From the NCBI GenBank assembly GCA_046292385.1, contig JBKBRF010000002.1, positions 64,001 to 128,000 of the forward strand: DNA of 64,000 nucleotides, read 5' to 3'. Positions 1 through 64,000 of this stretch are shown piece by piece; position 1 is the first letter of the stretch; each line of letters starts with the position of its first letter. Source of the stretch: Armatimonadota bacterium (GTDB lineage: Bacteria; Armatimonadota; SYMT01). Both the position numbers and the translations under genes were made by a program. The notes beneath the pieces are model-generated. The model saw nothing but the letters and a program-made list of their open reading frames with translations, ran no database searches and was not told where the DNA came from.

Positions 1-2
1 CG

Positions 3-425
3 GAGCTGATGCGGACCCTCTCCCACGACCCGCCGCTCGCCCACGTCACCACCTTCGGCGGCCACCCGGTCTGCTGCGCCGCCGGGCTCGCCTCGCTGCG
101 GATCATCCTGGAAGAAGACCTCCCCCGCCGCGCCGCGGAGACCGGCGAGCGGATCCGGGCGGAGCTGCGGCGGATGGGCGAGCGGTACGGGGGCGTGGTC
201 GACGTCCGCGGCCTCGGGATGCTGATCGGCCTGGAGCTGGACACCGCGGAGCGGACTCGTGCCGTGGCGGAGCGGGCGTTCGCGGAGGGCGTGATCGTCG
301 GGTGGACCCTCCACAGCGACACGGTGATCCGCCTGGCGCCGCCGCTCAACCTCTCGGAGGCGGAGTTGGAGCGGGGCCTCGCGGGGCTGGAGACGGCGCT
401 CGCCGGGGCGGGGTCGACGCGATGA
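3..425 (+). CDS. Class-III PLP aminotransferase, C-terminal part (5' truncated by window edge)
   Basis: HVTTFGGHPVCCAAG, VRGLGMLIGLE and VIRLAPPL motifs typical of ArgD/PatA-like class III aminotransferases; frame is open to the window edge. Confidence 0.88.
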   Translation, partial: ELMRTLSHDPPLAHVTTFGGHPVCCAAGLASLRIILEEDLPRRAAETGERIRAELRRMGERYGGVVDVRGLGMLIGLELDTAERTRAVAERAFAEGVIVGWTLHSDTVIRLAPPLNLSEAELERGLAGLETALAGAGSTR

Positions 426-1537
426 GCGCGCTGGAAGCCGAGCTGCTGGCGCTCTGCGGGCGGGGGGTCGACGCTCCGCTCCCGGACGTGGAATTCAACC
501 GGCTGGCGCTCGCCGTCTTCGCCTACCAGTGGGAGCGGAACGCCCCTTACGGCGCCTACTGCCGCGCCCGCGGCGCTTCACCGGAGACGGTCTCATCCTG
601 GCGGGAGATCCCGGCGCTGCCGACCGCCGCCTTCAAAGAGGCGGAGCTGACCACGGAGCCGGGGGCGGTGCGGGTGGTCTACCAGACGAGCGGCAGCACC
701 CGCGGGGAGACGAAGCGCGGCCGCCACCCCCTGCCGGATACTCGCCTGTACGACGCCTCCCTGGAGCCGAACTTCCAGGCTCACCTGCTGCCGGACCGGG
801 ACCGCATTCGGATACTCGTCTGCGGCCCCAGCGCGGAGCAGTTCCCCCACTCCTCGCTGGGACACATGCACAGCCGCGCGATCGAACGGTTCGGCGCCCC
901 GGGGAGCGGGATCTACTGGAATGCGGAAGGCCCGCGCTTCCGGGAGCTGGCTGCCGCGCTCGAGGCGGCGGAGGCGGAGGGCGAGGCGGTCTGCCTGCTC
1001 GGGACCGCGTTCGGGTTCGTCCACTTCCTCGACTGGCTCGCGGAGCAGCGCCGGACGTTCCGCCTGCCCCCCGGCTCCCGGCTCATGGATACCGGCGGCT
1101 ACAAGGGCCGCTCGCGGGAGGTGCCGCGCGAGGAGCTGTACGCCCTTTACGGCGAGAGGCTGGGAGTGCCGCTCACCCACGTGGTGAACGAGTACGGCAT
1201 GACGGAGCTCGGAAGCCAGTTCTACGACACCGTCCTTCGGGATCTCTGCGCGGGCACGCCGGGACCGGCCGACGTCGCGCACCGCCGCAAGCTCCCGCCG
1301 CCCTGGGTGCGCGTGGAGGTGGTCTACCCGGAGACCCTCTGCCCCGTCGCGGACGAGGAGGTCGGTCTGCTGCGCTTCTACGACCTCGCCAACCTCCACT
1401 CGGTGCTGGCGGTGCAGACCGACGACCTGGGCCAGCGGCGCGGGGCCGGCTTCGAGATCCTCGGCCGCGCCGCCGGCGCCGAGCCCCGCGGCTGCTCGCT
1501 GGCGGCGGAAGAGTTCATGTCGGCGCAGGACCGGTGA
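422..1537 (+). CDS. LuxE-like acyl-protein synthetase
   Basis: TSGST, LMDTGGYKGR, NEYGMTEL, QTDDLG and C-terminal EILGR..AEPRGCSL with the acyl-accepting Cys; ATG 422 overlaps the upstream stop (ATGA). Confidence 0.85.
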   Translation: MSALEAELLALCGRGVDAPLPDVEFNRLALAVFAYQWERNAPYGAYCRARGASPETVSSWREIPALPTAAFKEAELTTEPGAVRVVYQTSGSTRGETKRGRHPLPDTRLYDASLEPNFQAHLLPDRDRIRILVCGPSAEQFPHSSLGHMHSRAIERFGAPGSGIYWNAEGPRFRELAAALEAAEAEGEAVCLLGTAFGFVHFLDWLAEQRRTFRLPPGSRLMDTGGYKGRSREVPREELYALYGERLGVPLTHVVNEYGMTELGSQFYDTVLRDLCAGTPGPADVAHRRKLPPPWVRVEVVYPETLCPVADEEVGLLRFYDLANLHSVLAVQTDDLGQRRGAGFEILGRAAGAEPRGCSLAAEEFMSAQDR

Positions 1538-2970
1538 CCGAGATGGAGCCCCTCCCCGCCGCCGAGTGGCTCCCCGAGGGCCTGCAGCCGTCCGCAGCCC
1601 CCGCGCCGCTGGAGGTGAGCGGCGTCGCGCTCACCCGGAGGCCGCTCGACGCTGACTCTGCCGCGGCGCTGGCGCGAGGGCTGCGGGACCGCGCTCCCGA
1701 CTTCAAGAAACTGCCGATCCAGGAGATCCTGCGCGGGCTCACGCGCGCGCACCGCGCCTGGACCCTCCCCCGCAGCCCTCATCGGTTGGAGGCAGCGGCG
1801 CTGCTGGCGCGGGTGACCGGCTACCCGGAGCTCCTCGTCGAGCAGCACCTGCGGCGCCTCTTCCAGAGCCTCAGCGGCGGGGAGATGCTCTCGTGGCTCA
1901 GCCAGGCCTCCGTGCCCTGGACGAAGCCGCACGAGTTTGTGGCCCTCCCCATGGTGACCGGTCCGGCGCTGACCGTCGTCGTCTCCAGTGGGAACATCCC
2001 CGGCGCGGCGGTACCCTCCGTGGCGCAGGCGCTCCTGCTGAAGTCGCCCTGCCTGGTGAAGAGCAGCTCGGAGGAGCCGTCGCTGCTGCCGCTCTACGCC
2101 CGCTCCCTCGCGGAGCTGGCGCCGGAGCTGGCGCCGTTCCTCGCCGTCACCGGCTGGCGCGGCGGCGACGCGGCCGTGGAAGAGGCGGTGCTGCGCGAGG
2201 CGGAGGCGCTGATCGCCTACGGCGGCGACGAGGCGCTCCTGGCGCTGCGCTCCCGGCTGCCGCTGCGCGCGCGGTTTCTCCCCTACGGCCACCGGATCAG
2301 CTTCTCCGCGGTCGCACGGGAGTCGCTGACCCGTCGTGCCGCCTCCGGCACGGCGCGACGCGCGGTGCGCGACCTCACCACCTTCGACCAGCAGGGCTGC
2401 ATGTCGCCGCAGGCGCTCTACGTGGAAGAAGGGGGCGAAGTCTCGCCGGCGGGCTTCGCGGAGCTGCTGGCGCGCGAGTTGGAGCGGGCGGAACGGAAGC
2501 TGCCGCGCCGCCCGCTCTCCCCGGCGGAGGCGGCGGCGATCCACCAGTTCCGCGCCTCGCTGGAGATGCGGTCGTTCTCCACGCCCGGCCTGCGGCTCTG
2601 GCAGAGCCCCGGGGGGACGCAGTGGACCGTCGCGCTCGATCCGGATCCCACTCTCCGGCCCTGCCCCCTCAACCGGACTGCGGTGGTCCACCCGCTGCCG
2701 GACCTCTCGGCGCTCCCCGCGCTGCTGGAGCCGGTCCGGAGCGTGCTCAATACCGCCGTTCTGGCGATTCCCCCGGAGCGAAAAGGGGAGCTGGCGACGC
2801 TGCTCTCGTCGGCCGGCGTGACCCGGCTCGCGGTGGTGGGGACGGCACAGGAGCCGATCTTTCACGACCCGCACGATGGGGTGCGCTCGCTCTCCCAGCT
2901 CGCCCGCTATACCTCGCTGGAGCTGTCGGATCCTGCCTACTCGGTGGAAACCTCCGGGGCCCAGAGCTAG
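1534..2970 (+). CDS. LuxC-like acyl-CoA/acyl-protein reductase
   Basis: SGNIPG, LVKSSS, YGGDEA, YGHRISF and FDQQGCMSPQ (catalytic Cys); GTG 1534 overlaps the luxE-like stop (GTGA), alternative ATG 1543. Confidence 0.85.
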   Translation: MTEMEPLPAAEWLPEGLQPSAAPAPLEVSGVALTRRPLDADSAAALARGLRDRAPDFKKLPIQEILRGLTRAHRAWTLPRSPHRLEAAALLARVTGYPELLVEQHLRRLFQSLSGGEMLSWLSQASVPWTKPHEFVALPMVTGPALTVVVSSGNIPGAAVPSVAQALLLKSPCLVKSSSEEPSLLPLYARSLAELAPELAPFLAVTGWRGGDAAVEEAVLREAEALIAYGGDEALLALRSRLPLRARFLPYGHRISFSAVARESLTRRAASGTARRAVRDLTTFDQQGCMSPQALYVEEGGEVSPAGFAELLARELERAERKLPRRPLSPAEAAAIHQFRASLEMRSFSTPGLRLWQSPGGTQWTVALDPDPTLRPCPLNRTAVVHPLPDLSALPALLEPVRSVLNTAVLAIPPERKGELATLLSSAGVTRLAVVGTAQEPIFHDPHDGVRSLSQLARYTSLELSDPAYSVETSGAQS

Positions 2971-3113
2971 AGCCGGCAGGTTCTCGCATCCGCTGCTCTT
3001 GAAGAAGGAGGGAAACAGCGCGCGAGCAGCTAAAAGATACTTAATAAATGGCGCTGCATAAGTGGCGGCAACCTGCTACACTGGAGTCAGTCGCCTTCCT
3101 CCCCCCACCCGCC

Positions 3114-4283
3114 ATGGCCCAGCGCTCTCCGATCCAGCCGGTCATCCTCAGCAAGATCAACGAGCGGCAGGTGCTCCGCACGCTGCTGCTGCAGGGCCCG
3201 CTCTCGCGCGCGGAGCTGGCGCGGCTGACCGGTATGACGCACCCCACCGTCTCCAAGGCGGTCGAGACGCTGCTCCTCGCCAACCTGCTGGAGGAGCGGG
3301 AGCCGGCGGCCAGCTTCGGACGTCCCGCGCGGAAGCTGGGGCTGGCGGCGCGGGCGCGGGTGCTGGGGCTGGTGATCGACGCCGGCTGGTGCCGGGTCGT
3401 CTCCGCGAGCCTGGACGGCCAGATCGACCCGGCGCTGACGCGGGAGTTCCCCACGCCGGAGAGTTACGAGGAGCTGATCGAGCGAACGGTCGAGTGTGCC
3501 GTGCCGCTGGTGGCGCTCGACGGCGTCACCACGCTCGGCATGGGGGTGAGCGTGCCGGGACTGGTCGACTACCGCCACCAGCGCAGCCTCCTCTCCCCGA
3601 ACGTGCCGATCACCAATGGCCGGTGCCCGGCGGCCGACCTGAAGAGCCGCCTCGGCATCGAGTGCGTGCTGATCCAGGAAGAGCACGCGCTCTGCCTGGC
3701 GGAGCGCTCCTTCGGGAGCGCGCGCGGCCTGGAAGACTTCGCGATCCTCGACGTCAGCACCGGGGTCGGTCTCGGCGTGATGAGCAGCGGACGTCTCCTC
3801 ACCGGCCGGAGCGGCCTGGCGGGCGAGATCGGCCACGTCACGGTAGAGCTGCGAGGCCGGCCGTGCGGCTGCGGCAACTGCGGCTGCCTGGAGACGGTCG
3901 CCTGCGACAGCGCCCTCGCCCGGATGGTCTCCGAGCGGCTCGGCCGGCGCATCTCGATCGACGAGATCCTGGCCCTGGCCGCCCGCGGCGAGCTCTCGCT
4001 GGAGCCGGAGCTGGAGCTGCTGAAGGAGTACCTCGCCGTCGGGATCGCCGCGGTGATCAACCTCTTCAACCCCGCCTCCCTCTTCGTACACGGCCGCCTC
4101 TTCGAGCTGGACGAGCGGATCTTTCCGGAAGTGGTGGAGCGCACGCGCGAGCGCGCCCTCTCCCCGTCTTTCGCCGACTGCGAGATCGTCCAGGCGCGCG
4201 GCAGCAAGCGGCAGGGAGCGGTCGCGGCGATGATCGAGCACCGCATCGACTCGCTTGTTCCTTCGGAGGTCGGGATTCTCTGA
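3114..4283 (+). CDS. ROK-family transcriptional regulator (XylR/NagC-like)
   Basis: N-terminal HTH (GPLSRAELARLTGMTHPTVSKAV), GEIGH and CGCGNCGCLE Zn motif; start taken as ATG 3114 rather than ORF-track 3048. Confidence 0.92.
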   Translation: MAQRSPIQPVILSKINERQVLRTLLLQGPLSRAELARLTGMTHPTVSKAVETLLLANLLEEREPAASFGRPARKLGLAARARVLGLVIDAGWCRVVSASLDGQIDPALTREFPTPESYEELIERTVECAVPLVALDGVTTLGMGVSVPGLVDYRHQRSLLSPNVPITNGRCPAADLKSRLGIECVLIQEEHALCLAERSFGSARGLEDFAILDVSTGVGLGVMSSGRLLTGRSGLAGEIGHVTVELRGRPCGCGNCGCLETVACDSALARMVSERLGRRISIDEILALAARGELSLEPELELLKEYLAVGIAAVINLFNPASLFVHGRLFELDERIFPEVVERTRERALSPSFADCEIVQARGSKRQGAVAAMIEHRIDSLVPSEVGIL

Positions 4284-4541
4284 CACAGAGGGACACAGAG
4301 GAACCAACAGAGGGGACACAGATTAGATCGAACTGCGCAGCACGGCCGCATCCATATTCCCGCCCCAGCCATCCTGAACGTCAGTGAAGGATCTCGGCAG
4401 CCGTGCTGGGACGGGAAACGCATTAACGTGGCGAGGGGCTGGTCTGCCGTGGATTAGCGGCCAGCGGGCAAGGAGCAGAGCCCAGAATGGCTGCCCTCTG
4501 TGGTCCTCTGTAAGTTCTTCTGTGTCCCTCTGTGTCGAAAA
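4282..4541. repeat. Palindromic intergenic element A1 (GACACAGAGGGACACAGA terminal inverted repeats) with an internal CATCCTGAACGTCAGTGAAGGATCTC module
   Basis: 4282-4299 is the exact reverse complement of 4519-4536; the internal ~85 bp recurs inverted at ~6810-6893. Confidence 0.85.
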
Positions 4542-4559
4542 GAAAGCTCGTAAAGAACG

Positions 4560-5600
4560 ATGAGCACCTGGGAGCAGCGCTGGCATCCGCTGCGTGAGGA
4601 ATGGGTGATCGTGGCGGCCCACCGGCAGAACCGCCCCTGGATCGGGGAGACGGTGGGGGGCGACGAGCGGCCGACGCCGTCGTACGTGCCGGACTGCTAC
4701 CTCTGCCCGGGCAACTCCCGGGTGAGCGGGGCGCGGAACCCGGAGTACGCGTCGACCTACGTCTTCGACAACGACCACCCGTGCGTCGGCCCGCTCGCCC
4801 CGCGCGACCTGCCGCAGCCGGCAGGGATCCTGCGGAGCCGGCCGGCGGAGGGGATCGCCCGCGTCGTCTGCTACAGCCCGCTGCACAACGTCACCCTGGC
4901 GGAGCTGGAGCCGCCGCAGATCGAGGAGCTGCTGCGGGTCTGGCAGGAGCAGTACCGGGAGCTGGGTGCGCGCGACGAGGTGGCGCACGTCCTCGTCTTC
5001 GAGAACAAGGGCGAGGTGGTCGGCGTCTCCAACCCGCACCCGCACTGCCAGATCTACGCCACCAACTTCGTCTTCAAGACGATCGAGACGGAGGCGAAAG
5101 CGGGCGAGCGCCACCTGGCGGAGACGGGCCGCGTGCTGTTCCAGGACGTGCTCCAGGCGGAGCGTCAGGACGGACGCCGCATCCTGGCGGAGAACGAGAC
5201 CGCCATCGCCTTCGTCCCCTACTTCGCGCGCTACGCCTACGAGGTCTACGTCGCGCCGAAGGCGACTCATCCGAGCCTGGCGGGCCTCTCCGGCGAGGAG
5301 CTGCGCGGCTTCTCCGAGGTGCTGAAACGGGTGCTGGTGCAATTCGACAACCTCTGGGGGATGCCGTTCCCCTACGTGATGGCGCTCCACCAGGCGCCGA
5401 CCGACGGCCGCAAGTACCCCGGCTTCCACTTCCACCTCGAGTTCCACCCGCCGCTGCGAAAGCCGAACCTGCTGAAGTACCTGGCCGGGCCCGAGATCGG
5501 CGGCGGAAGCTTCCTGGCCGACACGGCGCCGGAGGAGAAGGCGGCGGAGCTGCGCTCGCAGCCGGAGATCCACTACAAGCGGCGAGGACTGGAGGCGTGA
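4560..5600 (+). CDS. galT: Hexose/pentose-1-phosphate uridylyltransferase, GalT family
   Basis: [17 protein letters not shown] Zn site, FENKG and SNPHPHCQ catalytic motif. Confidence 0.93.
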
Positions 5601-6742
5601 TGGCGGACCGACAGGCCGACGCGCGGGCGCTGCTGGAGCCGATCCGGCGCATCCACGAGGAGATCCGCGCCGCCGTGGTCGAGGCGTGCGAGGCGGCGGA
5701 GCGGGAGCAGTCCGACCACCTCTCCGGCGTGGCCGAAGAGGCGGAAGGCGACACGATCTACGCGGTTGACCGCGTCAGCGAGGAGCGGCTCGTCACCCTC
5801 TTCGAGCGGGAGATCGCCCCGACCGCGCCGCTGGTCCTGATCGCGGAGGGCCTGCCCGGCGGGAAGATGGTCCTCCCCCGCGGCACCTCGGAGGAGGACG
5901 CGGTCTGGCGGGTGATCGTCGACCCGATCGACGGCACGCGCGGCGTGATGTACCAGAAGCGCTCCGCCTGGATCCTCACCGGCGTGGCGCCGAACCGCGG
6001 GCCGGAGACCGACCTGCAGGAGATCGTCCTGGCGATCCAGACCGAGATCCCGCTGGTGAAGCAGCACCTCTCCGACACCGCCTGGGCCCTCCGCGGCGAA
6101 GGAGTGGGGGCGGAGCGGTTCAACCGCCTGACCGGCGAGCGGACCCCGCTGCGGCTGCGGCCGTCCCGCGCCGCCACCATCGAGCACGGCTACGCCGGGC
6201 TGACCCGCTTCTTCCCCGGCGCCCGCGAGGAGCTGGCCGCGATCGACGAAGAGATCGTCCGCGGCGCGCTCGGCCCCGTCCGCCGCGGGAAGGCTTCCTG
6301 CTTCGAGGACCAGTACGCCTCCACCGGCGGCCAGCTTTTCGAGCTGATGTGCGGCCACGACCGCTTCCAGGCCGACCTGCGCCCCCTGATGGAGCCGCTC
6401 CTCGCCCGCCGCGGCGTGGCGCTCGGGATCTGCTGCCACCCGTACGACCTCTGCACGGAGCTGATCGCCCGCGAGCTGGGCGTCCTCGTCACCGACCCGT
6501 CCGGAGAGCCGGTGCGGGCCCGGCTCGACGTGGAGCCGGACGTGGCGTGGGTCGGCTACGCGAACGCCGCGATCCGCGAGCAGATCGAGCCGCTGCTGCG
6601 GGAGGCGCTCTCCCGGCGTTTTTCGACACAGAGGGACACAGAAGAACTTACAGAGGGAACACAGATGGAATTCCCCGGTGAACTGTCGTCGTCACCGCGT
6701 CCCCGCCGCAGTCATCCTGAACGGAGTGAAGGATCTACGTAA
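5600..6742 (+). CDS. Inositol monophosphatase-family sugar-1-phosphate phosphatase; last ~40 aa derived from a repeat element
   Basis: [23 protein letters not shown] (IMPase signature) and HPYD; ATG overlaps the galT stop (TGATG). Confidence 0.85.
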
Positions 6743-6983
6743 CTAAGCTTGTTCCGAAGCGTGAGACCACCCGGACGGCCGAAATCCGCTTGCAGTGCCC
6801 TCATCCCCTGCCTGCGTATCCCGTCCCGGAGCGGCTGCCGAGATCCTTCACTGACGTTCAGGATGACTGGGGTTGGGGTCGGATGCGGCCGCGGATTAAC
6901 GTTCCAACCAACAGCGAATACCCGAGCCGGTTCCAATTCTGTGTCCCCTCTGTCCGTTCTTCTGTGTCCGTCCGTGTCGAAAA
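6620..6983. repeat. Palindromic element A2, an inverted relative of A1 with a nested inverted GTCATCCTGAAC..GTGAAGGATCT pair
   Basis: 6620-6656 is the exact reverse complement of 4505-4541; degenerate right arm 6938-6983; inner pair at 6710-6736 and 6841-6868. Confidence 0.85.
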
Positions 6984-6986
6984 GAC

Positions 6987-8414
6987 ATGCTCTTCTCACC
7001 TGAACTACAGCCAGCCGTAGCGAGCGCCCGGGATACCCTGTTCCGGGCGGGGGAGCCGCTCGTCGTCACGCGGGCGCCGGGGCGGCTCGACGTGATGGGC
7101 GGGATTGCGGACTACTCCGGCTCCCTGGTGCTGCAGCTTCCGATCCGGGAGGCGACCGTCGCCGCGCTGCAGCGGGATCCGGAGCCGGTGCTGCAGATCG
7201 TCAGCCTGGGGGCGGAGGCGAACGGCCGCAGCGCGGCGTTTACCATGCCGCTGTCCGACTTCCTGGACGCTGCGGGGGAGCCGGTCTCCTACCACGCGGC
7301 GCGGCGCTACTTCGGCGCCGATCCCCGGCAGGCGTGGGCGGCCTACGCCGCGGGCGCGTTCCTGGTCTTGATGCGGGAGCGCGGCGCGCGCTTCCCGGGC
7401 GGCGCGCGCATCCTCATCGCTTCCGAAGTGCCGGAGGGGAAAGGGGTCAGCTCCTCGGCGGCGATCGAGGTCGCGGTGATGCAGGCGATCGCGGCGGCAT
7501 TCGAGATCCCGCTCTCGCCGCGCGACCTCGCCCTGCTCTGCCAGCGGGTGGAAAACCGGGTGGTCGGCGCGCCGTGCGGGGTGATGGACCAGATGACCTC
7601 CGCCTGTGGGGAGGCGGCTCACCTGCTGGCGCTGCTCTGCCAGCCGGCGGAGATCGAGGGGACGGTGGCCGTGCCGGAGGAGATGGAGCTCTGGGGAATC
7701 GACTCGGGCGTGCGCCACTCCGTCTCCGGCGCGGACTACGGCTCGGTGCGGGTCGGCGCGTTCATGGGCTATCGCATCCTGGCGGAGGCCTGCGGCTTCG
7801 CGGTGGAGCGCACGGAGCAGGAGCAGCTCGTCCGCGTTACCGATCCCCGCTGGCACGGCTACCTGGCCAACGTCACCCCCTCCGAGCTGGAGCAGCACCT
7901 GCTCCGCCACCTGCCGGAGCGGCTGACCGGCGAGGAATTCCTCGCCCGCTGCGGCGGGACCACCGACCCGGTGACGCGCATCGATCCGGACCGCTCCTAC
8001 GCGGTGCGGGTCCCCACCTGCCATCCCGTTTACGAGAGCCACCGGGTGCGGACCTTCGCGGAGCTGCTGCGCGGTGCCCCCGGCGAGCGGCGGCTGGAGC
8101 TGCTGGGCGAGCTGATGTTCCAGTCGCACGCCAGCTACTCCGCCTGCGGCCTCGGGTCGCAGGCAACCGACCGGCTGGTGGAGCTGGTCCGGGCGGCGGG
8201 ACCGGCGGCGGGGCTCTACGGCGCCAAGATCACCGGCGGCGGCAGCGGCGGCACCGTGGCGGTGCTGGGACGCCGCGGCGCGGAGCCGGCCGTGCGGGAG
8301 ATCGCGGAGCGGTTCGCGGGCGAGGCCGGTCACCGGCCCTATCTCTTCTCATCCTCGTCGCCCGGCGCGGCGGCGTTTGGATCTCTCACCCTGGAAAGGG
8401 AGCACCTGGTTTAG
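6987..8414 (+). CDS. GHMP sugar-1-kinase, plant L-arabinokinase (ARA1 kinase domain)-like
   Basis: RAPGRLDVMGGIADYSGSLVLQLPIREA, VPEGKGVSSSAA, GAPCGVMDQMTSACG, WGIDSGVRHSV and LYGAKITGGGSGG resemble the ARA1 type (from recall) rather than GalK (GEHTDY). Confidence 0.85.
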   Translation: MLFSPELQPAVASARDTLFRAGEPLVVTRAPGRLDVMGGIADYSGSLVLQLPIREATVAALQRDPEPVLQIVSLGAEANGRSAAFTMPLSDFLDAAGEPVSYHAARRYFGADPRQAWAAYAAGAFLVLMRERGARFPGGARILIASEVPEGKGVSSSAAIEVAVMQAIAAAFEIPLSPRDLALLCQRVENRVVGAPCGVMDQMTSACGEAAHLLALLCQPAEIEGTVAVPEEMELWGIDSGVRHSVSGADYGSVRVGAFMGYRILAEACGFAVERTEQEQLVRVTDPRWHGYLANVTPSELEQHLLRHLPERLTGEEFLARCGGTTDPVTRIDPDRSYAVRVPTCHPVYESHRVRTFAELLRGAPGERRLELLGELMFQSHASYSACGLGSQATDRLVELVRAAGPAAGLYGAKITGGGSGGTVAVLGRRGAEPAVREIAERFAGEAGHRPYLFSSSSPGAAAFGSLTLEREHLV

Positions 8415-8416
8415 CG

Positions 8417-9916
8417 ATGCAGCAAGCGACTCTCACCCTCGACCGGGACTTCGTCGTCTCGGAGGTCGACCCGCGCCTCTTCGGCGGGTTCGTGGAGCAC
8501 CTCGGGCGCCACATCTACACCGGCATCTACGAGCCGGAGCACCCGACGGCGGATGAGCACGGCTTCCGCCAGGACGTGGTGGAGCTGGTCCGCGAGCTGC
8601 GGATGCCGATCATGCGCTATCCCGGCGGCAACTTCGTCTCCGGCTACCGCTGGGAGGACGGCGTCGGGCCGCGGGAGCGGCGGCCGAAGCGGCTCGACCT
8701 CGCCTGGGGCGGCCTGGAGCCGAACCTGATCGGCACCAACGAGTTCGCCGACTGGTGCAAGCAGGTCGGCTCGGTCCCGATGCTCGCCGTCAACCTCGGC
8801 ACGCGTGGCCCGGAAGAGGCACAGGCGCTGGTGGAGTACTGCAACCACCCGGGCGGGACCTACTACAGCGACCTCCGCCGGGAGCACGGCTACCTGGAGC
8901 CGCACGGCATCAAGGTCTGGTGCCTGGGCAACGAGATGGACGGCCCCTGGCAGATGGTCCAGAAGACCGCCTGGGAGTACGGGCGGCTCGCCAACGAGTC
9001 GGCGAAGCTGATGAAGTGGACCGATCCGACGATCGAGACGGTCCTCTGCGGCTCCTCGGGCCGGACGATGAAGACGTTCGGGAGCTGGGAGTGGGAGTCG
9101 CTCCAGCAGGCGTACGAGACGACCGACTACCTCTCGCTCCACACCTACTACGGCAACACCACCGACGACACGGCGGCCTTCCTCGCCAAGCCGGAGGAGA
9201 TGGGCGACTTCATCCGCGAGGGGATCGCGCTCTGCGACGCCGTCCGTGCCCTGAAGCGGAGCAAGAAGTTCGTCCACCTGAGCTTCGACGAGTGGAACGT
9301 CTGGCGCCAGACCCGCGACCTGGTGACTCCGGGCGAGAAGTGGACCGCCGGCCGGCCCCAGCTCGAGCAGCAGTACAACATGGAAGACGCGCTGGTAGTC
9401 GGCGGCATGCTGATCACGCTGCTCACCCACGCGGACCGCGTGCGGATCGGGTGCATCGCGCAGGTGGTGAACGCGATCGCGCCGATCATGACGGAGCCGG
9501 CCGGACGCATCTGGAAGCAGCCGACCTACCACCCGTTCCTGGCCGCCTCACACCTGGGGCGCGGCACGGTGCTGCAGTCGCTGGTCCACGCGCCGGGCTA
9601 CGAGTGCAGCCACCGCGACGACGTGCCGGTGGTCCAGCTCGCCTCCGTGGCGGACGAGTACGGCCTGACGGTCTTCGCGGTGAACCGGGAGCCGAACGGG
9701 CAGCCGGTCCGGCTCTCCGCCGCCCTGCGGCGCTTCGACCGGATCCGCACGGCGCGGCACCAGGTGCTGACGCACGCCGACCTGAAGGCGACCAACTCCG
9801 CCGACGAGCCGGAGAAGGTGGCGCCGCGGATGGTCGACGCCCCCACCCTGGAGGGCGACGGCTTCACCGCCGAGCTGCCGCCTTACTCCTGGAACGTGCT
9901 TCGCTTTGAGCACTAG
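8417..9916 (+). CDS. Intracellular GH51 alpha-L-arabinofuranosidase (AbfA-like)
   Basis: FVEHLGR, RYPGGNFVSGYRWEDGVGP, WCLGNEMDGPWQ, SFDEWNVW; no signal peptide. Confidence 0.93.
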   Translation: MQQATLTLDRDFVVSEVDPRLFGGFVEHLGRHIYTGIYEPEHPTADEHGFRQDVVELVRELRMPIMRYPGGNFVSGYRWEDGVGPRERRPKRLDLAWGGLEPNLIGTNEFADWCKQVGSVPMLAVNLGTRGPEEAQALVEYCNHPGGTYYSDLRREHGYLEPHGIKVWCLGNEMDGPWQMVQKTAWEYGRLANESAKLMKWTDPTIETVLCGSSGRTMKTFGSWEWESLQQAYETTDYLSLHTYYGNTTDDTAAFLAKPEEMGDFIREGIALCDAVRALKRSKKFVHLSFDEWNVWRQTRDLVTPGEKWTAGRPQLEQQYNMEDALVVGGMLITLLTHADRVRIGCIAQVVNAIAPIMTEPAGRIWKQPTYHPFLAASHLGRGTVLQSLVHAPGYECSHRDDVPVVQLASVADEYGLTVFAVNREPNGQPVRLSAALRRFDRIRTARHQVLTHADLKATNSADEPEKVAPRMVDAPTLEGDGFTAELPPYSWNVLRFEH

Positions 9917-9917
9917 G

Positions 9918-10012
9918 CAGGGTTAGCAGGTTGGCAAGTTGCAGGTTGCCAGGTTCCGAACCGGCCTTCGGGCGATCGGCAACCTGCCAACCTGCAACCT
10001 GTGAACCTGAAA
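9918..10012. repeat. Inverted arrays of CAGGTTG / CAACCTG 7-8-mers
   Basis: (CAGGTT)n-like units 9918-9956 face (AACCTG)n-like units 9980-10010; a related array lies at ~61485-61517. Confidence 0.75.
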
Positions 10013-10055
10013 CAGTCAGCCCCGGACAGCAAACGCCGGCCTTCGGACCGAAAGC

Positions 10056-11381
10056 ATGCCAAACGCCCAGATCCACAACCGCATGACTCGCCGCAAGCTG
10101 CTCGCCTCCGTGCCGCTTGCGACCGCGGTGCTGGGCAGCACGGGCTGCGGCGTGGTGGGCGGGAAGACCCCGGTGCGGTTCTGGAACGGCTTCACCGGGC
10201 CGGACGGCCGTACCATGCTGCGCATGGTGAAGCGGTTCAACCAGGAGAACCCGGACGTCCACGTGGTGATGCAGCGGAGCGAGTGGGCCACCCACTACAA
10301 CAAGGTGTTCGTGGCCGGCCTCGGCAAGCGGGCTCCGGAGGTTTTCGTCGTCCACACCCGCACCATGGAGCGGTTCGTCCGCGCGGGGCTGGTCCGCCCG
10401 AACGACGACCTCGTCTCCGGCGCCGCGGCGGGAGAGCCGCTCGACGTCTCGGACCTCGACACCAACGTGTGGGAAGGGGTGGAGTTCGACGGCCGGCATT
10501 ACGCGTTGCCGATCGACGTCCACGCGATGGGTATGTACTTCAACCGCGCGCGCTTCCGCGAGGCGGGGCTGGTCGGCGCCGGGGGGGAGCCGGTCCTGCC
10601 GACCGACCGGGAGGGGCTGCTCGACGCCTGTCACCAGATGACGCGCCCCGCCCGCGGCGGCGAGCCGCCGCGGTGGGGGTACGTCTTCCACAACTGGGAG
10701 GGGCACCTCTACACCTTCATGCGCCAGTTCGGCGGCGAGTTCTTCACGTCGGACCACCGCCGGTGCCTGCTGCACAACCCGGAGAACGTCGCCGCGCTGC
10801 AGCTCTGCGTCGACATGATCCGCCGCTACCAGGTGGCGCCGCCCCCCGAGAACTTTGACTCCTGGATCGGGTTCCGGCAGGGGAAGGTTGGCATCACCTA
10901 CGAGGGGATCTACATGCTGGCCGACCTGCAGAAGCAACAGGACCTCGACTACGGCGGCGCGCCGGTGCCGCTGGTCGGCACCGAAAAGGCGGTCTTCGCC
11001 GACTCGCACAACCTCTGCCTCCGCGCCGACCTCGAAGGCCCGCAGTTGGAGGCGGCGTGGCGGTTCCTGCGGTTCCTCTCGGACCACAGCCTCGATTGGG
11101 CGGAGGGCGGGCAGATCCCGGTGCGGCAGAGCCTGCGCGCCACCCCGCGCTTTGCGAGCATGACGGTCCAGTCCGCCTTCGCGCGTCAGATCCCGTACGT
11201 CACCTACTTCCCCCGGATGACCTACATCCTGGAGTTCCTGCGAGAGTACAACCTGGCGATCGAGCTCGCCACGCGCGGGCGCGCCTCCGCGAGCGACGCG
11301 CTCCGGGGCGCGGAGGAGCGGGTGAACCGGATCATCCAGCGGGAGCGGTCCGCGCAGCGGACGGGTGAGGTGTGGGTATGA
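10056..11381 (+). CDS. Sugar ABC transporter substrate-binding lipoprotein
   Basis: TRRKLL twin-arginine-like signal, STGC lipobox, FWNGFTGPDG, YALPIDVH; alternative ATG 10083. Confidence 0.9.
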   Translation: MPNAQIHNRMTRRKLLASVPLATAVLGSTGCGVVGGKTPVRFWNGFTGPDGRTMLRMVKRFNQENPDVHVVMQRSEWATHYNKVFVAGLGKRAPEVFVVHTRTMERFVRAGLVRPNDDLVSGAAAGEPLDVSDLDTNVWEGVEFDGRHYALPIDVHAMGMYFNRARFREAGLVGAGGEPVLPTDREGLLDACHQMTRPARGGEPPRWGYVFHNWEGHLYTFMRQFGGEFFTSDHRRCLLHNPENVAALQLCVDMIRRYQVAPPPENFDSWIGFRQGKVGITYEGIYMLADLQKQQDLDYGGAPVPLVGTEKAVFADSHNLCLRADLEGPQLEAAWRFLRFLSDHSLDWAEGGQIPVRQSLRATPRFASMTVQSAFARQIPYVTYFPRMTYILEFLREYNLAIELATRGRASASDALRGAEERVNRIIQRERSAQRTGEVWV

Positions 11382-12250
11382 GCCGGGCGCGTGGGCGTGA
11401 GAACGCCTCCAAATACCTCTTCGCGCTGCCGTTCCTGGTGCTCTTCGGCGGCTTCGTGGCGCTGCCGCTCGTCTACGGCCTGGTGCTCAGCCTCTTCCGC
11501 TGGGACATGCTCTCCGCCCTGCCGCCCCGCTTCATCGGGCTCGACAACTACCGCGAGGCGCTCGGCGACCGCTACTTCTGGATGGCGCTCGGCGCCACCG
11601 GCCGGTTCGTCGGCATGGCGGTCCCGCTCACGGTCTGCGTGGCGCTCGCGGTGGCGGTCGGCATCAACGGCGTCCCCTCCCGCTACCAGGCGTTCTACCG
11701 CGCCGCCTACTACCTGCCGACCGTCATCACCATTACGGTGGCCGGCCTGCTCTGGCGCTGGTTCTACAACAGCGAGTTCGGGCTGTTCAACGCTTACCTG
11801 GGCCAGGTCGGGATGAAGGTGCCCTGGATCACCGATCCGCGGTGGGCGATGCTCTCCCTGGTGCTGATGACGGTCTGGTGGACGGTCGGCGGCCCCATGG
11901 TGGCGCTGCTCGCCGGCCTGCAGAACATCCCGGCGGCGTACTACGAGGCGGCGGCACTCGACGGCGCCACCGGCTGGAACCGCTTCCGCCACGTCACGCT
12001 GCCGCTCCTCCGGCCGGTGCTGCTCTTCGTGGTGGTAATGAACGTGATCGGCGCGTTCCAGGTGTTCGGGCAGGTCTACATCATCACCCGCGGCGGCCCG
12101 GAGATGAGCACGCGGACGATGGTCCAGTACATCTACGAGACCGCCTTCAACAACTACCGGATGGGGTACGCCGCGGCGCTGAGCTGGCTGCTCTTTGCGG
12201 TGATCGCGCTTTTCTCGCTGCTGCAGTTTCGGTTGATGAGGGAGCGATGA
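11378..12250 (+). CDS. Carbohydrate ABC permease (MalF-like)
   Basis: FIGLDNY, LAGLQNIP..YYEAAALDGA EAA loop, MGYAAA; ATGA overlap with the binding-protein gene. Confidence 0.93.
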   Translation: MSRARGRENASKYLFALPFLVLFGGFVALPLVYGLVLSLFRWDMLSALPPRFIGLDNYREALGDRYFWMALGATGRFVGMAVPLTVCVALAVAVGINGVPSRYQAFYRAAYYLPTVITITVAGLLWRWFYNSEFGLFNAYLGQVGMKVPWITDPRWAMLSLVLMTVWWTVGGPMVALLAGLQNIPAAYYEAAALDGATGWNRFRHVTLPLLRPVLLFVVVMNVIGAFQVFGQVYIITRGGPEMSTRTMVQYIYETAFNNYRMGYAAALSWLLFAVIALFSLLQFRLMRER

Positions 12251-12321
12251 GCTTCGTTTTCTTTCCAGAGCTGAAGGACGTGGTGTTCTGCTGCTCGTCG
12301 CACAGCAGCAAACATCCCGAG

Positions 12322-12903
12322 CGTCCGACCCCGCGCCCTTGTGCCGGGAGGCAGCCCTCCCGCGGCGGGTGCCCTCCGCGGCCTTTTCACGCTCCGGCTT
12401 CGCCTCCGCTAGCAGGCCGCTCCGGGAGTGCGCTCCGGTTCGCTCTTCCCGCGTCACAGACGGGATCACCCCAACAGCCTGGTTCACGGGCTGCCTCCCG
12501 GCCCTTCGAGCGAACCCCCCTACGCCCAGGGGGGTTCACAGGTGCCGCCCTTCGGGCGCCCTGGTTTCTGGCTGCGGCGCAACCGGTACCGCGCTTCATC
12601 CTGCGATCAGACATCCCAGACGCTATGGGGCCAGAAACTATCGGAGCCTGGAGGCGCTGCCGCAGGCAGAGCCGGAGGGATCCCTTTGTGACCACCCCTA
12701 GCGGGGGTGGTTGCTTGAGCCGGGCGGGGCGGCCCGTGAATCGCGGTGCCGGTTCAGCCGCAGCTTGCGAACGCGGAGCGCAGCCTTCCGCCGCGCACGC
12801 CCGGACCAGCCCGCTAACGGAGCGGAGCGGAGTGTGAAAGGGCTGAGGAAGGGCCACACACGCGGGAGGGCCGCCCCGCCCGGTGAGGGCACGGGGTGGA
12901 ACC
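12322..12903. repeat. Long degenerate inverted repeat (~220 bp arms) in a 740 bp intra-operon gap
   Basis: Left arm ~12322-12543 aligns to the reverse complement of ~12685-12903 (e.g. CCCTCCCGCG/CGCGGGAGGG, TTTCACGCTCCG/CGGAGTGTGAAA, TTCACGGGC/GCCCGTGAA). Confidence 0.75.
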
Positions 12904-12988
12904 CCGGTGAGAAGCCGGTCCCGCCCAGCAAAGACCGCCTACGACAACAGCCTGAACCAAGAACCCCATCTCACCGAGGAGAACCCGG

Positions 12989-15445
12989 ATGCGCCGAAGA
13001 CGCTCTCACCTCACGTCATCCTTAATCGTCACCTCCGCCCTGCTCGCCCTCACCGCCTGGCAGGCGCACCACGGCCAGGCGCAGGAGGCGCCCGCGGCGG
13101 CGGAGCTGGTGGTGCACGCCGACCGGCCCGGGCCGCGGGTCAGCCCGCTGATGTACGGGGTCTTCTTCGAGGAGATCAACCACGCGGGCGACGGCGGGAT
13201 CTACGCGGAGCTGGTGCGGAACCGCTCGTTCGAGGACGGCACCGCGCCCGAGGCATGGAGCGCGGTGGCGCGGGAGGGTGGGCAGCCGGTGCTGGCGCTC
13301 GATACCGACCGGCCGCTGAACGCGGCGCAGGGGAAGTCGCTGCGTGTGGAGCTGCGCGGCCCGGGCGCGGCCGGGGTCGCGAACGACGGCTACTGGGGCG
13401 TGCCGGTGCGGAAGGGGGCGGAGTACCGGCTCTCGCTCTTCGCGCGCGCCTCCTCCCGGCTGCGGACGCCGCTGGTCGCCTCGCTGGAGGGGAAGGACGG
13501 CCGGGTCTACGCCCGCAGAGAGCTGGGCGGGCTGAAGGAGGAGTGGACGCGCCTGACCGGCACGCTGCGCGCGAGCGAGAGCGACCCCGCCGCGCGGCTG
13601 GTCCTCACCACGCCGGGCACCGGGACACTGTGGCTCGACGTCGTCTCCCTCTTCCCGGCGGACACCTGGAAGGGGCGGGCGAACGGGCTGCGGCGGGACC
13701 TGGCCGAGAAGGTGGCAGGGCTCGCCCCCGCGTTCGTGCGGTTCCCGGGCGGCTGCTTCGTGGAGGGCTCCCGGCTGGAGAACGCGGTCCGCTGGAAGCG
13801 GACGATCGGCCCGATCGAGGAGCGGCCGGGTCACCCGAACGCGAAGTGGGGTTACCGCTCCAGCGACGGCCTCGGCTACCACGAGTACCTGCAGTGGTGC
13901 GAGGACCTCGGCGCGGAGCCGATCTTCATCATTAACTGCGGGATGGCGTGCGGCTTCGACGGCGGCGAGTGCGTGCCGCTGGAGGAGCTGGGCGAGTGGA
14001 TCCAGGACGCGCTCGACGCGATCGAGTACGCGAACGGTCCGGTCACCAGCCGCTGGGGCGCCGTGCGGGCGAAGAACGGGCATCCGAAGCCGTTCAACAT
14101 GAAGCTCCTGGGGGTCGGCAACGAGAACGGCTGGGGCCAGTACCTCCCGCAGTATGAGGAGCGGTACGCGCGCTTCTACGACGCGATCAAGAAGCGCTAC
14201 CCGGAGATGCAGCTCATCGCCACCACGCCGGTCCGCTCCCGGCCGATGGACATCCTGGACGACCACTACTACAACAACCCGCAGTGGTTCTGGGCGAACA
14301 CCGGCCTCTACGACCGCCGCGACCGCAAGGGGCCGAAGATTTACGTCGGCGAGTTCGCCGTCACGCAGAACGCCGGCACCGGCAACCTGGCGGCGGCGGT
14401 GGCGGAGGCGGCGTTCATGACCGGCCTGGAGCGGAACGCCGACCTGGTGCAGATGGCCTCCTACGCGCCGCTATTCGTGAACGTGCGGGACCGCAAGTGG
14501 AACCCGGACGCGATCCCGTTCGACACCAGCCGCAGCTACGGCACGCCGTCGTACTACGTGCAGAAGCTGTTCGCGGAGAACCGGCCCGACGTGGTGCTAA
14601 ACAGCGAGCTCTCTCTGCCGCCGGCGACGGTAGAGAAAGGCGGGATCGGCCTCGGCACCTGGCTCACGCAGGCGGAGTTCAAGGACGTCGAGGTGATCCG
14701 GGACGGCAAGACGGTCTACTCTTCCCGCTTCCAGGATGACGCGCCGGAGTGGCGGCGGCAGGGCGGGGAGTGGTCGGTGCGGAACGGCGCCCTCCGGCAG
14801 AGCGCCGCGGGCGAGGACCGGCGGATCGTGCTGGCGGAGCCGTCGCTGGCGGACGCCTCCGACTACACCCTCCGCCTGAAGGCGCGCAAGCTGGGCGGCG
14901 CGGAAGGCTTCCTGATCATGTTCCGGAACCGCAGCCGCGGCGACTTCTACTGGTGGAACATCGGCGGCTGGCAGAACCGGGAGCACGCGATCGAAAAGGG
15001 GGTCGGCGGCGGAAAGGTGACCCTGGGGCCGCGCGTGCCGGGCAGCGTGGAGACGGGCCGCTGGTACGACATCCGGATCGAGCTGCAGGGTCCGCGGGTC
15101 CGCTGCTACCTCGACGGCAAGCTGATCCACGACGAGATCGATCGCGGCACGCCGGACCTGGCGGCGGTGGCGGGACGGGTCGACCGCACCGGCGAGATCA
15201 TCCTGAAGGTGGCGAACGGCGCGGAGACCGCCCGCCCGATGACGCTGCGGCTGAACGGCGCCGGCTTGCTGCGGGGGACCGGCACCGCCACCGTGCTCAC
15301 CTCCGGCTCGATGGCGGACGAGAACTCGCTCGACCAGCCGGAGCGGGTGGCGCCGCGCACGGTGCCGGTGGAGGGGGTGAGCTCCCGGTTCACCTACACC
15401 TTCCCGCCGCGCTCCGTGACGGTGCTGCGGCTGAAGAAGCGCTGA
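12989..15445 (+). CDS. Secreted GH51 alpha-L-arabinofuranosidase with an inserted beta-sandwich domain
   Basis: Signal peptide; YGVFFEEINHAGDGGIYAELVRNRSFE, RFPGGCFVEG, GVGNEN, YVGEFA, VQMASYAPLF. Confidence 0.93.
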   Translation: MRRRRSHLTSSLIVTSALLALTAWQAHHGQAQEAPAAAELVVHADRPGPRVSPLMYGVFFEEINHAGDGGIYAELVRNRSFEDGTAPEAWSAVAREGGQPVLALDTDRPLNAAQGKSLRVELRGPGAAGVANDGYWGVPVRKGAEYRLSLFARASSRLRTPLVASLEGKDGRVYARRELGGLKEEWTRLTGTLRASESDPAARLVLTTPGTGTLWLDVVSLFPADTWKGRANGLRRDLAEKVAGLAPAFVRFPGGCFVEGSRLENAVRWKRTIGPIEERPGHPNAKWGYRSSDGLGYHEYLQWCEDLGAEPIFIINCGMACGFDGGECVPLEELGEWIQDALDAIEYANGPVTSRWGAVRAKNGHPKPFNMKLLGVGNENGWGQYLPQYEERYARFYDAIKKRYPEMQLIATTPVRSRPMDILDDHYYNNPQWFWANTGLYDRRDRKGPKIYVGEFAVTQNAGTGNLAAAVAEAAFMTGLERNADLVQMASYAPLFVNVRDRKWNPDAIPFDTSRSYGTPSYYVQKLFAENRPDVVLNSELSLPPATVEKGGIGLGTWLTQAEFKDVEVIRDGKTVYSSRFQDDAPEWRRQGGEWSVRNGALRQSAAGEDRRIVLAEPSLADASDYTLRLKARKLGGAEGFLIMFRNRSRGDFYWWNIGGWQNREHAIEKGVGGGKVTLGPRVPGSVETGRWYDIRIELQGPRVRCYLDGKLIHDEIDRGTPDLAAVAGRVDRTGEIILKVANGAETARPMTLRLNGAGLLRGTGTATVLTSGSMADENSLDQPERVAPRTVPVEGVSSRFTYTFPPRSVTVLRLKKR

Positions 15446-15458
15446 GAGGCGGTTCCGG

Positions 15459-16322
15459 ATGCAGACGGTGATCCCACGCAAGCGGACCGGAAGGCGGCCG
15501 GGGACCCTGAGCTGGGCCCTCGGTCCGCTCCTGCTCGCGCTTGGCGCGCTGCTCTTCCTGGCGCCGGTGGCGATCATGCTGCTGACCGCGCTCAAGCCGG
15601 ACGCGGAGATCGTCCACTTCCGCAGCATCTGGCCGGAAGACGCGACGCTGGCCAACTTCCGGGAGATCCTGGGCAGCGCGGAGGAGATCCCGATCTTCCG
15701 CTGGCTGGGGAACAGCCTGCTGATCTCCTCCAGCGTCGCCGCGCTCGTGGTGACGGTCAGCTCGCTGGCGGCCTACGCCTTCGCGCGGCTCGACCTGCCC
15801 GGGAAGCGGTGGCTCTTCCCGCTGGTGGTCGGCACGCTGATGGTGCCCGGCCAGGTGCTGCTGGTGCCGGTCTACATGATCCTCAACCAGCTCGGCTGGA
15901 TCGATACGCCGCTGGCGCTGATCGTACCCGCGGGCGGGAGCGCCTTCGGCTTCTTCATGCTGCACCAGTTCTTCCTCGGCATCCCGCGGGAGCTGGAGGA
16001 GGCGTCCGAGCTCGACGGCTGCTCCCGCCTCGGCACCTTCCTGAACGTGGTGCTCCCGCTCTCCCGGCCCGCCCTGGCGGCGCTGGCAATCTTCGTCTTC
16101 GTCGGCTCCTGGAACGACTTCCTCGGCCCGCTGGTCTTCCTCGACTCGGTGGAGCGGTACACGCTGCCGGTCGGCGTCGCCCTCTTCCAGAGCTCCTACG
16201 CTACGGAATACGGCCTCACCCTCGCCGCCGCCGTGATCTGCACCTTCCCGGCCGTCGCCGCGTTCCTGCTCTTCCAGCGCCAGATCATCCAGGGGATCGC
16301 GGTGACGGGGCTGAAGGAGTGA
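15459..16322 (+). CDS. Carbohydrate ABC permease (MalG-like)
   Basis: NSLLIS, AAYAFARL, IPRELEEASELDG, WNDFLGPLV. Confidence 0.93.
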   Translation: MQTVIPRKRTGRRPGTLSWALGPLLLALGALLFLAPVAIMLLTALKPDAEIVHFRSIWPEDATLANFREILGSAEEIPIFRWLGNSLLISSSVAALVVTVSSLAAYAFARLDLPGKRWLFPLVVGTLMVPGQVLLVPVYMILNQLGWIDTPLALIVPAGGSAFGFFMLHQFFLGIPRELEEASELDGCSRLGTFLNVVLPLSRPALAALAIFVFVGSWNDFLGPLVFLDSVERYTLPVGVALFQSSYATEYGLTLAAAVICTFPAVAAFLLFQRQIIQGIAVTGLKE

Positions 16323-16344
16323 TCAGCCAAGGGAACCACCCGAA

Positions 16345-16675
16345 CTGAAAGGGGATAGGGGGATGGGGAACGGAGATGATGGGGATGGGCAGCCAACCAA
16401 ACTTAGTTCCTACTGCTCTGAAAACAGCCTTCCAGGGCGTAGGAGACAGGCTGACGCTCCGGCACGGCCTAACCCCCCAACCCCCTTCCCTAAAGTGGAA
16501 GGGGGAGCAGGCTAGCTTTCCACCGATAGCTTCCCTCTCCTCTCAGGAGAGGGACCGAGGGTGAGGCCCCGTGAGAGGGCTTCAGCCCCCCGCGCATAGG
16601 CGGCCCGTCCACGGTCAAGGAACGGTCGGACTTTAGCCTTTTGCCTTTAGCCTTTTGCCTTTTGCCTTTTGCCTC
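16345..16675. repeat. Composite intergenic repeat: GGGGAT-rich head, two CCC..GGG hairpin modules, (GCCTTT[AT])n heptamer tail
   Basis: Head and tail match 62840-62900 and 63117-63148; heptamer array at 16631-16674. Confidence 0.75.
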
Positions 16676-16721
16676 TTACGTCTCCTCATCTCCTTTTCTT
16701 ACACTTTTGCGGAGGCCCGGA

Positions 16722-17825
16722 ATGATCCACCATAGACGCCCCAGCTTTCGCATCGCTGTCGCCATGGCGGTGGGGGTGGGGCTGCTGTTTGGGGCGGCGG
16801 GGCTGACGCGGGCGCAGCGGGCGCCGGAGCCGGCGGCGGGGGCGATCCGGCACGTGCACGACCCGTGCCTGATCAAGCAGGGCGACGCCTACTATCTCTT
16901 CTCCACCGGCCACGGGATTCCGATCCGGAAGTCGAAGGATCTGGTTCGCTGGGAGCTGGTGGGACGCGTCTTCAAAGAAGACCTGCCCACGTGGGCCAGG
17001 GAGGAGATCCCCGGCAGCGTCTTCCCCTGGGCGCCGGACATCGCCTACCTCAACGGGCGGTACCATCTCTACTACTCCGTCTCCTCGTTCGGGAAGAACC
17101 GCTCGCTGATCGCGCTCGCGACGAACAAGACGCTCGACCCGCAGAGCCCGGACTACGCCTGGAAGGACGAAGGGAAGGTGTTCGAGTCGCACCCCGGCGA
17201 CGACCACAACGCGATCGACTCGAACGTGCTCCTCACGAAGCAGAGCGACCGGGAGCGGCTGGCGTTCACCTTCGGCTCGTTCTGGTCCGGCCTCAAGCTG
17301 ATCGAGATGATGCCCACCACCGGCAAGCTGCCGGACAGCGGGGCGCCCGTAATCCGGATCGCCAGCCGCCCCCGCCCGGGCGCCGTGGAGGCGCCGTTCC
17401 TGATCGAGCGGGACGGCTACCACTACCTCTTCGTGTCGTTCGACTTCTGCTGCCGGGGCGTGCGGAGCACCTATAACATCCGGGTCGGGCGCTCGAAAAA
17501 GCTGGAGGGGCCGTACCTCGATCGGGAGGGCAAGTCGCTGCTGGAAGAAGGCGGGACGCCGGTGCTGGCGACAAAAGGGCGGGAGATCGGACCCGGGCAC
17601 TGCGCGGTGCTGCGGGAGCCGGGCCGCGACCTGCTGGTCTACCACTTCTACGACGGCATGGCGAACGGCATCCCCACGCTGCAGATCCGCCCGCTGAGCT
17701 GGGACGCGGACGGCTGGCCGACGCCCGGCGAGCCGCTCGTGCCGCTGCCCGATCCGGGCGTGAAGCCGGACGACGCGCCCGCCCGGCCGGACGACGGCTG
17801 CGCCGGCTGCGGGTCGGAAGACTGA
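16722..17825 (+). CDS. Secreted GH43 endo-1,5-alpha-L-arabinanase
   Basis: HVHDP, WAPD, YHLYYSVSSFGKNRS, NAIDSN, FGSFWSG, VEAPF, DFCCRG, GPGH; signal peptide; ORF-track start at 16641 lies in the heptamer repeat. Confidence 0.9.
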   Translation: MIHHRRPSFRIAVAMAVGVGLLFGAAGLTRAQRAPEPAAGAIRHVHDPCLIKQGDAYYLFSTGHGIPIRKSKDLVRWELVGRVFKEDLPTWAREEIPGSVFPWAPDIAYLNGRYHLYYSVSSFGKNRSLIALATNKTLDPQSPDYAWKDEGKVFESHPGDDHNAIDSNVLLTKQSDRERLAFTFGSFWSGLKLIEMMPTTGKLPDSGAPVIRIASRPRPGAVEAPFLIERDGYHYLFVSFDFCCRGVRSTYNIRVGRSKKLEGPYLDREGKSLLEEGGTPVLATKGREIGPGHCAVLREPGRDLLVYHFYDGMANGIPTLQIRPLSWDADGWPTPGEPLVPLPDPGVKPDDAPARPDDGCAGCGSED

Positions 17826-17856
17826 TCGGAACGCGAGAGGAAGAAGGAAGCGACAG

Positions 17857-18828
17857 ATGATCCTGGTGACCGGCGGCGCCGGCTACATCGGCAGCCACTA
17901 CGTTCTCTACGAGCGGGCCCGCGGGAGCGAGGTCGTGGTGCTCGACAACATGGTCTACGGCCACCCGGAGGCGGTGCTCGACGCGCCGCTGGTGGTGGGC
18001 GAGCTGGGCGACCGCGCCACGCTCGACCGCGTCTTCACGGAGTACCAGGTCGACGCGGTGGTCCACTTCGCCGCGTTCGCCTACGTGGGCGAATCGGTCA
18101 CGAAGCCGGAGAAGTACTACCACAACAACGTGGTCGCCACCCTCGGCCTGCTCGACGCGATGCGGGACCACGGGATCCGGCACTTCATCTTCTCGTCGTC
18201 GTGCGCCACCTACGGCAACCCGCAGTACGTCCCGATGGACGAGCAGCACCCGCAGGACCCGATCAACCCGTACGGGGAGAGCAAGTTCATCTGCGAGAAG
18301 ATCATGAAGGCGTATGACCGCGCCCACGGTCTCCGCTTCGCGGCGCTGCGCTACTTCAACGCCGCCGGCTGCGATCCGGAAGGCCGCATCGGCGAGAGCC
18401 ACGATCCGGAGACCCACCTGATCCCGCTGATCCTGCAGGCGGCCCAGGGGAAGCGGGACGCGATCACCGTCTTCGGCACCGACTACGACACGCCGGACGG
18501 CACCTGCATCCGGGACTACATCCACGTCCTCGACCTGGCCCAGGCGCACAGCCTCGCGCTGGAGCGGCTGCGCGGCGGCGGCGAGAGCGGCTTCTTCAAC
18601 CTGGGGACGGAGACGGGTCACTCCGTCCGCGAGGTGATCCGCGTCTGCGAAGAGGTCTCCGGCCGCCCCGTCCCGGTGCAGGAAGGCCCCCGCCGGGAAG
18701 GCGACCCGCCGCGACTGGTCGCCAGCGCAGCCAAGGCCCGCGAAGTGCTCGGCTGGCGCCCGCAGTACCTCGACCTGCGGGAGACGATCGCCACCGCCTG
18801 GAAGTGGGAGGAGAGCCGGCGGTACTGA
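17857..18828 (+). CDS. galE: UDP-sugar 4-epimerase, GalE family (Uxe/MUR4-like; candidate UDP-arabinose/UDP-xylose 4-epimerase)
   Basis: VTGGAGYIGSH, HFAAFAYVGES, FSSSCATYG, PINPYGESK (YxxxK), LRYFNAAG, DGTCIRDYIHV. Confidence 0.92.
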   Translation: MILVTGGAGYIGSHYVLYERARGSEVVVLDNMVYGHPEAVLDAPLVVGELGDRATLDRVFTEYQVDAVVHFAAFAYVGESVTKPEKYYHNNVVATLGLLDAMRDHGIRHFIFSSSCATYGNPQYVPMDEQHPQDPINPYGESKFICEKIMKAYDRAHGLRFAALRYFNAAGCDPEGRIGESHDPETHLIPLILQAAQGKRDAITVFGTDYDTPDGTCIRDYIHVLDLAQAHSLALERLRGGGESGFFNLGTETGHSVREVIRVCEEVSGRPVPVQEGPRREGDPPRLVASAAKAREVLGWRPQYLDLRETIATAWKWEESRRY

Positions 18829-18850
18829 GGGGGCTCATTCCGAACCGGGA

Positions 18851-19143
18851 ATTCACCGCAGAGACGCGGAGAGCGCGGAGAGAACCCGAACTTGAGGAAA
18901 GGGCCTGCTGCGCGTCTCGAGTTCCGTACAGCGGCCCCGACCCGAACCTCTTTCACCGCAGAGGACGCGGAGAGCGCAGAGGGGGGAACCAGAGATTTGT
19001 CCTGGTTCCGCTTCACGAGTGCCGTACAGCGGCCCCGGAGTTTCTCCTTCTGTTCCCCTCTTTGCGTCCTTTGCGTTCTTGGCGGTGAATCAGGTTCGGG
19101 TTCTCTCCGCGTCCTCTGCGTCTCTGCGGTGAATCAGGTTCGG
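18851..19143. repeat. Nested inverted repeats of the TTCACCGCAGAGACGC(G/A)GAG family between convergent genes
   Basis: Outer ~45 bp IR 18851-18895 / 19090-19134; inner IR 18952-18986 / 19055-19089; direct repeat CCGTACAGCGGCCCC at 18924 and 19022. Confidence 0.85.
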
Positions 19144-20006
19144 AGCGGCTTGAAGCCGTCGGAAGTGACGCGGACGGGGCGATCTAGCAGGCGGGCATGG
19201 CTGCCGCATTCGAGCATGCGCATCGCGTCGCGCAGCGTCTCGGGGCTCCCAGCGGCGTCGGGGGGCAGCAGCACCAGCGCGTGGGTGTGCGGGGCCAGGG
19301 CGACCAGCTCCTGTCCCGGCTTCAGCAGCCCGGGGACCACCAGGAGGCGGGCCCCGTCGAACCCATCCTGCAACTGCACCGCCGAGACCTCGCCTGCCAG
19401 CGCGGCAGCGACCATCTCGCGCGGGAAACCCTTCCGCAGGTTCTCGAGGGCAGTCTGGTGGAGCTCTTCCGGGGTGAGGCCCAGATCGGTGAGATCCTGT
19501 CGAGCGAGAACGCACCACCCCTCGGGGATGCCGTGCATGTAAACCACGCTCAGTCCGAGATCCGGCAGCGGTCGGTGGAACGGATCCGCCTCGCGGGGGA
19601 ATTCCCGCAGCGCCTCCGGGCGCATGAGCTGCGGCCGCAGCCCCTGGGTGGCCTCTGCGGCGGAGATCGGCGCCGAGGCGGGGTCCATTAGCAGGGCAAT
19701 TGCCTGCTGGCAGAGCGCGGCGCGCGCGGCGGGGTCCCGGCCCAGGCCCGGCAGGCGCCCGACGGCGACGTAGAGATCCTCCATCTCCCACACGCGCTGC
19801 CTCCCATCCGGCATGCGGAGCAGCAGGTTGCCCTGCTCCTCGCCGAGCACCTCGACCTCCGGATGGCGCTCCTTCAGAAGCTTCGGCAGCTCCTCCCGCA
19901 CGGTGCGGCACATCGCCCGGAAACGGTTGTAGTGAGAGCGCGCCGCGAGAGCAAGGAGCAGCACGACACCGATGACAATCCAGAGCCAGGGCGGCAGAGC
20001 CGGCAT
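19134..20006 (-). CDS. Membrane-anchored hypothetical protein, DUF1444-like
   Basis: N-terminal TM helix; LRPQL, GLTPEELHQTALENL and DGFDGARLL resemble DUF1444/YtpQ. Confidence 0.65.
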   Translation of the reverse strand: MPALPPWLWIVIGVVLLLALAARSHYNRFRAMCRTVREELPKLLKERHPEVEVLGEEQGNLLLRMPDGRQRVWEMEDLYVAVGRLPGLGRDPAARAALCQQAIALLMDPASAPISAAEATQGLRPQLMRPEALREFPREADPFHRPLPDLGLSVVYMHGIPEGWCVLARQDLTDLGLTPEELHQTALENLRKGFPREMVAAALAGEVSAVQLQDGFDGARLLVVPGLLKPGQELVALAPHTHALVLLPPDAAGSPETLRDAMRMLECGSHARLLDRPVRVTSDGFKPLRT

Positions 20007-20083
20007 CTTCGCGCCTCGCGGGAGTCACTTTGGAGTCACTTTCTAAGCCTTTTCGACCGGGGCGGCCCGAAGCTCCTCTTCCG

Positions 20084-20440
20084 TCAGCGGAGATGACGCC
20101 AGTAGTAGACCCACCACAGCACGCCGCGGTAGCCCTCAAGGTAGAAGCCGGGCACGCGCTCCGCCAGCTCGTCTACCAGCGCCTCGGTCACGAAGTCGTC
20201 CAGATTCGGAAGCCCAGCGCCGCTAGCGAGTTGGCGTTTCACTACCTCGCCCGCCGCGTCCAGCACCCGCAGCGCCAGGTGGAAGGCCTCCCGGTACTCC
20301 TCCGGAGCGAAGCCGGGCACCCGGCGCCGGAGGGCGCGGCACGCCTTCTGCTCCGAGCCGTAGGAGCCGAAGTCGACGAACCGCCGCGCCACGTCCCAGG
20401 CGGTATCGAGCAGCGTCTCCCGCGAGGCAGGCACCGACAT
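20084..20440 (-). CDS. Hypothetical protein
   Basis: 118 aa ORF with protein-like composition, co-oriented with neighbours, internal RRVPGF/ERVPGF duplication. Confidence 0.6.
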   Translation of the reverse strand: MSVPASRETLLDTAWDVARRFVDFGSYGSEQKACRALRRRVPGFAPEEYREAFHLALRVLDAAGEVVKRQLASGAGLPNLDDFVTEALVDELAERVPGFYLEGYRGVLWWVYYWRHLR

Positions 20441-20492
20441 AGCTTATAGCTCCCGAAGCGGTAACGGCGGAACTGTTCCGGCGGCAGCCCGC

Positions 20493-22736
20493 CTAACGCG
20501 CCGTGCCGCTCATCGGGATGTTCACCATGGGGCGCTTCGCGTCATCGCTCTGGACCACCAGCCTGGCCCGGTGCTTGCCCCGCACGGTGGGCGCGAAGGT
20601 GACCGTCAACTGCAGCTTCCCCTGGGGGGCGAGGACGTGGGACCCCGGCGCAAGGGTGAACGGTCCTTCCGGAGCCTGGAACGACACCGTGAGCGGTCCG
20701 GCACCCGCATTTCGCAGCAGCACCTTCTGTACCGCACGCTTGCCGCGGCGAGTGGTGGGAAACTGGAGCCTGGACGGCTTCACCACCAGTTTGCCGCTCG
20801 CGCCGGCACGCACCCGGTCGGAGTAGGGCCCGGCGTTCCGCGCCGTCACCGCGCGGACCCGGTAGAACTCTCCGATCTTGAGACTCCAGTCCAGCGTCTC
20901 GACGGTGACCTGCTCCGTATTTGCGGGCACGGTCCGGACCGTAAAGAAGCCGCCGTGGTAGAAGGCCTTCTCCACCTCGAAAGCGGTCTCGTTGTCGCTG
21001 GTATCGGTCCACCGGAGCGTCACCATGTTCTTGCCGGCGGTGGCGGTGAGAGCTGCCGGCGCGGTGGGCAGCCGCTCCGGGAACGCGGTCACCTCGTTCG
21101 AGGGGTCGGTGGAGCCCGCCGGCAGGAGCGCACGGATGCGGTACGTGCAGAGCCGCTCGGTCGGCGCCTCCAGGTCGGAATACCCCGATTGGCCCGCCTC
21201 CACGGTGCCGATCTGGGAAAAGGGCCCATCCTGCGTGCGGCGCTCCACCACGAAGCCGGTCGCCTCCGTAGGGTTGCGGGTCCAGGCCAGATCGACCCGC
21301 GTGGCGCCCGCTACCGTAGAGCGGAGGTCATCCGGGGGCAGCGCCGAAGCACCGGTGGTGATCTGAACGGTGCAGCCGGTGGCGGTTTCCCCGACCACCC
21401 GCACGGAGAGTCCGTTTGCCCGGTCCACGAACAGCTCTCCCGGCACCCAGACCGTGCCCCCATCGCCGGCGAAGCCGTTGCCGTCGCCGTCCACCACCTG
21501 CGCCAGGCGGTCGGTCCCCTGCCGCGTCGGGTCGACCAGATGGATTACCACGCCTTCGCTCGGGAGCGTTTCGTCGTAACCGACTTTCTTCCGCGCCTCG
21601 ACCGTGTAGAAGCGCGGGGAGCCGCCGGGGAGCGGAATCTGCGCCATCAGGTAGGCGTCATTCGCCGCGGGCTGGTTCAACCGCTCCAGCTCGACCGTTT
21701 GCTGCACTCCTGCCGGCACCACCAGCTTTCGCTCGGCGGGGATCCACCCCAGCTGATCCTGGTGATAGCTGATGCCGCCGGTGCCGATGAGCCCGTACTC
21801 CCCTCCGGAGGGGATCTGCCCGCCGCTCATGTAGTCCCAGGGCGAGTCGTAGGTCGCCTCGTAAGGACCGGACGAGTGGAAGAGACCCAGATTGTGGCCG
21901 ATCTCGTGCACCGTGGAGCTTTGGTGGAACGTGGTGGTGTTGATGGTCGGCTCCATCCACGAGAGACCGTAACTCCGGGTCTCGCCATCCACCTCGACCG
22001 GCCTCGTCCCGACGGTCCCCAGGGCATAGGTCAGGGCCCCGGGGGTAACCGAAACGTTGCTGACGACCAGGATGCCGTCGTAAGCCGGGAAGTAGACGTC
22101 CGCATCGGCAGCGGCGACCGCATCCTGGATGATCTGGTCGAAGTCGAAGAGCTCCGGGGTGGCATAGTCGGTGCTCGGCCTCGGCAGCGTGTACCAGCCG
22201 AACACGTCCCCCGAGACGTGGAGCCGTCCGTCCGAGATCTCCCGGTAGAAGTGGCCGGCGCCCGGCTTCTCGTCACCCAGCAGCCGCTCGAAGTACTCCG
22301 TGGGCCGGGGGGTCACGCTCGCCTCGTCCGCATACCGGACCAGCAGGGTGGCATACCGCTTCTCGCCGGTGGCCGCGGCAGCCGCCCGCGGGGCCGCTCC
22401 CGGAACACGACGGAGAGTAGCGATGCGGAACCGGCGGCGCCCCACGCCGGGGAGGAGCTGACCGGTCACTTCCACGCGCTGTCCGGCGGCGGAGGTGAGC
22501 CCGTGCTGAGAAGCGAGCGCGGCGCCGGGCAGCAGCTCGATGCTGCCGCCTCGACCGTCGACCAGGGACAGGTGGATCCTGCAGCCGGCAGCGCTGCACT
22601 GCGAGGTCACCGCCAGCCAGCCGGAGAGCTGCTGCGAGGCGGAGGCGCGGCCCGCGAACGGCAGCGCCAGGACGAGGACGAGGAGCGCCGCAGCGTGCGG
22701 GAGCCGGCGCGCGGCAAGACGGAGTAAAGCCAACAT
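20493..22736 (-). CDS. Secreted M6/M11-like zinc metalloprotease with two FN3 domains and a C-terminal ASH/choice-of-anchor-D-like domain
   Basis: HEIGHNLGLFH zincin motif, WDYMS Met-turn, YTVEAR; FN3 motifs LAWT..GFVVER and LRWTDTSDNETAFEVE; LRNAGAGPLTV..VTFAP tail; start taken as ATG 22736. Confidence 0.82.
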   Translation of the reverse strand: MLALLRLAARRLPHAAALLVLVLALPFAGRASASQQLSGWLAVTSQCSAAGCRIHLSLVDGRGGSIELLPGAALASQHGLTSAAGQRVEVTGQLLPGVGRRRFRIATLRRVPGAAPRAAAAATGEKRYATLLVRYADEASVTPRPTEYFERLLGDEKPGAGHFYREISDGRLHVSGDVFGWYTLPRPSTDYATPELFDFDQIIQDAVAAADADVYFPAYDGILVVSNVSVTPGALTYALGTVGTRPVEVDGETRSYGLSWMEPTINTTTFHQSSTVHEIGHNLGLFHSSGPYEATYDSPWDYMSGGQIPSGGEYGLIGTGGISYHQDQLGWIPAERKLVVPAGVQQTVELERLNQPAANDAYLMAQIPLPGGSPRFYTVEARKKVGYDETLPSEGVVIHLVDPTRQGTDRLAQVVDGDGNGFAGDGGTVWVPGELFVDRANGLSVRVVGETATGCTVQITTGASALPPDDLRSTVAGATRVDLAWTRNPTEATGFVVERRTQDGPFSQIGTVEAGQSGYSDLEAPTERLCTYRIRALLPAGSTDPSNEVTAFPERLPTAPAALTATAGKNMVTLRWTDTSDNETAFEVEKAFYHGGFFTVRTVPANTEQVTVETLDWSLKIGEFYRVRAVTARNAGPYSDRVRAGASGKLVVKPSRLQFPTTRRGKRAVQKVLLRNAGAGPLTVSFQAPEGPFTLAPGSHVLAPQGKLQLTVTFAPTVRGKHRARLVVQSDDAKRPMVNIPMSGTAR

Positions 22737-22884
22737 TCGTGAAGCAGCCGGACGGCGCCCGGACAGAAGCCAGACGCACGGAGAGGAGGCGTGGGGAGCA
22801 GAGCCGCCTTTCGTTCGCACTTCCAGGGGCGTGCTCCTCCCGATCTGCGCTGGAGGAACCCGCAGGCCGGGCCGGGGTGCCGGC

Positions 22885-24153
22885 TCACCGCTTCAGGTAG
22901 AGCTGCACCCGGCCGGCGTCTTCCCGGCCCTCCGGGTCTCCCAGGCGTGCGCCCACCAGGATCCCGCTCGCGGCGCGCCCCGGCGCTCGGAGGCCGGCGA
23001 GCGTCATCCCGTAGAGATCACCGAGGGCGGGCACTTCCAGGAGCTGCAGCCGCTTCCCGGTGCGGCCGGAGAAGATCCAGACCCGCTCCGACTCTGCCTT
23101 CACCGGGACGGTGCCCTGGATGCCGCCGACTACCACCTCCGGCACCCGGTCGCCGTCCAGCGGTACGCAGGCGACGGTCTGGCCCATGTGGTTGCCGACC
23201 GCGTGGCCGTCGAAGCGCCGGATCAGGGCGCCGGTGCGGCCGGAGTGGACGAAGACGCTTCCTGCATCCGTGCGGCCTTCCGGGTCGGCCAGCGGGGAGG
23301 AGATCACCGCGTCGGCGCGGCGGTCCCGGTCGAAGTCCGCCAGCGCCACTCCCGACGCGAAGTGCTGCAGCGGCGAGGCGGCGTCGAAGCGCCGGATCAG
23401 GCTTCCGTCACGACCGGAGAAGAGGTAGCCGCTCCCTCCGTCGGGACCGGCTTCCGGGTCGGCCAGCGGCGCGCCCACCAGAATGTCGGCGCGGCCGTCG
23501 CGATCGGTGTCCGCGGCTGCTACGGCGTGTCCGAACTGCTCTCCCGACTCCGAGCCGTCGATCCGGAGCAGGCGAGAGCCGTCCCGGCCGGAGAAGACGA
23601 GGACGCTCCCGGTGCCGTCCTCCGCCACGCCGACGTTCGGCGCGCCGGTGACGATGTCCGGAAAGCGGTCGCCGTTCACGTCCGCGCAGGCGAGCGAGTA
23701 CCCCATCTGAAAGGTGCCCGGCTGCCGCTCGAGCTGGTGCAGGAGCCGGAAGTCCCGCCCGGAGTAGACGAAGACCCGGCCCTGGTTCGGAGCGCCGACG
23801 AGCACGTCGTCCCGGCCGTCGCGGTTCACGTCGCTGCAGAACACGGAGTACCCGAAGACGCCGTAAGGCACCAGTCCGTCGAGCCGGCGGACGAGCCGGC
23901 CGGTGCGGCCCGAGTAGACGTAGACGCTGCCGGCATCCGTGACCCCGTCCGGATCGGTGTCGCGAGCCCCGACGATGATCTCCGGACGGCCGTCGCGGTC
24001 GAGGTCGCCCGACGCCAGGCTGACGCCGAACTGATCGCCGGCGGTCTCTCCGGAGAGCGCCGGGCGCTCCCGCAGGAGCGGGCGGCGAGCGGCGGAGCTA
24101 TCGGAGAGAGCGAGCAGGCTGACGAGGAGGCCGGTGGCGAGAGCGATCCGCAT
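22885..24153 (-). CDS. Secreted FG-GAP (integrin-alpha-like) beta-propeller protein
   Basis: About seven repeats of FG.S...D.DRDG..D..VGA....G.V.V.SGR.G; signal peptide from ATG 24153. Confidence 0.88.
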   Translation of the reverse strand: MRIALATGLLVSLLALSDSSAARRPLLRERPALSGETAGDQFGVSLASGDLDRDGRPEIIVGARDTDPDGVTDAGSVYVYSGRTGRLVRRLDGLVPYGVFGYSVFCSDVNRDGRDDVLVGAPNQGRVFVYSGRDFRLLHQLERQPGTFQMGYSLACADVNGDRFPDIVTGAPNVGVAEDGTGSVLVFSGRDGSRLLRIDGSESGEQFGHAVAAADTDRDGRADILVGAPLADPEAGPDGGSGYLFSGRDGSLIRRFDAASPLQHFASGVALADFDRDRRADAVISSPLADPEGRTDAGSVFVHSGRTGALIRRFDGHAVGNHMGQTVACVPLDGDRVPEVVVGGIQGTVPVKAESERVWIFSGRTGKRLQLLEVPALGDLYGMTLAGLRAPGRAASGILVGARLGDPEGREDAGRVQLYLKR

Positions 24154-24282
24154 GGGGAGGGTCCTGGAACGGCAAGTGCAGTTTCTTACGATGTTCCGCC
24201 GTAAGGTCGCTTGCTCCTTCCCGAAACACCGAAGAGCGCCCACCCCACTCCCGCGAGTGGGCTCCGGGGCCGGCTTCTGAAC

Positions 24283-25806
24283 CTACAACTGCCGGTCGAG
24301 GCTGCGGTACTGGATCGCTTCCGCTACGTGGGGGACGCCGATCGTCTCCGAGCCGGCCAGGTCCGCGATGGTGCGGGAGAGCTTGAGGATGCGGTCGTAG
24401 GCCCGGGCGGAGAGGCCGAGGCGGGTGATGGCGGCGCGGAGCAGCTCTTCCGCTCCGCTCTCCGCGCGGCAGAAGCTCTTGAGCTGGCGGCTGGTCATCG
24501 CGGCGTTGCAGTAGACCCCGGTCCCCGAGAAGCGCGCCTGCTGCAGCTCCCGGGCGCGGGTCACCCGCTCCCGGATCGCCTTGCTCGGCTCGCCCTGGCC
24601 GGGGGAGAGCAGCTCGTCCTGCTTCAGGCGGGGGACCTCGACGTGGATGTCGATGCGGTCGAGGAGCGGACCGCTGATCCGGCCCATGTAGCGGCTGATC
24701 TGGACCTCCGTGCAGGAGCACTCCCGGATCGAGTCCCCCCGATAGCCGCAGGGGCACGGATTGGCCGCCGCGACGAAGATGCAGCGCGCGGGATAGGAGA
24801 GCGAGGCGGCGGCACGGGCGATGGTGACGTGCCCCTCTTCCAGCGGCTGGCGCAGCACTTCCAAAACGGTCCGCTGGAACTCCGGCAGCTCGTCCAGGAA
24901 GAGCACCCCGTGGTGGGCCAGGCTGATCTCCCCCGGCTTCGGGACGCTGCCGCCGCCGATCAGGCCGGCGTCGCTCACCGTGTGGTGCGGGGAGCGGTAC
25001 GGCCGCTGCGTCACCAGCGCCCGCTCCCGGCCGAGCTGACCGGTGACGCTGTAGAGCTTGGTGACTTCGAGCGCCTCCTCGAACGCGAGCGGCGGGAGGA
25101 GGGTCGCCAGCCGGCGCGCGAGCATCGTCTTGCCGCTGCCGGGCGGACCGATCATCAGGACGTTGTGCCCGCCCGCCGCCGCCACTTCGAGCGCGCGCTT
25201 CACGTGCTCCTGGCCGCGGACGTCGCCCATGTCGATGTCCCACTTCGGGTCTTCCAGCGTGGCGGAGAGGTCCTCCGGCGTCATCGGCCGGCCCTCGCCC
25301 GCCAGCGCCGCCGCCGCCTCGCGGATGGTGCTGACCGGGTAGACCTCCAGCCCACGGACCACCGCCGCCTCCCGCGCGTTCTCCGCCGGCAGGATGATCC
25401 CGCGCTTGCCCGCGTCCCGCGCCGCCAGCGCCATCGGCAGCACGCCCGCCACCGGCCGGAGCGTCCCCTCCAGCGAGAGCTCCCCCGTGAGCAGGAACTC
25501 CGCCAGCGGCTCCGCGGGGATCTGCCCGCTGCCGGCGAGGATGGCGACCGCGATCGGGAGGTCGAAGGCGGGGCCTTCCTTGCGGATGTCGGCCGGCGCC
25601 AGGTTCACCAGCACGCGGGTGCCGGGCATCTTGTAGCGCTGGCTCCGCAGCGCCACCGCCACCCGCTCCGCGCTCTCCTTCACGGCGGCGTCCGGAAGCC
25701 CCACCACCACGAACTTCGACATTCCCCCGCGGGCGACGTCGACCTCCACCTCGACCAGGTAGGCGTCGACGCCCAGGACGGCACTGGAGTAGGCGGTGGA
25801 GAGCAT
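24283..25806 (-). CDS. comM: YifB/ComM Mg-chelatase-like AAA+ ATPase
   Basis: VGLPDAAVKES, VNLAPADIRKEG, GPPGSGKT, SLAHHGVLFLDELPEF, ANPCPCG, SGPLLDRID, LSARAYDRILK. Confidence 0.95.
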   Translation of the reverse strand: MLSTAYSSAVLGVDAYLVEVEVDVARGGMSKFVVVGLPDAAVKESAERVAVALRSQRYKMPGTRVLVNLAPADIRKEGPAFDLPIAVAILAGSGQIPAEPLAEFLLTGELSLEGTLRPVAGVLPMALAARDAGKRGIILPAENAREAAVVRGLEVYPVSTIREAAAALAGEGRPMTPEDLSATLEDPKWDIDMGDVRGQEHVKRALEVAAAGGHNVLMIGPPGSGKTMLARRLATLLPPLAFEEALEVTKLYSVTGQLGRERALVTQRPYRSPHHTVSDAGLIGGGSVPKPGEISLAHHGVLFLDELPEFQRTVLEVLRQPLEEGHVTIARAAASLSYPARCIFVAAANPCPCGYRGDSIRECSCTEVQISRYMGRISGPLLDRIDIHVEVPRLKQDELLSPGQGEPSKAIRERVTRARELQQARFSGTGVYCNAAMTSRQLKSFCRAESGAEELLRAAITRLGLSARAYDRILKLSRTIADLAGSETIGVPHVAEAIQYRSLDRQL

Positions 25807-26115
25807 GCGGAGAATTCGACGGTAGAGCGGCAGGCAGGCGAGGACCCGTTCCCCGGGACGGCGAGGGGTTCCTGCGTCAAGACCTTGGGTTGCCAGCCGG
25901 GAAAGGTGGCGGGGCTCCGTGCAGCGAGCGGCGCGATGCTCCGGGTCCCGGAGCAAGTTGCGGAGCCTGCCTGTCGATTGCTCATCCGGACGCTATCATA
26001 AAAGCTGGCTCTCCCCCGATGTGGGAGTGTGCTTTATCCTCCGACGACATTTATCTGCCGCGTGACTCACTTCTGCGTCGTGGCGTCGGGATGTTTCTAG
26101 AGCAAAGGAGCGGCT

Positions 26116-26772
26116 ATGAGCCGAATTGGATGGGTCGCCGTGGCGGCGACGATCGCCCTGGTGGGGGTCGGCGTACGGGTCGCCGGCGCCGTCGATCATG
26201 AGAACGAGCAGGGCTTCAAGGTGATCTTCGACGGCAAGTCGCTGGACGGCTGGAAGATCGCGGAGAACCCCAGCAGCTTCAAGCTGCAGGACGGTGCCCT
26301 CGTGGCGCACGGGCCGCGGGCGCACGCCTTCTACGTGGGCGACGAGAAGCCGTTCCGGAACTTCGAGCTGAAGGCCGACGTGATGACCAGGAAGAACGCC
26401 AACGGCGGCATCTTCTTCCACACCAAGTACCAGGACCGGGATTGGCCGAACCAGGGCTTCGAGGCGCAGGTCAACAACACCTTCCAGCCGGACCCGCGCA
26501 AGACGGGCAGCCTCTACAACGTGAAGGACGTGCTGAACACCTCGCCGGTGGGGGATGACGTCTGGTTCACGGAGCACGTCATCGTGCAGGGGCCGAAGGT
26601 CACCATCAAGGTCGAGGGCAAGACCGTGGTGGAGTGGACCGATCCCGAGGGCACCGCTCCCGGCCAGGGCCTGAAGAACCGCGTGGGCGAAGGAACCTTT
26701 GCGCTGCAGGCGCACGATCCGGAGAGCGTGGTCTTCTACAAGAACATCCGCGTGAAGCGGCTGCCGAATTGA
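26116..26772 (+). CDS. Secreted DUF1080 (3-keto-disaccharide hydrolase) protein
   Basis: FDGKSLDGW, NFELK, ANGGIFF, KTGSLY, ALQAHDP, YKNIRVK; AAGGAG RBS; signal peptide. Confidence 0.9.
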   Translation: MSRIGWVAVAATIALVGVGVRVAGAVDHENEQGFKVIFDGKSLDGWKIAENPSSFKLQDGALVAHGPRAHAFYVGDEKPFRNFELKADVMTRKNANGGIFFHTKYQDRDWPNQGFEAQVNNTFQPDPRKTGSLYNVKDVLNTSPVGDDVWFTEHVIVQGPKVTIKVEGKTVVEWTDPEGTAPGQGLKNRVGEGTFALQAHDPESVVFYKNIRVKRLPN

Positions 26773-26822
26773 TCGGCTCCCAGAGCCGCCCCACCCGCGG
26801 GTGGCGACTAGCCTGATACCGA

Positions 26823-26856
26823 AAGGGGCCCGCCGAAGATTCGGCGGGCCCTCTTC
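26823..26856 (+). terminator. Intrinsic terminator-like hairpin between convergent genes
   Basis: GGGCCCGCCGAA-GA-TTCGGCGGGCCC followed by TCTT and preceded by AAAG. Confidence 0.7.
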
Positions 26857-26948
26857 GCGAGAGTTGGGGAGATCTCAAGAGTACGTGTGAGTCGGCGCTG
26901 CCGATGCTGGGCGGGCTCTCGGGCCGGAGTTCGAGGAGCAGCGCGGGA

Positions 26949-27383
26949 TCAACTCTCCCGCACGCCAACCGCTTGGAGGAACTGCTCCCACGCCTCTTCC
27001 GTCAGCGCCCCTTTCGAGAAGTGGGTTGGCGAGGTGCGGTCCACTGCTACCAGAGCGCTGGGTTCTTGCGGCCAGGCATATCCATAGCCGGTACTTCGGA
27101 GCAATCTCCACGCTGCCCGCTCGGCATCCATTCCAGCTGCAAGCTCCTCGTGCCACCGGAGCAGTGCTTCCGGGACGAGCTCTCTGGATTCGGTGGTAAC
27201 GTAGAAGAGCGTCGTCCCTTCGGAGAGTTCCGACCTGACCACGCGCACTTCCGCATCGGCAACGAGCTGCGCCCTCTCGGCCCAGCGGTCGTACGCCGCG
27301 CTCGCGTCTTCGGCGGAGAGACAGACATCAAGAATGTAGGTCCCGCGAGCGCGATCGAGTTCTTCCATCTGAATCACCCTCAT
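26949..27383 (-). CDS. Hypothetical protein
   Basis: 144 aa ORF with balanced composition downstream of tipA; no recognisable motif. Confidence 0.5.
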   Translation of the reverse strand: MRVIQMEELDRARGTYILDVCLSAEDASAAYDRWAERAQLVADAEVRVVRSELSEGTTLFYVTTESRELVPEALLRWHEELAAGMDAERAAWRLLRSTGYGYAWPQEPSALVAVDRTSPTHFSKGALTEEAWEQFLQAVGVRES

Positions 27384-27421
27384 TCGAGCCCGCCGGAGGG
27401 CGCCCTCCGGCGGGCTCGGGC

Positions 27422-28183
27422 TCAGGCGTCAGGGCTCTGGTCGTTCAGGGCGGCCAGCGCCTTGCCGATATACTCGGCGACTTCCGGCTCGTAGGCGGTC
27501 TGGTGCTGGGCCGCGATCTGCTCGCCCTGCTCCGCCCAGAGACGGTTCAGCGATTCCCGGATGCCGGGGTCGCCGCCGGTGAACTCCTCGATCAGGGCGT
27601 TCCACCTCCGCGCCAGCGCCAGCGCTTCGGGCGCGGTTGGGTCGGTGCCTTTCGCCATCTCCGCCTTCACGTCGGCGGTCAGGTCGGCCCAGTCCTGCGG
27701 GGCCTGCCGCATCCGCTCCTCGCCGGCTGCCTGCCGGCGCTGCTCCAGGTACGCCAGCTGCTCCGGCGTGTAGTAGCTCTCCACCATCGTCATCTCCTTG
27801 ATCGTGCGGAGCAGCTCGTCCGTGGGGACCTTCTCCTCCGCGTGGAAGTGCGCCGCCAGCGCCTCCAGGCGCTCGCAGAGCCCGCGCTGCCGCTCCATCT
27901 GCTCCCGCAGGCGAGTGACGTGGAGCCGGATCACCTCCACGGGTAGGTAGCGCCGGTGGTGCAGGCAGTCCCGGATCTCCTCCAGGGAGAGGCCGAGCCC
28001 CCGCAGGGAGAGCACCTGCTGCAGCCGCGCCACGTCGTCCGGGGTGTACAGCCGGTACCCCGCCTCCGTGTGCCGCGACGGCTTCAGCAGGCCGATCTCG
28101 TCGTAGTGGTGCAGCGTCCGGATCGTCAGGCCGGTCCGCCGCGCCAGCTCCCCCACCTGCAGCGCCCCGCTCGCTTCGCTCAT
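27422..28183 (-). CDS. MerR-family regulator with TipAS antibiotic-recognition domain (TipA/Mta-like)
   Basis: VGELARRTGLTIRTLHHYDEIGLLKP, GYRLY, YYTPEQL, ALARRW..LIEEFTGGDPGI; GGAG RBS before ATG 28183. Confidence 0.92.
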   Translation of the reverse strand: MSEASGALQVGELARRTGLTIRTLHHYDEIGLLKPSRHTEAGYRLYTPDDVARLQQVLSLRGLGLSLEEIRDCLHHRRYLPVEVIRLHVTRLREQMERQRGLCERLEALAAHFHAEEKVPTDELLRTIKEMTMVESYYTPEQLAYLEQRRQAAGEERMRQAPQDWADLTADVKAEMAKGTDPTAPEALALARRWNALIEEFTGGDPGIRESLNRLWAEQGEQIAAQHQTAYEPEVAEYIGKALAALNDQSPDA

Positions 28184-28222
28184 CCCGGCTCCTCCGCCCG
28201 CGGGACCGCGGGCTACGGAGAG

Positions 28223-28253
28223 ACGATAAAGCCTCACGTTACGTAAGGCTCAA
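28223..28253 (-). promoter_or_regulatory. MerR-type promoter: -35 TTGAGC, 19 bp spacer, -10 TATCGT, with operator dyad
   Basis: Minus strand reads TTGAGC-cttacgtaacgtgaggctt-TATCGT; dyad AGCCTCACGTTACGTAAGGCT at 28230-28250; a 19 bp spacer is the MerR hallmark. Confidence 0.85.
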
Positions 28254-28340
28254 GGGGCATTTTGCCCCGGGCCGCCGCCCTTTCGCCACCGGCGGAACGT
28301 CTCCCGGCTGGGCGTGCGGCCTGGACAGCCTCGCGGCGCG

Positions 28341-28727
28341 CTAATGCTGCTGCGCGATCTGGATGAGGTTGCCGCAGGTGTCGTCGAACACGGCGGTGGT
28401 GACCGGTCCCATGTTCACCGGCGGCTGGGTGAACTGCACGCCGGCGGACCGGAGGCGGTCGTACTCCGCCTGCACGTCCCCCACGCCGAACGAGGTGTAC
28501 GGAATGCCGTCCTGCACCAGCGCCTTCTTGAAGACCCCTGCCGCGGGATGAGCATCCGGCTCCAGCACCAGCTCCGTGCCGTCCTCATGACCGGGCGAGA
28601 CCAGGGTCAACCACCGGTACTCCCCCATCGGGATGTCGTGCTTCTTCACGAACCCGAGAAGGTCCGTGTAGAAGCGCAGCGCCTTTTCCTGGTCGTCCAC
28701 GAGGACGCTCGTCACGACGATCTTCAT
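28341..28727 (-). CDS. VOC/glyoxalase family protein
   Basis: SVLVDDQEKALRFYTDLLGF, RWLTLVSP, FDDTCGNLIQI. Confidence 0.92.
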   Translation of the reverse strand: MKIVVTSVLVDDQEKALRFYTDLLGFVKKHDIPMGEYRWLTLVSPGHEDGTELVLEPDAHPAAGVFKKALVQDGIPYTSFGVGDVQAEYDRLRSAGVQFTQPPVNMGPVTTAVFDDTCGNLIQIAQQH

Positions 28728-29011
28728 TCCTTGCCTCCGTCTTTGGGATCGAGCCAGCGCCTGGCGATGGCTTCCAACGGTGCCGTGTCGAGATAGTGGT
28801 ACTTGTACCGCCCCTCGCGCCGGGTGGTAAGCAGCCCGGCAGCTTCCAGTACGTCGAGGTGCTGGGAGATCGCCTGCCGGGTCAGCGTGATGCCATGCTG
28901 CATCGCCAGGCGCGCGCAGATCTCGAACAACGTCTGGCCGTCCCGCTCCCGCAGGGCGTCCAGGATCGCACGCCTCGCCGGCGCGGACAGGGCTTCGAAC
29001 ACGTCAGCCAT
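28724..29011 (-). CDS. ArsR/SmtB-family regulator
   Basis: DVFEALSAPARRAILD, TRQAISQHLDVLEAAGL, REGRYK; ATGA overlap with the VOC gene. Confidence 0.9.
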   Translation of the reverse strand: MADVFEALSAPARRAILDALRERDGQTLFEICARLAMQHGITLTRQAISQHLDVLEAAGLLTTRREGRYKYHYLDTAPLEAIARRWLDPKDGGKE

Positions 29012-29016
29012 AGCCA

Positions 29017-29046
29017 GTTATAGGCAAGTCATCACTTGCATGTCAG
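29017..29046 (-). promoter_or_regulatory. Likely leaderless promoter with ArsR operator dyad
   Basis: Minus strand CTGACA-N18-TATAAC-N5-ATG; GCAAGT-N4-ACTTGC dyad in the spacer. Confidence 0.7.
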
Positions 29047-29168
29047 GAGACCGATTAAAACTCGTGCCGGCGCGCTCTTCCCCGTCTCTAGCAGCTCCAG
29101 GACCGGGCCGAGATCGTAGATGCAGCCCCAGCTGCCGGCCGCCGCGCGCCTTCCCGCCGGGCACCCGC

Positions 29169-30311
29169 TCAGCCGGACAGCCCGGGAGCGCCGGAGCTCT
29201 TCCCGTCTCGGCGCGCCGCCCGCCTGCGCCTGCCGCTCATGCGGTTCCACCACATCAGCCCCCCGGTAACGAACAAGATGGCGGGGGTCAGCCCCACGAG
29301 GACGTGTACCAGCCGGCTGAAGAGGCCGCCGTACCTGCCGATGTGCACCGGATAGCGCAAGTTGAGGAGCCGGGGGGCCGCCGGCGCGAGCAGCGCGTTG
29401 TCGGCACGGAGCACCGCTCCCGTGTACTGGTCGAGGTAGACGAAGCTCATGCCGTTGGGGTGCAGCTCCTGGGGCAGTCGACCGCGGACCACCACCGCGG
29501 CCTCCGGCTTTGCGGCCGGCGTGATCCGCGTCGGGATCAGCCCTGGCAGTGCCGCGCGGGCGGCGCGCACCAGTCCGTCGAGGGGAAGCGGCCGCGCTCC
29601 CGGTCGAGGGGTGGAGGAGGGCCGGGGCGGGGGCGGCGGCGTGCGGGTCAGCCGGTAGGCAGCCTCGGTGAAGAAGGTGCCGAACACGAGCGCCGCCCCG
29701 GTGAGGGCGATGAGGAGCAGCAGCGGAACCGCCAGGATGCCGCCGACCCGGTGCAGGTCGAAGTTCACTCGCTTCCAGCTGGCCCGCCACTGGACCGTGA
29801 GCCCCTGGCGGAGCTGCTTCGGCCACCAGAGCACCACTCCGGTCACGCCCAGGAAGATCAGCAGCAGCCCGCCGGTGCCGACCACCGTCTCGCCGGCGTC
29901 ACCAGCGAGCAGATGTGCGTGAAAATCGAAGAGGAAGCTGACCGGGTCACCCCGCAGGGAGCGGGTGCCCAGGATTGCTCCGCTGGCCGGATCGACGTAG
30001 ACCCGCAGCTCGCGGCCGTTCAGCCAGATCTCGTAGGTCTCTTCCGGCGTGCCGGGCGGCAGGATCTGCTGGAGGCGGTGCTCCGGATAGGCGCTCCGGA
30101 CCGTGCTCAGGACCGCGTCCAGCGAGACCGCCGGGCTGTTTTGCCGTGCCGTCGACGGAGCGCTCGCGCGGAGCAGCCGCGGGTGAAGCAGGGCGTCGAT
30201 CTCGGGACTGAAGACGAGCAGGCTGCCGGTGAGGCCCGTGAGCGAGACCAGCAGGCCGACCGCGAGCCCGATGTACAGATGCAGATTGAAGAGGAGCCGG
30301 CGCAGCTTCAC
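29169..30311 (-). CDS. PepSY-associated TM helix protein (iron-regulated membrane protein type)
   Basis: LHLYIGL..GLTGSLLVF..EID, VYVDPASGAILG, FDLHRVGG, LDQYTGAVL, VHIG; GTG start 30311. Confidence 0.9.
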   Translation of the reverse strand: MKLRRLLFNLHLYIGLAVGLLVSLTGLTGSLLVFSPEIDALLHPRLLRASAPSTARQNSPAVSLDAVLSTVRSAYPEHRLQQILPPGTPEETYEIWLNGRELRVYVDPASGAILGTRSLRGDPVSFLFDFHAHLLAGDAGETVVGTGGLLLIFLGVTGVVLWWPKQLRQGLTVQWRASWKRVNFDLHRVGGILAVPLLLLIALTGAALVFGTFFTEAAYRLTRTPPPPPRPSSTPRPGARPLPLDGLVRAARAALPGLIPTRITPAAKPEAAVVVRGRLPQELHPNGMSFVYLDQYTGAVLRADNALLAPAAPRLLNLRYPVHIGRYGGLFSRLVHVLVGLTPAILFVTGGLMWWNRMSGRRRRAARRDGKSSGAPGLSG

Positions 30312-30363
30312 CGCGGCACTCCGGGAGGAGCCGGTGGCTGCGCCGGCTCCTCCCAATATCGGA

Positions 30364-31125
<762 letters not shown>

Positions 31126-31314
31126 TCCGAAAACTACTCCTATTCGGGGATCGCTGAGCGATGATCCGCGCCAGGCCGTAAGCTCGGCCGGCTGGCGCTC
31201 GCAAACCGGAGCAGCGCCCCGCGCTCTACCTTGGTGACCGATGAAGCCATCGGGTGCGCCGAGCGGGATCTTATCACCTCTTAACTCGCGATGGCCGGTC
31301 CGGGTGGAATATTT

Positions 31315-31330
31315 TTTAATCTAGACTAAA
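31315..31330. promoter_or_regulatory. Palindromic operator TTTAATCTAGACTAAA, candidate DtxR/MntR-type metal-regulator box
   Basis: Near-perfect 16 bp dyad in an AT-rich patch upstream of the DUF1559-PepSY-TM genes. Confidence 0.5.
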
Positions 31331-31485
31331 TCCTCGACCGGCGCTGAGCGCTCTCGCTCTTCGCGCGCAGGGCTTCGACCGGCGCCGGGGATCCGTTCAC
31401 CCCGGCAGGCATGGGGCGACGCGGCGGAAGCACTCCTCGCCGTCGTCCACGGCGTCGTTCTCACGCCGTCGGAAGCAGCTTCGCG

Positions 31486-32091
31486 CTACGGTGCGGGCGG
31501 GCCGGAGAGTCCCAGCTCCGCGCGGATCACCTGCCGAAGCGCCCGGTGAAGCCACTCCGCGCTCCCCTCCAGCTTGAGCCCGCGTCCCTGGAGCACGACG
31601 GAGCCCCCACCGGCCTGGCGCGCCAGTACCGACTTGAGGCGGGTGCCGCTCGCCCGGCGCAGGGTGACGGTGACGCGCTGCCGTCCGGGGGAGACCGTCT
31701 CCACCGGCACGTCCAGCTCCCGGATCAGCTCGAGCAGCTCCTCCGTTCCCTCCCGACCGACCACCCGCAGCTCGTGCGCGCCTCCGATCCGGAGAATGCC
31801 GTCGATGCCGTACGGCACCAGTGAGTCCCGCGCATCGGGACGGGCGGAGCGGGGGACGTGGGAGTTGCCGGGGTACTGCTCCCGCCCGAACAGCGCGATC
31901 AGCTCCGCGGCGGTGCGGTGCTTCAAGCGCAGCGTGTGCGGCGCGGAGGGGGGCGCCCCCTGCGAGCCGGTGTGGGCCCGCGCCGGCAGTCCCACCCCGA
32001 GGCTGAGCGCCAGCAGGAGAAGCAGCGCACGGCAGGAATGCCGCGCCGCTGCCGGAGCGGCGGTGCCGCAGGCTCGGTTCCGAGGTTTCAT
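31486..32091 (-). CDS. Secreted protein with a stand-alone secretin N-domain (NolW-like) fold
   Basis: Signal peptide ending ARA; LRLKHRTAAELIALF and LRVVG..EELLELIRELDVP resemble secretin N3 repeats; AGGAG RBS. Confidence 0.55.
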   Translation of the reverse strand: MKPRNRACGTAAPAAARHSCRALLLLLALSLGVGLPARAHTGSQGAPPSAPHTLRLKHRTAAELIALFGREQYPGNSHVPRSARPDARDSLVPYGIDGILRIGGAHELRVVGREGTEELLELIRELDVPVETVSPGRQRVTVTLRRASGTRLKSVLARQAGGGSVVLQGRGLKLEGSAEWLHRALRQVIRAELGLSGPPAP

Positions 32092-32136
32092 CCGTGTCTC
32101 TCCTGCCCGCAGCAGCGTGCCGCGCCGGCTGATCTT

Positions 32137-32250
32137 CTAATGTTCATGTCGGTGATGGAGGTCCGGATAGTGCGGGTGGGTGTGGGTGAGCGGCTCGTGG
32201 CGGTGCCGATGCGTGTGCGGCTCGCGCTGGCGCGGCAGTCGTGGGATCCT
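32137..32250 (-). pseudogene. Orphan His-rich C-terminal fragment (EPHTHRHRHEPLTHTHPHYPDLHHRHEH*)
   Basis: Hand translation of the minus strand; in-frame TGA upstream at 32251-32253 and no ATG/GTG/TTG start; resembles His tails of EamA/DMT transporters. Confidence 0.6.
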
Positions 32251-32346
32251 TCATACCGCTTCATCTCATCGATCGGGAACCCTTATCCCGATGCCATTCG
32301 CCGCCACGCCGATACCCGGCCGCCGCACTACTGACCGCGGCGACCG

Positions 32347-35300
32347 CTACTTCCAGGCCGGCAGCGGCTCTCCCGGAGAAGCGGGAACGGGGTCCGGTCC
32401 GGCGTCTCCGGTCTCCGGACGGGGAGCGCCCTTGCCGAGCTCCCGAGCCCCCACCCGATAGAAGAGCGCCGGGGTGACCACCTGGTCGAGGAGCGTGCTG
32501 CTGATCAGACCGCCCAGGATCACCACGGCGATCGGCTGGAGCAGCTCTTTGCCGGGTTGACCCGCCGAGAGCGCCAGCGGCAGGAGGCCGAAGGCGGCCG
32601 TGAGGGCGGTCATCAGCACCGGCGCCAGCCGCTCCAGCGTCCCGCGCACGATCATCGCCTCTCCGAACGGCTCCCCTTCTTCGCGCATCAGGTGGACGTA
32701 GTGGGAGATCATCATGATCCCGTTGCGAGTGGCGATCCCGAAGAGCGTGATGAAGCCGACCAGCGACGCCACCGAGAGCACGCCGCCAGTCAGGAAGACC
32801 GCCACCACGCCCCCGACCATCGCGAGCGGCAGATTCACCATCACCTGGAGCGCCAGCCGCCAGGAGCCGAGCGCGACGAAGAGCACCAGGAAGATCCCGA
32901 AGACGGTAAAGCCGCCCAGGAAGACGATCTGCCCCATGGCGGACTGCTGGCTCTCGAACTGGCCGCCGTACTCCACGAAGTAGCCGGGCTGCCAGTCCTC
33001 CTGGACCTCTCTCATCCGGGTCTGGAGCTCGCCGACCACGCTGTCGAGGTCGCGTCCTTCCACGTTGGCCTGCACCACGATGCGGCGCGAGACGTTCTCC
33101 CGGTTGATCGTGTTCGGCCCCGTGCCGGTGCGGATCTCCGCCAGCTGTCCCAGCGGAATCCGGGGGCCGACCGGCGTATCGATGAGCGTGCGGCGGATGA
33201 CGTCGACGTTGCCGCGAGCCTCCTCGTCGAACCAGACCACCAGGTCATAGGTCCGCTGCCCGTCCATCACCTTGGAAAAGGAGTGTGCGTTGAACGCCGT
33301 CTCCAGCGTTTCCGCCACCGCCCCGGGAGTGAGGCCGTAGCGGGCGGCCGCCTCCCGGTTAAGGCTGACCCGCACCTGCGGCACCTCCACCTGCGGCTCC
33401 ACCTGCAGATCGACCACTCCCCGGATACCCGCCAGCACCTCCCGCACCTCCTCCGCGTGCCGCCGCAGCACGTCGAGGTCGGAGCCGTAGACCTTGACCG
33501 CGAGCGCCGCTCGCACGCCGGAGGAGAGGTGGTCGAGCCGGTGCGAGATCGGCTGCCCCACGGCGATCACCACCCCCGGGACCCGTCCCAGCTTCTCCCG
33601 GATCTCCGCCTGGATCTCCCGCATGGAGCGCTGCGAGGGCTTGAGGCCGACGTCGATCTCGGAGACGTTCACCCCTTCCGCGTGCTCGTCCAGCTCCGCC
33701 CGGCCGGTGCGGCGGCCGGTGTGCGCCACCTCCGGCACCGTGAGCAGCTGTCGCTCCAGCACCGTGCCGATCCGGTTCGACTCCGCGAGGCTCGTGCCCG
33801 GCGGCAGAATGGCGTTGATCGAGAGCGAGCCCTCGTTGAACGGCGGCAGGAACTCCCGCCCCATCAGCGGGAAGAGCGCCGCCGCGCCGAGGACCAGCAC
33901 CATCGCTCCCGCGAGGACCACCCCCGAGCTCCCGACCGCCCACCGGACCAGCGGCGCGTCCCACCGCTTGAGATAGCGCACCAGCGGCCCGTCCTCCGGC
34001 TCCCCGGAGCCGAGCAGGCGCCGCAGCAGCGGGACGCGTGCGGCGCGCCCAGCTCCGGACGGTCGCGCCAGCAGGTAGGCGCAGAGCGCGGGCGTGACGG
34101 TGAGGGAGACGAGCAGCGACGCGGAGAGCGCCGTAATGTAGGCGAGGCCGAGCGGCATGAAGACCCGGCCTTCCATCCCTTCCAGCGAGAGCAGGGGCAG
34201 GAAGACGAGGGCGATGATGATCGTCGCGAAGACGATGCTGTTCCGGACCTCCGCGCTCGCCCGGTAGACCACCTGCAGCGGCGGGTCGGGGTTCGGCTTC
34301 AGCCGGTTCTCCTTCAGGCGCCGGAAGACGTTCTCCACGTCGACGATGCTGTCGTCGACCAGCTCCCCGATCGCCACCGCCAGGCCACCGAGCGTCATCG
34401 TGTTGATGCTGATGTCGAAGCGGTGCAGCACCAGCATGGCGATCACGAACGAGAGCGGGATGGCGGTGAGGGAGATCACCGTCGTCCGCAGGTTCAGGAG
34501 GAATACGAGCAGGACCAGGAAGACGAGGAAGCTCCCGTCCCGCAGCGCCTCCTCCACGTTGTGGATCGCCGTCTCGATGAAGTCGCTCTGCCGGAACAGA
34601 TGGCGGTTGATCTCGACGTCCCGGGGCAGAGAGGCTTCCACCTCCTCGAGGGCGCGGTCGATCTGCCGGGTGAGTGCGAGCGTGTTCGCGTTCGGCTGCT
34701 TCTGGATGGAGAGGATGACCGCCGGGCTGCCGTTCTCGCTGGCGTCGCCGCGGGCGAGCGCCGGCCCGAACCGCACGTCGGCGACCTGCTCCACCGTCAC
34801 CGGGACCCCGTTCCGCACCGCCACCACCGTGCGGCCGATGTCCTCCAGGGTCCGGGCGCGGCCCATGATCCGGATCACCGCCTCGCGCTGGGGGCTCTGC
34901 AGGAAGCCTCCGGCGGTGCTCTGGTTGGACCCGCGCACCGCTTCCGTAAGCTGGTTCAGCGTCACCCCGTACTGCTGGAGGCGGGTCGGATTGGTCAGCA
35001 CCTGGAACTGCTTCACGCCGCCGCCGATCGGCACCGCCTGCGAGACGCCGGGGATGGCGAGGAGCCGCTGCCGCACCACCCAGTCGGCGTAGGAGCGGAT
35101 CTCGATCGGCTCCGTCTCTCCGCTCTTGCTCTGGAGCGAGATCAGCATGATCTCCCCCATGATCGAGGAGACCGGCCCCATCGTTGGGATCGCCTCCTCC
35201 GGCAGCCGTGCCTGCGCCAGCTGGAGCTTCTCGGTGACGATCTGCCGCGCCCGAAGGATCTCCGCGTCCCAGTCGAACTCCACCCAGACGATCGAGAGCC

Positions 35301-35565
35301 CGGCGCTGGAGGCGGACCGCACCCGCTCCACCCCCGCCGCGCCGTTCATCATCGACTCGATCGGAAAGGTGACGAGCGTCTCCACCTCCTCCGCGGCGAG
35401 GCCGTGCGCCTCCGTGAGGATCGTCACCACCGGGCGGTTCAGGTCCGGCAGCACGTCGACCGGCATCTTCGCCACCGCCGCCGCCCCGTAGACGAGGAGG
35501 AGCGCGGCGGCGCAGACGACCATGAAGCGCTGGCGGATGCAGAACTGGATCAGGTGGTTCAGCAT
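32347..35565 (-). CDS. CusA/CzcA-family heavy-metal RND permease
   Basis: PVDVLPDL, EEVETLVTFPIE, NTMTLGGLAVAIGELVDDSIVDVEN, GRRTGRAELDEHAEG, ERLAPVLMTA. Confidence 0.95.
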   Translation of the reverse strand: MLNHLIQFCIRQRFMVVCAAALLLVYGAAAVAKMPVDVLPDLNRPVVTILTEAHGLAAEEVETLVTFPIESMMNGAAGVERVRSASSAGLSIVWVEFDWDAEILRARQIVTEKLQLAQARLPEEAIPTMGPVSSIMGEIMLISLQSKSGETEPIEIRSYADWVVRQRLLAIPGVSQAVPIGGGVKQFQVLTNPTRLQQYGVTLNQLTEAVRGSNQSTAGGFLQSPQREAVIRIMGRARTLEDIGRTVVAVRNGVPVTVEQVADVRFGPALARGDASENGSPAVILSIQKQPNANTLALTRQIDRALEEVEASLPRDVEINRHLFRQSDFIETAIHNVEEALRDGSFLVFLVLLVFLLNLRTTVISLTAIPLSFVIAMLVLHRFDISINTMTLGGLAVAIGELVDDSIVDVENVFRRLKENRLKPNPDPPLQVVYRASAEVRNSIVFATIIIALVFLPLLSLEGMEGRVFMPLGLAYITALSASLLVSLTVTPALCAYLLARPSGAGRAARVPLLRRLLGSGEPEDGPLVRYLKRWDAPLVRWAVGSSGVVLAGAMVLVLGAAALFPLMGREFLPPFNEGSLSINAILPPGTSLAESNRIGTVLERQLLTVPEVAHTGRRTGRAELDEHAEGVNVSEIDVGLKPSQRSMREIQAEIREKLGRVPGVVIAVGQPISHRLDHLSSGVRAALAVKVYGSDLDVLRRHAEEVREVLAGIRGVVDLQVEPQVEVPQVRVSLNREAAARYGLTPGAVAETLETAFNAHSFSKVMDGQRTYDLVVWFDEEARGNVDVIRRTLIDTPVGPRIPLGQLAEIRTGTGPNTINRENVSRRIVVQANVEGRDLDSVVGELQTRMREVQEDWQPGYFVEYGGQFESQQSAMGQIVFLGGFTVFGIFLVLFVALGSWRLALQVMVNLPLAMVGGVVAVFLTGGVLSVASLVGFITLFGIATRNGIMMISHYVHLMREEGEPFGEAMIVRGTLERLAPVLMTALTAAFGLLPLALSAGQPGKELLQPIAVVILGGLISSTLLDQVVTPALFYRVGARELGKGAPRPETGDAGPDPVPASPGEPLPAWK

Positions 35566-35566
35566 G

Positions 35567-37984
35567 CTACTTCCCGAGCTTCGCGAGGAGCTGATAGGCG
35601 CCGCGGGTCACCACCGGCTCCCCCGGCTTCAGTCCCGCCTCGATCACCACCTGGTCGCCCAGCGCCGGTCCTACCCGGACGACCCGCCGTCGGTAGGCGC
35701 CCTCCGCTTCCCGCACGAAGACGAGCTGCTCCCCGCCTCGCTCCTGGAGCGCTTCCACCGGGATCACCACGGCGCTGCCGGTCCCGGAGGAGATCACCAC
35801 TCGCACGAACATGTTCGGCTTGAGCAGGCCGTTCGGGTTCGGCACCACCGTCCGCACGTGGACCGCCCGGGTCTCCGGGTCGACCTCGTACTCGATCGAG
35901 CTGACCGTCCCCGCGAAGGTGCGGCCGGGCACCGCATCCGCAGCGATCGTCACGCGCTGACCCTCCCGGATCCGCGGCAGGTCTTTCTCGAAGACGTCGC
36001 TCTCCACCCAGACCGTCCCGGTGTTTACGACGGAACAGAGCGTCTCCCCGGCGCCCACCACCTGGCCGGTGTTCACCGGGCGGCTGTGGACCTCGCCCCC
36101 GATCGGCGCGGTGATCCGCACCTGGCTGCTGCCGGAAGGAGAGCCGCCGAGGAGCTGCAGCCGGTTCAGCGCGGCACGGACCGCCTGCCGCGCGCCGCCC
36201 GCCGCCGCCTCGGCCGCCTGCGTCTCGGCCCGAGCGCCCGCCACCTGCTCCCGCGCGGTCTCCACCGCCCGCCGCTGGGAGGCGACCAGCGCCTCCGCCG
36301 CCTCGGCCGACCGCACCCGGCGCGTGACCGCCGCCTCCGCCGAGCGGGCCTGCAGCTCCGCGCTTTCCACCTCGGCGCGGGCCGCCTGGACCTCCCGGGC
36401 GTCCCGCAGGCTCTCCCGCTGAATCCGCTCCTCCCGGGCGAGCGCGGTCCGGGCGAGCTGGAGCTGCCGCTCGGCGGTCCGGACCCGGGTCCGCCCCTGG
36501 GAGGCCGCACTCTGCGCCGCTTCCAGCTCCTTGCGGGCGACCACGCCGTCCTTCAGTCCCTGCTCCAGGCGCCTCGCCTGCGCTTCCACATTGGTGAGCG
36601 CCGCCTGGCCCTCCTGGAGCTCCCCCTCCGCCGCCGCGACGGCCGACCGCGCCGTCTCCACGGGTCCCTGGGCGAACGCCCCGGCCGCCGCGAGCTGCTG
36701 CTGGCGCTGCAGCGCCTGGCGGGCGCTCTCCACCTTGCCGCGAGCCACCGCGAGCTCCGCCCGCTCGTGCTCCGCCTCCGCCCGCGCCTCGGCGAGCTGC
36801 GCTTCGGCGCGGGCGAGTGCCGCCTCGGCCTCGCCGACCTGCGACTGGACCCGGCGCACCTCCGCCCGGGTGCGGACCCGGACCGCCTCCGCGCTCCGCT
36901 GCTCCGCCTGCGCCCGCGACAGCGCCGCCTGCGCCTCTGCGATCTCGGTGCTGTCGATCACCGCCACCAGGTGGCCGGCGGGAATCCGCTGTCCCGGCGT
37001 GACGTAGACCCGCAGCACCCGGCCGCCCACTCGCGTGTTTACCGTGACGGCCCCGTTCGGGTTGGGGCGCACCTGTCCGGTCGTAGAGAGACCGCCCGCG
37101 AGGGGCCGGCTCGCCGCCGGGACGGTCTGCAGCCCCAGCAGCTCCGCCGCGTCGTGATCCAGGCTCACCAGGTCCGGATCCTGCTCCAGCTCCTCGTTCT
37201 CGATCGAGAGCGTGAACCGGTAGCGGTCCCGCTCCAGCACCGCCTCCGTCTCGCCGTTCGGCCCGAGGTAGGCGCGGAGCGGCGTGCCGGCTTCTCCGAA
37301 CGTCTCCGCGACCGCGATGTGTCGCCCGTCCGGCCCGTGCATGTGCCCGGCCTCTTCCCCGTCCGCCCGCACGCCGCCGAGCGGCGCCAGGGCAAACGCG
37401 AGCCAGAGCAGGGAGAGCTTCGCCGCGGTCTTGCGGCCGCTCCGCCGCCCGAGCAGGAACGCCGCCGCGAGCAGCAGCAGCACCGCCAGCCCGCCCGCCG
37501 CGTAGAGTAGCGGAGACGTGGAGGCAGCCGCCGCGGTCCCGCCCTCCGGATCCGGCACCCAGATCGGGAACTCCAGCGTGTACTGCTTCCCGCCCGGCAG
37601 CGTCACCGTCTCGACGATCACGTACTCGCCCGGCTCCCGGTACATCATGTGGCTGCCGTAGACCCCGTGCTCCGGCTCGTAGGCGTTCGCCTCCCGGTGA
37701 ACGACCGCCTGGGGGTCGCCCTTGCGGTGGATCACCGAGTGGACTTCGGCCCCTTCCACCACCGCCCCGTTCCCGTCGGGGCCCTTCCGGCTCGTATCGG
37801 TGATCCGCAGGTCATGGTGCGAGAGGACCTGGGCGCCGGCAGAGCCGCCCTCCGGAGCGACCGCGATGTGGCGGCCATCCGGCCCGTGCACGTGACCCGG
37901 GCCTTCCTCGTCCGCCCGCGCCGCGGGAGCGAGGACGCTCAGGCCCGCCAGCATGGCGGCCAGGTAGAAGTGAGGTCGACTCAT
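35567..37984 (-). CDS. RND membrane-fusion protein with a long His-motif N-terminal extension
   Basis: VNTRVGGRV, long coiled coil, ITAPIGGEV, LKPNMFV, GLKPGEPVV; GH(V/M)HGPDGRHIAVA occurs twice. Confidence 0.9.
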   Translation of the reverse strand: MSRPHFYLAAMLAGLSVLAPAARADEEGPGHVHGPDGRHIAVAPEGGSAGAQVLSHHDLRITDTSRKGPDGNGAVVEGAEVHSVIHRKGDPQAVVHREANAYEPEHGVYGSHMMYREPGEYVIVETVTLPGGKQYTLEFPIWVPDPEGGTAAAASTSPLLYAAGGLAVLLLLAAAFLLGRRSGRKTAAKLSLLWLAFALAPLGGVRADGEEAGHMHGPDGRHIAVAETFGEAGTPLRAYLGPNGETEAVLERDRYRFTLSIENEELEQDPDLVSLDHDAAELLGLQTVPAASRPLAGGLSTTGQVRPNPNGAVTVNTRVGGRVLRVYVTPGQRIPAGHLVAVIDSTEIAEAQAALSRAQAEQRSAEAVRVRTRAEVRRVQSQVGEAEAALARAEAQLAEARAEAEHERAELAVARGKVESARQALQRQQQLAAAGAFAQGPVETARSAVAAAEGELQEGQAALTNVEAQARRLEQGLKDGVVARKELEAAQSAASQGRTRVRTAERQLQLARTALAREERIQRESLRDAREVQAARAEVESAELQARSAEAAVTRRVRSAEAAEALVASQRRAVETAREQVAGARAETQAAEAAAGGARQAVRAALNRLQLLGGSPSGSSQVRITAPIGGEVHSRPVNTGQVVGAGETLCSVVNTGTVWVESDVFEKDLPRIREGQRVTIAADAVPGRTFAGTVSSIEYEVDPETRAVHVRTVVPNPNGLLKPNMFVRVVISSGTGSAVVIPVEALQERGGEQLVFVREAEGAYRRRVVRVGPALGDQVVIEAGLKPGEPVVTRGAYQLLAKLGK

Positions 37985-39297
37985 CGAGGGTTCTCCGGCG
38001 GCTCCGGCGCGAGACCCGGGGCGGTGCCCAGAGCCCGGTCGAGGGCGATGCGGGCGCGGACCGCATCGAAAAGGGCGTTCTGATACTCGGTGCGGGTCTG
38101 CCGCACCACCCGCTGGGCCTCCAGCACCTCCAGGAAGGAGGTGAGGCCGGCCTCGAACCCGGCGCGGGTGGAGCGCAGCAGCTCCTCCGTCTGCGGCAGG
38201 ATCGCCTCCCGGTAGCTCTGCGCCACCTGGCGGGCGGCGGTCAGCTCCGCGGCGGCCCGTTCAATCTCTACGCGCACCGCCCGGCGCGTGGCCTCCACCT
38301 CCGCTTCCTGCTCGCGGACGCCCGCCCGGGCACGGTCCTCCTCCGCGCGGAGCCGGCCGCGGTCAAAGAGCGGAAAGCTGAGCCGCGCCTGGAGACCGAG
38401 GTTGCGGGAGTTGAACGGGTCGCGGTCGAGGCTCCAGGTATCCGCCGCCAGCTCGGCAAACAGCTCCGGCCGCCGGGCCGCGCGGGCGACCGCCACCGCC
38501 CCCCGCCGGGCGGCGAGCACGGCGCGGGCGGCGGCCAGCTCCGGCCGGGCCTGCTCCGCGCGGTCGAGCAGCTGCTCCCGCGGCGCCGGGGCCTCGGGGA
38601 TCTCCAGGCTCTCCGCCGGAACGACGGCGGTGTCCGCCGGGCGGCCGAGGATCAGGTTCAGGGTCGCCGCCCGGGCACGGGTCTCTCCGGCGGCGCGGAC
38701 CGCGTCCTGCTCCGCCCGGGCGAGCTCGATCCCGGCGCGGGTCTGCTGCACCAGGGGCGCCTCCCCGATCTCCACGCGCCGCTTCACCGCGTCCCGCAGC
38801 TGCCGCGCCAGCTCCGCCGTCTCCCGCGCCGCCTCCTCCACGGCCCGAGTCCGTACCAGGTCGTAATAGGCGGCCCGCGTCTCCGCCGCGGACTGCAGCT
38901 GCGCCAGCCGGAGCTCCGCCTCCGCCGCCTGCCGGAGCCCCGCGGCCGCCTCCGCCTGGGCCGAGCGCCGGCCGCCGAGGTCGATCTGCTGGGAGAGGAG
39001 CGCGTTGCCGTTGGTGAAGCCGACCCCCGGCGCCAGCTCCGCCTGCGGGTTGAACGGGGCGCGGGCGCCGCGGAGGCCGGCACTCGCCGCCTCCAGCCGG
39101 GCCGCCGCCGCCGCGACCGCGGGACTCTGCGCCAACGAGAGCCGCACCGCTTCCTCCAGGGTGAGCGGGGCCGGCTCTGCCTGCGCCGCCGCGGCGGCGG
39201 AAGCCGCCAGTGCCGGCAGCAGTGCGGCGAGCCAGGCGGTCCGACGGAGAGCGCCTGCGACTGTCAGTAGTAATTGCGGGGCGGTGGAAAGGAGCAC
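37981..39297 (-). CDS. TolC-family outer-membrane efflux protein
   Basis: LTLEEAV, AAYYDL, FPLFDRG, GFEAGLTSFLEVLEAQR; start uncertain. Confidence 0.9.
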   Translation of the reverse strand: MLLSTAPQLLLTVAGALRRTAWLAALLPALAASAAAAAQAEPAPLTLEEAVRLSLAQSPAVAAAAARLEAASAGLRGARAPFNPQAELAPGVGFTNGNALLSQQIDLGGRRSAQAEAAAGLRQAAEAELRLAQLQSAAETRAAYYDLVRTRAVEEAARETAELARQLRDAVKRRVEIGEAPLVQQTRAGIELARAEQDAVRAAGETRARAATLNLILGRPADTAVVPAESLEIPEAPAPREQLLDRAEQARPELAAARAVLAARRGAVAVARAARRPELFAELAADTWSLDRDPFNSRNLGLQARLSFPLFDRGRLRAEEDRARAGVREQEAEVEATRRAVRVEIERAAAELTAARQVAQSYREAILPQTEELLRSTRAGFEAGLTSFLEVLEAQRVVRQTRTEYQNALFDAVRARIALDRALGTAPGLAPEPPENPR

Positions 39298-39316
39298 GGG
39301 AGTCTCTCCGGCAGGA

Positions 39317-40261
39317 TCAGTGGTGGACGAGGAGCTCGACCAGGTGCCGCACCCAGAACCCGGCGGCCAGCATCACCACGAGCGAGACGCCGAGCGGGGC
39401 CAGCGGGAGCGCGGCCCGGTGCTCCGGGCGCTGGAGGAGCGCCGCGACGCGGCCTTCCAGGTCGTCTTCCGCCTCGGCGAAGGCGCTCGCGCCCACGAGC
39501 GGTCCCGGCATCGGCTGGGAAAGCTGCGCGACGCGGAGGAGGGTTGCCGCCACGTCCTCGCGGCTGCTCACCACCGCGGCCGCGTGGGCATCGCACGCCC
39601 GCTCAGCACTCCGGCGCCAGTCGCGGAGCAGGCGCCCGGTGCCGGGGAGCGGCACCAGGGCATAGAAGCAGGCGAGCGACGTCTCGACGAGACGATCCCG
39701 GCGGCGCAGATGCGCTTCCTCATGCGCCAGGACGACCGCCAGCTCCTCGGGGTCGAGCTGCTCCCACAGGGCGCTGGTGATCACGATCCTCGGACGTGCC
39801 ACCCCGAGGGTGAAGCACCCGGGCCAGGAGGAGGGAAGCCGGTAGACCGGCCGCTCTTCCCCCGGAAGACGGACGACCGCCTGGGCCAGCGCGGCCCCGA
39901 ACGCGTGCTGTCGGGAGAGCCGAAAGACCAGTCGCACCACCAGCACGGAGAAGAGCCCGAGCAGCGCCAGGTTCGCGGCGTGGAGGGCGACGTGGATCTC
40001 GTGGACGCGGAGGAGCGCCTGCTGCACCGAGTGCCAGAGAGCGTGCCAGGCGGAAAGGAGACCCGGGCCGCTGGGGTGGAAGGCGGCAGCTACCGGCACC
40101 ACCAGGACCGCCAGGATCGGGAGGTAGACCGGCCAGTCAGCTCGCGGCTGCGTCCGGCCCTCCGGCAGCCATCGACGGACGAGGCGCGCCAGGGCGAGCC
40201 CGACCAGCGCGGCCGCGTAGAAGGTCGCGATCCCGCCGATGAGGCCCGGGAGCTCAGGCAT
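39317..40261 (-). CDS. M56 (BlaR1-like) membrane metallopeptidase
   Basis: TM helices; RPRIVIT, ELAVVLAHEEAHLRRRD, AERACD. Confidence 0.88.
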   Translation of the reverse strand: MPELPGLIGGIATFYAAALVGLALARLVRRWLPEGRTQPRADWPVYLPILAVLVVPVAAAFHPSGPGLLSAWHALWHSVQQALLRVHEIHVALHAANLALLGLFSVLVVRLVFRLSRQHAFGAALAQAVVRLPGEERPVYRLPSSWPGCFTLGVARPRIVITSALWEQLDPEELAVVLAHEEAHLRRRDRLVETSLACFYALVPLPGTGRLLRDWRRSAERACDAHAAAVVSSREDVAATLLRVAQLSQPMPGPLVGASAFAEAEDDLEGRVAALLQRPEHRAALPLAPLGVSLVVMLAAGFWVRHLVELLVHH

Positions 40262-40691
40262 CGCGCTGCTCCCGGCTGCGCTCCACCGCTTCCCGGAGCA
40301 GGGCCAGCTTCTCGTCCGAGAGCACCGAGCCCGGCTGGACGAAGAACGACGCCACCGCTTCCGGGAACTGCTCCACCAGCCGGTCGAGAGCCGTCGCCAC
40401 GATCCGCTGCTCCAGCTCCTGCCGGGAGACGAGCGCGGCGTAGAGGTAGGCCTTGCCTTCTTTCTCTCGGGAGAGGATGCCCTTCTCGGAGAGCCGCTCC
40501 ATCGTCGTCTTCACGGTGTTGTAGGCGACCGACGCGTCAGCGGGAAGGGCGGCGTGAACTTCACCGACGTTGAGCGGAGTCTCGTGAGCCCAGACCACTT
40601 CCATGACGGCAAGCTCCAGGTGCCCGAGAGGAGTCGATTCACCGGTCCGGCCCGGGACGAAACGGCGGAGTAGCTGCCGGGGATGCTGCAT
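40254..40691 (-). CDS. BlaI/MecI/CopY-family repressor
   Basis: LGHLELAVMEVVW, AYNTVKTTMERLSEKGIL.R...GKAYLY; ATG 40691 lies 6 nt after a TATACT -10. Confidence 0.92.
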   Translation of the reverse strand: MQHPRQLLRRFVPGRTGESTPLGHLELAVMEVVWAHETPLNVGEVHAALPADASVAYNTVKTTMERLSEKGILSREKEGKAYLYAALVSRQELEQRIVATALDRLVEQFPEAVASFFVQPGSVLSDEKLALLREAVERSREQRDA

Positions 40692-40697
40692 ATCCGG

Positions 40698-40732
40698 AGT
40701 ATATGGCTGCGGATCTACTACCGTCAATCGTA
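40698..40732 (-). promoter_or_regulatory. Leaderless promoter (TTGACG-N18-TATACT-N6-ATG) overlapped by a BlaI-type operator
   Basis: TACTAC-N5-ATCGTA dyad at 40716-40732 covers the -35. Confidence 0.78.
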
Positions 40733-40779
40733 GTTTCAGCGCCGAAGCGTGCGCCTGCTAGCCGCACGCTCCGCGGACT

Positions 40780-42741
40780 TCAGCGGCCGAGGGCGCGCTT
40801 TCCCGCCTCCAGCAGCTCCAGGATCGCGTCGACGTCGTAGACGCAGCCGCCCCAGGTGCCGCCGCCGGCCTGCTGGAGCGCCGCCCAGAGGCGGGTGTCG
40901 TCCGGCAAGTCGGGGTCCGGGGAGAGGTCTTCGCGCGGGGGCCGCGCCGCCAGCACCCGCGCGCCCTCTTCCGGGGTGAAGCGGCGGTCGCCCTCACCGA
41001 CCAGGTCGAGCGAGCCTTCCAGCCGGTTGCGGTCGACCACGATCCGGACCCGGTCTCCCTCGCGCAGGCGGCCGATCGGTCCGCCCGCCAGCGCCTCCGG
41101 GCCCACGTGGCCGATGCAGGCGCCGGTGGAGACGCCGGAGAAGCGGGCGTCGGTGATCAGCGCCACCTCTTTACCGAACGGCAGGTGCTTCAGCGCGGAG
41201 GTGAGCTGGTAGGTCTCCTCCATGCCGCTGCCGAGCGGGCCGCGGCAGATCAACACGAGGATGTCGCCCGGCCGGATCTCCCCCGCCTTCACCGCGGCGA
41301 TGGCGGCGGCTTCCCGCGTGAAGACCCGGGCAGGCCCTTCTTTGCGGTAGACGCCGTCCGCGTCGACCACCGACGGGTCGATGGCGGTGCTCTTGATCAC
41401 GGAGCCTTCCGGCGCGAGGTTTCCGAGCGGGAAGGTGACCGTGCTGGTGAGGCCGCGCTCGCGGGCCACGTCCGGCGCCATGATCACGTCGTCCGGGTGC
41501 ACCCCGTCCTTCTCCAGCAGCACCTGCCGCAGCCGCGCGCGCCGCTCGGAGGTCTCCCACCAGTCGAGCAGGTCGCCCAGGCGCTGACCGGCCACGGTGA
41601 TCGCCTCCAGTTCGAGCAGGCCCATCCGCCGCAGGTGCAGCATCACCTCCGGCACCCCACCCGCCAGGAAGAAGCGGACGGTCGGGTGGCCGCTCGGGCC
41701 GTTCGGGAGGACGTCGACCAGCCGCGGCACCTGCCGGTTGATCTCGGACCACTCCGCGACCGTCGGCCGGGGCAGCCCGGCGGCGTGCGCCACCGCCGGC
41801 AGGTGGAGCAGCAGGTTGGTGGAGCCGCCGACCGCCGCGTGGACCACCATCGCGTTCCGGATCGCGCCCGGCGTCAGGAGGTCGCGCGTGCGGAGGCCCT
41901 TCGCCTCCAGCTCGGTCAGCGCCTGCGCGGAGCGGACCGCCGCGTCGACCCAGATCGGCTGTCCGGACGGCGAGAGGGCGGCGTGCGGCAGCGTCATGCC
42001 GAGCGCTTCCGCCACCACCTGGGCGGTCGCCGCCGTGCCGAGGAACTGGCAGCCACCGCCCGGGGTGGCGCAGGCGCGGCAGCCGAGCTCCGCCGCTTCC
42101 TCCAGCGAGAGGACGCCGTGCGCGTAGCGCGCGCCGATCGTCTGCACCTTCCCCGCGTCCTCACCCCGCTCCGGCGGGAGCGTCACACCGCCGGGGACCA
42201 GGATCGTCGGGAGGTCGTGCATCGCGGCGAGCGCGATCATCATCGCCGGCAGACCCTTGTCGCAGGTCGCCACCCCCATCACGCCGGCGCGGGTCGGCAG
42301 CGAGCGGATCAACCGGCGGAAGACCATCGCGGCGTCGTTCCGGTAGGCGAGGCTGTCGAACATCCCGGTGGTGCCCTGGGAGCGGCCGTCGCACGGGTCG
42401 GAGACGAAGCCGGCGAACGGGATCGTCCCCCGCCGCCGCAGCTCGTGCGCCGCCGCCTGCACCAGCAGCCCGATCTCCCAGTGGCCGGTGTGGTAGCCGA
42501 GCGCGATCGGGCGGCCGTCCGGCGCGCGGATGCCGCCCAGGGTACTCAGGAGCAGGTACTGCTTCCGGTCCAGCTCCGACGGCTCCCAGCCCATTCCCGC
42601 GTTCTGGGTCAGGCCGAAGATGTCCCCGCTGGGACGCTGGATCAACATCTCGCCGGTGAGCGGCAGCTTACCCTGCGGTCCGGGGGCGCAGGTCTGGACG
42701 TCGAAGAGCTCCGGACTGGTACTGGTGAGGAGGTCTGACAT
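40780..42741 (-). CDS. YjhG/YagF-family D-xylonate dehydratase (IlvD/Edd family)
   Basis: [74 protein letters not shown]. Confidence 0.93.
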
Positions 42742-42775
42742 GTCGAAGCTAGTGGTGGGTCCGGGTACTTCTGGT

Positions 42776-42866
42776 GAGTGGGAGTGGGAGCAAGGGAGAG
42801 TGGGGGAATGGGAGAGCCATTCCCGAGAGCAGCTTCTTATGCTCGCCCTCTCCCCCACTCTCCCTT
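42776..42866. repeat. Inverted GGGAGAGT-type octamer arrays
   Basis: G/A-rich units 42776-42820 face C/T-rich units 42845-42866; the same family occurs at 49931-50018. Confidence 0.65.
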
Positions 42867-42902
42867 GCCAAGTTCACCCAGCAATCGCGGACTGACAGAG
42901 TT

Positions 42903-43712
42903 CTAATAACGGAGGACTTCCTGGCCCGCCTGGTTGGGGGCGGCGCCGCGCTCGGTGCGGCTCAGCTCCGCCTGGGCGCCGGCGACGAGGAAGCGCGCGT
43001 CCGAGGCGACCGCCATGAAGCGGAAGCCCTGGGCGACGCGGCGGTTGCACGCCTCGTGGTTGGCGGTGTGGATGCCCGCGGCGACGCCGCAGCGGGCGGC
43101 AGTGTCGACGATGTGCTGGAGCGCGTGGACGAACTCCGGGTCGTCGGTCTCCATCTTCGGAGTGCGGCCCATCTGGCAGAGGAGGTCGTTCGGCCCGATG
43201 AAGCAGGCGTCGACTCCCGGCACGCTCAGGATCTCCGCCGCGTTGCTGACTCCCTGGGGGCTCTCCGCCTGGACCACCACCAGCACCTCGTCGTTGGCGC
43301 GGGAGTAGTAGGTCGCCGGATCGGTCCCGAAATTGAGCGCGTGGAGCGCCCCGCCGACGCTGCGCATCCCCAGCGGCGGGTACTTCGCCGCGCGGACCGC
43401 GGCCTCCGCCTCTTCGCGGGTGTTGACCATCGGCACCACGATGCCGTAGGCGCCGCAGTCGAGCACCCGCTTGATGTTCTCGGCGGTGTTCCACGGGATG
43501 CGCGCCAGCGGCACCACCCCGCTCTGCGCGATGACGGCGAACATCGCGGAGGCGGTCTCCAGGTCGATCGGCTGGTGCTCCATGTCGACGCAGAGGTAGT
43601 CGAACCCGAGCTGCGCCATGAAACGAGCGGAAACGACGGAGGGGATGCCGAGCCAGGAGCCGATGGCCGGCTCCCCCGCGCGGAGGCGCGCTTTGACGCG
43701 GTTCTGGATCAT
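42903..43712 (-). CDS. HpcH/HpaI class II pyruvate aldolase
   Basis: GFDYLCVDMEH, KRVLDCGAYGIVVPMV, KYPPLGMRS, QAES, FIGPNDL. Confidence 0.93.
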   Translation of the reverse strand: MIQNRVKARLRAGEPAIGSWLGIPSVVSARFMAQLGFDYLCVDMEHQPIDLETASAMFAVIAQSGVVPLARIPWNTAENIKRVLDCGAYGIVVPMVNTREEAEAAVRAAKYPPLGMRSVGGALHALNFGTDPATYYSRANDEVLVVVQAESPQGVSNAAEILSVPGVDACFIGPNDLLCQMGRTPKMETDDPEFVHALQHIVDTAARCGVAAGIHTANHEACNRRVAQGFRFMAVASDARFLVAGAQAELSRTERGAAPNQAGQEVLRY

Positions 43713-43749
43713 GGGGTTCTCCGAAAAGCCAGGACCTCCGAGGCGAAGG

Positions 43750-43889
43750 CTCCTACTCCTACTCGTTCTCCCACTCCTACTCAGAGGCCTGCCGAGTTAC
43801 AGGAGCGCCTACGGCGGAGAGTACGCTTCGAGCAAGAGGAGTCCCCGCACCCGAGGTTCGGCTTCTGCCTTTAGCCTTTAGCCTTTAGC
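43750..43889. repeat. CTCCTA-type hexamer / GAGCA inverted module plus (GCCTTTA)n tail
   Basis: ACTCCTACTC..GCCGA and CGAGCA..GAG..CCCG match 62915-62940 and 63078-63110; heptamers at 43862-43889. Confidence 0.65.
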
Positions 43890-44343
43890 TGCCGTCCGCA
43901 GCAAGGTTCGCCAGGTAGCCCTCGCCGATCAGCACCGCAGCATAGTCGTCTACCGGCACCGGCGGCGTGAGGAGCCCGCGGGGGATCAGGCGGCGCCAGC
44001 CTCGGGGCGGGTTCTCCTGGAAGTAGCGCTCCCGGGCGCGGCGGGTGGTGTGCTCCTCCGCCATCACCTCCAGCGGCAGGTCGAGCGCCTGGAGGTCGGC
44101 GCGAACTTTCCGCGGCGCGGTGCCGCTGCCGACCACCAGCAGCTCCGCGCGGTGCTCCGCGGCCCACTTACGGGCGATGGTGCCGATGACGCCGGCGGGG
44201 ACCACGCCCCGGGCCAGGATGCCTTTGCGCGCGTCGACGACGGCGATCCCGCACTTGTCGCGGCCGGGATCGATGGCGAGCACACGGGGAAGGTCGGCGG
44301 GGGCGAGACGGGGATTACTGAGCGAAAGCTGCCGGGCGGCCAA
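43885..44343 (-). CDS. YqgF/RuvX-like RNase H-fold nuclease
   Basis: VLAIDPGRDKCGIAVV, VVGSGT, EEHTTRRARERYF, PVDDYAAVLIG; start uncertain. Confidence 0.85.
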   Translation of the reverse strand: MAARQLSLSNPRLAPADLPRVLAIDPGRDKCGIAVVDARKGILARGVVPAGVIGTIARKWAAEHRAELLVVGSGTAPRKVRADLQALDLPLEVMAEEHTTRRARERYFQENPPRGWRRLIPRGLLTPPVPVDDYAAVLIGEGYLANLAADGS

Positions 44344-45601
44344 CGGAGCGTACCTCCAGCTCGAAGTGGAGAGGGCCCAACCGGGGGGTGTCCCGCTTGG
44401 CGCGGGCGACGACGGTGACCCGGCCTCCGATCGCCTTGACGCGGTCCGCCATGTCCAGCAGGTGATCCCAGCTCGGCTTGCTGATCACCTCGTCGGACGC
44501 CGGCATGGAGCGGGGCGGCTCGGTCGCCTTGGCCCGCACGCGCGCCTCCACGATGAGAAGCTGCTGCAGGATATCACCCCGGCTGGCGGCTCCGTCCACT
44601 TCTCGCCGCGTAATCTCTTCTCCGCGGAGGAAGACGAGGTCGTTGGCGTAGAGATGCACCACCGCGGGAATCGGCCGCCCCGCCACGCAGTTCTCCTGCG
44701 CCAGCACCAGCACCCGCAGCGGGCGGTCGCGCAGCTCCGGGCGCTGTGCCTGCTGCAGCAGCCACTGGCGGATCGGCTCCATGGCGGGCGACGAAGCGAT
44801 GCGGCCGTCGCCGGAGGCGAGCTCCACCACCGGCGGCTGCTCGCGGAGCTGGGCGCCCTGACGGCTGGCTTCCTCCCGGAACTTCTCCTGCACGTCCGCC
44901 ACCAGCGCCCCCAGCAGGCCGGCCAGCACCTCCGCGGGCGGATTGGCGGGCACCGGCCGGAAGCAGATCTGCTGGTCCCTGCGGAAGATATAGCTCCCCG
45001 CCCGGTACTGGTCGCTGATCTCGCGGAGACCGGCGACCTGCGTTCTCAGCCCCTTCAACTTCCTCGAGAGCTGGTTCTGATGCGCCAGCAGCCGGCGGTT
45101 CCCGCGCTCCAGCCCCTCGTTGGCGGCACGGAGGCTGCCGTTCTCTCCGGAGAGCTGCCGGTTCTGCGCGGTGAGCTTCTGGTTGGCGCCGCTCAGGCGG
45201 GAGTTGTCCTTCTCCAGGCGGGAGTTGGCGGACTCCAGGCCGGCGTTCGCGCTCTGCAGACGCGTGTTTTCCGCCGCCGCCGCCTGGTTTTCCCGGATCA
45301 GCGCCGCGTTGTCGTTCCGCCGCCGGGTATTGTCCTTCTCCAGCTCCCGGTTCTCCGCCTGCAGCGACTCTCCGCGCGTCACCGCTTCCCGGAACCAGGG
45401 GACGGTCACCAGCGCCGCCCCGAACGTGACCCCGGCGATCAGCACGCCGGTGACGATCGTGAGGACGATGGCGGTGTGCTTGGGCCGCAGCCCGAACAGG
45501 CTGAGGCGCTTCTTGCCCAACCGGCGGCCGAGGAGGTCGCCGATGTAGGCAATGAAGCCGCAGAGCGCCAGGAGCAGAAGGATGAGTAACGCGGTGCCCA
45601 T
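44315..45601 (-). CDS. DUF3084 domain protein (N-terminal TM hairpin plus coiled coil)
   Basis: IAYIGDLLGRRLGKKRLSLFGLRPKHTA..TIVTG signature; N..L heptads. Confidence 0.9.
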   Translation of the reverse strand: MGTALLILLLLALCGFIAYIGDLLGRRLGKKRLSLFGLRPKHTAIVLTIVTGVLIAGVTFGAALVTVPWFREAVTRGESLQAENRELEKDNTRRRNDNAALIRENQAAAAENTRLQSANAGLESANSRLEKDNSRLSGANQKLTAQNRQLSGENGSLRAANEGLERGNRRLLAHQNQLSRKLKGLRTQVAGLREISDQYRAGSYIFRRDQQICFRPVPANPPAEVLAGLLGALVADVQEKFREEASRQGAQLREQPPVVELASGDGRIASSPAMEPIRQWLLQQAQRPELRDRPLRVLVLAQENCVAGRPIPAVVHLYANDLVFLRGEEITRREVDGAASRGDILQQLLIVEARVRAKATEPPRSMPASDEVISKPSWDHLLDMADRVKAIGGRVTVVARAKRDTPRLGPLHFELEVRSVGRPAAFAQ

Positions 45602-45777
45602 GGGAAACCCGGGAACTGCCCGCTGCGAAGGCGAACGGAGTCTCCCTCTCTCTCATGACGAGCGAACGGCCGCTCGGGTTGCGACCGGTCCGCCGCACGG
45701 GCGCGGGGCGAGCGCGGGAGGGGAGATGGAGTAAGTATACTCCTGCCTACGAGCGGGAGGCGGGGCGGCGTTCCGCT

Positions 45778-46149
45778 CGTATTCCGTATCGCGTATTGCG
45801 TAGCGGAGTGCTTACTCCGCTTTACGAAGCATCCTGCCGGGCGTGGCGCTGGCGGCCGGTGTTGGCAATCGTGGGCCGTACTGCCGCCCGGGAGCAGTCA
45901 TTCTGACCGCAGGGAAGAATCTCGGCAGCCGTCTCGGCATGGATTACGCATGCCGTGACGAGGAGCCGGAAAGCGCTGGCGGCTACTTCTTTCGCGGCCT
46001 CACCCCCGGCCCCTCTCCTGAGAGGCGAGGGGAGCTATGGGTGTAAGGCAGGCTGACTCCCCCTTCCATACCTTCCCGGTCCGGCAGCGCCCCGCCCGGC
46101 AGGATTTCCCGACACGAGGGATCAGCCCCTCGCTACGCAATACGCAATA
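45778..46149. repeat. Intergenic element bounded by inverted CGTATTG / CAATACG heptamer arrays
   Basis: CGTATTCCGTATCGCGTATTGCGTAGCG at 45778-45805 versus CGCTACGCAATACGCAATA at 46131-46149; internal CCTCACCCC..CCCTCTC..GAGAGG module at ~45998-46032. Confidence 0.7.
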
Positions 46150-46440
46150 CTACGGAAGCTCTTCCACGTCCTGGCAGAGCATCGTAATGCCCGGCTTCAG
46201 GCGGTAGCTGTTCTGCAGGCGGCGGACGGCGCGGTGGATCCGCGGCACCTCTTCGTCCGGGAGCGAGATCAGGGCGATGTGGTTGGTGCCGGGGAAGACG
46301 GGGCTGTTCATCTTGGGGCCCCGCCCGCCCCGGCCGGGCACGTCCCGGATCCAGGTGACGCCGGGCACCTCGAGTGCCCGGAGCAGCTCGTCGAGCGACT
46401 CTTCGATGCCGCTGTCGTAGATGATGGTGAGCAGCTTCAT
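46150..46440 (-). CDS. P-II-like transporter-associated protein (PG0541-like)
   Basis: MKLLTIIY..GVTWIRDVPGRGGRGPKMNSPVFPGTN; ATGA overlap with the RND stop. Confidence 0.75.
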   Translation of the reverse strand: MKLLTIIYDSGIEESLDELLRALEVPGVTWIRDVPGRGGRGPKMNSPVFPGTNHIALISLPDEEVPRIHRAVRRLQNSYRLKPGITMLCQDVEELP

Positions 46441-49400
46441 TCCGCGCCTGCCGGTTCCGGAGCCTCGATCGGAGCGGCGGGGGCCGGCTCCGCCAGCGCC
46501 TGCTCCACCAGGGCGCTGCGGCGGCCCTTCTTCAGCAGCCGCGCCACCCACGCCTGCACGTCGTCGAAGACGCTGTAAATGCAGGGGATGATGATGAGCG
46601 AGAGGATCGTCGACATGATGAGGCCGCCGATTACCGCCGTTGCCAGCGGGGCGCGCGCCTCGTTGCCGCGGCCGACCGCCAGCGCGATCGGCAGCATGCC
46701 GAAGATCATGGCCAGCGTCGTCATCAGGATCGGGCGCAGGCGGGTCTGGCCCGCCTCAACGATCGCCGCGTCTCGCTTGTAGCCGCGCTCCCGCAGCGTG
46801 TTGGAGTAGTCGATCAGCAGGATCGCGTTCTTCTGCACGATACCGGCAAGCATGATGAAGCCGGTCACCGAGATGATGGAGAGCTGCTGGTCCATATAGA
46901 CCAGCGCCATCACGGCGCCGATCACCGCCATCGGCAGCGAGAGCTGGATGGTAAGCGGGTGGATCAGGTTGTCGAACAGCAGCGCCATCAGGAGGTAGAC
47001 GAGCACGCAGGAGAGCAGCAGCGAGAGGATCAGGTGCGGGTACTCCGTGCGGGCGCGGTCGGCGTCACCGCCGGCGGAGACTTTGATGTCGCCCAGCGGC
47101 ATCTTGCTGATCTCCGCCTCGATGGCGCGGTTGATCTCCAGCGGGACGATACCGGGCAGCACGTAGGCGCTCACCGTCGCCTTGCGGAGGCGGTTCTTGC
47201 GCTCGATCTTATTCGGGCCCTCACCCATGCGGATGTCGGCCACCTGGCTCAGCCGGATCGCCTGCGGCCCGTGGTCGGTCATCACTCGCCCGACCACCAC
47301 CGCGCCGACCTCGTCGATGCGGGAGCGGTCGAACTCGGCGAACTGCACGCGGATGTCGAACTGCTCCCCCGCCTCGCGGAACTTGGCGTCGATGTTCCCC
47401 TCGTAGGCGCTGCGCAGCGCGGTGCCGATCTGCGTGACGTCGAGCCCCAGCTCGGAGGCCTTCTCCCGGTCGACCGTCACCTGCGCTTCCGGCTTCCCGG
47501 GGCGGAGGGAGAGGTCCGGGTTGATGACGCCCGGCATCGCCGCCAGGCGGTCGCGGATCTGCTCCGAGACCCCCTTCATCTGGTCCAGGTCGAAGCCGAG
47601 GAGCTCCACCTGCACCGGCGCGGAGATGCCGCCGAAGCCGCGGACCGGCACGATCACCAGCTTTCCGCCCGCGATGCCGCCGATCTTCTCCCGGATCTCC
47701 GCGGCGATGTCGGAGTCGGCCCGCTGGCGCCAGTCCATGATCCGCTTGTGCTCCTCGGTGAACGGGTTGATCGTCTCGAGGAGGTCCGGCTTCTCATAGA
47801 GCTGGATGGAGAGCTGCGCGTACTGGCGCCCCGTCTCCGGCGCGCCGCGCGAGCCGCCCTGGATCCGGCCCACGGTGGTGAAGACCGCGGCGACTTCCGG
47901 GGTATCGGCCACCACCTCTTCCACCTGCTTGGTGATGCGGTCGGTCTCCTCCAGGCTGGCGCCGGCCGGGAGCTCCAGCGTGAGTCCCAGCTTGCTCTGG
48001 TCGTAGACCGGGATGTAGCCGATCTTCATGTGCGGCCCGATCGTCTGCATCGTGAAGACGAAGAAGAGCGCCCCCAGGGCGAAGATCGCCATCCGGCCGG
48101 CGGTCTGCCACCATCCCGCCAGGATGAAGGCGGCCAGCGCGGCGACGCAGATCAGCAGCGTGCCGAACCAGCCCCAGCTGGTGCTGTCCGCCGGCAGCCC
48201 GCCGCGGAGCATCCAGAGCACGGTGCCCGCCAGCACCGCCACGGCGAACCAGCGGGGGGTGTTGAGCGCCCGCTCCAGGACCCGCCGGTAGCCTCGCTCG
48301 ACCCAGTTGAACATCCGCTCCAGCAGCAGGAAGCCGCCGGTCTTGTGCTCCAGGTTCTCGCCGAGCTTGTACCAGCGGGAAGCGAGCCACGGCGTGACGG
48401 TGAAGGAGACGAGGAGGGAGAAGAGGGTCGCCACCGCGACGGTGAGGCCGAACGCCCGCAGGAACTGGCCGATGATGCCGCCCATCCAGAGCATCGGCAG
48501 GAAGACGACCACGTCGACCAGCGTGATGATCACCGCCGCGTGGCCGATCTCACCGCGTCCGTTCAGCGCCGCTTCGGTGGGGGTCTCGCCCTTGTGGAGG
48601 TGCCGGTAGATGTTCTCCAGCACCACGATCGAGTCGTCGACCAGGATGCCGACCACCAGCGAGAGGCCGAGCATCGTCATGCTGTTCAGCGACTGCCCCA
48701 GGAAATACATGGGGATGAACGCCGCGATCAGCGAGAGCGGGATCGCCACCGCGCAGATCAGGGTGCCGCGCAGGTTGTGGAGGAAGAGGAAGACCACCCC
48801 GACCGCCAGGAGCGCGCCGAGGATGAGACTGACGTTGATGTCTTCCAGCGCGTAGCGGACCCGGAGCGACTCATCCTGCGTCACCTGGAAGCGGATGTTC
48901 CCCGGCATCTCCTGCTCGATCCGGGCCAGCTCCTTGTGGATGTTGTCGACCACCTCCACCGTGTTGGCGTCGGAGAGCTTGGAGATGGTGAGACCGACGG
49001 TGTCGGCGCCGACCATCTCTTCACCCGGGTGGTCGCGCATCCAGACGCGGGTAACGGTTTGCCGCTCCGCTACCCCGTCTTCCACCGTCGCCACGTCGCG
49101 CAGCTTCAGCCGCACGGCGCCGGCGCCGCTGGAGACCGGCAGGTCGAGATCGCGGATCTGGTCGACGCTCTGGAACTCCCCGATCAGGCGCGCGTCGAAG
49201 TCACGCGAGCCTTCCGTCACGTGGCCGCTCGGGATGTTCGCGTTCGCGCGGTAGACGGCGCTGACCACGTCGTTGATCGACATGTTCCACGCCTCGAGCC
49301 GCCGCTTGTTCACGGCGATCCGGATCTCCCGCACGTCGCCGCCGGTCACCTCCACCTGTCCCACGCCCGGCACCTGCGCCAGGCGGTAGCGGATCTGGGT

Positions 49401-49871
49401 GTCGGCCAGGAAGCGGAGCTGCTTGCTGCTGCGGTCGCCCTTCATCCCCAGGTAGAGCACCGGGGAGGCGTTGACGTCGAGGCGGTCGACCACCGGCGGA
49501 TCGATGTCGCGCGGGAGCTTCCGCCGCACGCCCTCCACCTTCTGCCGCACTTCCTGCGCCGCCAGCTGGGAGTTGGTCCCGATGTAGAACTCGAGCTGGA
49601 CGAACGCGATCCCGTACTGGGAGCTGGAGGTGATGTTACGGATGCCGTTGACGGAGCTGACCGCGTCCTCGATCGGCTTGGTGATCAGCGTCTCCATCTC
49701 CGCCGGACCGGTGCCGGGGTAGGTGGTGGTCACCGTGACGTACGGAATGTCGACGCGCGGCCGCTCCTCCACCTGCATCTTGGACCGGGAGAAGAGGCCC
49801 AGGATCAGGAGGGTGGCCATCAGCACGATCACGAAGACCGGCCGCTGGATCGAGAGGCGTGTCAGCCACAT
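46437..49871 (-). CDS. AcrB/HAE1-family RND permease
   Basis: SIQRPVF, METLITKPIEDAV, GILVDDSIVVLENI, GIVQKNAILLID, RLRPILMTT. Confidence 0.95.
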   Translation of the reverse strand: MWLTRLSIQRPVFVIVLMATLLILGLFSRSKMQVEERPRVDIPYVTVTTTYPGTGPAEMETLITKPIEDAVSSVNGIRNITSSSQYGIAFVQLEFYIGTNSQLAAQEVRQKVEGVRRKLPRDIDPPVVDRLDVNASPVLYLGMKGDRSSKQLRFLADTQIRYRLAQVPGVGQVEVTGGDVREIRIAVNKRRLEAWNMSINDVVSAVYRANANIPSGHVTEGSRDFDARLIGEFQSVDQIRDLDLPVSSGAGAVRLKLRDVATVEDGVAERQTVTRVWMRDHPGEEMVGADTVGLTISKLSDANTVEVVDNIHKELARIEQEMPGNIRFQVTQDESLRVRYALEDINVSLILGALLAVGVVFLFLHNLRGTLICAVAIPLSLIAAFIPMYFLGQSLNSMTMLGLSLVVGILVDDSIVVLENIYRHLHKGETPTEAALNGRGEIGHAAVIITLVDVVVFLPMLWMGGIIGQFLRAFGLTVAVATLFSLLVSFTVTPWLASRWYKLGENLEHKTGGFLLLERMFNWVERGYRRVLERALNTPRWFAVAVLAGTVLWMLRGGLPADSTSWGWFGTLLICVAALAAFILAGWWQTAGRMAIFALGALFFVFTMQTIGPHMKIGYIPVYDQSKLGLTLELPAGASLEETDRITKQVEEVVADTPEVAAVFTTVGRIQGGSRGAPETGRQYAQLSIQLYEKPDLLETINPFTEEHKRIMDWRQRADSDIAAEIREKIGGIAGGKLVIVPVRGFGGISAPVQVELLGFDLDQMKGVSEQIRDRLAAMPGVINPDLSLRPGKPEAQVTVDREKASELGLDVTQIGTALRSAYEGNIDAKFREAGEQFDIRVQFAEFDRSRIDEVGAVVVGRVMTDHGPQAIRLSQVADIRMGEGPNKIERKNRLRKATVSAYVLPGIVPLEINRAIEAEISKMPLGDIKVSAGGDADRARTEYPHLILSLLLSCVLVYLLMALLFDNLIHPLTIQLSLPMAVIGAVMALVYMDQQLSIISVTGFIMLAGIVQKNAILLIDYSNTLRERGYKRDAAIVEAGQTRLRPILMTTLAMIFGMLPIALAVGRGNEARAPLATAVIGGLIMSTILSLIIIPCIYSVFDDVQAWVARLLKKGRRSALVEQALAEPAPAAPIEAPEPAGAE

Positions 49872-49930
49872 AAAACCAGGCTCCCGCAGCCGCCGCGCGG
49901 CGCCGTCATGGGGGGAGAAGCTTTGAAGAA

Positions 49931-50018
49931 GAGAATGGGAGAGTGGGCGAATGGGAGAGTGGGTGAAGCGCTCCGCGGGAGCCGTCTCCCATTCTCAAGC
50001 TCTCCCACTCCCCCACTC
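49931..50018. repeat. Inverted GGGAGAGT-type octamer arrays inside the RND operon
   Basis: GAATGGGAGAGTGGGCGAATGGGAGAGTGGG faces CTCCCATTCTC..CTCTCCCACTCCCCCACTC. Confidence 0.7.
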
Positions 50019-50025
50019 AGTCTTT

Positions 50026-51756
50026 TTACTCGCCCGGTAGGGAGAGCGGCGTGCCTTCGATGATGGCGGGCGAGCCGGAGGCGATCACCTTCTGCCCCTC
50101 TTCCAGGCCGGAGAGCACCTCCGCGTGCCGGTCGTCGACCAGCCCGGTCTTGATCAGCTGGCGGCGTGCCACCCAGCCCTCGCCCTCTTCCACGGGCGCG
50201 ATCAGCCAGACGAAGCGGTCTCCCGACTCGGTCTGGACCGCCGCCTTATCGACCAGCAGCGCCGCCTGGTGCCGCCCCACCCGGACGTTCGCCCGGGCGA
50301 AGCCGCCCACCGGCAGCTCCTTGCCGCCGCCGAGCACCGCGATCCGCACCCGGAAGGAGCGGCTGTCGCGGTCCGCCACCGGGATCACTTCCCGCACCAC
50401 ACCGGAGAATTTCTTGCCGGGCAGGGAGTCGACCGTCACGCTCGCCGGGGCGTTCGACCGCAGCATCGAGACTTCCAACTCCGGCACCTGCGCCTCTACG
50501 TAGACGGTGTCGAGCGCCACCAGGGTCATCAGGTTGCTGCTGGTGGTGACCATCTCGCCCGCGTGCACCTGCCGCACGGAGACGACGCCGGAGACCGGCG
50601 CGCGGATCGTGAGGTCCTCGAGCTGCGTGCGGTAGAGCGCCAGGTCGGCTTCCGCCTCCGCCAGCGCGGCGCGGGCGCTCCCGATCTCATCCTCGGAGAG
50701 CTTGCTCTGCACCAGGCCCGCTTCGGTCGCCTGGACCGCGGCCTCGGCCTGCCGCAGCGCCGCGCGGGCCGCCTCGACGTTGTCCTTCGCCAGGTCGCGG
50801 CGGCGCTCGTCGCTCACCGCAATCTCCAGCGCCCGCTCCGCAGCGGCGAGCTGGCCCTGGGCGATGCGGACTTCCTCCGGGCGCGAGCCTTCATTCGCGA
50901 GCTCGAGCTGCTGCTGGCTCGCGGCGAGGCGCGCTTCCGCAACCTTTAGCTCCGCCAGCTCCGCCTTGTGCTGGCGCTCCGCCTCGTCGACCTCTTCCTT
51001 CGCGATCGCGTCCTTCTGGAAGAGCGTCTGCCGCCGCTCCAGGACCTGACCCGCGTTCTGCGCGTCGACCTTCGCCTGCTCCACCAGGGCGCGGGCCTCC
51101 ACGATTGCCAGCTCCGCCTGCCGCAGCTCCTGCTTGCGGGTGAGCTCCTTCGCAATCGAGAGCCGCTCCGTGGCGACGCGGACGCCGGACTGGGCGCTCT
51201 CCACCTTCTTACGCGTCTCCACGTCGATCAGCTTCGCTTCGGTCTCGGCCTGCTGCAGCCGGGTCTTTGCGGTATCGAGTGCGGCGAGAGCGCGCTGGTG
51301 CTCCGAGCGGGCCGAGGTATCCTTCCAGCTCGCCTGGTTCCGCGCCAGGGAGAGCTTGGCCCGCGCGGCCGCGATGGCGCCCTGCGCCCCGGCCATCTGC
51401 GCCCGCAGCTCCCGCTCGTCGAGCTGTACCAGCACCTGCCCCTGCTTGACGCGGTCGCCTTCCTTCACGGTGACCCGGACTACCTTCCCGGCGATCCGCG
51501 ACCCGATCTGCACGTCCTCGTCCGCCTTGAGGCTGCCGGAGATCTCCAGCGACTGCTGCATGTCTCCGCGGCTGACCACCACCGGCGTTACCGGGACCGC
51601 CTGCGCGCTGCTGCGCGGCTTCTCTTCTCGCGCCGCGGCGTGGACGGCCTGGCCGCCCTGCGCCGGTCCCTCCGCGCTCCGGGAGGAGCCGAGCAGCAGG
51701 AAGCCGGCGGCGGACGCGCCGACGAGCGCGATGAGGACTGACCAACGTTTCATCAC
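50026..51756 (-). CDS. RND membrane-fusion (periplasmic adaptor) protein
   Basis: SRIAGKV..VKEGDRVKQGQVL, long coiled coil, IRAPVSGVV, GLEEGQKV. Confidence 0.92.
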   Translation of the reverse strand: MMKRWSVLIALVGASAAGFLLLGSSRSAEGPAQGGQAVHAAAREEKPRSSAQAVPVTPVVVSRGDMQQSLEISGSLKADEDVQIGSRIAGKVVRVTVKEGDRVKQGQVLVQLDERELRAQMAGAQGAIAAARAKLSLARNQASWKDTSARSEHQRALAALDTAKTRLQQAETEAKLIDVETRKKVESAQSGVRVATERLSIAKELTRKQELRQAELAIVEARALVEQAKVDAQNAGQVLERRQTLFQKDAIAKEEVDEAERQHKAELAELKVAEARLAASQQQLELANEGSRPEEVRIAQGQLAAAERALEIAVSDERRRDLAKDNVEAARAALRQAEAAVQATEAGLVQSKLSEDEIGSARAALAEAEADLALYRTQLEDLTIRAPVSGVVSVRQVHAGEMVTTSSNLMTLVALDTVYVEAQVPELEVSMLRSNAPASVTVDSLPGKKFSGVVREVIPVADRDSRSFRVRIAVLGGGKELPVGGFARANVRVGRHQAALLVDKAAVQTESGDRFVWLIAPVEEGEGWVARRQLIKTGLVDDRHAEVLSGLEEGQKVIASGSPAIIEGTPLSLPGE

Positions 51757-53243
51757 TGTTCTCCCTGTGAACCCGGGGGAGGCATGGGTGGAGCCGGCAC
51801 CGCCATGCCGGCGATCAATTCTTCAACGGTCTGGCCGGTGGCCGCCTCGAGGCGCACGCGGGCGGCTTCGTAATCGAACGTCGCGTTAGCTAGATTCTGC
51901 CCCGCCCGCGCCACCGCAACCTGCGCGTCGGTCACCTCGACGTTCGTGCCGACGCCGGCCTGGTAGCGGACGTTCGCCACGCGCAGCGCCTCGCGGGCGG
52001 CGCGCTGCTCCTGGGTGGCGGTCTGGATGCGCCGCTCGGCCTCGCGCAGGTCGAGCAGGGCGCTCCGCACATCTAACTCTACCTGTTGGCGGGCCAGCTC
52101 CAGTTCCTGGCGGGTCTCATCCACCAGTCCCTGTGCCTCTCGGACCCGATTGCGCGTGAGGCCACTATCAAAGAACGGGAAATCGAGAGTGAGGCCCAGG
52201 TTCCACCGGTACGCGGTCGAGGCAAAGCCGCCCGGGTTCGGCCGGTCGTACCCGGCGGAGAAGTCGATCTGCGGCTTGTTCTCCGCACGGCGGGCCCGCA
52301 CTTCCTGGCGGAGCCCCTCTACCGTCTCCCGGAGCGCGGCGAGCTGCGGGCGCTCCTCCAGCGCCGCCTCCCGGGCCTGCTCGAAGGTGATCGGCGGCAC
52401 CGGCGGCTCCGTCCCCAGCTCCAGCGCGATCGGCGCATCGGCCGGGCGGCCCAGGGCGGTGTTGAGAGTCGACTCCGCCAGCGCGATCTCGTTCTCCGCG
52501 TCGATCACCTCTTGCTCGGCGTTTGCCAACTCCGCCTCGGCCCGGATCACGTCGAAGCGTGGGGAGACGTCGCTCTCGAAGCGCGCCTGCGCGACCCGCA
52601 GCTGCTCCTGCGCCGACTCCCGCCGCTCCTGCGCCACCGCGAGGAGCTGCTGGCTCCGGAGCACGTTGTAGAAGCTGACCCCGACCACCAGGCGGACGTC
52701 GTTTTCGGTCTCTTCCGTGCGGAAGAGCGCGGCGTTCACGTCCCGCTCCGCCGCCCGCTGACGGGCGCTGCGCCGGCCCCAGTCGAAGACCACCTGGTTC
52801 AGGAAGACGCCGAGATCCCAGCGGTAGGCGGGAACGGCGGGGTTATCGCCCGGCCGGAACGGGGGGACGGTCGGCCCCTGCCGGATGACGAAGTTGGAGG
52901 TATTCAACTGCGGCCCCCGCTCGGCGCGCCGCTGCCCCACCCGGGCGCGCGCCTGGCGCACCTGCGCCGCCGCGCCGCCAATCCGCGGGTTGTGCTCCAG
53001 CGCGTAGCGCACCGCCTCATCCAGGGAGAACGTCTCTCCCGGACCGGGCGCCTCGCCCGGGGGCGGGGTTGGAGCTGCGGGCGGCGGGGCCGGCGCCGCC
53101 GGGTTACCGGCCTGCGCCGCGAAGGCAAGGCCGCTCCCGGAGAGGGCTCCCGCCGCGAGGAGGCCCGCCAGCACGCCGCGCGCCGTCGAAGCCGTCGCCG
53201 GAAAGCTCTGGAAGTGCTTCCGCACCAAGTCTGTCCTTCCCAA
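51753..53243 (-). CDS. TolC-family outer-membrane protein
   Basis: SLDEAVRYALEHNP, FDVIRAE, FPFFDSG, RYQAGVGTNVEVTDAQ; start could be GTG 53225. Confidence 0.9.
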   Translation of the reverse strand: MGRTDLVRKHFQSFPATASTARGVLAGLLAAGALSGSGLAFAAQAGNPAAPAPPPAAPTPPPGEAPGPGETFSLDEAVRYALEHNPRIGGAAAQVRQARARVGQRRAERGPQLNTSNFVIRQGPTVPPFRPGDNPAVPAYRWDLGVFLNQVVFDWGRRSARQRAAERDVNAALFRTEETENDVRLVVGVSFYNVLRSQQLLAVAQERRESAQEQLRVAQARFESDVSPRFDVIRAEAELANAEQEVIDAENEIALAESTLNTALGRPADAPIALELGTEPPVPPITFEQAREAALEERPQLAALRETVEGLRQEVRARRAENKPQIDFSAGYDRPNPGGFASTAYRWNLGLTLDFPFFDSGLTRNRVREAQGLVDETRQELELARQQVELDVRSALLDLREAERRIQTATQEQRAAREALRVANVRYQAGVGTNVEVTDAQVAVARAGQNLANATFDYEAARVRLEAATGQTVEELIAGMAVPAPPMPPPGSQGEQ

Positions 53244-53479
53244 CCGGTACTCCCCATCCGGGAGCCCTGAATTCTACTGCCGCCGCGCCCGGGGATCACC
53301 CGGACGCAGGCGGAGGGTTCCGCTCCCCCTGTTAAATCAACAGTTAACTAGCACCTCCAGCGACCGGCCAACGCTGCCGAAACCCAACGCGATTGGCGGA
53401 GCGCCTGACAGTCGGTGGAGAGACCGAGAAAAGCCCGAGTGGTGCCTGCCCGACGCTCCGGCAGAGGAGCGGGCGCGCG

Positions 53480-53508
53480 TTGACGGGTCCGGGCAAACCC
53501 GGTAAGGT
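53480..53508 (+). promoter_or_regulatory. Sigma70-type, probably leaderless, promoter of dtd
   Basis: TTGACG-N17-TAAGGT-N7-GTG start. Confidence 0.65.
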
Positions 53509-53515
53509 GTGCTCC

Positions 53516-53965
53516 GTGAGGACGGTGGTGCAGCGGGTACTGGAGGCGCGGGTAGTGGTCGACGGCGAGACCGTCGGTCGCATCGGGCCCGGGCTGCTCG
53601 CCCTGGTGGGCGTTCGGGAGGACGACACCGCGGCGGACGTGCAGTACACCGCGGAGAAGATCGCGCACCTCCGCGTCTTCGATAACGACGAAGGGCGGCG
53701 CGACCTCAGCGCGCTCGACACCGGGGCGGAGATCCTGGTAGTGAGCCAGTTCACGCTCTACGGGGACGTGCGGAAAGGCCGTCGCCCGAGCTACTCCGAG
53801 GCAGCGCGCGGGGAGCAGGCCGAGGCGTTCTACGAGGAAGTCTGCGCGGCCCTGCGAAAGCTGAGCCTGACGGTGCAGACCGGCCGCTTCGGCGCCGACA
53901 TGCGGGTGGAGATGGTGGGGCACGGTCCCGTCACGATCCTGCTCGACAGCCGGCGCGGCTTCTGA
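53516..53965 (+). CDS. dtd: D-aminoacyl-tRNA deacylase
   Basis: MRTVVQRV, VSQFTLYG, KGRRPS, G.FGADM.V....GPVT. Confidence 0.95.
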   Translation: MRTVVQRVLEARVVVDGETVGRIGPGLLALVGVREDDTAADVQYTAEKIAHLRVFDNDEGRRDLSALDTGAEILVVSQFTLYGDVRKGRRPSYSEAARGEQAEAFYEEVCAALRKLSLTVQTGRFGADMRVEMVGHGPVTILLDSRRGF

Positions 53966-54112
53966 CCGCGCGCCCACGCGCCGACAATCTCAGCGGAGAC
54001 CCGCGGGCGGAGCGGCCCGGAACCTCCTTGACCCGATAGCGTGTCAATGATACTGTTCGCTCCCCCGGTCGAGCCGCCGGGGAGCTTGCGCCCGGTCAGA
54101 GTGGGAAGAAGT

Positions 54113-54985
54113 ATGTCCACCTCCGAAGAATTCAGACCGCAGGGCGGACGGAACGCCGTCGAAGGCGAAGAGCCGCCGAGCGCGGCAGGCTTCCGGGCGA
54201 TGGGAGACGACCTCGCCGCGGAAGGCCGGCTGCAGGAGGCGATCGAGCAGTACAAGCGGGCCGTCCGCGCGGAAGGGGACAACCCGGACCACCACGCGCG
54301 GCTGGGCGATGCCTACGTCTTCGCGGAGAACAGCGGCCAGGCGCTGGCGCACTACCGCCGCGCGCTGCAGTGCAATCCGAACCACGCCGACACCCACTTC
54401 TCCCTGGCAGAGGTCTACCGGCGCTTCGGCAAGATCAAGGGCGCGATCACCCTCTACCGCAAGGCGATCGACCTCGCGCCCCGCAACCCCTACTACCGCT
54501 ACCGCCTCGCCACCGCCTTCAGCCAGCAGGGGAAGGTCGACTCCGCCATCCACGAGCTCCAGGAAGCGATCCGCCTGGCCCCGGAGGACGGCTTCTATCA
54601 TTTCTGGCTCGGCGACCTCTACCTCGACCTCGACCGCACCGCGGAAGGAGTCCGCGAGCTGGAGCAGGCGGTGAGCCACTGCCCGTTCGACGACTACTAC
54701 TGCGTCCGCCTCGGGATGGCGTACGGCATGGTGAACCGCAACGACGACGCGGTGCCGCTCTTCCAGCGCGCCATCCGTCTCCGCCCGAACAACGCGTCGT
54801 ACCACTACCTGCTAGCGGATGCCTTCGCGCGCATGGGCTACGCGCTGCGGGCGGCGATGCACTACGAGATCGCCGGCGACCTCGATCCGTACGACCGCCA
54901 GTACGTCACCCGCATGCGAGAGGGCTTCCTGAAAGGAAGCCGCCCCAGCCGGGAAGACTTCGGCCTCTCGCCGCTGGAAGACTGA
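54113..54985 (+). CDS. Tetratricopeptide repeat protein
   Basis: About seven tandem 34-aa TPR units (LG..Y...G...A...Y..A....P); candidate promoter TTGACC-N17-TACTGT at 54028-54056. Confidence 0.9.
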   Translation: MSTSEEFRPQGGRNAVEGEEPPSAAGFRAMGDDLAAEGRLQEAIEQYKRAVRAEGDNPDHHARLGDAYVFAENSGQALAHYRRALQCNPNHADTHFSLAEVYRRFGKIKGAITLYRKAIDLAPRNPYYRYRLATAFSQQGKVDSAIHELQEAIRLAPEDGFYHFWLGDLYLDLDRTAEGVRELEQAVSHCPFDDYYCVRLGMAYGMVNRNDDAVPLFQRAIRLRPNNASYHYLLADAFARMGYALRAAMHYEIAGDLDPYDRQYVTRMREGFLKGSRPSREDFGLSPLED

Positions 54986-55000
54986 CCCCACTCTTCCGAG

Positions 55001-55051
55001 AAAAGACCGCCGGGGAGGAGCTGATCTCTCGCTCCTCCCCGGCGGTCTTTT
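55001..55051. terminator. Bidirectional intrinsic terminator
   Basis: AAAAGACCGCCGGGGAGGAGC..GCTCCTCCCCGGCGGTCTTTT between convergent genes. Confidence 0.85.
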
Positions 55052-55067
55052 GCTTCCGGCCCGGCGC

Positions 55068-56057
55068 CTACTTCGGTGCGGGCTCCGCGCCTCGCTCCGG
55101 TCTGCGCTCCGGCAGCTTGTAGTCCGGCGGCCGCTGGTCCGGTGGCAGCCAGCGCTGCGGGTTGTAGTCGAGCCCGTAGGCGTCCGCCATCCGATTGTAG
55201 AAGGCGAAGAGCGCGGTGATGAAGCTCGCCTCGAAGATCTGCTCGTCGTTCCAGCCGGACTTCCGCAGCCGCTCTACGTGCGCGTCGGTCACCTTCGCGG
55301 GCTCCAGGGTGAGCACCTTCACGTAATCGAGCAGCGCCCGCTCGCGCTCGGTGAGGTTCGCCGCCTCGGCGTCGCCCTGGCCGATCTTGTCTACGTCTTG
55401 TTGGTCTTGTCCCTGCAACTGCAGGTTATACGCGTGCGCGCCCACTCAAAACTTGCACCGGTTGAGCGCGGAGACGTAGGTCGCGATCATCTCCTTCGTG
55501 CGGCGGTCGAGCGCGGTATCGGGCCGGTGCGCCTTGCCGTGCAGCGTCTGGATCAGCCGCAGCCACTCCGGCCGCAGGCTGAAGGTGTGCATGATCCCGT
55601 TCTTCGGCTGCCGTCCCAGGATCTGCTCCACTTCGTCGTAGCGGGGATCGCCCGGCTCGGCCCAGTCGATCCGCATCACGCCCGCGGCTTGGCGGACCAT
55701 GCCGGTGATGGCGGCCGCGGAGGAGGACCGGCCGACGAAGCGGCCGCGGCGGTCGTAGACCAGCGCCGTCGGCGTCTCCACGATGCCGTACTGCTTCGCC
55801 AGCGGCTCCGTACCGGACTTGAGGGGGATCTCCCGGAAGCCGACTTTCGCCCCCGCCTGCTGCCGGAGCTCCTGGAGGAATCCCCGCTCCAGCGTGCTGG
55901 AGGGCTTCAGGAAGACGAAGACGGTCGGCCGCTCCGCCGCCAGGTGGCGGGTCAGCGGCGCCTCGCGCGCGGCGGAGAGCGGCGCAGCCGGCGAAGGCGG
56001 GCTTCCGCCCGGCGCGGCGAGCAGCGCCGCCAGCGGTAACGCGTGGAAGGGTGACAT
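55068..56057 (-). CDS. Thioredoxin-like / AhpD(CMD) peroxidase-related fusion with in-frame UGA at CxxU (candidate selenoprotein, 329 aa)
   Basis: ORFs 55446-56057 and 55068-55445 abut in the same frame: EMIATYVSALNRCKF-UGA-VGAH...FYNRMADA; the AhpD CxxC..H motif spans the UGA. Confidence 0.82.
55412..55425 (-). promoter_or_regulatory. Candidate bacterial SECIS hairpin
   Basis: CCUGC-AGUU-GCAGG stem-loop starting 20 nt after the UGA, with G in the loop. Confidence 0.55.
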
Positions 56058-56061
56058 CTCC

Positions 56062-56907
56062 TCAGTTCTCCTTGAACCAGGCCCGCGCCGCGGGGGCGAG
56101 GGTGCGCGACCATGCCACGCCGCTGGTGCTGCGGGTGCGCCAGGAGCTGCCGGGGCCCTTGAACCACTTCACGTGCCCGTCCGCCAGCAGGTAATTGGCC
56201 CCGCCGCTGTGGCGGTAGCGGGCGCCGCAGTAGTTCGCCGCCTGCCCGTTCGTCGGACCGGTAATCGGCGGGTAGCCGCTCTCCAGGCGGCTGCAGTCGG
56301 TGGTCCAGTCATCCCCGCCGGTGACATTGATCCAGCCCATGCCCTCTGCCGCCAGCACCACCTCCGCCGGGGCGTTGATGGTCGCCAGGCTGCTCGGCTT
56401 GCCGGGGAAATGGCCGAAGCTGGCGAAGCCGCGGTGCCACATCGGGATCAGGTTGCCGTTCGCCATGTAGCTCATCGCCGGGGAGAAGTTCTGCGCCGGG
56501 AACGGTCCGGGCGCCGGCTCGCCGGGGAGCAGCGGGACCGACCGGTTCTCCACGCTGGGACAGATCCAGAACGGAGCGTTGGCGCGCTGCGCGTTGACGC
56601 CGTTCTGGATCACGGCGCGGGCCCCGGCCCGGGCGTACGGCTCCACCAGGTCGTACCACATCTGGACCGGCTGCCCCGGCGGGTTGTAGGCGCCGAGCGG
56701 CAGCATCTCGTCGGCATCCTGCGCGTACATGATCACCGCCATGCCGATCTGCTTCATGTTGCTGGTGCAGCTCGCCTGGCGCGCTTTCTCCCGGGCCTGC
56801 GCGAAGACCGGGAAGAGAATGGCCGCCAGGATAGCGATGATGGCGATCACTACGAGCAGCTCGATCAGGGTGAAGCCGCGGCGATAGGTGGGGAATGATT
56901 GAGACAT
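56062..56907 (-). CDS. DUF1559 prepilin-type N-terminal cleavage / H-X9-DG protein
   Basis: [65 protein letters not shown]. Confidence 0.93.
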
Positions 56908-57128
56908 AGTGCTCCCTACGAAACCTCTGCACGCTCCTCATCTGCGTGCCGCGGGCGGCAGCCTGGGGGCGAAAGGCTCCTTGCTGATCTAGCATGGAAC
57001 GGTAGGACACACCGTTAGAAAGGACTAAGCCGCCGCGCCCCGCGCCGAACACACGGGGCAGGAGCGAGACGCTTCGGGACAGAAGCCTTCGTAGTCACGT
57101 CTGCGCCAGACCCTCCCTTCCTGCACTG

Positions 57129-57386
57129 ATGCCACCTTCCAAGCCGGCCGACGATCCGGCCAACGCCCGTCCCGCCCCCGGAGAGATCGTGCTCCACGAG
57201 GGGCTCACCCTGCTCGAGACCGACGACCCGGTGCTCCTGGTGGAGCTGCAGTCCGACAGCCGGGTCGCCGCCTCGATCGTTGCGCTGCTCTCGCCCTGCG
57301 CCGCGGTGGTGAAAGCCGGAGACGCCCCGGCCCTCGCCGAGCGCCTGCTCAAGACCGGGCACCTGCCGAAAGTGAGCGAGCTGTGA
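57129..57386 (+). CDS. Small protein resembling the C-terminal module of the downstream helicase-associated protein
   Basis: 16 of 58 ungapped identities (hand count) with the terminal module of 57428-59716. Confidence 0.7.
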   Translation: MPPSKPADDPANARPAPGEIVLHEGLTLLETDDPVLLVELQSDSRVAASIVALLSPCAAVVKAGDAPALAERLLKTGHLPKVSEL

Positions 57387-57427
57387 GACTCGGCTCCCTG
57401 AGCGGCGAGATCTATCCGGGCGAGCCG

Positions 57428-59716
57428 ATGCGCTTCGACGAATTCCTCTCGCAGTTTTCCTCCGAAGAGCTCAAGCGGCTGGCGAAGCCTTTCGTCGGAA
57501 CGGAAGCGTACCGGCTCAAAAAGGACGCAGCCCTGCGGGCGATCCTCACCGCGCTGCAGAGCCCGGACGTCCTCCGCCGGCGGGCGGCGTCCCTTTCGGA
57601 GGGCGAGCGGTTCGCGCTCACCCTGGTGCGCCGGCGCGGCGGGAGCCTGCCGGCGGCGGAGCTGGCCGGCGCGATCTGCGGCTCCGGGCACACGGTGGAA
57701 GGCTCGCAGTATGACCGCGACTCCTGGACCTCTGCCCTGAACGGGTTGACCGACCGGCTGCTGTTGATGAACGTGGGGCCCTACACAGGCGGGTACGGCT
57801 ATTCGAGCTACTCGCTGGACGGAGGCCTCGGCGGGGTGGTCTCGTTCTCGGACGAGCGTCTGCTCCCCCTGGTGGAGCACACGCCCCCGAAGACGCTGGC
57901 GATCGAGCCGGCGCCGCAGCCGGAGGTGCGGGCGAGTCGCCGCCCGGCGGAAGTACTGCTGCTGATGACCGCCGTCATGGAGGCGATCGGGCGGATGGGG
58001 GGGCTCCCGCTCACCAAGAACGGCAAGCTCAGCCGTCCGGGCCTGCACCGCCTCACCAAGGCCCTGAAGGGGCGCGAGGAGTCGCCGCACCCGCTCGCGG
58101 TATCGCTCTCCTTTGACGAATTCCTCGCTTCGGAGTTCCTGACGGAGCTACTCGGCTCGTCCGCGCTGCTGAGCTGCGACGTCGAGGCGATGCGGGTGCT
58201 GCCCGGTCCTGGAGCCTGGGAGTGGCTGGAGGCGCCGTTCGAGATGCAGGCGCTCCAGTGGGCGATGGGGTACCAGGTCCTCACCGGCTGGGCGGAGTTC
58301 CTGCCCAGGCACTACTATGACCGCCGCGAGCTGGATGTCTCCGGCAAGGTCAACGCGCTCCGAGCCGCCCTGCTGACGGGCCTCGCGGCGCTGCCGGACC
58401 CCGCCCGCTGGTACCGCTTCTCCGAGCTCGCCGCCGCGCTGGAAGGAAGGCTCAAGGGAAAGCTGTCGCTCATGGTGATTCCTTCGACCTACTTCTACGG
58501 GAGAACGGAAGCGGAGCGGCAGGCGTTCGAGACGAAGCGCCAGGAAGAGCTGCGGAAGAACTGGGTGCAGTCGGAGCAGGTCTGGCTGGAGCGGGCGCTC
58601 CGCGGACCGCTGTTCCACCTGGGGCTGGTCGAGCTCGGCGCTGCCGCGGAGAGTCCCGACGACCTCCTGTTCCGGCTCACCGATCCCGCCGCGTCCGGGC
58701 TGCGCTTCTTCTTCCACAACGTCCAGATCCAGGTCGCACCGCCGCCGTCCGGTGGCTGCTGGGTGGTGCAGCCGAACCTCGACGTCGTCGTCTACATGGA
58801 CCGCGTCACGCCGGCGCGGCTGGCGTTCCTGGGACAGGTGGCGAAGACGGAGTCGGTCCAGCCGAATGCCGCCACCTACCGGCTCACCCGCGATTCGGTC
58901 TACTACGCGCTCGAGAGCGGCTTTTCCGCGGAGCAGCTGCTGGAGGGCCTGCGGGAGGGCTCCCAGGGACCGCTCTCCCCGGTGGTGGAGCGCACGCTGC
59001 GGGACTGGTCCGCCAAACGGGAGCGGATCCGGCTGCACACTTCCGCCCGCCTGCTCGAGTTCCCGGACACCGCGGCCCGGGACGCCGCGGCGGAGCGGCT
59101 GGGAAAGGCGGGCGCTCCGGTGGGAGAGCGCTTCCTCCGCCTGGAGGCGGAGACGCTGCCGAGGGAGCTGGCAGCGCGCGTGACGCAGCGGATCGACTAC
59201 CGGCTGCCGCCCCCCACCTGCCTGGAAGTGGCGGAAGACGGCACCGTCACCGCGCGCGGGTCGCTCGACCTCCCGGCGCGATCGCTGCTCCTGCGCTGGA
59301 TGGAGCCGCTCCCGGACCGGGCCAACGCCTGGAGGCTGACCGAGGCGAGCGTCCGCGGCGCGGCGGCGGCAGGACTAAGCCCGGCCTCGCTCGAGACGGT
59401 GCTGACGGAGCGGACCGCCTCCGGCGAGATCCCGGGGATCCTCCGTGTCGCGGTGCGGGCGTGGGCCTCCGGGCGCCCGCTCGAGAAAGCGACTCTCGGG
59501 GAGGCGACGCTCTTCCTCATCCAGGAGAAGGCGCTGGCGGAGGCAGTGGAGGCGAGCGAGCGGCTGCGGGCCCTCCTCGGCGAGCAGCTCTCGCCTCGCG
59601 CGTACCTCGTCCCCGATGCCAACCTGGACGCCCTCCGCGCGCTGCTGGCGGAGCTCGGCATCCAACCGAAGGAGCCCGTTCCCAGGGCGCCGCGATCCCG
59701 AAAGAAGGGCGCGTAG
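57428..59716 (+). CDS. Helicase-associated domain (Helicase_C_3-like) protein, no ATPase motifs
   Basis: VVQPNLDVVV..YRLTRDSVYYALESG..VERTLRDW and a second copy WRLTEASVRGA; alternative GTG 57383. Confidence 0.82.
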   Translation: MRFDEFLSQFSSEELKRLAKPFVGTEAYRLKKDAALRAILTALQSPDVLRRRAASLSEGERFALTLVRRRGGSLPAAELAGAICGSGHTVEGSQYDRDSWTSALNGLTDRLLLMNVGPYTGGYGYSSYSLDGGLGGVVSFSDERLLPLVEHTPPKTLAIEPAPQPEVRASRRPAEVLLLMTAVMEAIGRMGGLPLTKNGKLSRPGLHRLTKALKGREESPHPLAVSLSFDEFLASEFLTELLGSSALLSCDVEAMRVLPGPGAWEWLEAPFEMQALQWAMGYQVLTGWAEFLPRHYYDRRELDVSGKVNALRAALLTGLAALPDPARWYRFSELAAALEGRLKGKLSLMVIPSTYFYGRTEAERQAFETKRQEELRKNWVQSEQVWLERALRGPLFHLGLVELGAAAESPDDLLFRLTDPAASGLRFFFHNVQIQVAPPPSGGCWVVQPNLDVVVYMDRVTPARLAFLGQVAKTESVQPNAATYRLTRDSVYYALESGFSAEQLLEGLREGSQGPLSPVVERTLRDWSAKRERIRLHTSARLLEFPDTAARDAAAERLGKAGAPVGERFLRLEAETLPRELAARVTQRIDYRLPPPTCLEVAEDGTVTARGSLDLPARSLLLRWMEPLPDRANAWRLTEASVRGAAAAGLSPASLETVLTERTASGEIPGILRVAVRAWASGRPLEKATLGEATLFLIQEKALAEAVEASERLRALLGEQLSPRAYLVPDANLDALRALLAELGIQPKEPVPRAPRSRKKGA

Positions 59717-59798
59717 CGCAGCGGGGGCAGGAGGCCGGGCTCCGGCGGGCGAATTCTGGCCCGGGAGCCGCGATGGTGCGGCCGGAGCGAGAGGTTTT

Positions 59799-61382
59799 AT
59801 GCGTCGTCTCATCAGTGCGCTGGCCGTTACCGCGAGCCTGGCGATCGGGGTTGTTTCCGCGGCGGAGGCCGGACGGTCCACGGGTCCGCACCGCATCTCG
59901 CGGGCGGAGCTGGAGGACCGGGTCCGGGGCGGCTGGGCGGGCCAGATGATCGGGGTCTCGTTCGGGGCGCCGACCGAGTTCCACTACCTCGGCCGCACGA
60001 TTGAAGGCGAGCTGTCGTGGTCGCCCGACCGCGTCACCAACGCGATCCAGCAGGACGACCTCTACGTGGAGATGACCTTCGCGGAGGTGATGGACCGGAT
60101 CGGACTCGACGCCACCACGGAGCAGTACGGCGAGGCGTTCAAGAATTCGAAGTACAACCTCTGGCACGCCAACGCCGGGGCCCGCCGGCTGCTGAACCAG
60201 GGGATCAAGGCGCCCTGGTCCGGCCACCCGAAGTACAACATCCACGCCAACGACATCGACTTCCAGATCGAGGCCGACTTCATCGGGCTGATGACCCCCG
60301 GGCTGCCGCGGGAGTCGAACAAGTACTGCGACCGGGTCGGCCGGGTGATGAACTACGGCGACGGCCTCTACGGCGGGATGTTCGTCTGCGGGATGTACGC
60401 GGTCGGCTACTTCGAGACCGACGTCCGCCGGGTGGTGGAGCAGGGAGTCGCCTGCCTGCCGCGGGAGAGCGGCTACGCCCAGATCATCCGGGACGTGCTG
60501 CAGTGGTCGCGCGAGCATCCGGACGACTGGCGTAAGACCTGGCAGCTCGTGCAGGACAAGTGGGACCGGGACGACTCCTGCACCGGCGGCGCCCTGCAGC
60601 CGTTCAACATCGACGCCCGCCTGAACGGCGCCTACATCGCCATCGGGATTCTCTACGGGAACGGCGACTGGGAGAAGACGCTGGAGATCACCACCCGCTG
60701 CGGCCAGGACTCCGACTGCAACCCGGCCAGCGCGCTGGGGGTGCTCGGCGTGATGCGCGGCTACCGGGCAATCCCGGAGAAGTGGAAGTCCGGCATCCCG
60801 GCGATCGCCGACAAGAAGTTCGACTTCACCGACTACTCTCTGAACGAGATCGTCCGCTCCACCATGGACCGCGCGCTGAAGATCATCCGCGCCGCCGGCG
60901 GGAGCGTCACGGAGGCGGAGGTCACCGTTCCCCGTCAGAGCCCGAAGGCGCCGAAGCTGGAGCAGTGGAGCATGGGCGTGCCGCAGCGGATGGTGCCCGG
61001 GGCGGATGCGGCCTGGAACTGGCAGGGACCGTGGGAGGCGAAGAAGGGTGCCCTGGAGTTCCGCACGCAGGCGGAGGGCCGCGTTGCCACCCGGGCCGGC
61101 GCGGAGGGGACGCTCACCTTCGAGGGAACCGGTGTGGTGCTGGTGGGGCCGCACTCCCCCGCGGGAGGCCGCGCCGATGTGTGGGTCGACGGCAAGAAGG
61201 CGGGGATGATCGACTTCTACATCGTCCCCCGCACCACCGACGACTCGCTCTGGCACGTCTACGGCCTGAAGCCGGGCCGCCACACCGTGCGGCTCGTCAC
61301 CCGGGACGACGCCGACCCCCGCTCCACCGGCCGCGAGTGCTTCGTCCTCGGCGCCCTCACCTACGGCCCGGAGCGGAAGTAG
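59799..61382 (+). CDS. Secreted ADP-ribosylglycohydrolase-family protein with a C-terminal beta-sandwich
   Basis: GGWAGQMIGV..GAPTEF, QDDLYVE, DIDFQIEAD, GQDSDCN; signal peptide; GAGG RBS. Confidence 0.88.
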   Translation: MRRLISALAVTASLAIGVVSAAEAGRSTGPHRISRAELEDRVRGGWAGQMIGVSFGAPTEFHYLGRTIEGELSWSPDRVTNAIQQDDLYVEMTFAEVMDRIGLDATTEQYGEAFKNSKYNLWHANAGARRLLNQGIKAPWSGHPKYNIHANDIDFQIEADFIGLMTPGLPRESNKYCDRVGRVMNYGDGLYGGMFVCGMYAVGYFETDVRRVVEQGVACLPRESGYAQIIRDVLQWSREHPDDWRKTWQLVQDKWDRDDSCTGGALQPFNIDARLNGAYIAIGILYGNGDWEKTLEITTRCGQDSDCNPASALGVLGVMRGYRAIPEKWKSGIPAIADKKFDFTDYSLNEIVRSTMDRALKIIRAAGGSVTEAEVTVPRQSPKAPKLEQWSMGVPQRMVPGADAAWNWQGPWEAKKGALEFRTQAEGRVATRAGAEGTLTFEGTGVVLVGPHSPAGGRADVWVDGKKAGMIDFYIVPRTTDDSLWHVYGLKPGRHTVRLVTRDDADPRSTGRECFVLGALTYGPERK

Positions 61383-61537
61383 GCACATGCGGTGCGGAGT
61401 AAACTCCGCGCGTTGGCTCCGCCGGCAGTCAACTGCCGGCGATCCCGGTCTCGCGTGGCGGACTCATCGGCGGGAGGGATTCCGAACCTGCAACATGCAA
61501 CCTGCTAACCTGAGAACCGGACGCTGAAGTCGACCGC

Positions 61538-62848
61538 ATGGAGCCCACTACCGCCGGCCCCGAGCGCGAGACGTTCGACTACACCCCGGAAGAGCACGCC
61601 GCCGCCTCGACCGGGGACTACGTCTTTCACCAGCTCATCCCGTACATCGGGAACAAGCGGAAGCTGCTGGGCCTGATCGGCGAGGCGCTGGCGCGGACCG
61701 GGGGCACGCGGGAGGGCACTTTCCTCGACCTCTTTGCCGGCAGCGGGGTCGTCTCCCGCATGGCGAAGCGGCTGGGGTACCGCGTGCTGGCGAACGACTG
61801 GGAGCCGTACGCCCTGGAGCTCAACCGCTGCGCCGTGGAGTGCAGCACCCCGCCGCCGTTCACCGCCCTCGGCGGCTACCAGGCGGCGATCCAAACGCTC
61901 AACACCCTCCCGCCGGCGGAGGGGTGGGTCACGCGGCATCTCTGCCCCCGCGACGACCGCGCCTGCGACCCGCGCGTGGAGCGGATGTTCTACACCCGCG
62001 CCAACGGGATGCGCCTCGACGCCATGCGGGAGCAGGTGGCGCAGTGGGAGCGGGACGGCCTCCTGGATCCGGCCGAGCGGGCCTGCCTGCTGGCGCCGAT
62101 GCTCTACCAGGCGAGCTACACCAGCAACACCAGCGGCGTCTTCAAGGGCTTCCATCACGGCTGGGGCGGCCAGACCGGCACCGCGCTCTACCGCATCCTC
62201 TCCCGCCTCACACTGCGCCCCGCCCTCTTCCACGAGAACGGCCGGGAGAACCGGGTCTATCGGACGGATGCGACGGCGCTGGCGCGGAAGCTGCGGGAAG
62301 AGCGGGTGGAGGTTGACGTCGCCTACCTGGACCCGCCGTACAACCAGCACCCGTACGGCAGCAACTACCACGTGTTGAACACGGTGGCGCTCTGGGATCA
62401 CCCGTCCCTCTCGGAGCGGATCGAGGGTCGGAACAAGGCCGGCATCCGGCTCGACTGGCGCACCGAGCGGCGCAGCGCCTACAACCACCGCGGCGACGCG
62501 GAGCGGGCCTACCGGGAGCTGCTGGGCGAGCTGGAGGCGCGCTGGATCCTGACCAGCTACAGCACCGACGGCATGATCCCGCTGCCGAAGCTGCTCGCCG
62601 CCTGCCTGGAGCGCGGGCGGACCGAGGTGGTGCTGCGCCGCTACAAGCGCTACCGGGTCAGCACCCAGCGCTACTCCCGCAAGCCGCTCAACATCGAGCT
62701 GGTGGCCGTCATCGACACCCGCCGCCCCCACCGCGGCCCCTCCGCGGAAGAGCTTTGCACCCAGATCCGCCGCGAAGAGGCCGCGGCCTTGAGCGAGCAC
62801 GCGGGGAGTCCGAACGTGGAAGAATCCGAACGTGTAAAAAGGGGATAG
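61538..62848 (+). CDS. Adenine-specific DNA methyltransferase (Dam/FokI D12-class), orphan
   Basis: YIGNKRKL, DLFAGSGVVS (motif I), YLDPPYNQHPYGSNYH (motif IV), ILTSYS. Confidence 0.9.
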   Translation: MEPTTAGPERETFDYTPEEHAAASTGDYVFHQLIPYIGNKRKLLGLIGEALARTGGTREGTFLDLFAGSGVVSRMAKRLGYRVLANDWEPYALELNRCAVECSTPPPFTALGGYQAAIQTLNTLPPAEGWVTRHLCPRDDRACDPRVERMFYTRANGMRLDAMREQVAQWERDGLLDPAERACLLAPMLYQASYTSNTSGVFKGFHHGWGGQTGTALYRILSRLTLRPALFHENGRENRVYRTDATALARKLREERVEVDVAYLDPPYNQHPYGSNYHVLNTVALWDHPSLSERIEGRNKAGIRLDWRTERRSAYNHRGDAERAYRELLGELEARWILTSYSTDGMIPLPKLLAACLERGRTEVVLRRYKRYRVSTQRYSRKPLNIELVAVIDTRRPHRGPSAEELCTQIRREEAAALSEHAGSPNVEESERVKRG

Positions 62849-63150
62849 GGGGATGGAATGGGGATGAGGGGATGGGAACCTTCCGAACTCAGCTCCTTCT
62901 CATTCTCTTTCTCTTACTCCTACTCAAGAGACCAGCCGAACCGAAAGAAGCCGATCGCTTTGCGTTCGGCTTCCCCCCGCCAGAGGCTCGGATTCATCCC
63001 TCATCCTTCCGCCTTCATCCCTCAGAAACGCGCTTGGAGCGAGCTTCCGTGGACGTGCCGGAGAGCGAAGGTCGCCAGCGAGCAGGAGCAGGACCTCCCG
63101 TACACGGAGGGTCCCACTTTAGCCTTCTGCCTTTAGCCTTTTGCCTTTAA
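62840..63150. repeat. Mosaic intergenic repeat combining modules seen at 16345-16675 and 43750-43889
   Basis: GGGGATAGGGGGATGG head, CTCCTACTC module, TTCATCC heptamers at 62993-63023, (GCCTTT[AT])n tail. Confidence 0.72.
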
Positions 63151-63163
63151 AGGCCTTCATCCT

Positions 63164-64000
63164 TTAGCTGTCTCGTCTCCTGAACAGCGGCTCGGCTACC
63201 TGGAGGGGCGTCAGCGTGACGGCGCGGAAGTCGATGGGGCCGTGGTCGCCCTGGAGCATGATGGGGCCGGGCTGCCCTTCACGGCTGTCGAGCGCGCCGC
63301 CGGTGATGCCGGGGATCTCCTGGCGGCAGATGATCTCCTGGCCGTTCAGCTCCACCGTCAGCTCCCGGCCCACCAGGGTGATCTCCATCGTCTGCCATTG
63401 ACCCGCCGGCTTGGCCGCGTTGACGCGCGGCTTGATGAAGCCGTACACGCCGCCGATGCCGTGCGCGTCCGGCGGGCGGCCGTGGTCGTCCTGCACCTGG
63501 ACTTCGTGACGGCCGCGCAGGTAGATGCCGCTGTTGCTGCCCTTGGGATAGCGGAACTCCACGTGCAGCTTAAAGTCGCGGAAGCTGCGGGTGGTGACGA
63601 GGTCGACCCGCGGCCGGCGGTTGCGGAGCAGGCCGTCCTCCACCACCCAGCCGTGCGGCTCCCGCGTGTGGCGCGGCTTCCAGCCGGAGAGGCTCTCCCC
63701 GTTGAACAGCTCGATCGGGCTGCCGGCCGGGCGGGGCTCGCCCTGGCGCGCCAGCGTGGGCGCGCGGGTGCCGGTGAAGTTGAGCCAGTCACCGTCGATC
63801 GTGCGGGTGCGGCCGGTGATGCGGTCGCCCTGGACCCGGCCTTCCCAGCGCAGCTCCTTCAGCTTGCCGTGCTCCCACTGCGGCGGGAGGGTGAATTCGA
63901 AGCGCCCGTTCGTATGGTGCACCTCCGCGATCGGGCGAGCGCTGCCGCTCCGGTGGACGAACCGCCCCACCAGCGCGCTGTACCCGGAGCGCTCCACCTC
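63164..64000 (-). CDS. DUF1080 (3-keto-disaccharide hydrolase) protein, 5' truncated by window edge
   Basis: LFNGESLSGW, DFKLHVEF, SNSGIYLRGRHEVQV, GPIMLQGDHG. Confidence 0.9.
   Translation of the reverse strand, partial: EVERSGYSALVGRFVHRSGSARPIAEVHHTNGRFEFTLPPQWEHGKLKELRWEGRVQGDRITGRTRTIDGDWLNFTGTRAPTLARQGEPRPAGSPIELFNGESLSGWKPRHTREPHGWVVEDGLLRNRRPRVDLVTTRSFRDFKLHVEFRYPKGSNSGIYLRGRHEVQVQDDHGRPPDAHGIGGVYGFIKPRVNAAKPAGQWQTMEITLVGRELTVELNGQEIICRQEIPGITGGALDSREGQPGPIMLQGDHGPIDFRAVTLTPLQVAEPLFRRRDS

Follow-up and report, generated by a model that had tools for sequence, protein, structure and literature searches.

How does a bacterium equipped to degrade arabinan use the released L-arabinose when its genome holds no recognizable arabinose isomerase gene? 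The question is raised by the window analysed here, a stretch of 64,000 nucleotides from an Armatimonadota contig, in which genes for a kinase, a uridylyltransferase, an epimerase and a phosphatase lie within an arabinan locus. On balance, we favour the reading that this locus combines arabinan breakdown and uptake with a Leloir-like route that would convert L-arabinose to D-xylose via UDP-sugars.

Gene content of the locus and the genome

Genes in the window were called by GC3 frame analysis, followed by Pfam and NCBIfam models. Together these delineated one co-oriented locus on the + strand at 3048-18828, with the following features:

3048..4283, +, ROK-family regulator with an N-terminal MarR-type HTH (Pfam ROK 149.5 bits, MarR_2 31.1 bits)
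4282..4536, no strand, MITE-like element 1 in the regulator/galT interval, with 32-nt terminal inverted repeats (4282-4313 / 4505-4536, 91% complementary)
4560..5600, +, class-I hexose-1-phosphate uridylyltransferase, GalT type (TIGR00209, 286.5 bits; cut-off 102.1)
5600..6742, +, divergent IMPase/FBPase-fold phosphatase (PF00459, 31.2 bits; cut-off 27; N-terminal part only)
6620..6983, no strand, MITE-like element 2 in the phosphatase/kinase interval, with 46-nt terminal inverted repeats (6620-6665 / 6938-6983, 89% complementary)
6987..8414, +, ARA1-type GHMP sugar-1-kinase, predicted L-arabinose 1-kinase, 475 aa (under GalK cut-offs, similar to plant ARA1)
8417..9916, +, GH51 alpha-L-arabinofuranosidase, ArfA type (NF051901, 724.3 bits; cut-off 625)
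10056..11381, +, ABC solute-binding protein, family 1 (PF01547, 82.1 bits)
11372..12250, +, ABC permease 1 (PF00528, 55.7 bits)
12254..12988, no strand, non-coding gap of 735 bp (no frame with coding GC3)
12989..15445, +, CBM4_9-bearing GH51 arabinofuranosidase, large and secreted (ASD1_dom 179.2, Alpha-L-AF_C 110.8, CBM_4_9 29.1 bits)
15459..16322, +, ABC permease 2 (PF00528, 68.5 bits)
16641..17825, +, GH43 endo-1,5-alpha-L-arabinanase-like enzyme (PF04616, 148.2 bits)
17857..18828, +, UDP-glucose 4-epimerase, GalE (TIGR01179, 436.4 bits; cut-off 262.3)

The ROK regulator, GalT, IMPase-family phosphatase, kinase, two GH51 enzymes, GH43 enzyme and GalE that an earlier note had assigned to one co-oriented arabinan locus were all recovered, but the regulator frame opens at 3048 and not at 3114. 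The importer it described is represented by a solute-binding protein and two permeases; no ABC ATPase gene was found within 3048-18828. The ROK/MarR-HTH protein, which scored far under the cut-offs of the NagC and Mlc models (NCBIfam), is likely the regulator of the locus. The stop codon of galT overlaps the start codon of the phosphatase gene (TGATG, 5598-5602), in agreement with the translational coupling noted earlier, and the ATG of the ArfA-type GH51, which is probably intracellular, lies 2 nt past the kinase stop. The secreted GH51 carries an inserted 3-keto-disaccharide-hydrolase-like domain (PF06439, 37.8 bits), and the GH43 enzyme reached 275.7 bits against the AbnA model, under its cut-off of 480 (NCBIfam). 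The operon is broken by the two MITE-like elements and the 735-bp gap. The first element contains GACACAGAGG repeats, while the last ~40 phosphatase codons (from 6620) run into the second, so that the C-terminus is altered. The gap holds two perfect inverted repeats of 15-16 nt and gave no Rfam match at E <= 1. Elsewhere in the window, a YjhG/YagF D-xylonate dehydratase and an HpcH aldolase are encoded at 40780-43796.

AraA, FGGY and class-II-aldolase domains were absent from the scanned window ORFs, which bears out the earlier observation that the window has no araA, araB or araD. In the 98.45%-complete genome araA had 0 matches, and tblastn found neither araA nor araD; an orphan bona fide ribulokinase gene (araB) is present outside the window, and xylA and xylB lie outside the window locus. 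Contig C5 carries a canonical galK (365 bits) adjoining a second galT, while contig C1 encodes a second GalE. The kinase, GalT and GalE of the window are not the galactose set of this genome.

Kinase, uridylyltransferase and epimerase

The kinase had been proposed to resemble ARA1 rather than GalK, and the motifs quoted for this are present in its sequence. It missed the cut-off of every GalK model in NCBIfam (TIGR00131: 145.8 bits, cut-off 226.65). Sequence searches aligned plant L-arabinokinases at 48-54% identity across 94-99% of its length, and direct alignment gave 52-56% identity to plant ARA1s versus 29% to the genome's own GalK. Signature motifs are common to the kinase and plant ARA1s, whereas the genome's GalK has GEHTDY there. 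Natural GalT-kinase fusion proteins were also found by sequence search, and in the tree these fusions, the kinases of related bacterial cassettes and plant ARA1s formed one clade (SH-aLRT 99). As judged from sequence, the kinase is of the ARA1 type and not a galactokinase; its fold is that of galactokinases (Z 36). PDB entries 9ULX/9ULY ('AbGHMP') describe a close homologue (9ulx match, 645.6 bits), indicating that the kinase family is already under study by someone.

The HPH motif, the Zn-binding Cys pair and the Gln of the window GalT align with those of E. coli GalT (1hxq), and cassette GalTs from other phyla are 60-80% identical to it. The epimerase had been likened to Uxe/MUR4-type enzymes; its plain GalE equivalog score (436.4 bits, cut-off 262.3) does not support this and is that of an ordinary GalE. 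Among five other carrier genomes searched, the cassette GalE is the sole strong GalE in four. Interconversion of UDP-xylose and UDP-L-arabinose is a property of some GalE-family UGEs, according to the available text of PMC5897480, and the window GalE may share this pentose activity.

The phosphatase and gene conservation across genomes

The DPIDGT and YD motifs of the phosphatase align with IMPase motifs and are invariant among its homologues, which are 70-88% identical across phyla. A Foldseek search with a low-confidence model led to FBPase/SAL1, and no solved IMPase matched by sequence at E <= 0.01.

We examined gene order in the 80 best of the related loci, with denominators of 69, 66 or 80. 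GalT lay 5' of the kinase in 55/69 loci and the phosphatase in 44/69, GalE started <= 400 bp 3' of the kinase in 30/66, and xylA or xylB was near the kinase in 25/80. The order GalT-phosphatase-kinase(-GalE) recurs in several phyla, and GH51, GH43 and GH127 genes accompany the related kinase loci. The four genes travel together and with arabinofuranosidase genes, as the earlier note's proposal would have it. The linkage to xylA/xylB goes beyond what that note predicted: five loci (L064, L074, L077, L085 and L088) have xylA as the next gene after GalE, and in L040 and L064 the XylA and XylB matches exceed the model cut-offs.

Among 151 genomes sampled from the Pyrinomonadaceae family, of which 33 carry the kinase and 118 do not, the phosphatase was present in 33/33 carriers versus 4/118 non-carriers and xylA in 30/33 versus 21/118, while araA was found in 0/151. 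Kinase carriers of other phyla likewise had no araA (0/5). In the window's phylum, 48 genomes in which the kinase search gave E <= 1e-80 were compared with 153 others. Eighteen of the 48 have no xylA, and most kinases of these xylA-less genomes fall in a diverged group that is not part of the ARA1 clade. The araA gene occurred in 3/48 versus 25/153 of these related, non-independent genomes (p = 0.096), a weak anticorrelation. The broader phosphatase family occurred in 17/48 versus 32/153, indicating that in this phylum its link to the kinase is a loose one.

Phosphatase-family members also occur in unrelated-looking gene clusters. In genome G010, araD-araB-araA and a phosphatase copy of 73% identity are arranged tail-to-tail; a search of this genome at E <= 1e-20 gave no ARA1-like kinase, and its TIGR00209 (galT) matches were only weaker ones (115.5 and 85.4 bits, cut-off 102.1). 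A relative with 47% identity neighbours a GHMP kinase of 365 aa and a pair of nucleotidyltransferases, and some diverged kinase-phosphatase pairs lack a nearby GalT (one such genome gave only weaker TIGR00209 matches, 108.9 and 93.3 bits). Moreover, in 12/69 of the best related loci GalT abuts the kinase with the phosphatase missing between them, and one of five genomes with such loci has no phosphatase-family member at all.

The proposed route, its alternatives and known systems

In the proposed route, arabinan would be cut by the secreted GH43 and GH51 enzymes, arabino-oligosaccharides would be taken in by the ABC system, and L-arabinose would be freed by the cytoplasmic GH51. The ARA1-type kinase would then form L-arabinose-1-phosphate, which GalT, with UDP-xylose as UMP donor, would convert to UDP-L-arabinose, releasing xylose-1-phosphate; UDP-glucose could prime the cycle, giving glucose-1-phosphate. 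GalE would return UDP-L-arabinose to UDP-xylose. The IMPase/FBPase-fold protein, a putative alpha-D-xylose-1-phosphate phosphatase, would release free D-xylose, and XylA and XylB, encoded elsewhere in the genome, would pass it to the pentose phosphate pathway. The analysis shows to which family each protein belongs, the place of the kinase in the ARA1 clade, the conserved gene order and the occurrence with xylA but not araA; every substrate and the flux direction are inferred, most of all the phosphatase step, the weakest link of the scheme. The generic GalE, the xylA-less kinase genomes of the window's phylum, the orphan ribulokinase and the two MITE-like insertions within the operon also weigh against the route. 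The overall proposal of the earlier note is supported in part, by the ARA1-type kinase, by the lack of araA and araD in a genome with separate galK-galT, xylA and xylB genes, by the co-occurrence and by the GalT-kinase fusions; its Uxe/MUR4-like epimerase is not supported. Its statement that the route had not been described agrees with our finding no published Leloir-like L-arabinose-to-xylose route in the literature searched, though the PDB holds the close kinase homologue.

A galactose Leloir set of the usual kind, sharing no more than its regulation with the breakdown of arabinan or arabinogalactan, would account for the GalT and GalE scores above equivalog cut-offs, the galactokinase fold and the name 'galactokinase' that some sources give to kinase homologues. 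We regard it as highly improbable, given the GalK cut-offs missed, the place of the kinase in the ARA1 clade and the canonical galK-galT pair elsewhere; it also leaves the phosphatase and the xylA/xylB linkage unexplained. We further think it unlikely that the kinase and GalT serve salvage, making UDP-L-arabinose (and, through GalE, UDP-xylose) for a glycan or exopolysaccharide while the phosphatase bleeds off toxic sugar-1-phosphate. Plant ARA1s, the nearest characterised relatives, act in salvage in the available text of PMC5897480 and PMC12281597, and bacterial UDP-xylose salvage via a promiscuous GalK is already published (PMC11267548, as far as its available text goes). The cassette GalE, as the only strong GalE of most carriers searched, must also serve biosynthesis. 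However, the module lies within glycoside-hydrolase/importer operons, often with xylA or xylB immediately after it, no glycosyltransferase genes were seen in the annotated loci, and xylA is concentrated in Pyrinomonadaceae-family kinase carriers. A coupled phosphatase kept in every one of these carriers is hard to square with a mere safety valve.

The remaining alternative accepts the kinase, GalT and GalE as proposed and concerns the phosphatase, which might act on another pentose phosphate, or non-hydrolytically, with xylose-1-phosphate handled otherwise. AraL of Bacillus subtilis, a guard-type pentose phosphate phosphatase, is a model for such a role. The copy beside araBAD in G010, the loci in which GalT abuts the kinase, the pairs and the 47%-identical relative in other settings and the lack of a match to a solved IMPase at E <= 0.01 all speak for it. 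Nevertheless, we doubt this alternative: the phosphatase is present in every kinase carrier of the Pyrinomonadaceae-family sample and in few non-carriers, occupies a fixed galT/kinase interval with a start/stop overlap and conserves the catalytic motifs of metal-dependent phosphomonoesterases, and xylose-1-phosphate has no other obvious exit from the cycle.

The Leloir-like conversion to xylose that we favour resembles several known systems. Plant L-arabinose salvage (ARA1, UDP-sugar pyrophosphorylase, UGE1/UGE3 or MUR4) shares the kinase domain, with identical signature motifs, and, in the available text of PMC5897480, GalE-family enzymes that interconvert UDP-L-arabinose and UDP-xylose. However, plant ARA1s are ~870-1060 aa long, with an extra N-terminal domain (PF13528 in many) that the window kinase does not have, and plants use a UTP-dependent pyrophosphorylase instead of GalT in an anabolic route with no dedicated phosphatase or XylA/XylB link. 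UDP-xylose salvage in Solitalea canadensis (promiscuous GalK and Glc-1-P uridylyltransferase) also phosphorylates a pentose at the anomeric position before UDP activation, but as far as the available text of PMC11267548 describes it, this anabolic route begins with D-xylose, employs a UTP-dependent pyrophosphorylase and relies on promiscuity of galactose enzymes. Like the proposed route, AraBAD (isomerase, ribulokinase, 4-epimerase) leads from L-arabinose to D-xylulose-5-phosphate. AraBAD inverts C4 on ribulose-5-phosphate, whereas the proposed route would do so on a UDP-sugar at the cost of one more ATP, which counts against it; of the AraBAD genes, only the orphan araB was found in this genome.

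The Leloir D-galactose pathway (GalK, GalT, GalE; E. coli gal operon) follows the same logic of anomeric kinase, uridylyltransferase and 4-epimerase. The window GalT and GalE genuinely belong to the families of their Leloir counterparts, and GalT keeps the HPH motif and Zn ligands of the E. coli enzyme; the kinase, in contrast, is no GalK equivalog, the proposed substrates are pentoses, and the module lies among arabinan-degrading genes. Since xylose-1-phosphate would be unusable by phosphoglucomutase, the phosphatase and XylA/XylB would replace Pgm. Plant VTC4 (L-galactose-1-phosphate) and mammalian IMPase (galactose-1-phosphate) are metal-dependent enzymes of the same superfamily that hydrolyse glycosyl 1-phosphates; the window phosphatase shares the DPxDGT and (W/Y)D motifs of such enzymes but belongs to a far-diverged family of ~340 aa with only a partial Pfam match. 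Finally, although the GNB/LNB pathway of bifidobacteria (NahK, GalT-type LnpC and GalE-type LnpD) acts on N-acetylhexosamines, uses a kinase from another family and has no phosphatase step, it provides a precedent for redirecting a Leloir-type trio to a different sugar by means of another anomeric kinase.

Organization of the arabinan-degradation locus

Because the window has a G+C content of about 70%, genes were called by third-position GC and then assigned with Pfam and NCBIfam. The results showed that every gene between 3048 and 18828 lies on the plus strand (GC3 frames, Pfam, NCBIfam).

Features of the locus (model scores in bits are given against the curated cut-off)
3048-4283, +: ROK regulator with MarR-type HTH (Pfam/NCBIfam)
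4282-4536: MITE-like element with 32-nt terminal inverted repeats (inverted-repeat search)
4560-5600, +: GalT (TIGR00209, 286.5 bits vs 102.1)
5600-6742, +: IMPase-family protein, the phosphatase (PF00459, 31.2 bits vs 27, residues 24-121 only)
6620-6983: MITE-like element with 46-nt terminal inverted repeats (inverted-repeat search)
6987-8414, +: GHMP kinase (Pfam GHMP domains)
8417-9916, +: GH51 ArfA (724 bits vs 625)
10056-11381, +: family-1 solute-binding protein (Pfam)
11372-12250, +: first ABC permease (Pfam)
12254-12988: 735-bp stretch without coding signal (GC3)
12989-15445, +: large secreted CBM4_9-GH51 protein (Pfam)
15459-16322, +: second ABC permease (Pfam)
16641-17825, +: GH43 arabinanase-like enzyme (Pfam)
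17857-18828, +: GalE (TIGR01179, 436.4 bits vs 262.3)

The stop codon of galT overlaps the start of the phosphatase gene in the sequence TGATG, and the kinase stop and GH51 start are 2 nt apart. An earlier note, made from the sequence alone, had described this co-oriented gene set and a phosphatase gene translationally coupled to galT; the gene calls and the TGATG overlap show that description to be correct.

Both MITE-like elements have terminal inverted repeats built of GACACAGAGG units and sit as insertions between genes of the operon. The 3' end of the phosphatase ORF lies within the element at 6620-6983, which replaces the last few codons of the gene; the element's position there explains a 40-residue tail of the phosphatase that is absent from 23 homologues. 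Between the two ABC permease genes lie the 735-bp gap and the large GH51 gene, an arrangement that is unusual for an operon. Within the gap, two perfect inverted repeats of 15-16 nt are spaced about 130 nt from each other, and an Rfam search of it returned no match at E <= 1. The ROK regulator is directly preceded by genes for a LuxE-like acyl-protein synthetase and a LuxC-like acyl-CoA reductase (302-2970, Pfam). PF06439, a 3-keto-disaccharide hydrolase domain, occurs three times in the window, at 26101-26772, at 63164-64000 and inserted in the GH51 protein of 12989-15445.

The GHMP kinase and its partner enzymes

The window kinase scored below the cut-offs of all five GalK models (TIGR00131, 145.8 bits vs 226.65), and the genome's own GalK reached 365 bits with the galactokinase model. 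The predicted structure of the window kinase (pLDDT 82) has a galactokinase-like fold (1s4e, Z 36.3, rmsd 2.8 A over 343 residues). Its homologues of near-equal length share 64-78% identity with it (best 120) and are named, where the source gives a name, 'L-arabinokinase', 'galactokinase' or 'GHMP kinase'. When longer proteins were searched, 592 matched at E <= 0.001. The best 120 of these comprised six GalT-kinase fusions (ranks 1-5 and 10) and, almost entirely, plant proteins that align over 94-99% of the query at 48-54% identity, many named L-arabinokinase or ARA1 and one from Arabidopsis. In our own alignment, the window kinase was 52-56% identical to six plant ARA1s, compared with 29% to the genome's GalK. 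The signature GGIADYSG was identical in the window kinase, the six plant ARA1s, two fusions and three bacterial homologues, whereas the genome's GalK has GEHTDY. The three kinase motifs that the earlier note had likened to ARA1 turned out to match the plant motifs letter for letter. We then examined a quick maximum-likelihood tree of 41 rows, in which 23 bacterial cassette kinases, three fusions and ten plant ARA1s formed one clade (SH-aLRT 99), with GalK and two 42%-identical bacterial kinases outside it on long branches. Judged by sequence, the window kinase is thus of the arabinokinase type rather than a GalK, as had been proposed, and its predicted substrate is L-arabinose. ARA1 is described as phosphorylating L-arabinopyranose at C1 (PMC5897480). 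A very close homologue has been crystallised under the name 'AbGHMP' (PDB 9ULX/9ULY, 645.6 bits over residues 18-470), indicating that this kinase family is already under study; the literature searched yielded no paper on this structure.

The six fusions (P0241-P0245 and P0250, about 833-850 aa) combine GalT domains with an ARA1-type kinase domain that is 57-60% identical to the window kinase, and one of them is named from a Gemmataceae MAG. By their domain composition, these natural fusions are a Rosetta-stone link between the predicted GalT step and the predicted kinase step.

Aligned with E. coli GalT, the window GalT retains the catalytic HPH, the Cys pair, the His ligand (H115 equivalent) and the Gln of that enzyme. 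It shares 60-80% identity with the cassette GalTs of other phyla, and cassette GalTs share about 35-48% with the other GalT of this genome. A sugar loop ending in (N/S)FL is conserved among cassette GalTs; because the genome's other GalT has a similar type of loop, the loop is uninformative about specificity.

The earlier note had likened the epimerase to Uxe/MUR4-type enzymes. By model score it is an ordinary GalE (TIGR01179), and its closest solved relative is a UDP-glucose 4-epimerase (8wxk, 418.5 bits). In four of the five other carriers searched, the cassette GalE was the only strong GalE of the genome, and the fifth had none at E <= 1e-70, a pattern that argues against a dedicated Uxe. 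On both grounds, the score and the sole GalE, we saw no sign of a specialised Uxe/MUR4-type enzyme, and epimerisation of pentoses by this GalE would have to be a side activity. Among the plant enzymes, UGE1 and UGE3 are reported to epimerise UDP-pentoses, though not every UGE is (PMC5897480).

By its motifs, the phosphatase belongs to the IMPase/FBPase superfamily, within which it is far diverged. Across phyla, homologues are 70-88% identical, and E61, D108-P-I-D111-G-T113 and D283 (the acidic, DPIDGT and YD motifs) were invariant in 24 sequences; in a profile search these motifs were the only parts that aligned with solved IMPases. A phmmer search against PDB sequences gave no match at E <= 0.01, and a language-model atlas placed the protein among 'inositol monophosphatase family' clusters. 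The AlphaFold model was poor (mean pLDDT 58), with an input alignment of shallow diversity (70-83% identity), and the top 50 Foldseek matches of this pLDDT-58 model were FBPases and SAL1 (E about 1e-9, TM 0.36-0.56, rmsd 7-11 A), which, for so poor a model, would fit the five-layer sugar-phosphatase fold of the superfamily.

Gene neighbourhoods and distribution across genomes

A kinase scan with one genome per species returned at least 600 stretches, of which at least 585 encode a kinase relative, and the best 80 loci were examined. These came from Pyrinomonadaceae, Blastocatellia and other Acidobacteriota, Caldilineaceae, Anaerolineae, Dictyobacter aurantiacus, Planctomycetota, Gemmatimonadota, Latescibacterota, KSB1 and others. 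Neighbouring genes were counted by tblastn with the window proteins.

Genes found around the kinase in the best 80 loci (upstream counts use the 69 loci with at least 2.5 kb upstream, GalE the 66 with at least 1.3 kb downstream)
GalT on the same strand, at least 55% identity, ending no more than 2.5 kb upstream of the kinase: 55/69
Phosphatase immediately upstream of the kinase: 44/69
GalT abutting the kinase, phosphatase absent: 12/69
Neither GalT nor phosphatase in the locus: 10/69
GalE starting no more than 400 bp downstream of the kinase: 30/66
xylA or xylB in the locus: 25/80 (all of the best 80)
GH51 or GH43 in the locus: 28/80 (all of the best 80)
xylA or xylB, loci with at least 8 kb on each side: 19/40
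GH51 or GH43, loci with at least 8 kb on each side: 17/40

Among the best 80 loci, xylA directly followed GalE in five. Two loci were fully annotated. L040, a Pyrinomonadaceae-family locus, has the order GH43, GH51, GalT, phosphatase, kinase, GalE, ABC sugar importer, XylB (568 bits vs 380) and XylA (527 vs 447), and L064 has GH51, GalT, phosphatase, kinase, GalE, XylA (540 bits) and GH127.

We assessed co-occurrence in the family of L040, because the kinase was present in only 11 of 251 genomes of an Acidobacteriota-wide sample, too few for a contrast. Among 151 Pyrinomonadaceae-family genomes, each at least 85% complete, 33 carried the kinase. None of the 151 had araA (carriers 0/33, non-carriers 0/118). 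The phosphatase was found in 37, comprising 33/33 carriers and 4/118 non-carriers, and class-I xylA in 51, comprising 30/33 carriers and 21/118 non-carriers; all four phosphatase-only genomes had xylA. The Fisher test for xylA against the kinase gave p = 9e-15, a value that overstates the case because related genomes are not independent. When unpublished non-carriers were left out, the contrasts became 30/33 vs 18/115 for xylA (minus G469, G480 and G577) and 33/33 vs 2/116 for the phosphatase (minus G480 and G577). Kinase carriers of other groups likewise gave no araA match (0/5). The recurrence of kinase, GalT, phosphatase and GalE together, with arabinan genes (GH51 or GH43) in part of the loci and araA missing from this family, is what the earlier note had expected of other genomes.

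In a sample of 201 genomes from the window's own phylum, 48 had a kinase match at E <= 1e-80, 28 had a full araA and three had both, a weak anticorrelation (odds ratio 0.34, p = 0.096). Class-I or class-II xylA was present in 30/48 kinase-positive genomes vs 52/153 others. Many of these 48 kinases belong to a diverged group outside the ARA1 clade. Four genomes, namely the window's own (G000) and G002, G016 and G061, had a kinase match at E <= 1e-200, and all four had xylA and a close phosphatase and none had araA. The window's order was represented by eight genomes, two of them with the kinase.

The window's genome assembly is 98.45% complete. It gave no match for araA, and tblastn with araA and araD of another genome also found none (araD at E <= 1e-5). 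A bona fide ribulokinase gene (araB; TIGR01234, 692.5 bits vs 583.25) is present as an orphan on contig C7 at 29996-31645 (7994-9652 of locus L126), among the housekeeping genes hemA, hemC, a GAF/HATPase protein gene, rsmE and aroQ. The lack of araA and araD, noted previously for the window, extends in these searches to the genome. Both xylA (568 bits vs 447) and xylB (593 bits vs 380) are present. On the minus strand of the window, 40780-43796 encodes a YjhG/YagF D-xylonate dehydratase (1168.8 bits vs 808) beside an HpcH/HpaI-family aldolase; this pair, 22 kb from the arabinan locus, could constitute a Dahms-type oxidative xylose branch.

The proposed route and competing explanations

We consider a Leloir-like conversion of L-arabinose to D-xylose, as first proposed in the earlier note, to be the best account and a reasonably probable one, with substrates and flux that we infer. 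Its observed basis is made up of the protein families, the ARA1 type of the kinase, gene order, fusions and co-occurrence. In this route, the kinase would phosphorylate L-arabinose at C1, and GalT would move Ara-1-P onto UMP to form UDP-L-arabinose, which GalE would epimerise to UDP-xylose. The next GalT exchange would free xylose-1-phosphate from UDP-xylose, and the phosphatase would hydrolyse this to free D-xylose, on which XylA and XylB would act.

A plain galactose set, to which the galactokinase-like fold and the ordinary GalE score might point, is very improbable. A canonical galK adjoins a second galT on contig C5 of the same genome and a second GalE lies on C1, so the window set is not the galactose set. 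Salvage rather than catabolism is an unlikely reading. Bacterial UDP-xylose salvage via a promiscuous GalK is already in print (PMC11267548); the window genes stand among arabinan-degrading enzymes and an ABC importer. We likewise see only a small chance that the phosphatase has a different role, and several observations were counted against the proposed route on this point. Genome G010 carries a phosphatase gene of 73% identity tail-to-tail with araD-araB-(PDDEXK)-ADH-araA-FeADH (locus L112; C143, 8130-15459). At E <= 1e-20, no ARA1-like kinase was found in G010 or in another genome of its genus, and both gave only weaker matches to galT. A kinase of 42% identity and a phosphatase of 47-50% identity are also found paired in places where GalT is not nearby. 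In a different genus, two genomes (loci L116 and L117) have a 47%-identical IMPase-fold relative beside a 365-aa GalK-like GHMP kinase, and this family member is found in 11/11 genomes of that genus. Of five genomes in which GalT directly abuts the kinase, four encode a phosphatase-family member elsewhere and one encodes none. The phosphatase family is thus consistently tied to anomeric sugar kinases, and under the arabinose-to-xylose route we infer that its substrate is xylose-1-phosphate. The L116/L117 cluster also contains two NTP_transferase genes, a ferritin-like gene, Diphthami_syn_2 and URO-D-like genes.

L-Arabinose is among the most abundant plant-derived pentoses, and the textbook bacterial routes for it are the AraBAD isomerase route and oxidative routes. 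Our literature search, with subscription journals and bioRxiv supplements outside its coverage, found no bacterial Leloir-type arabinose catabolism; plant and protist arabinokinases are described. We put the chances at about even that the module represents a further, undescribed bacterial route of L-arabinose catabolism, with C4 inversion on UDP-sugars by re-used GalT and GalE, in at least 585 species-level genomes of Acidobacteriota, Chloroflexota, Planctomycetota, Gemmatimonadota, Latescibacterota and others, that the new FBPase/IMPase-fold family is a dedicated alpha-D-xylose-1-phosphate phosphatase, and that plant ARA1 shares its origin with the bacterial module. If true, many soil and sediment bacteria scored as arabinose-negative for lack of araA would use arabinose; in the sampled Pyrinomonadaceae family, 33 of the 151 genomes have the module and araA is found in none. 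The automated labels 'galactokinase/GalT/GalE/inositol monophosphatase' would need correcting, and a function could be assigned to an orphan phosphatase family of very high conservation. The four genes would also provide a cassette for engineered strains, leading arabinose into existing xylose metabolism, and natural enzymes for making L-Ara-1-P, UDP-L-Ara and UDP-Xyl.

The same result would give a bacterial context to the origin of plant ARA1. In the quick tree, plant ARA1 kinase domains from streptophyte algae to angiosperms formed one clade (support 100), which branches from a polytomy together with bacterial cassette kinases, in a tree with no reliable root; this placement prompts one to ask whether their origin is shared or was transferred. 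The plant ARA1 proteins are about 870-1060 aa long and many have an N-terminal glycosyltransferase-like domain (PF13528), whereas the window kinase has 475 aa and GHMP domains only.
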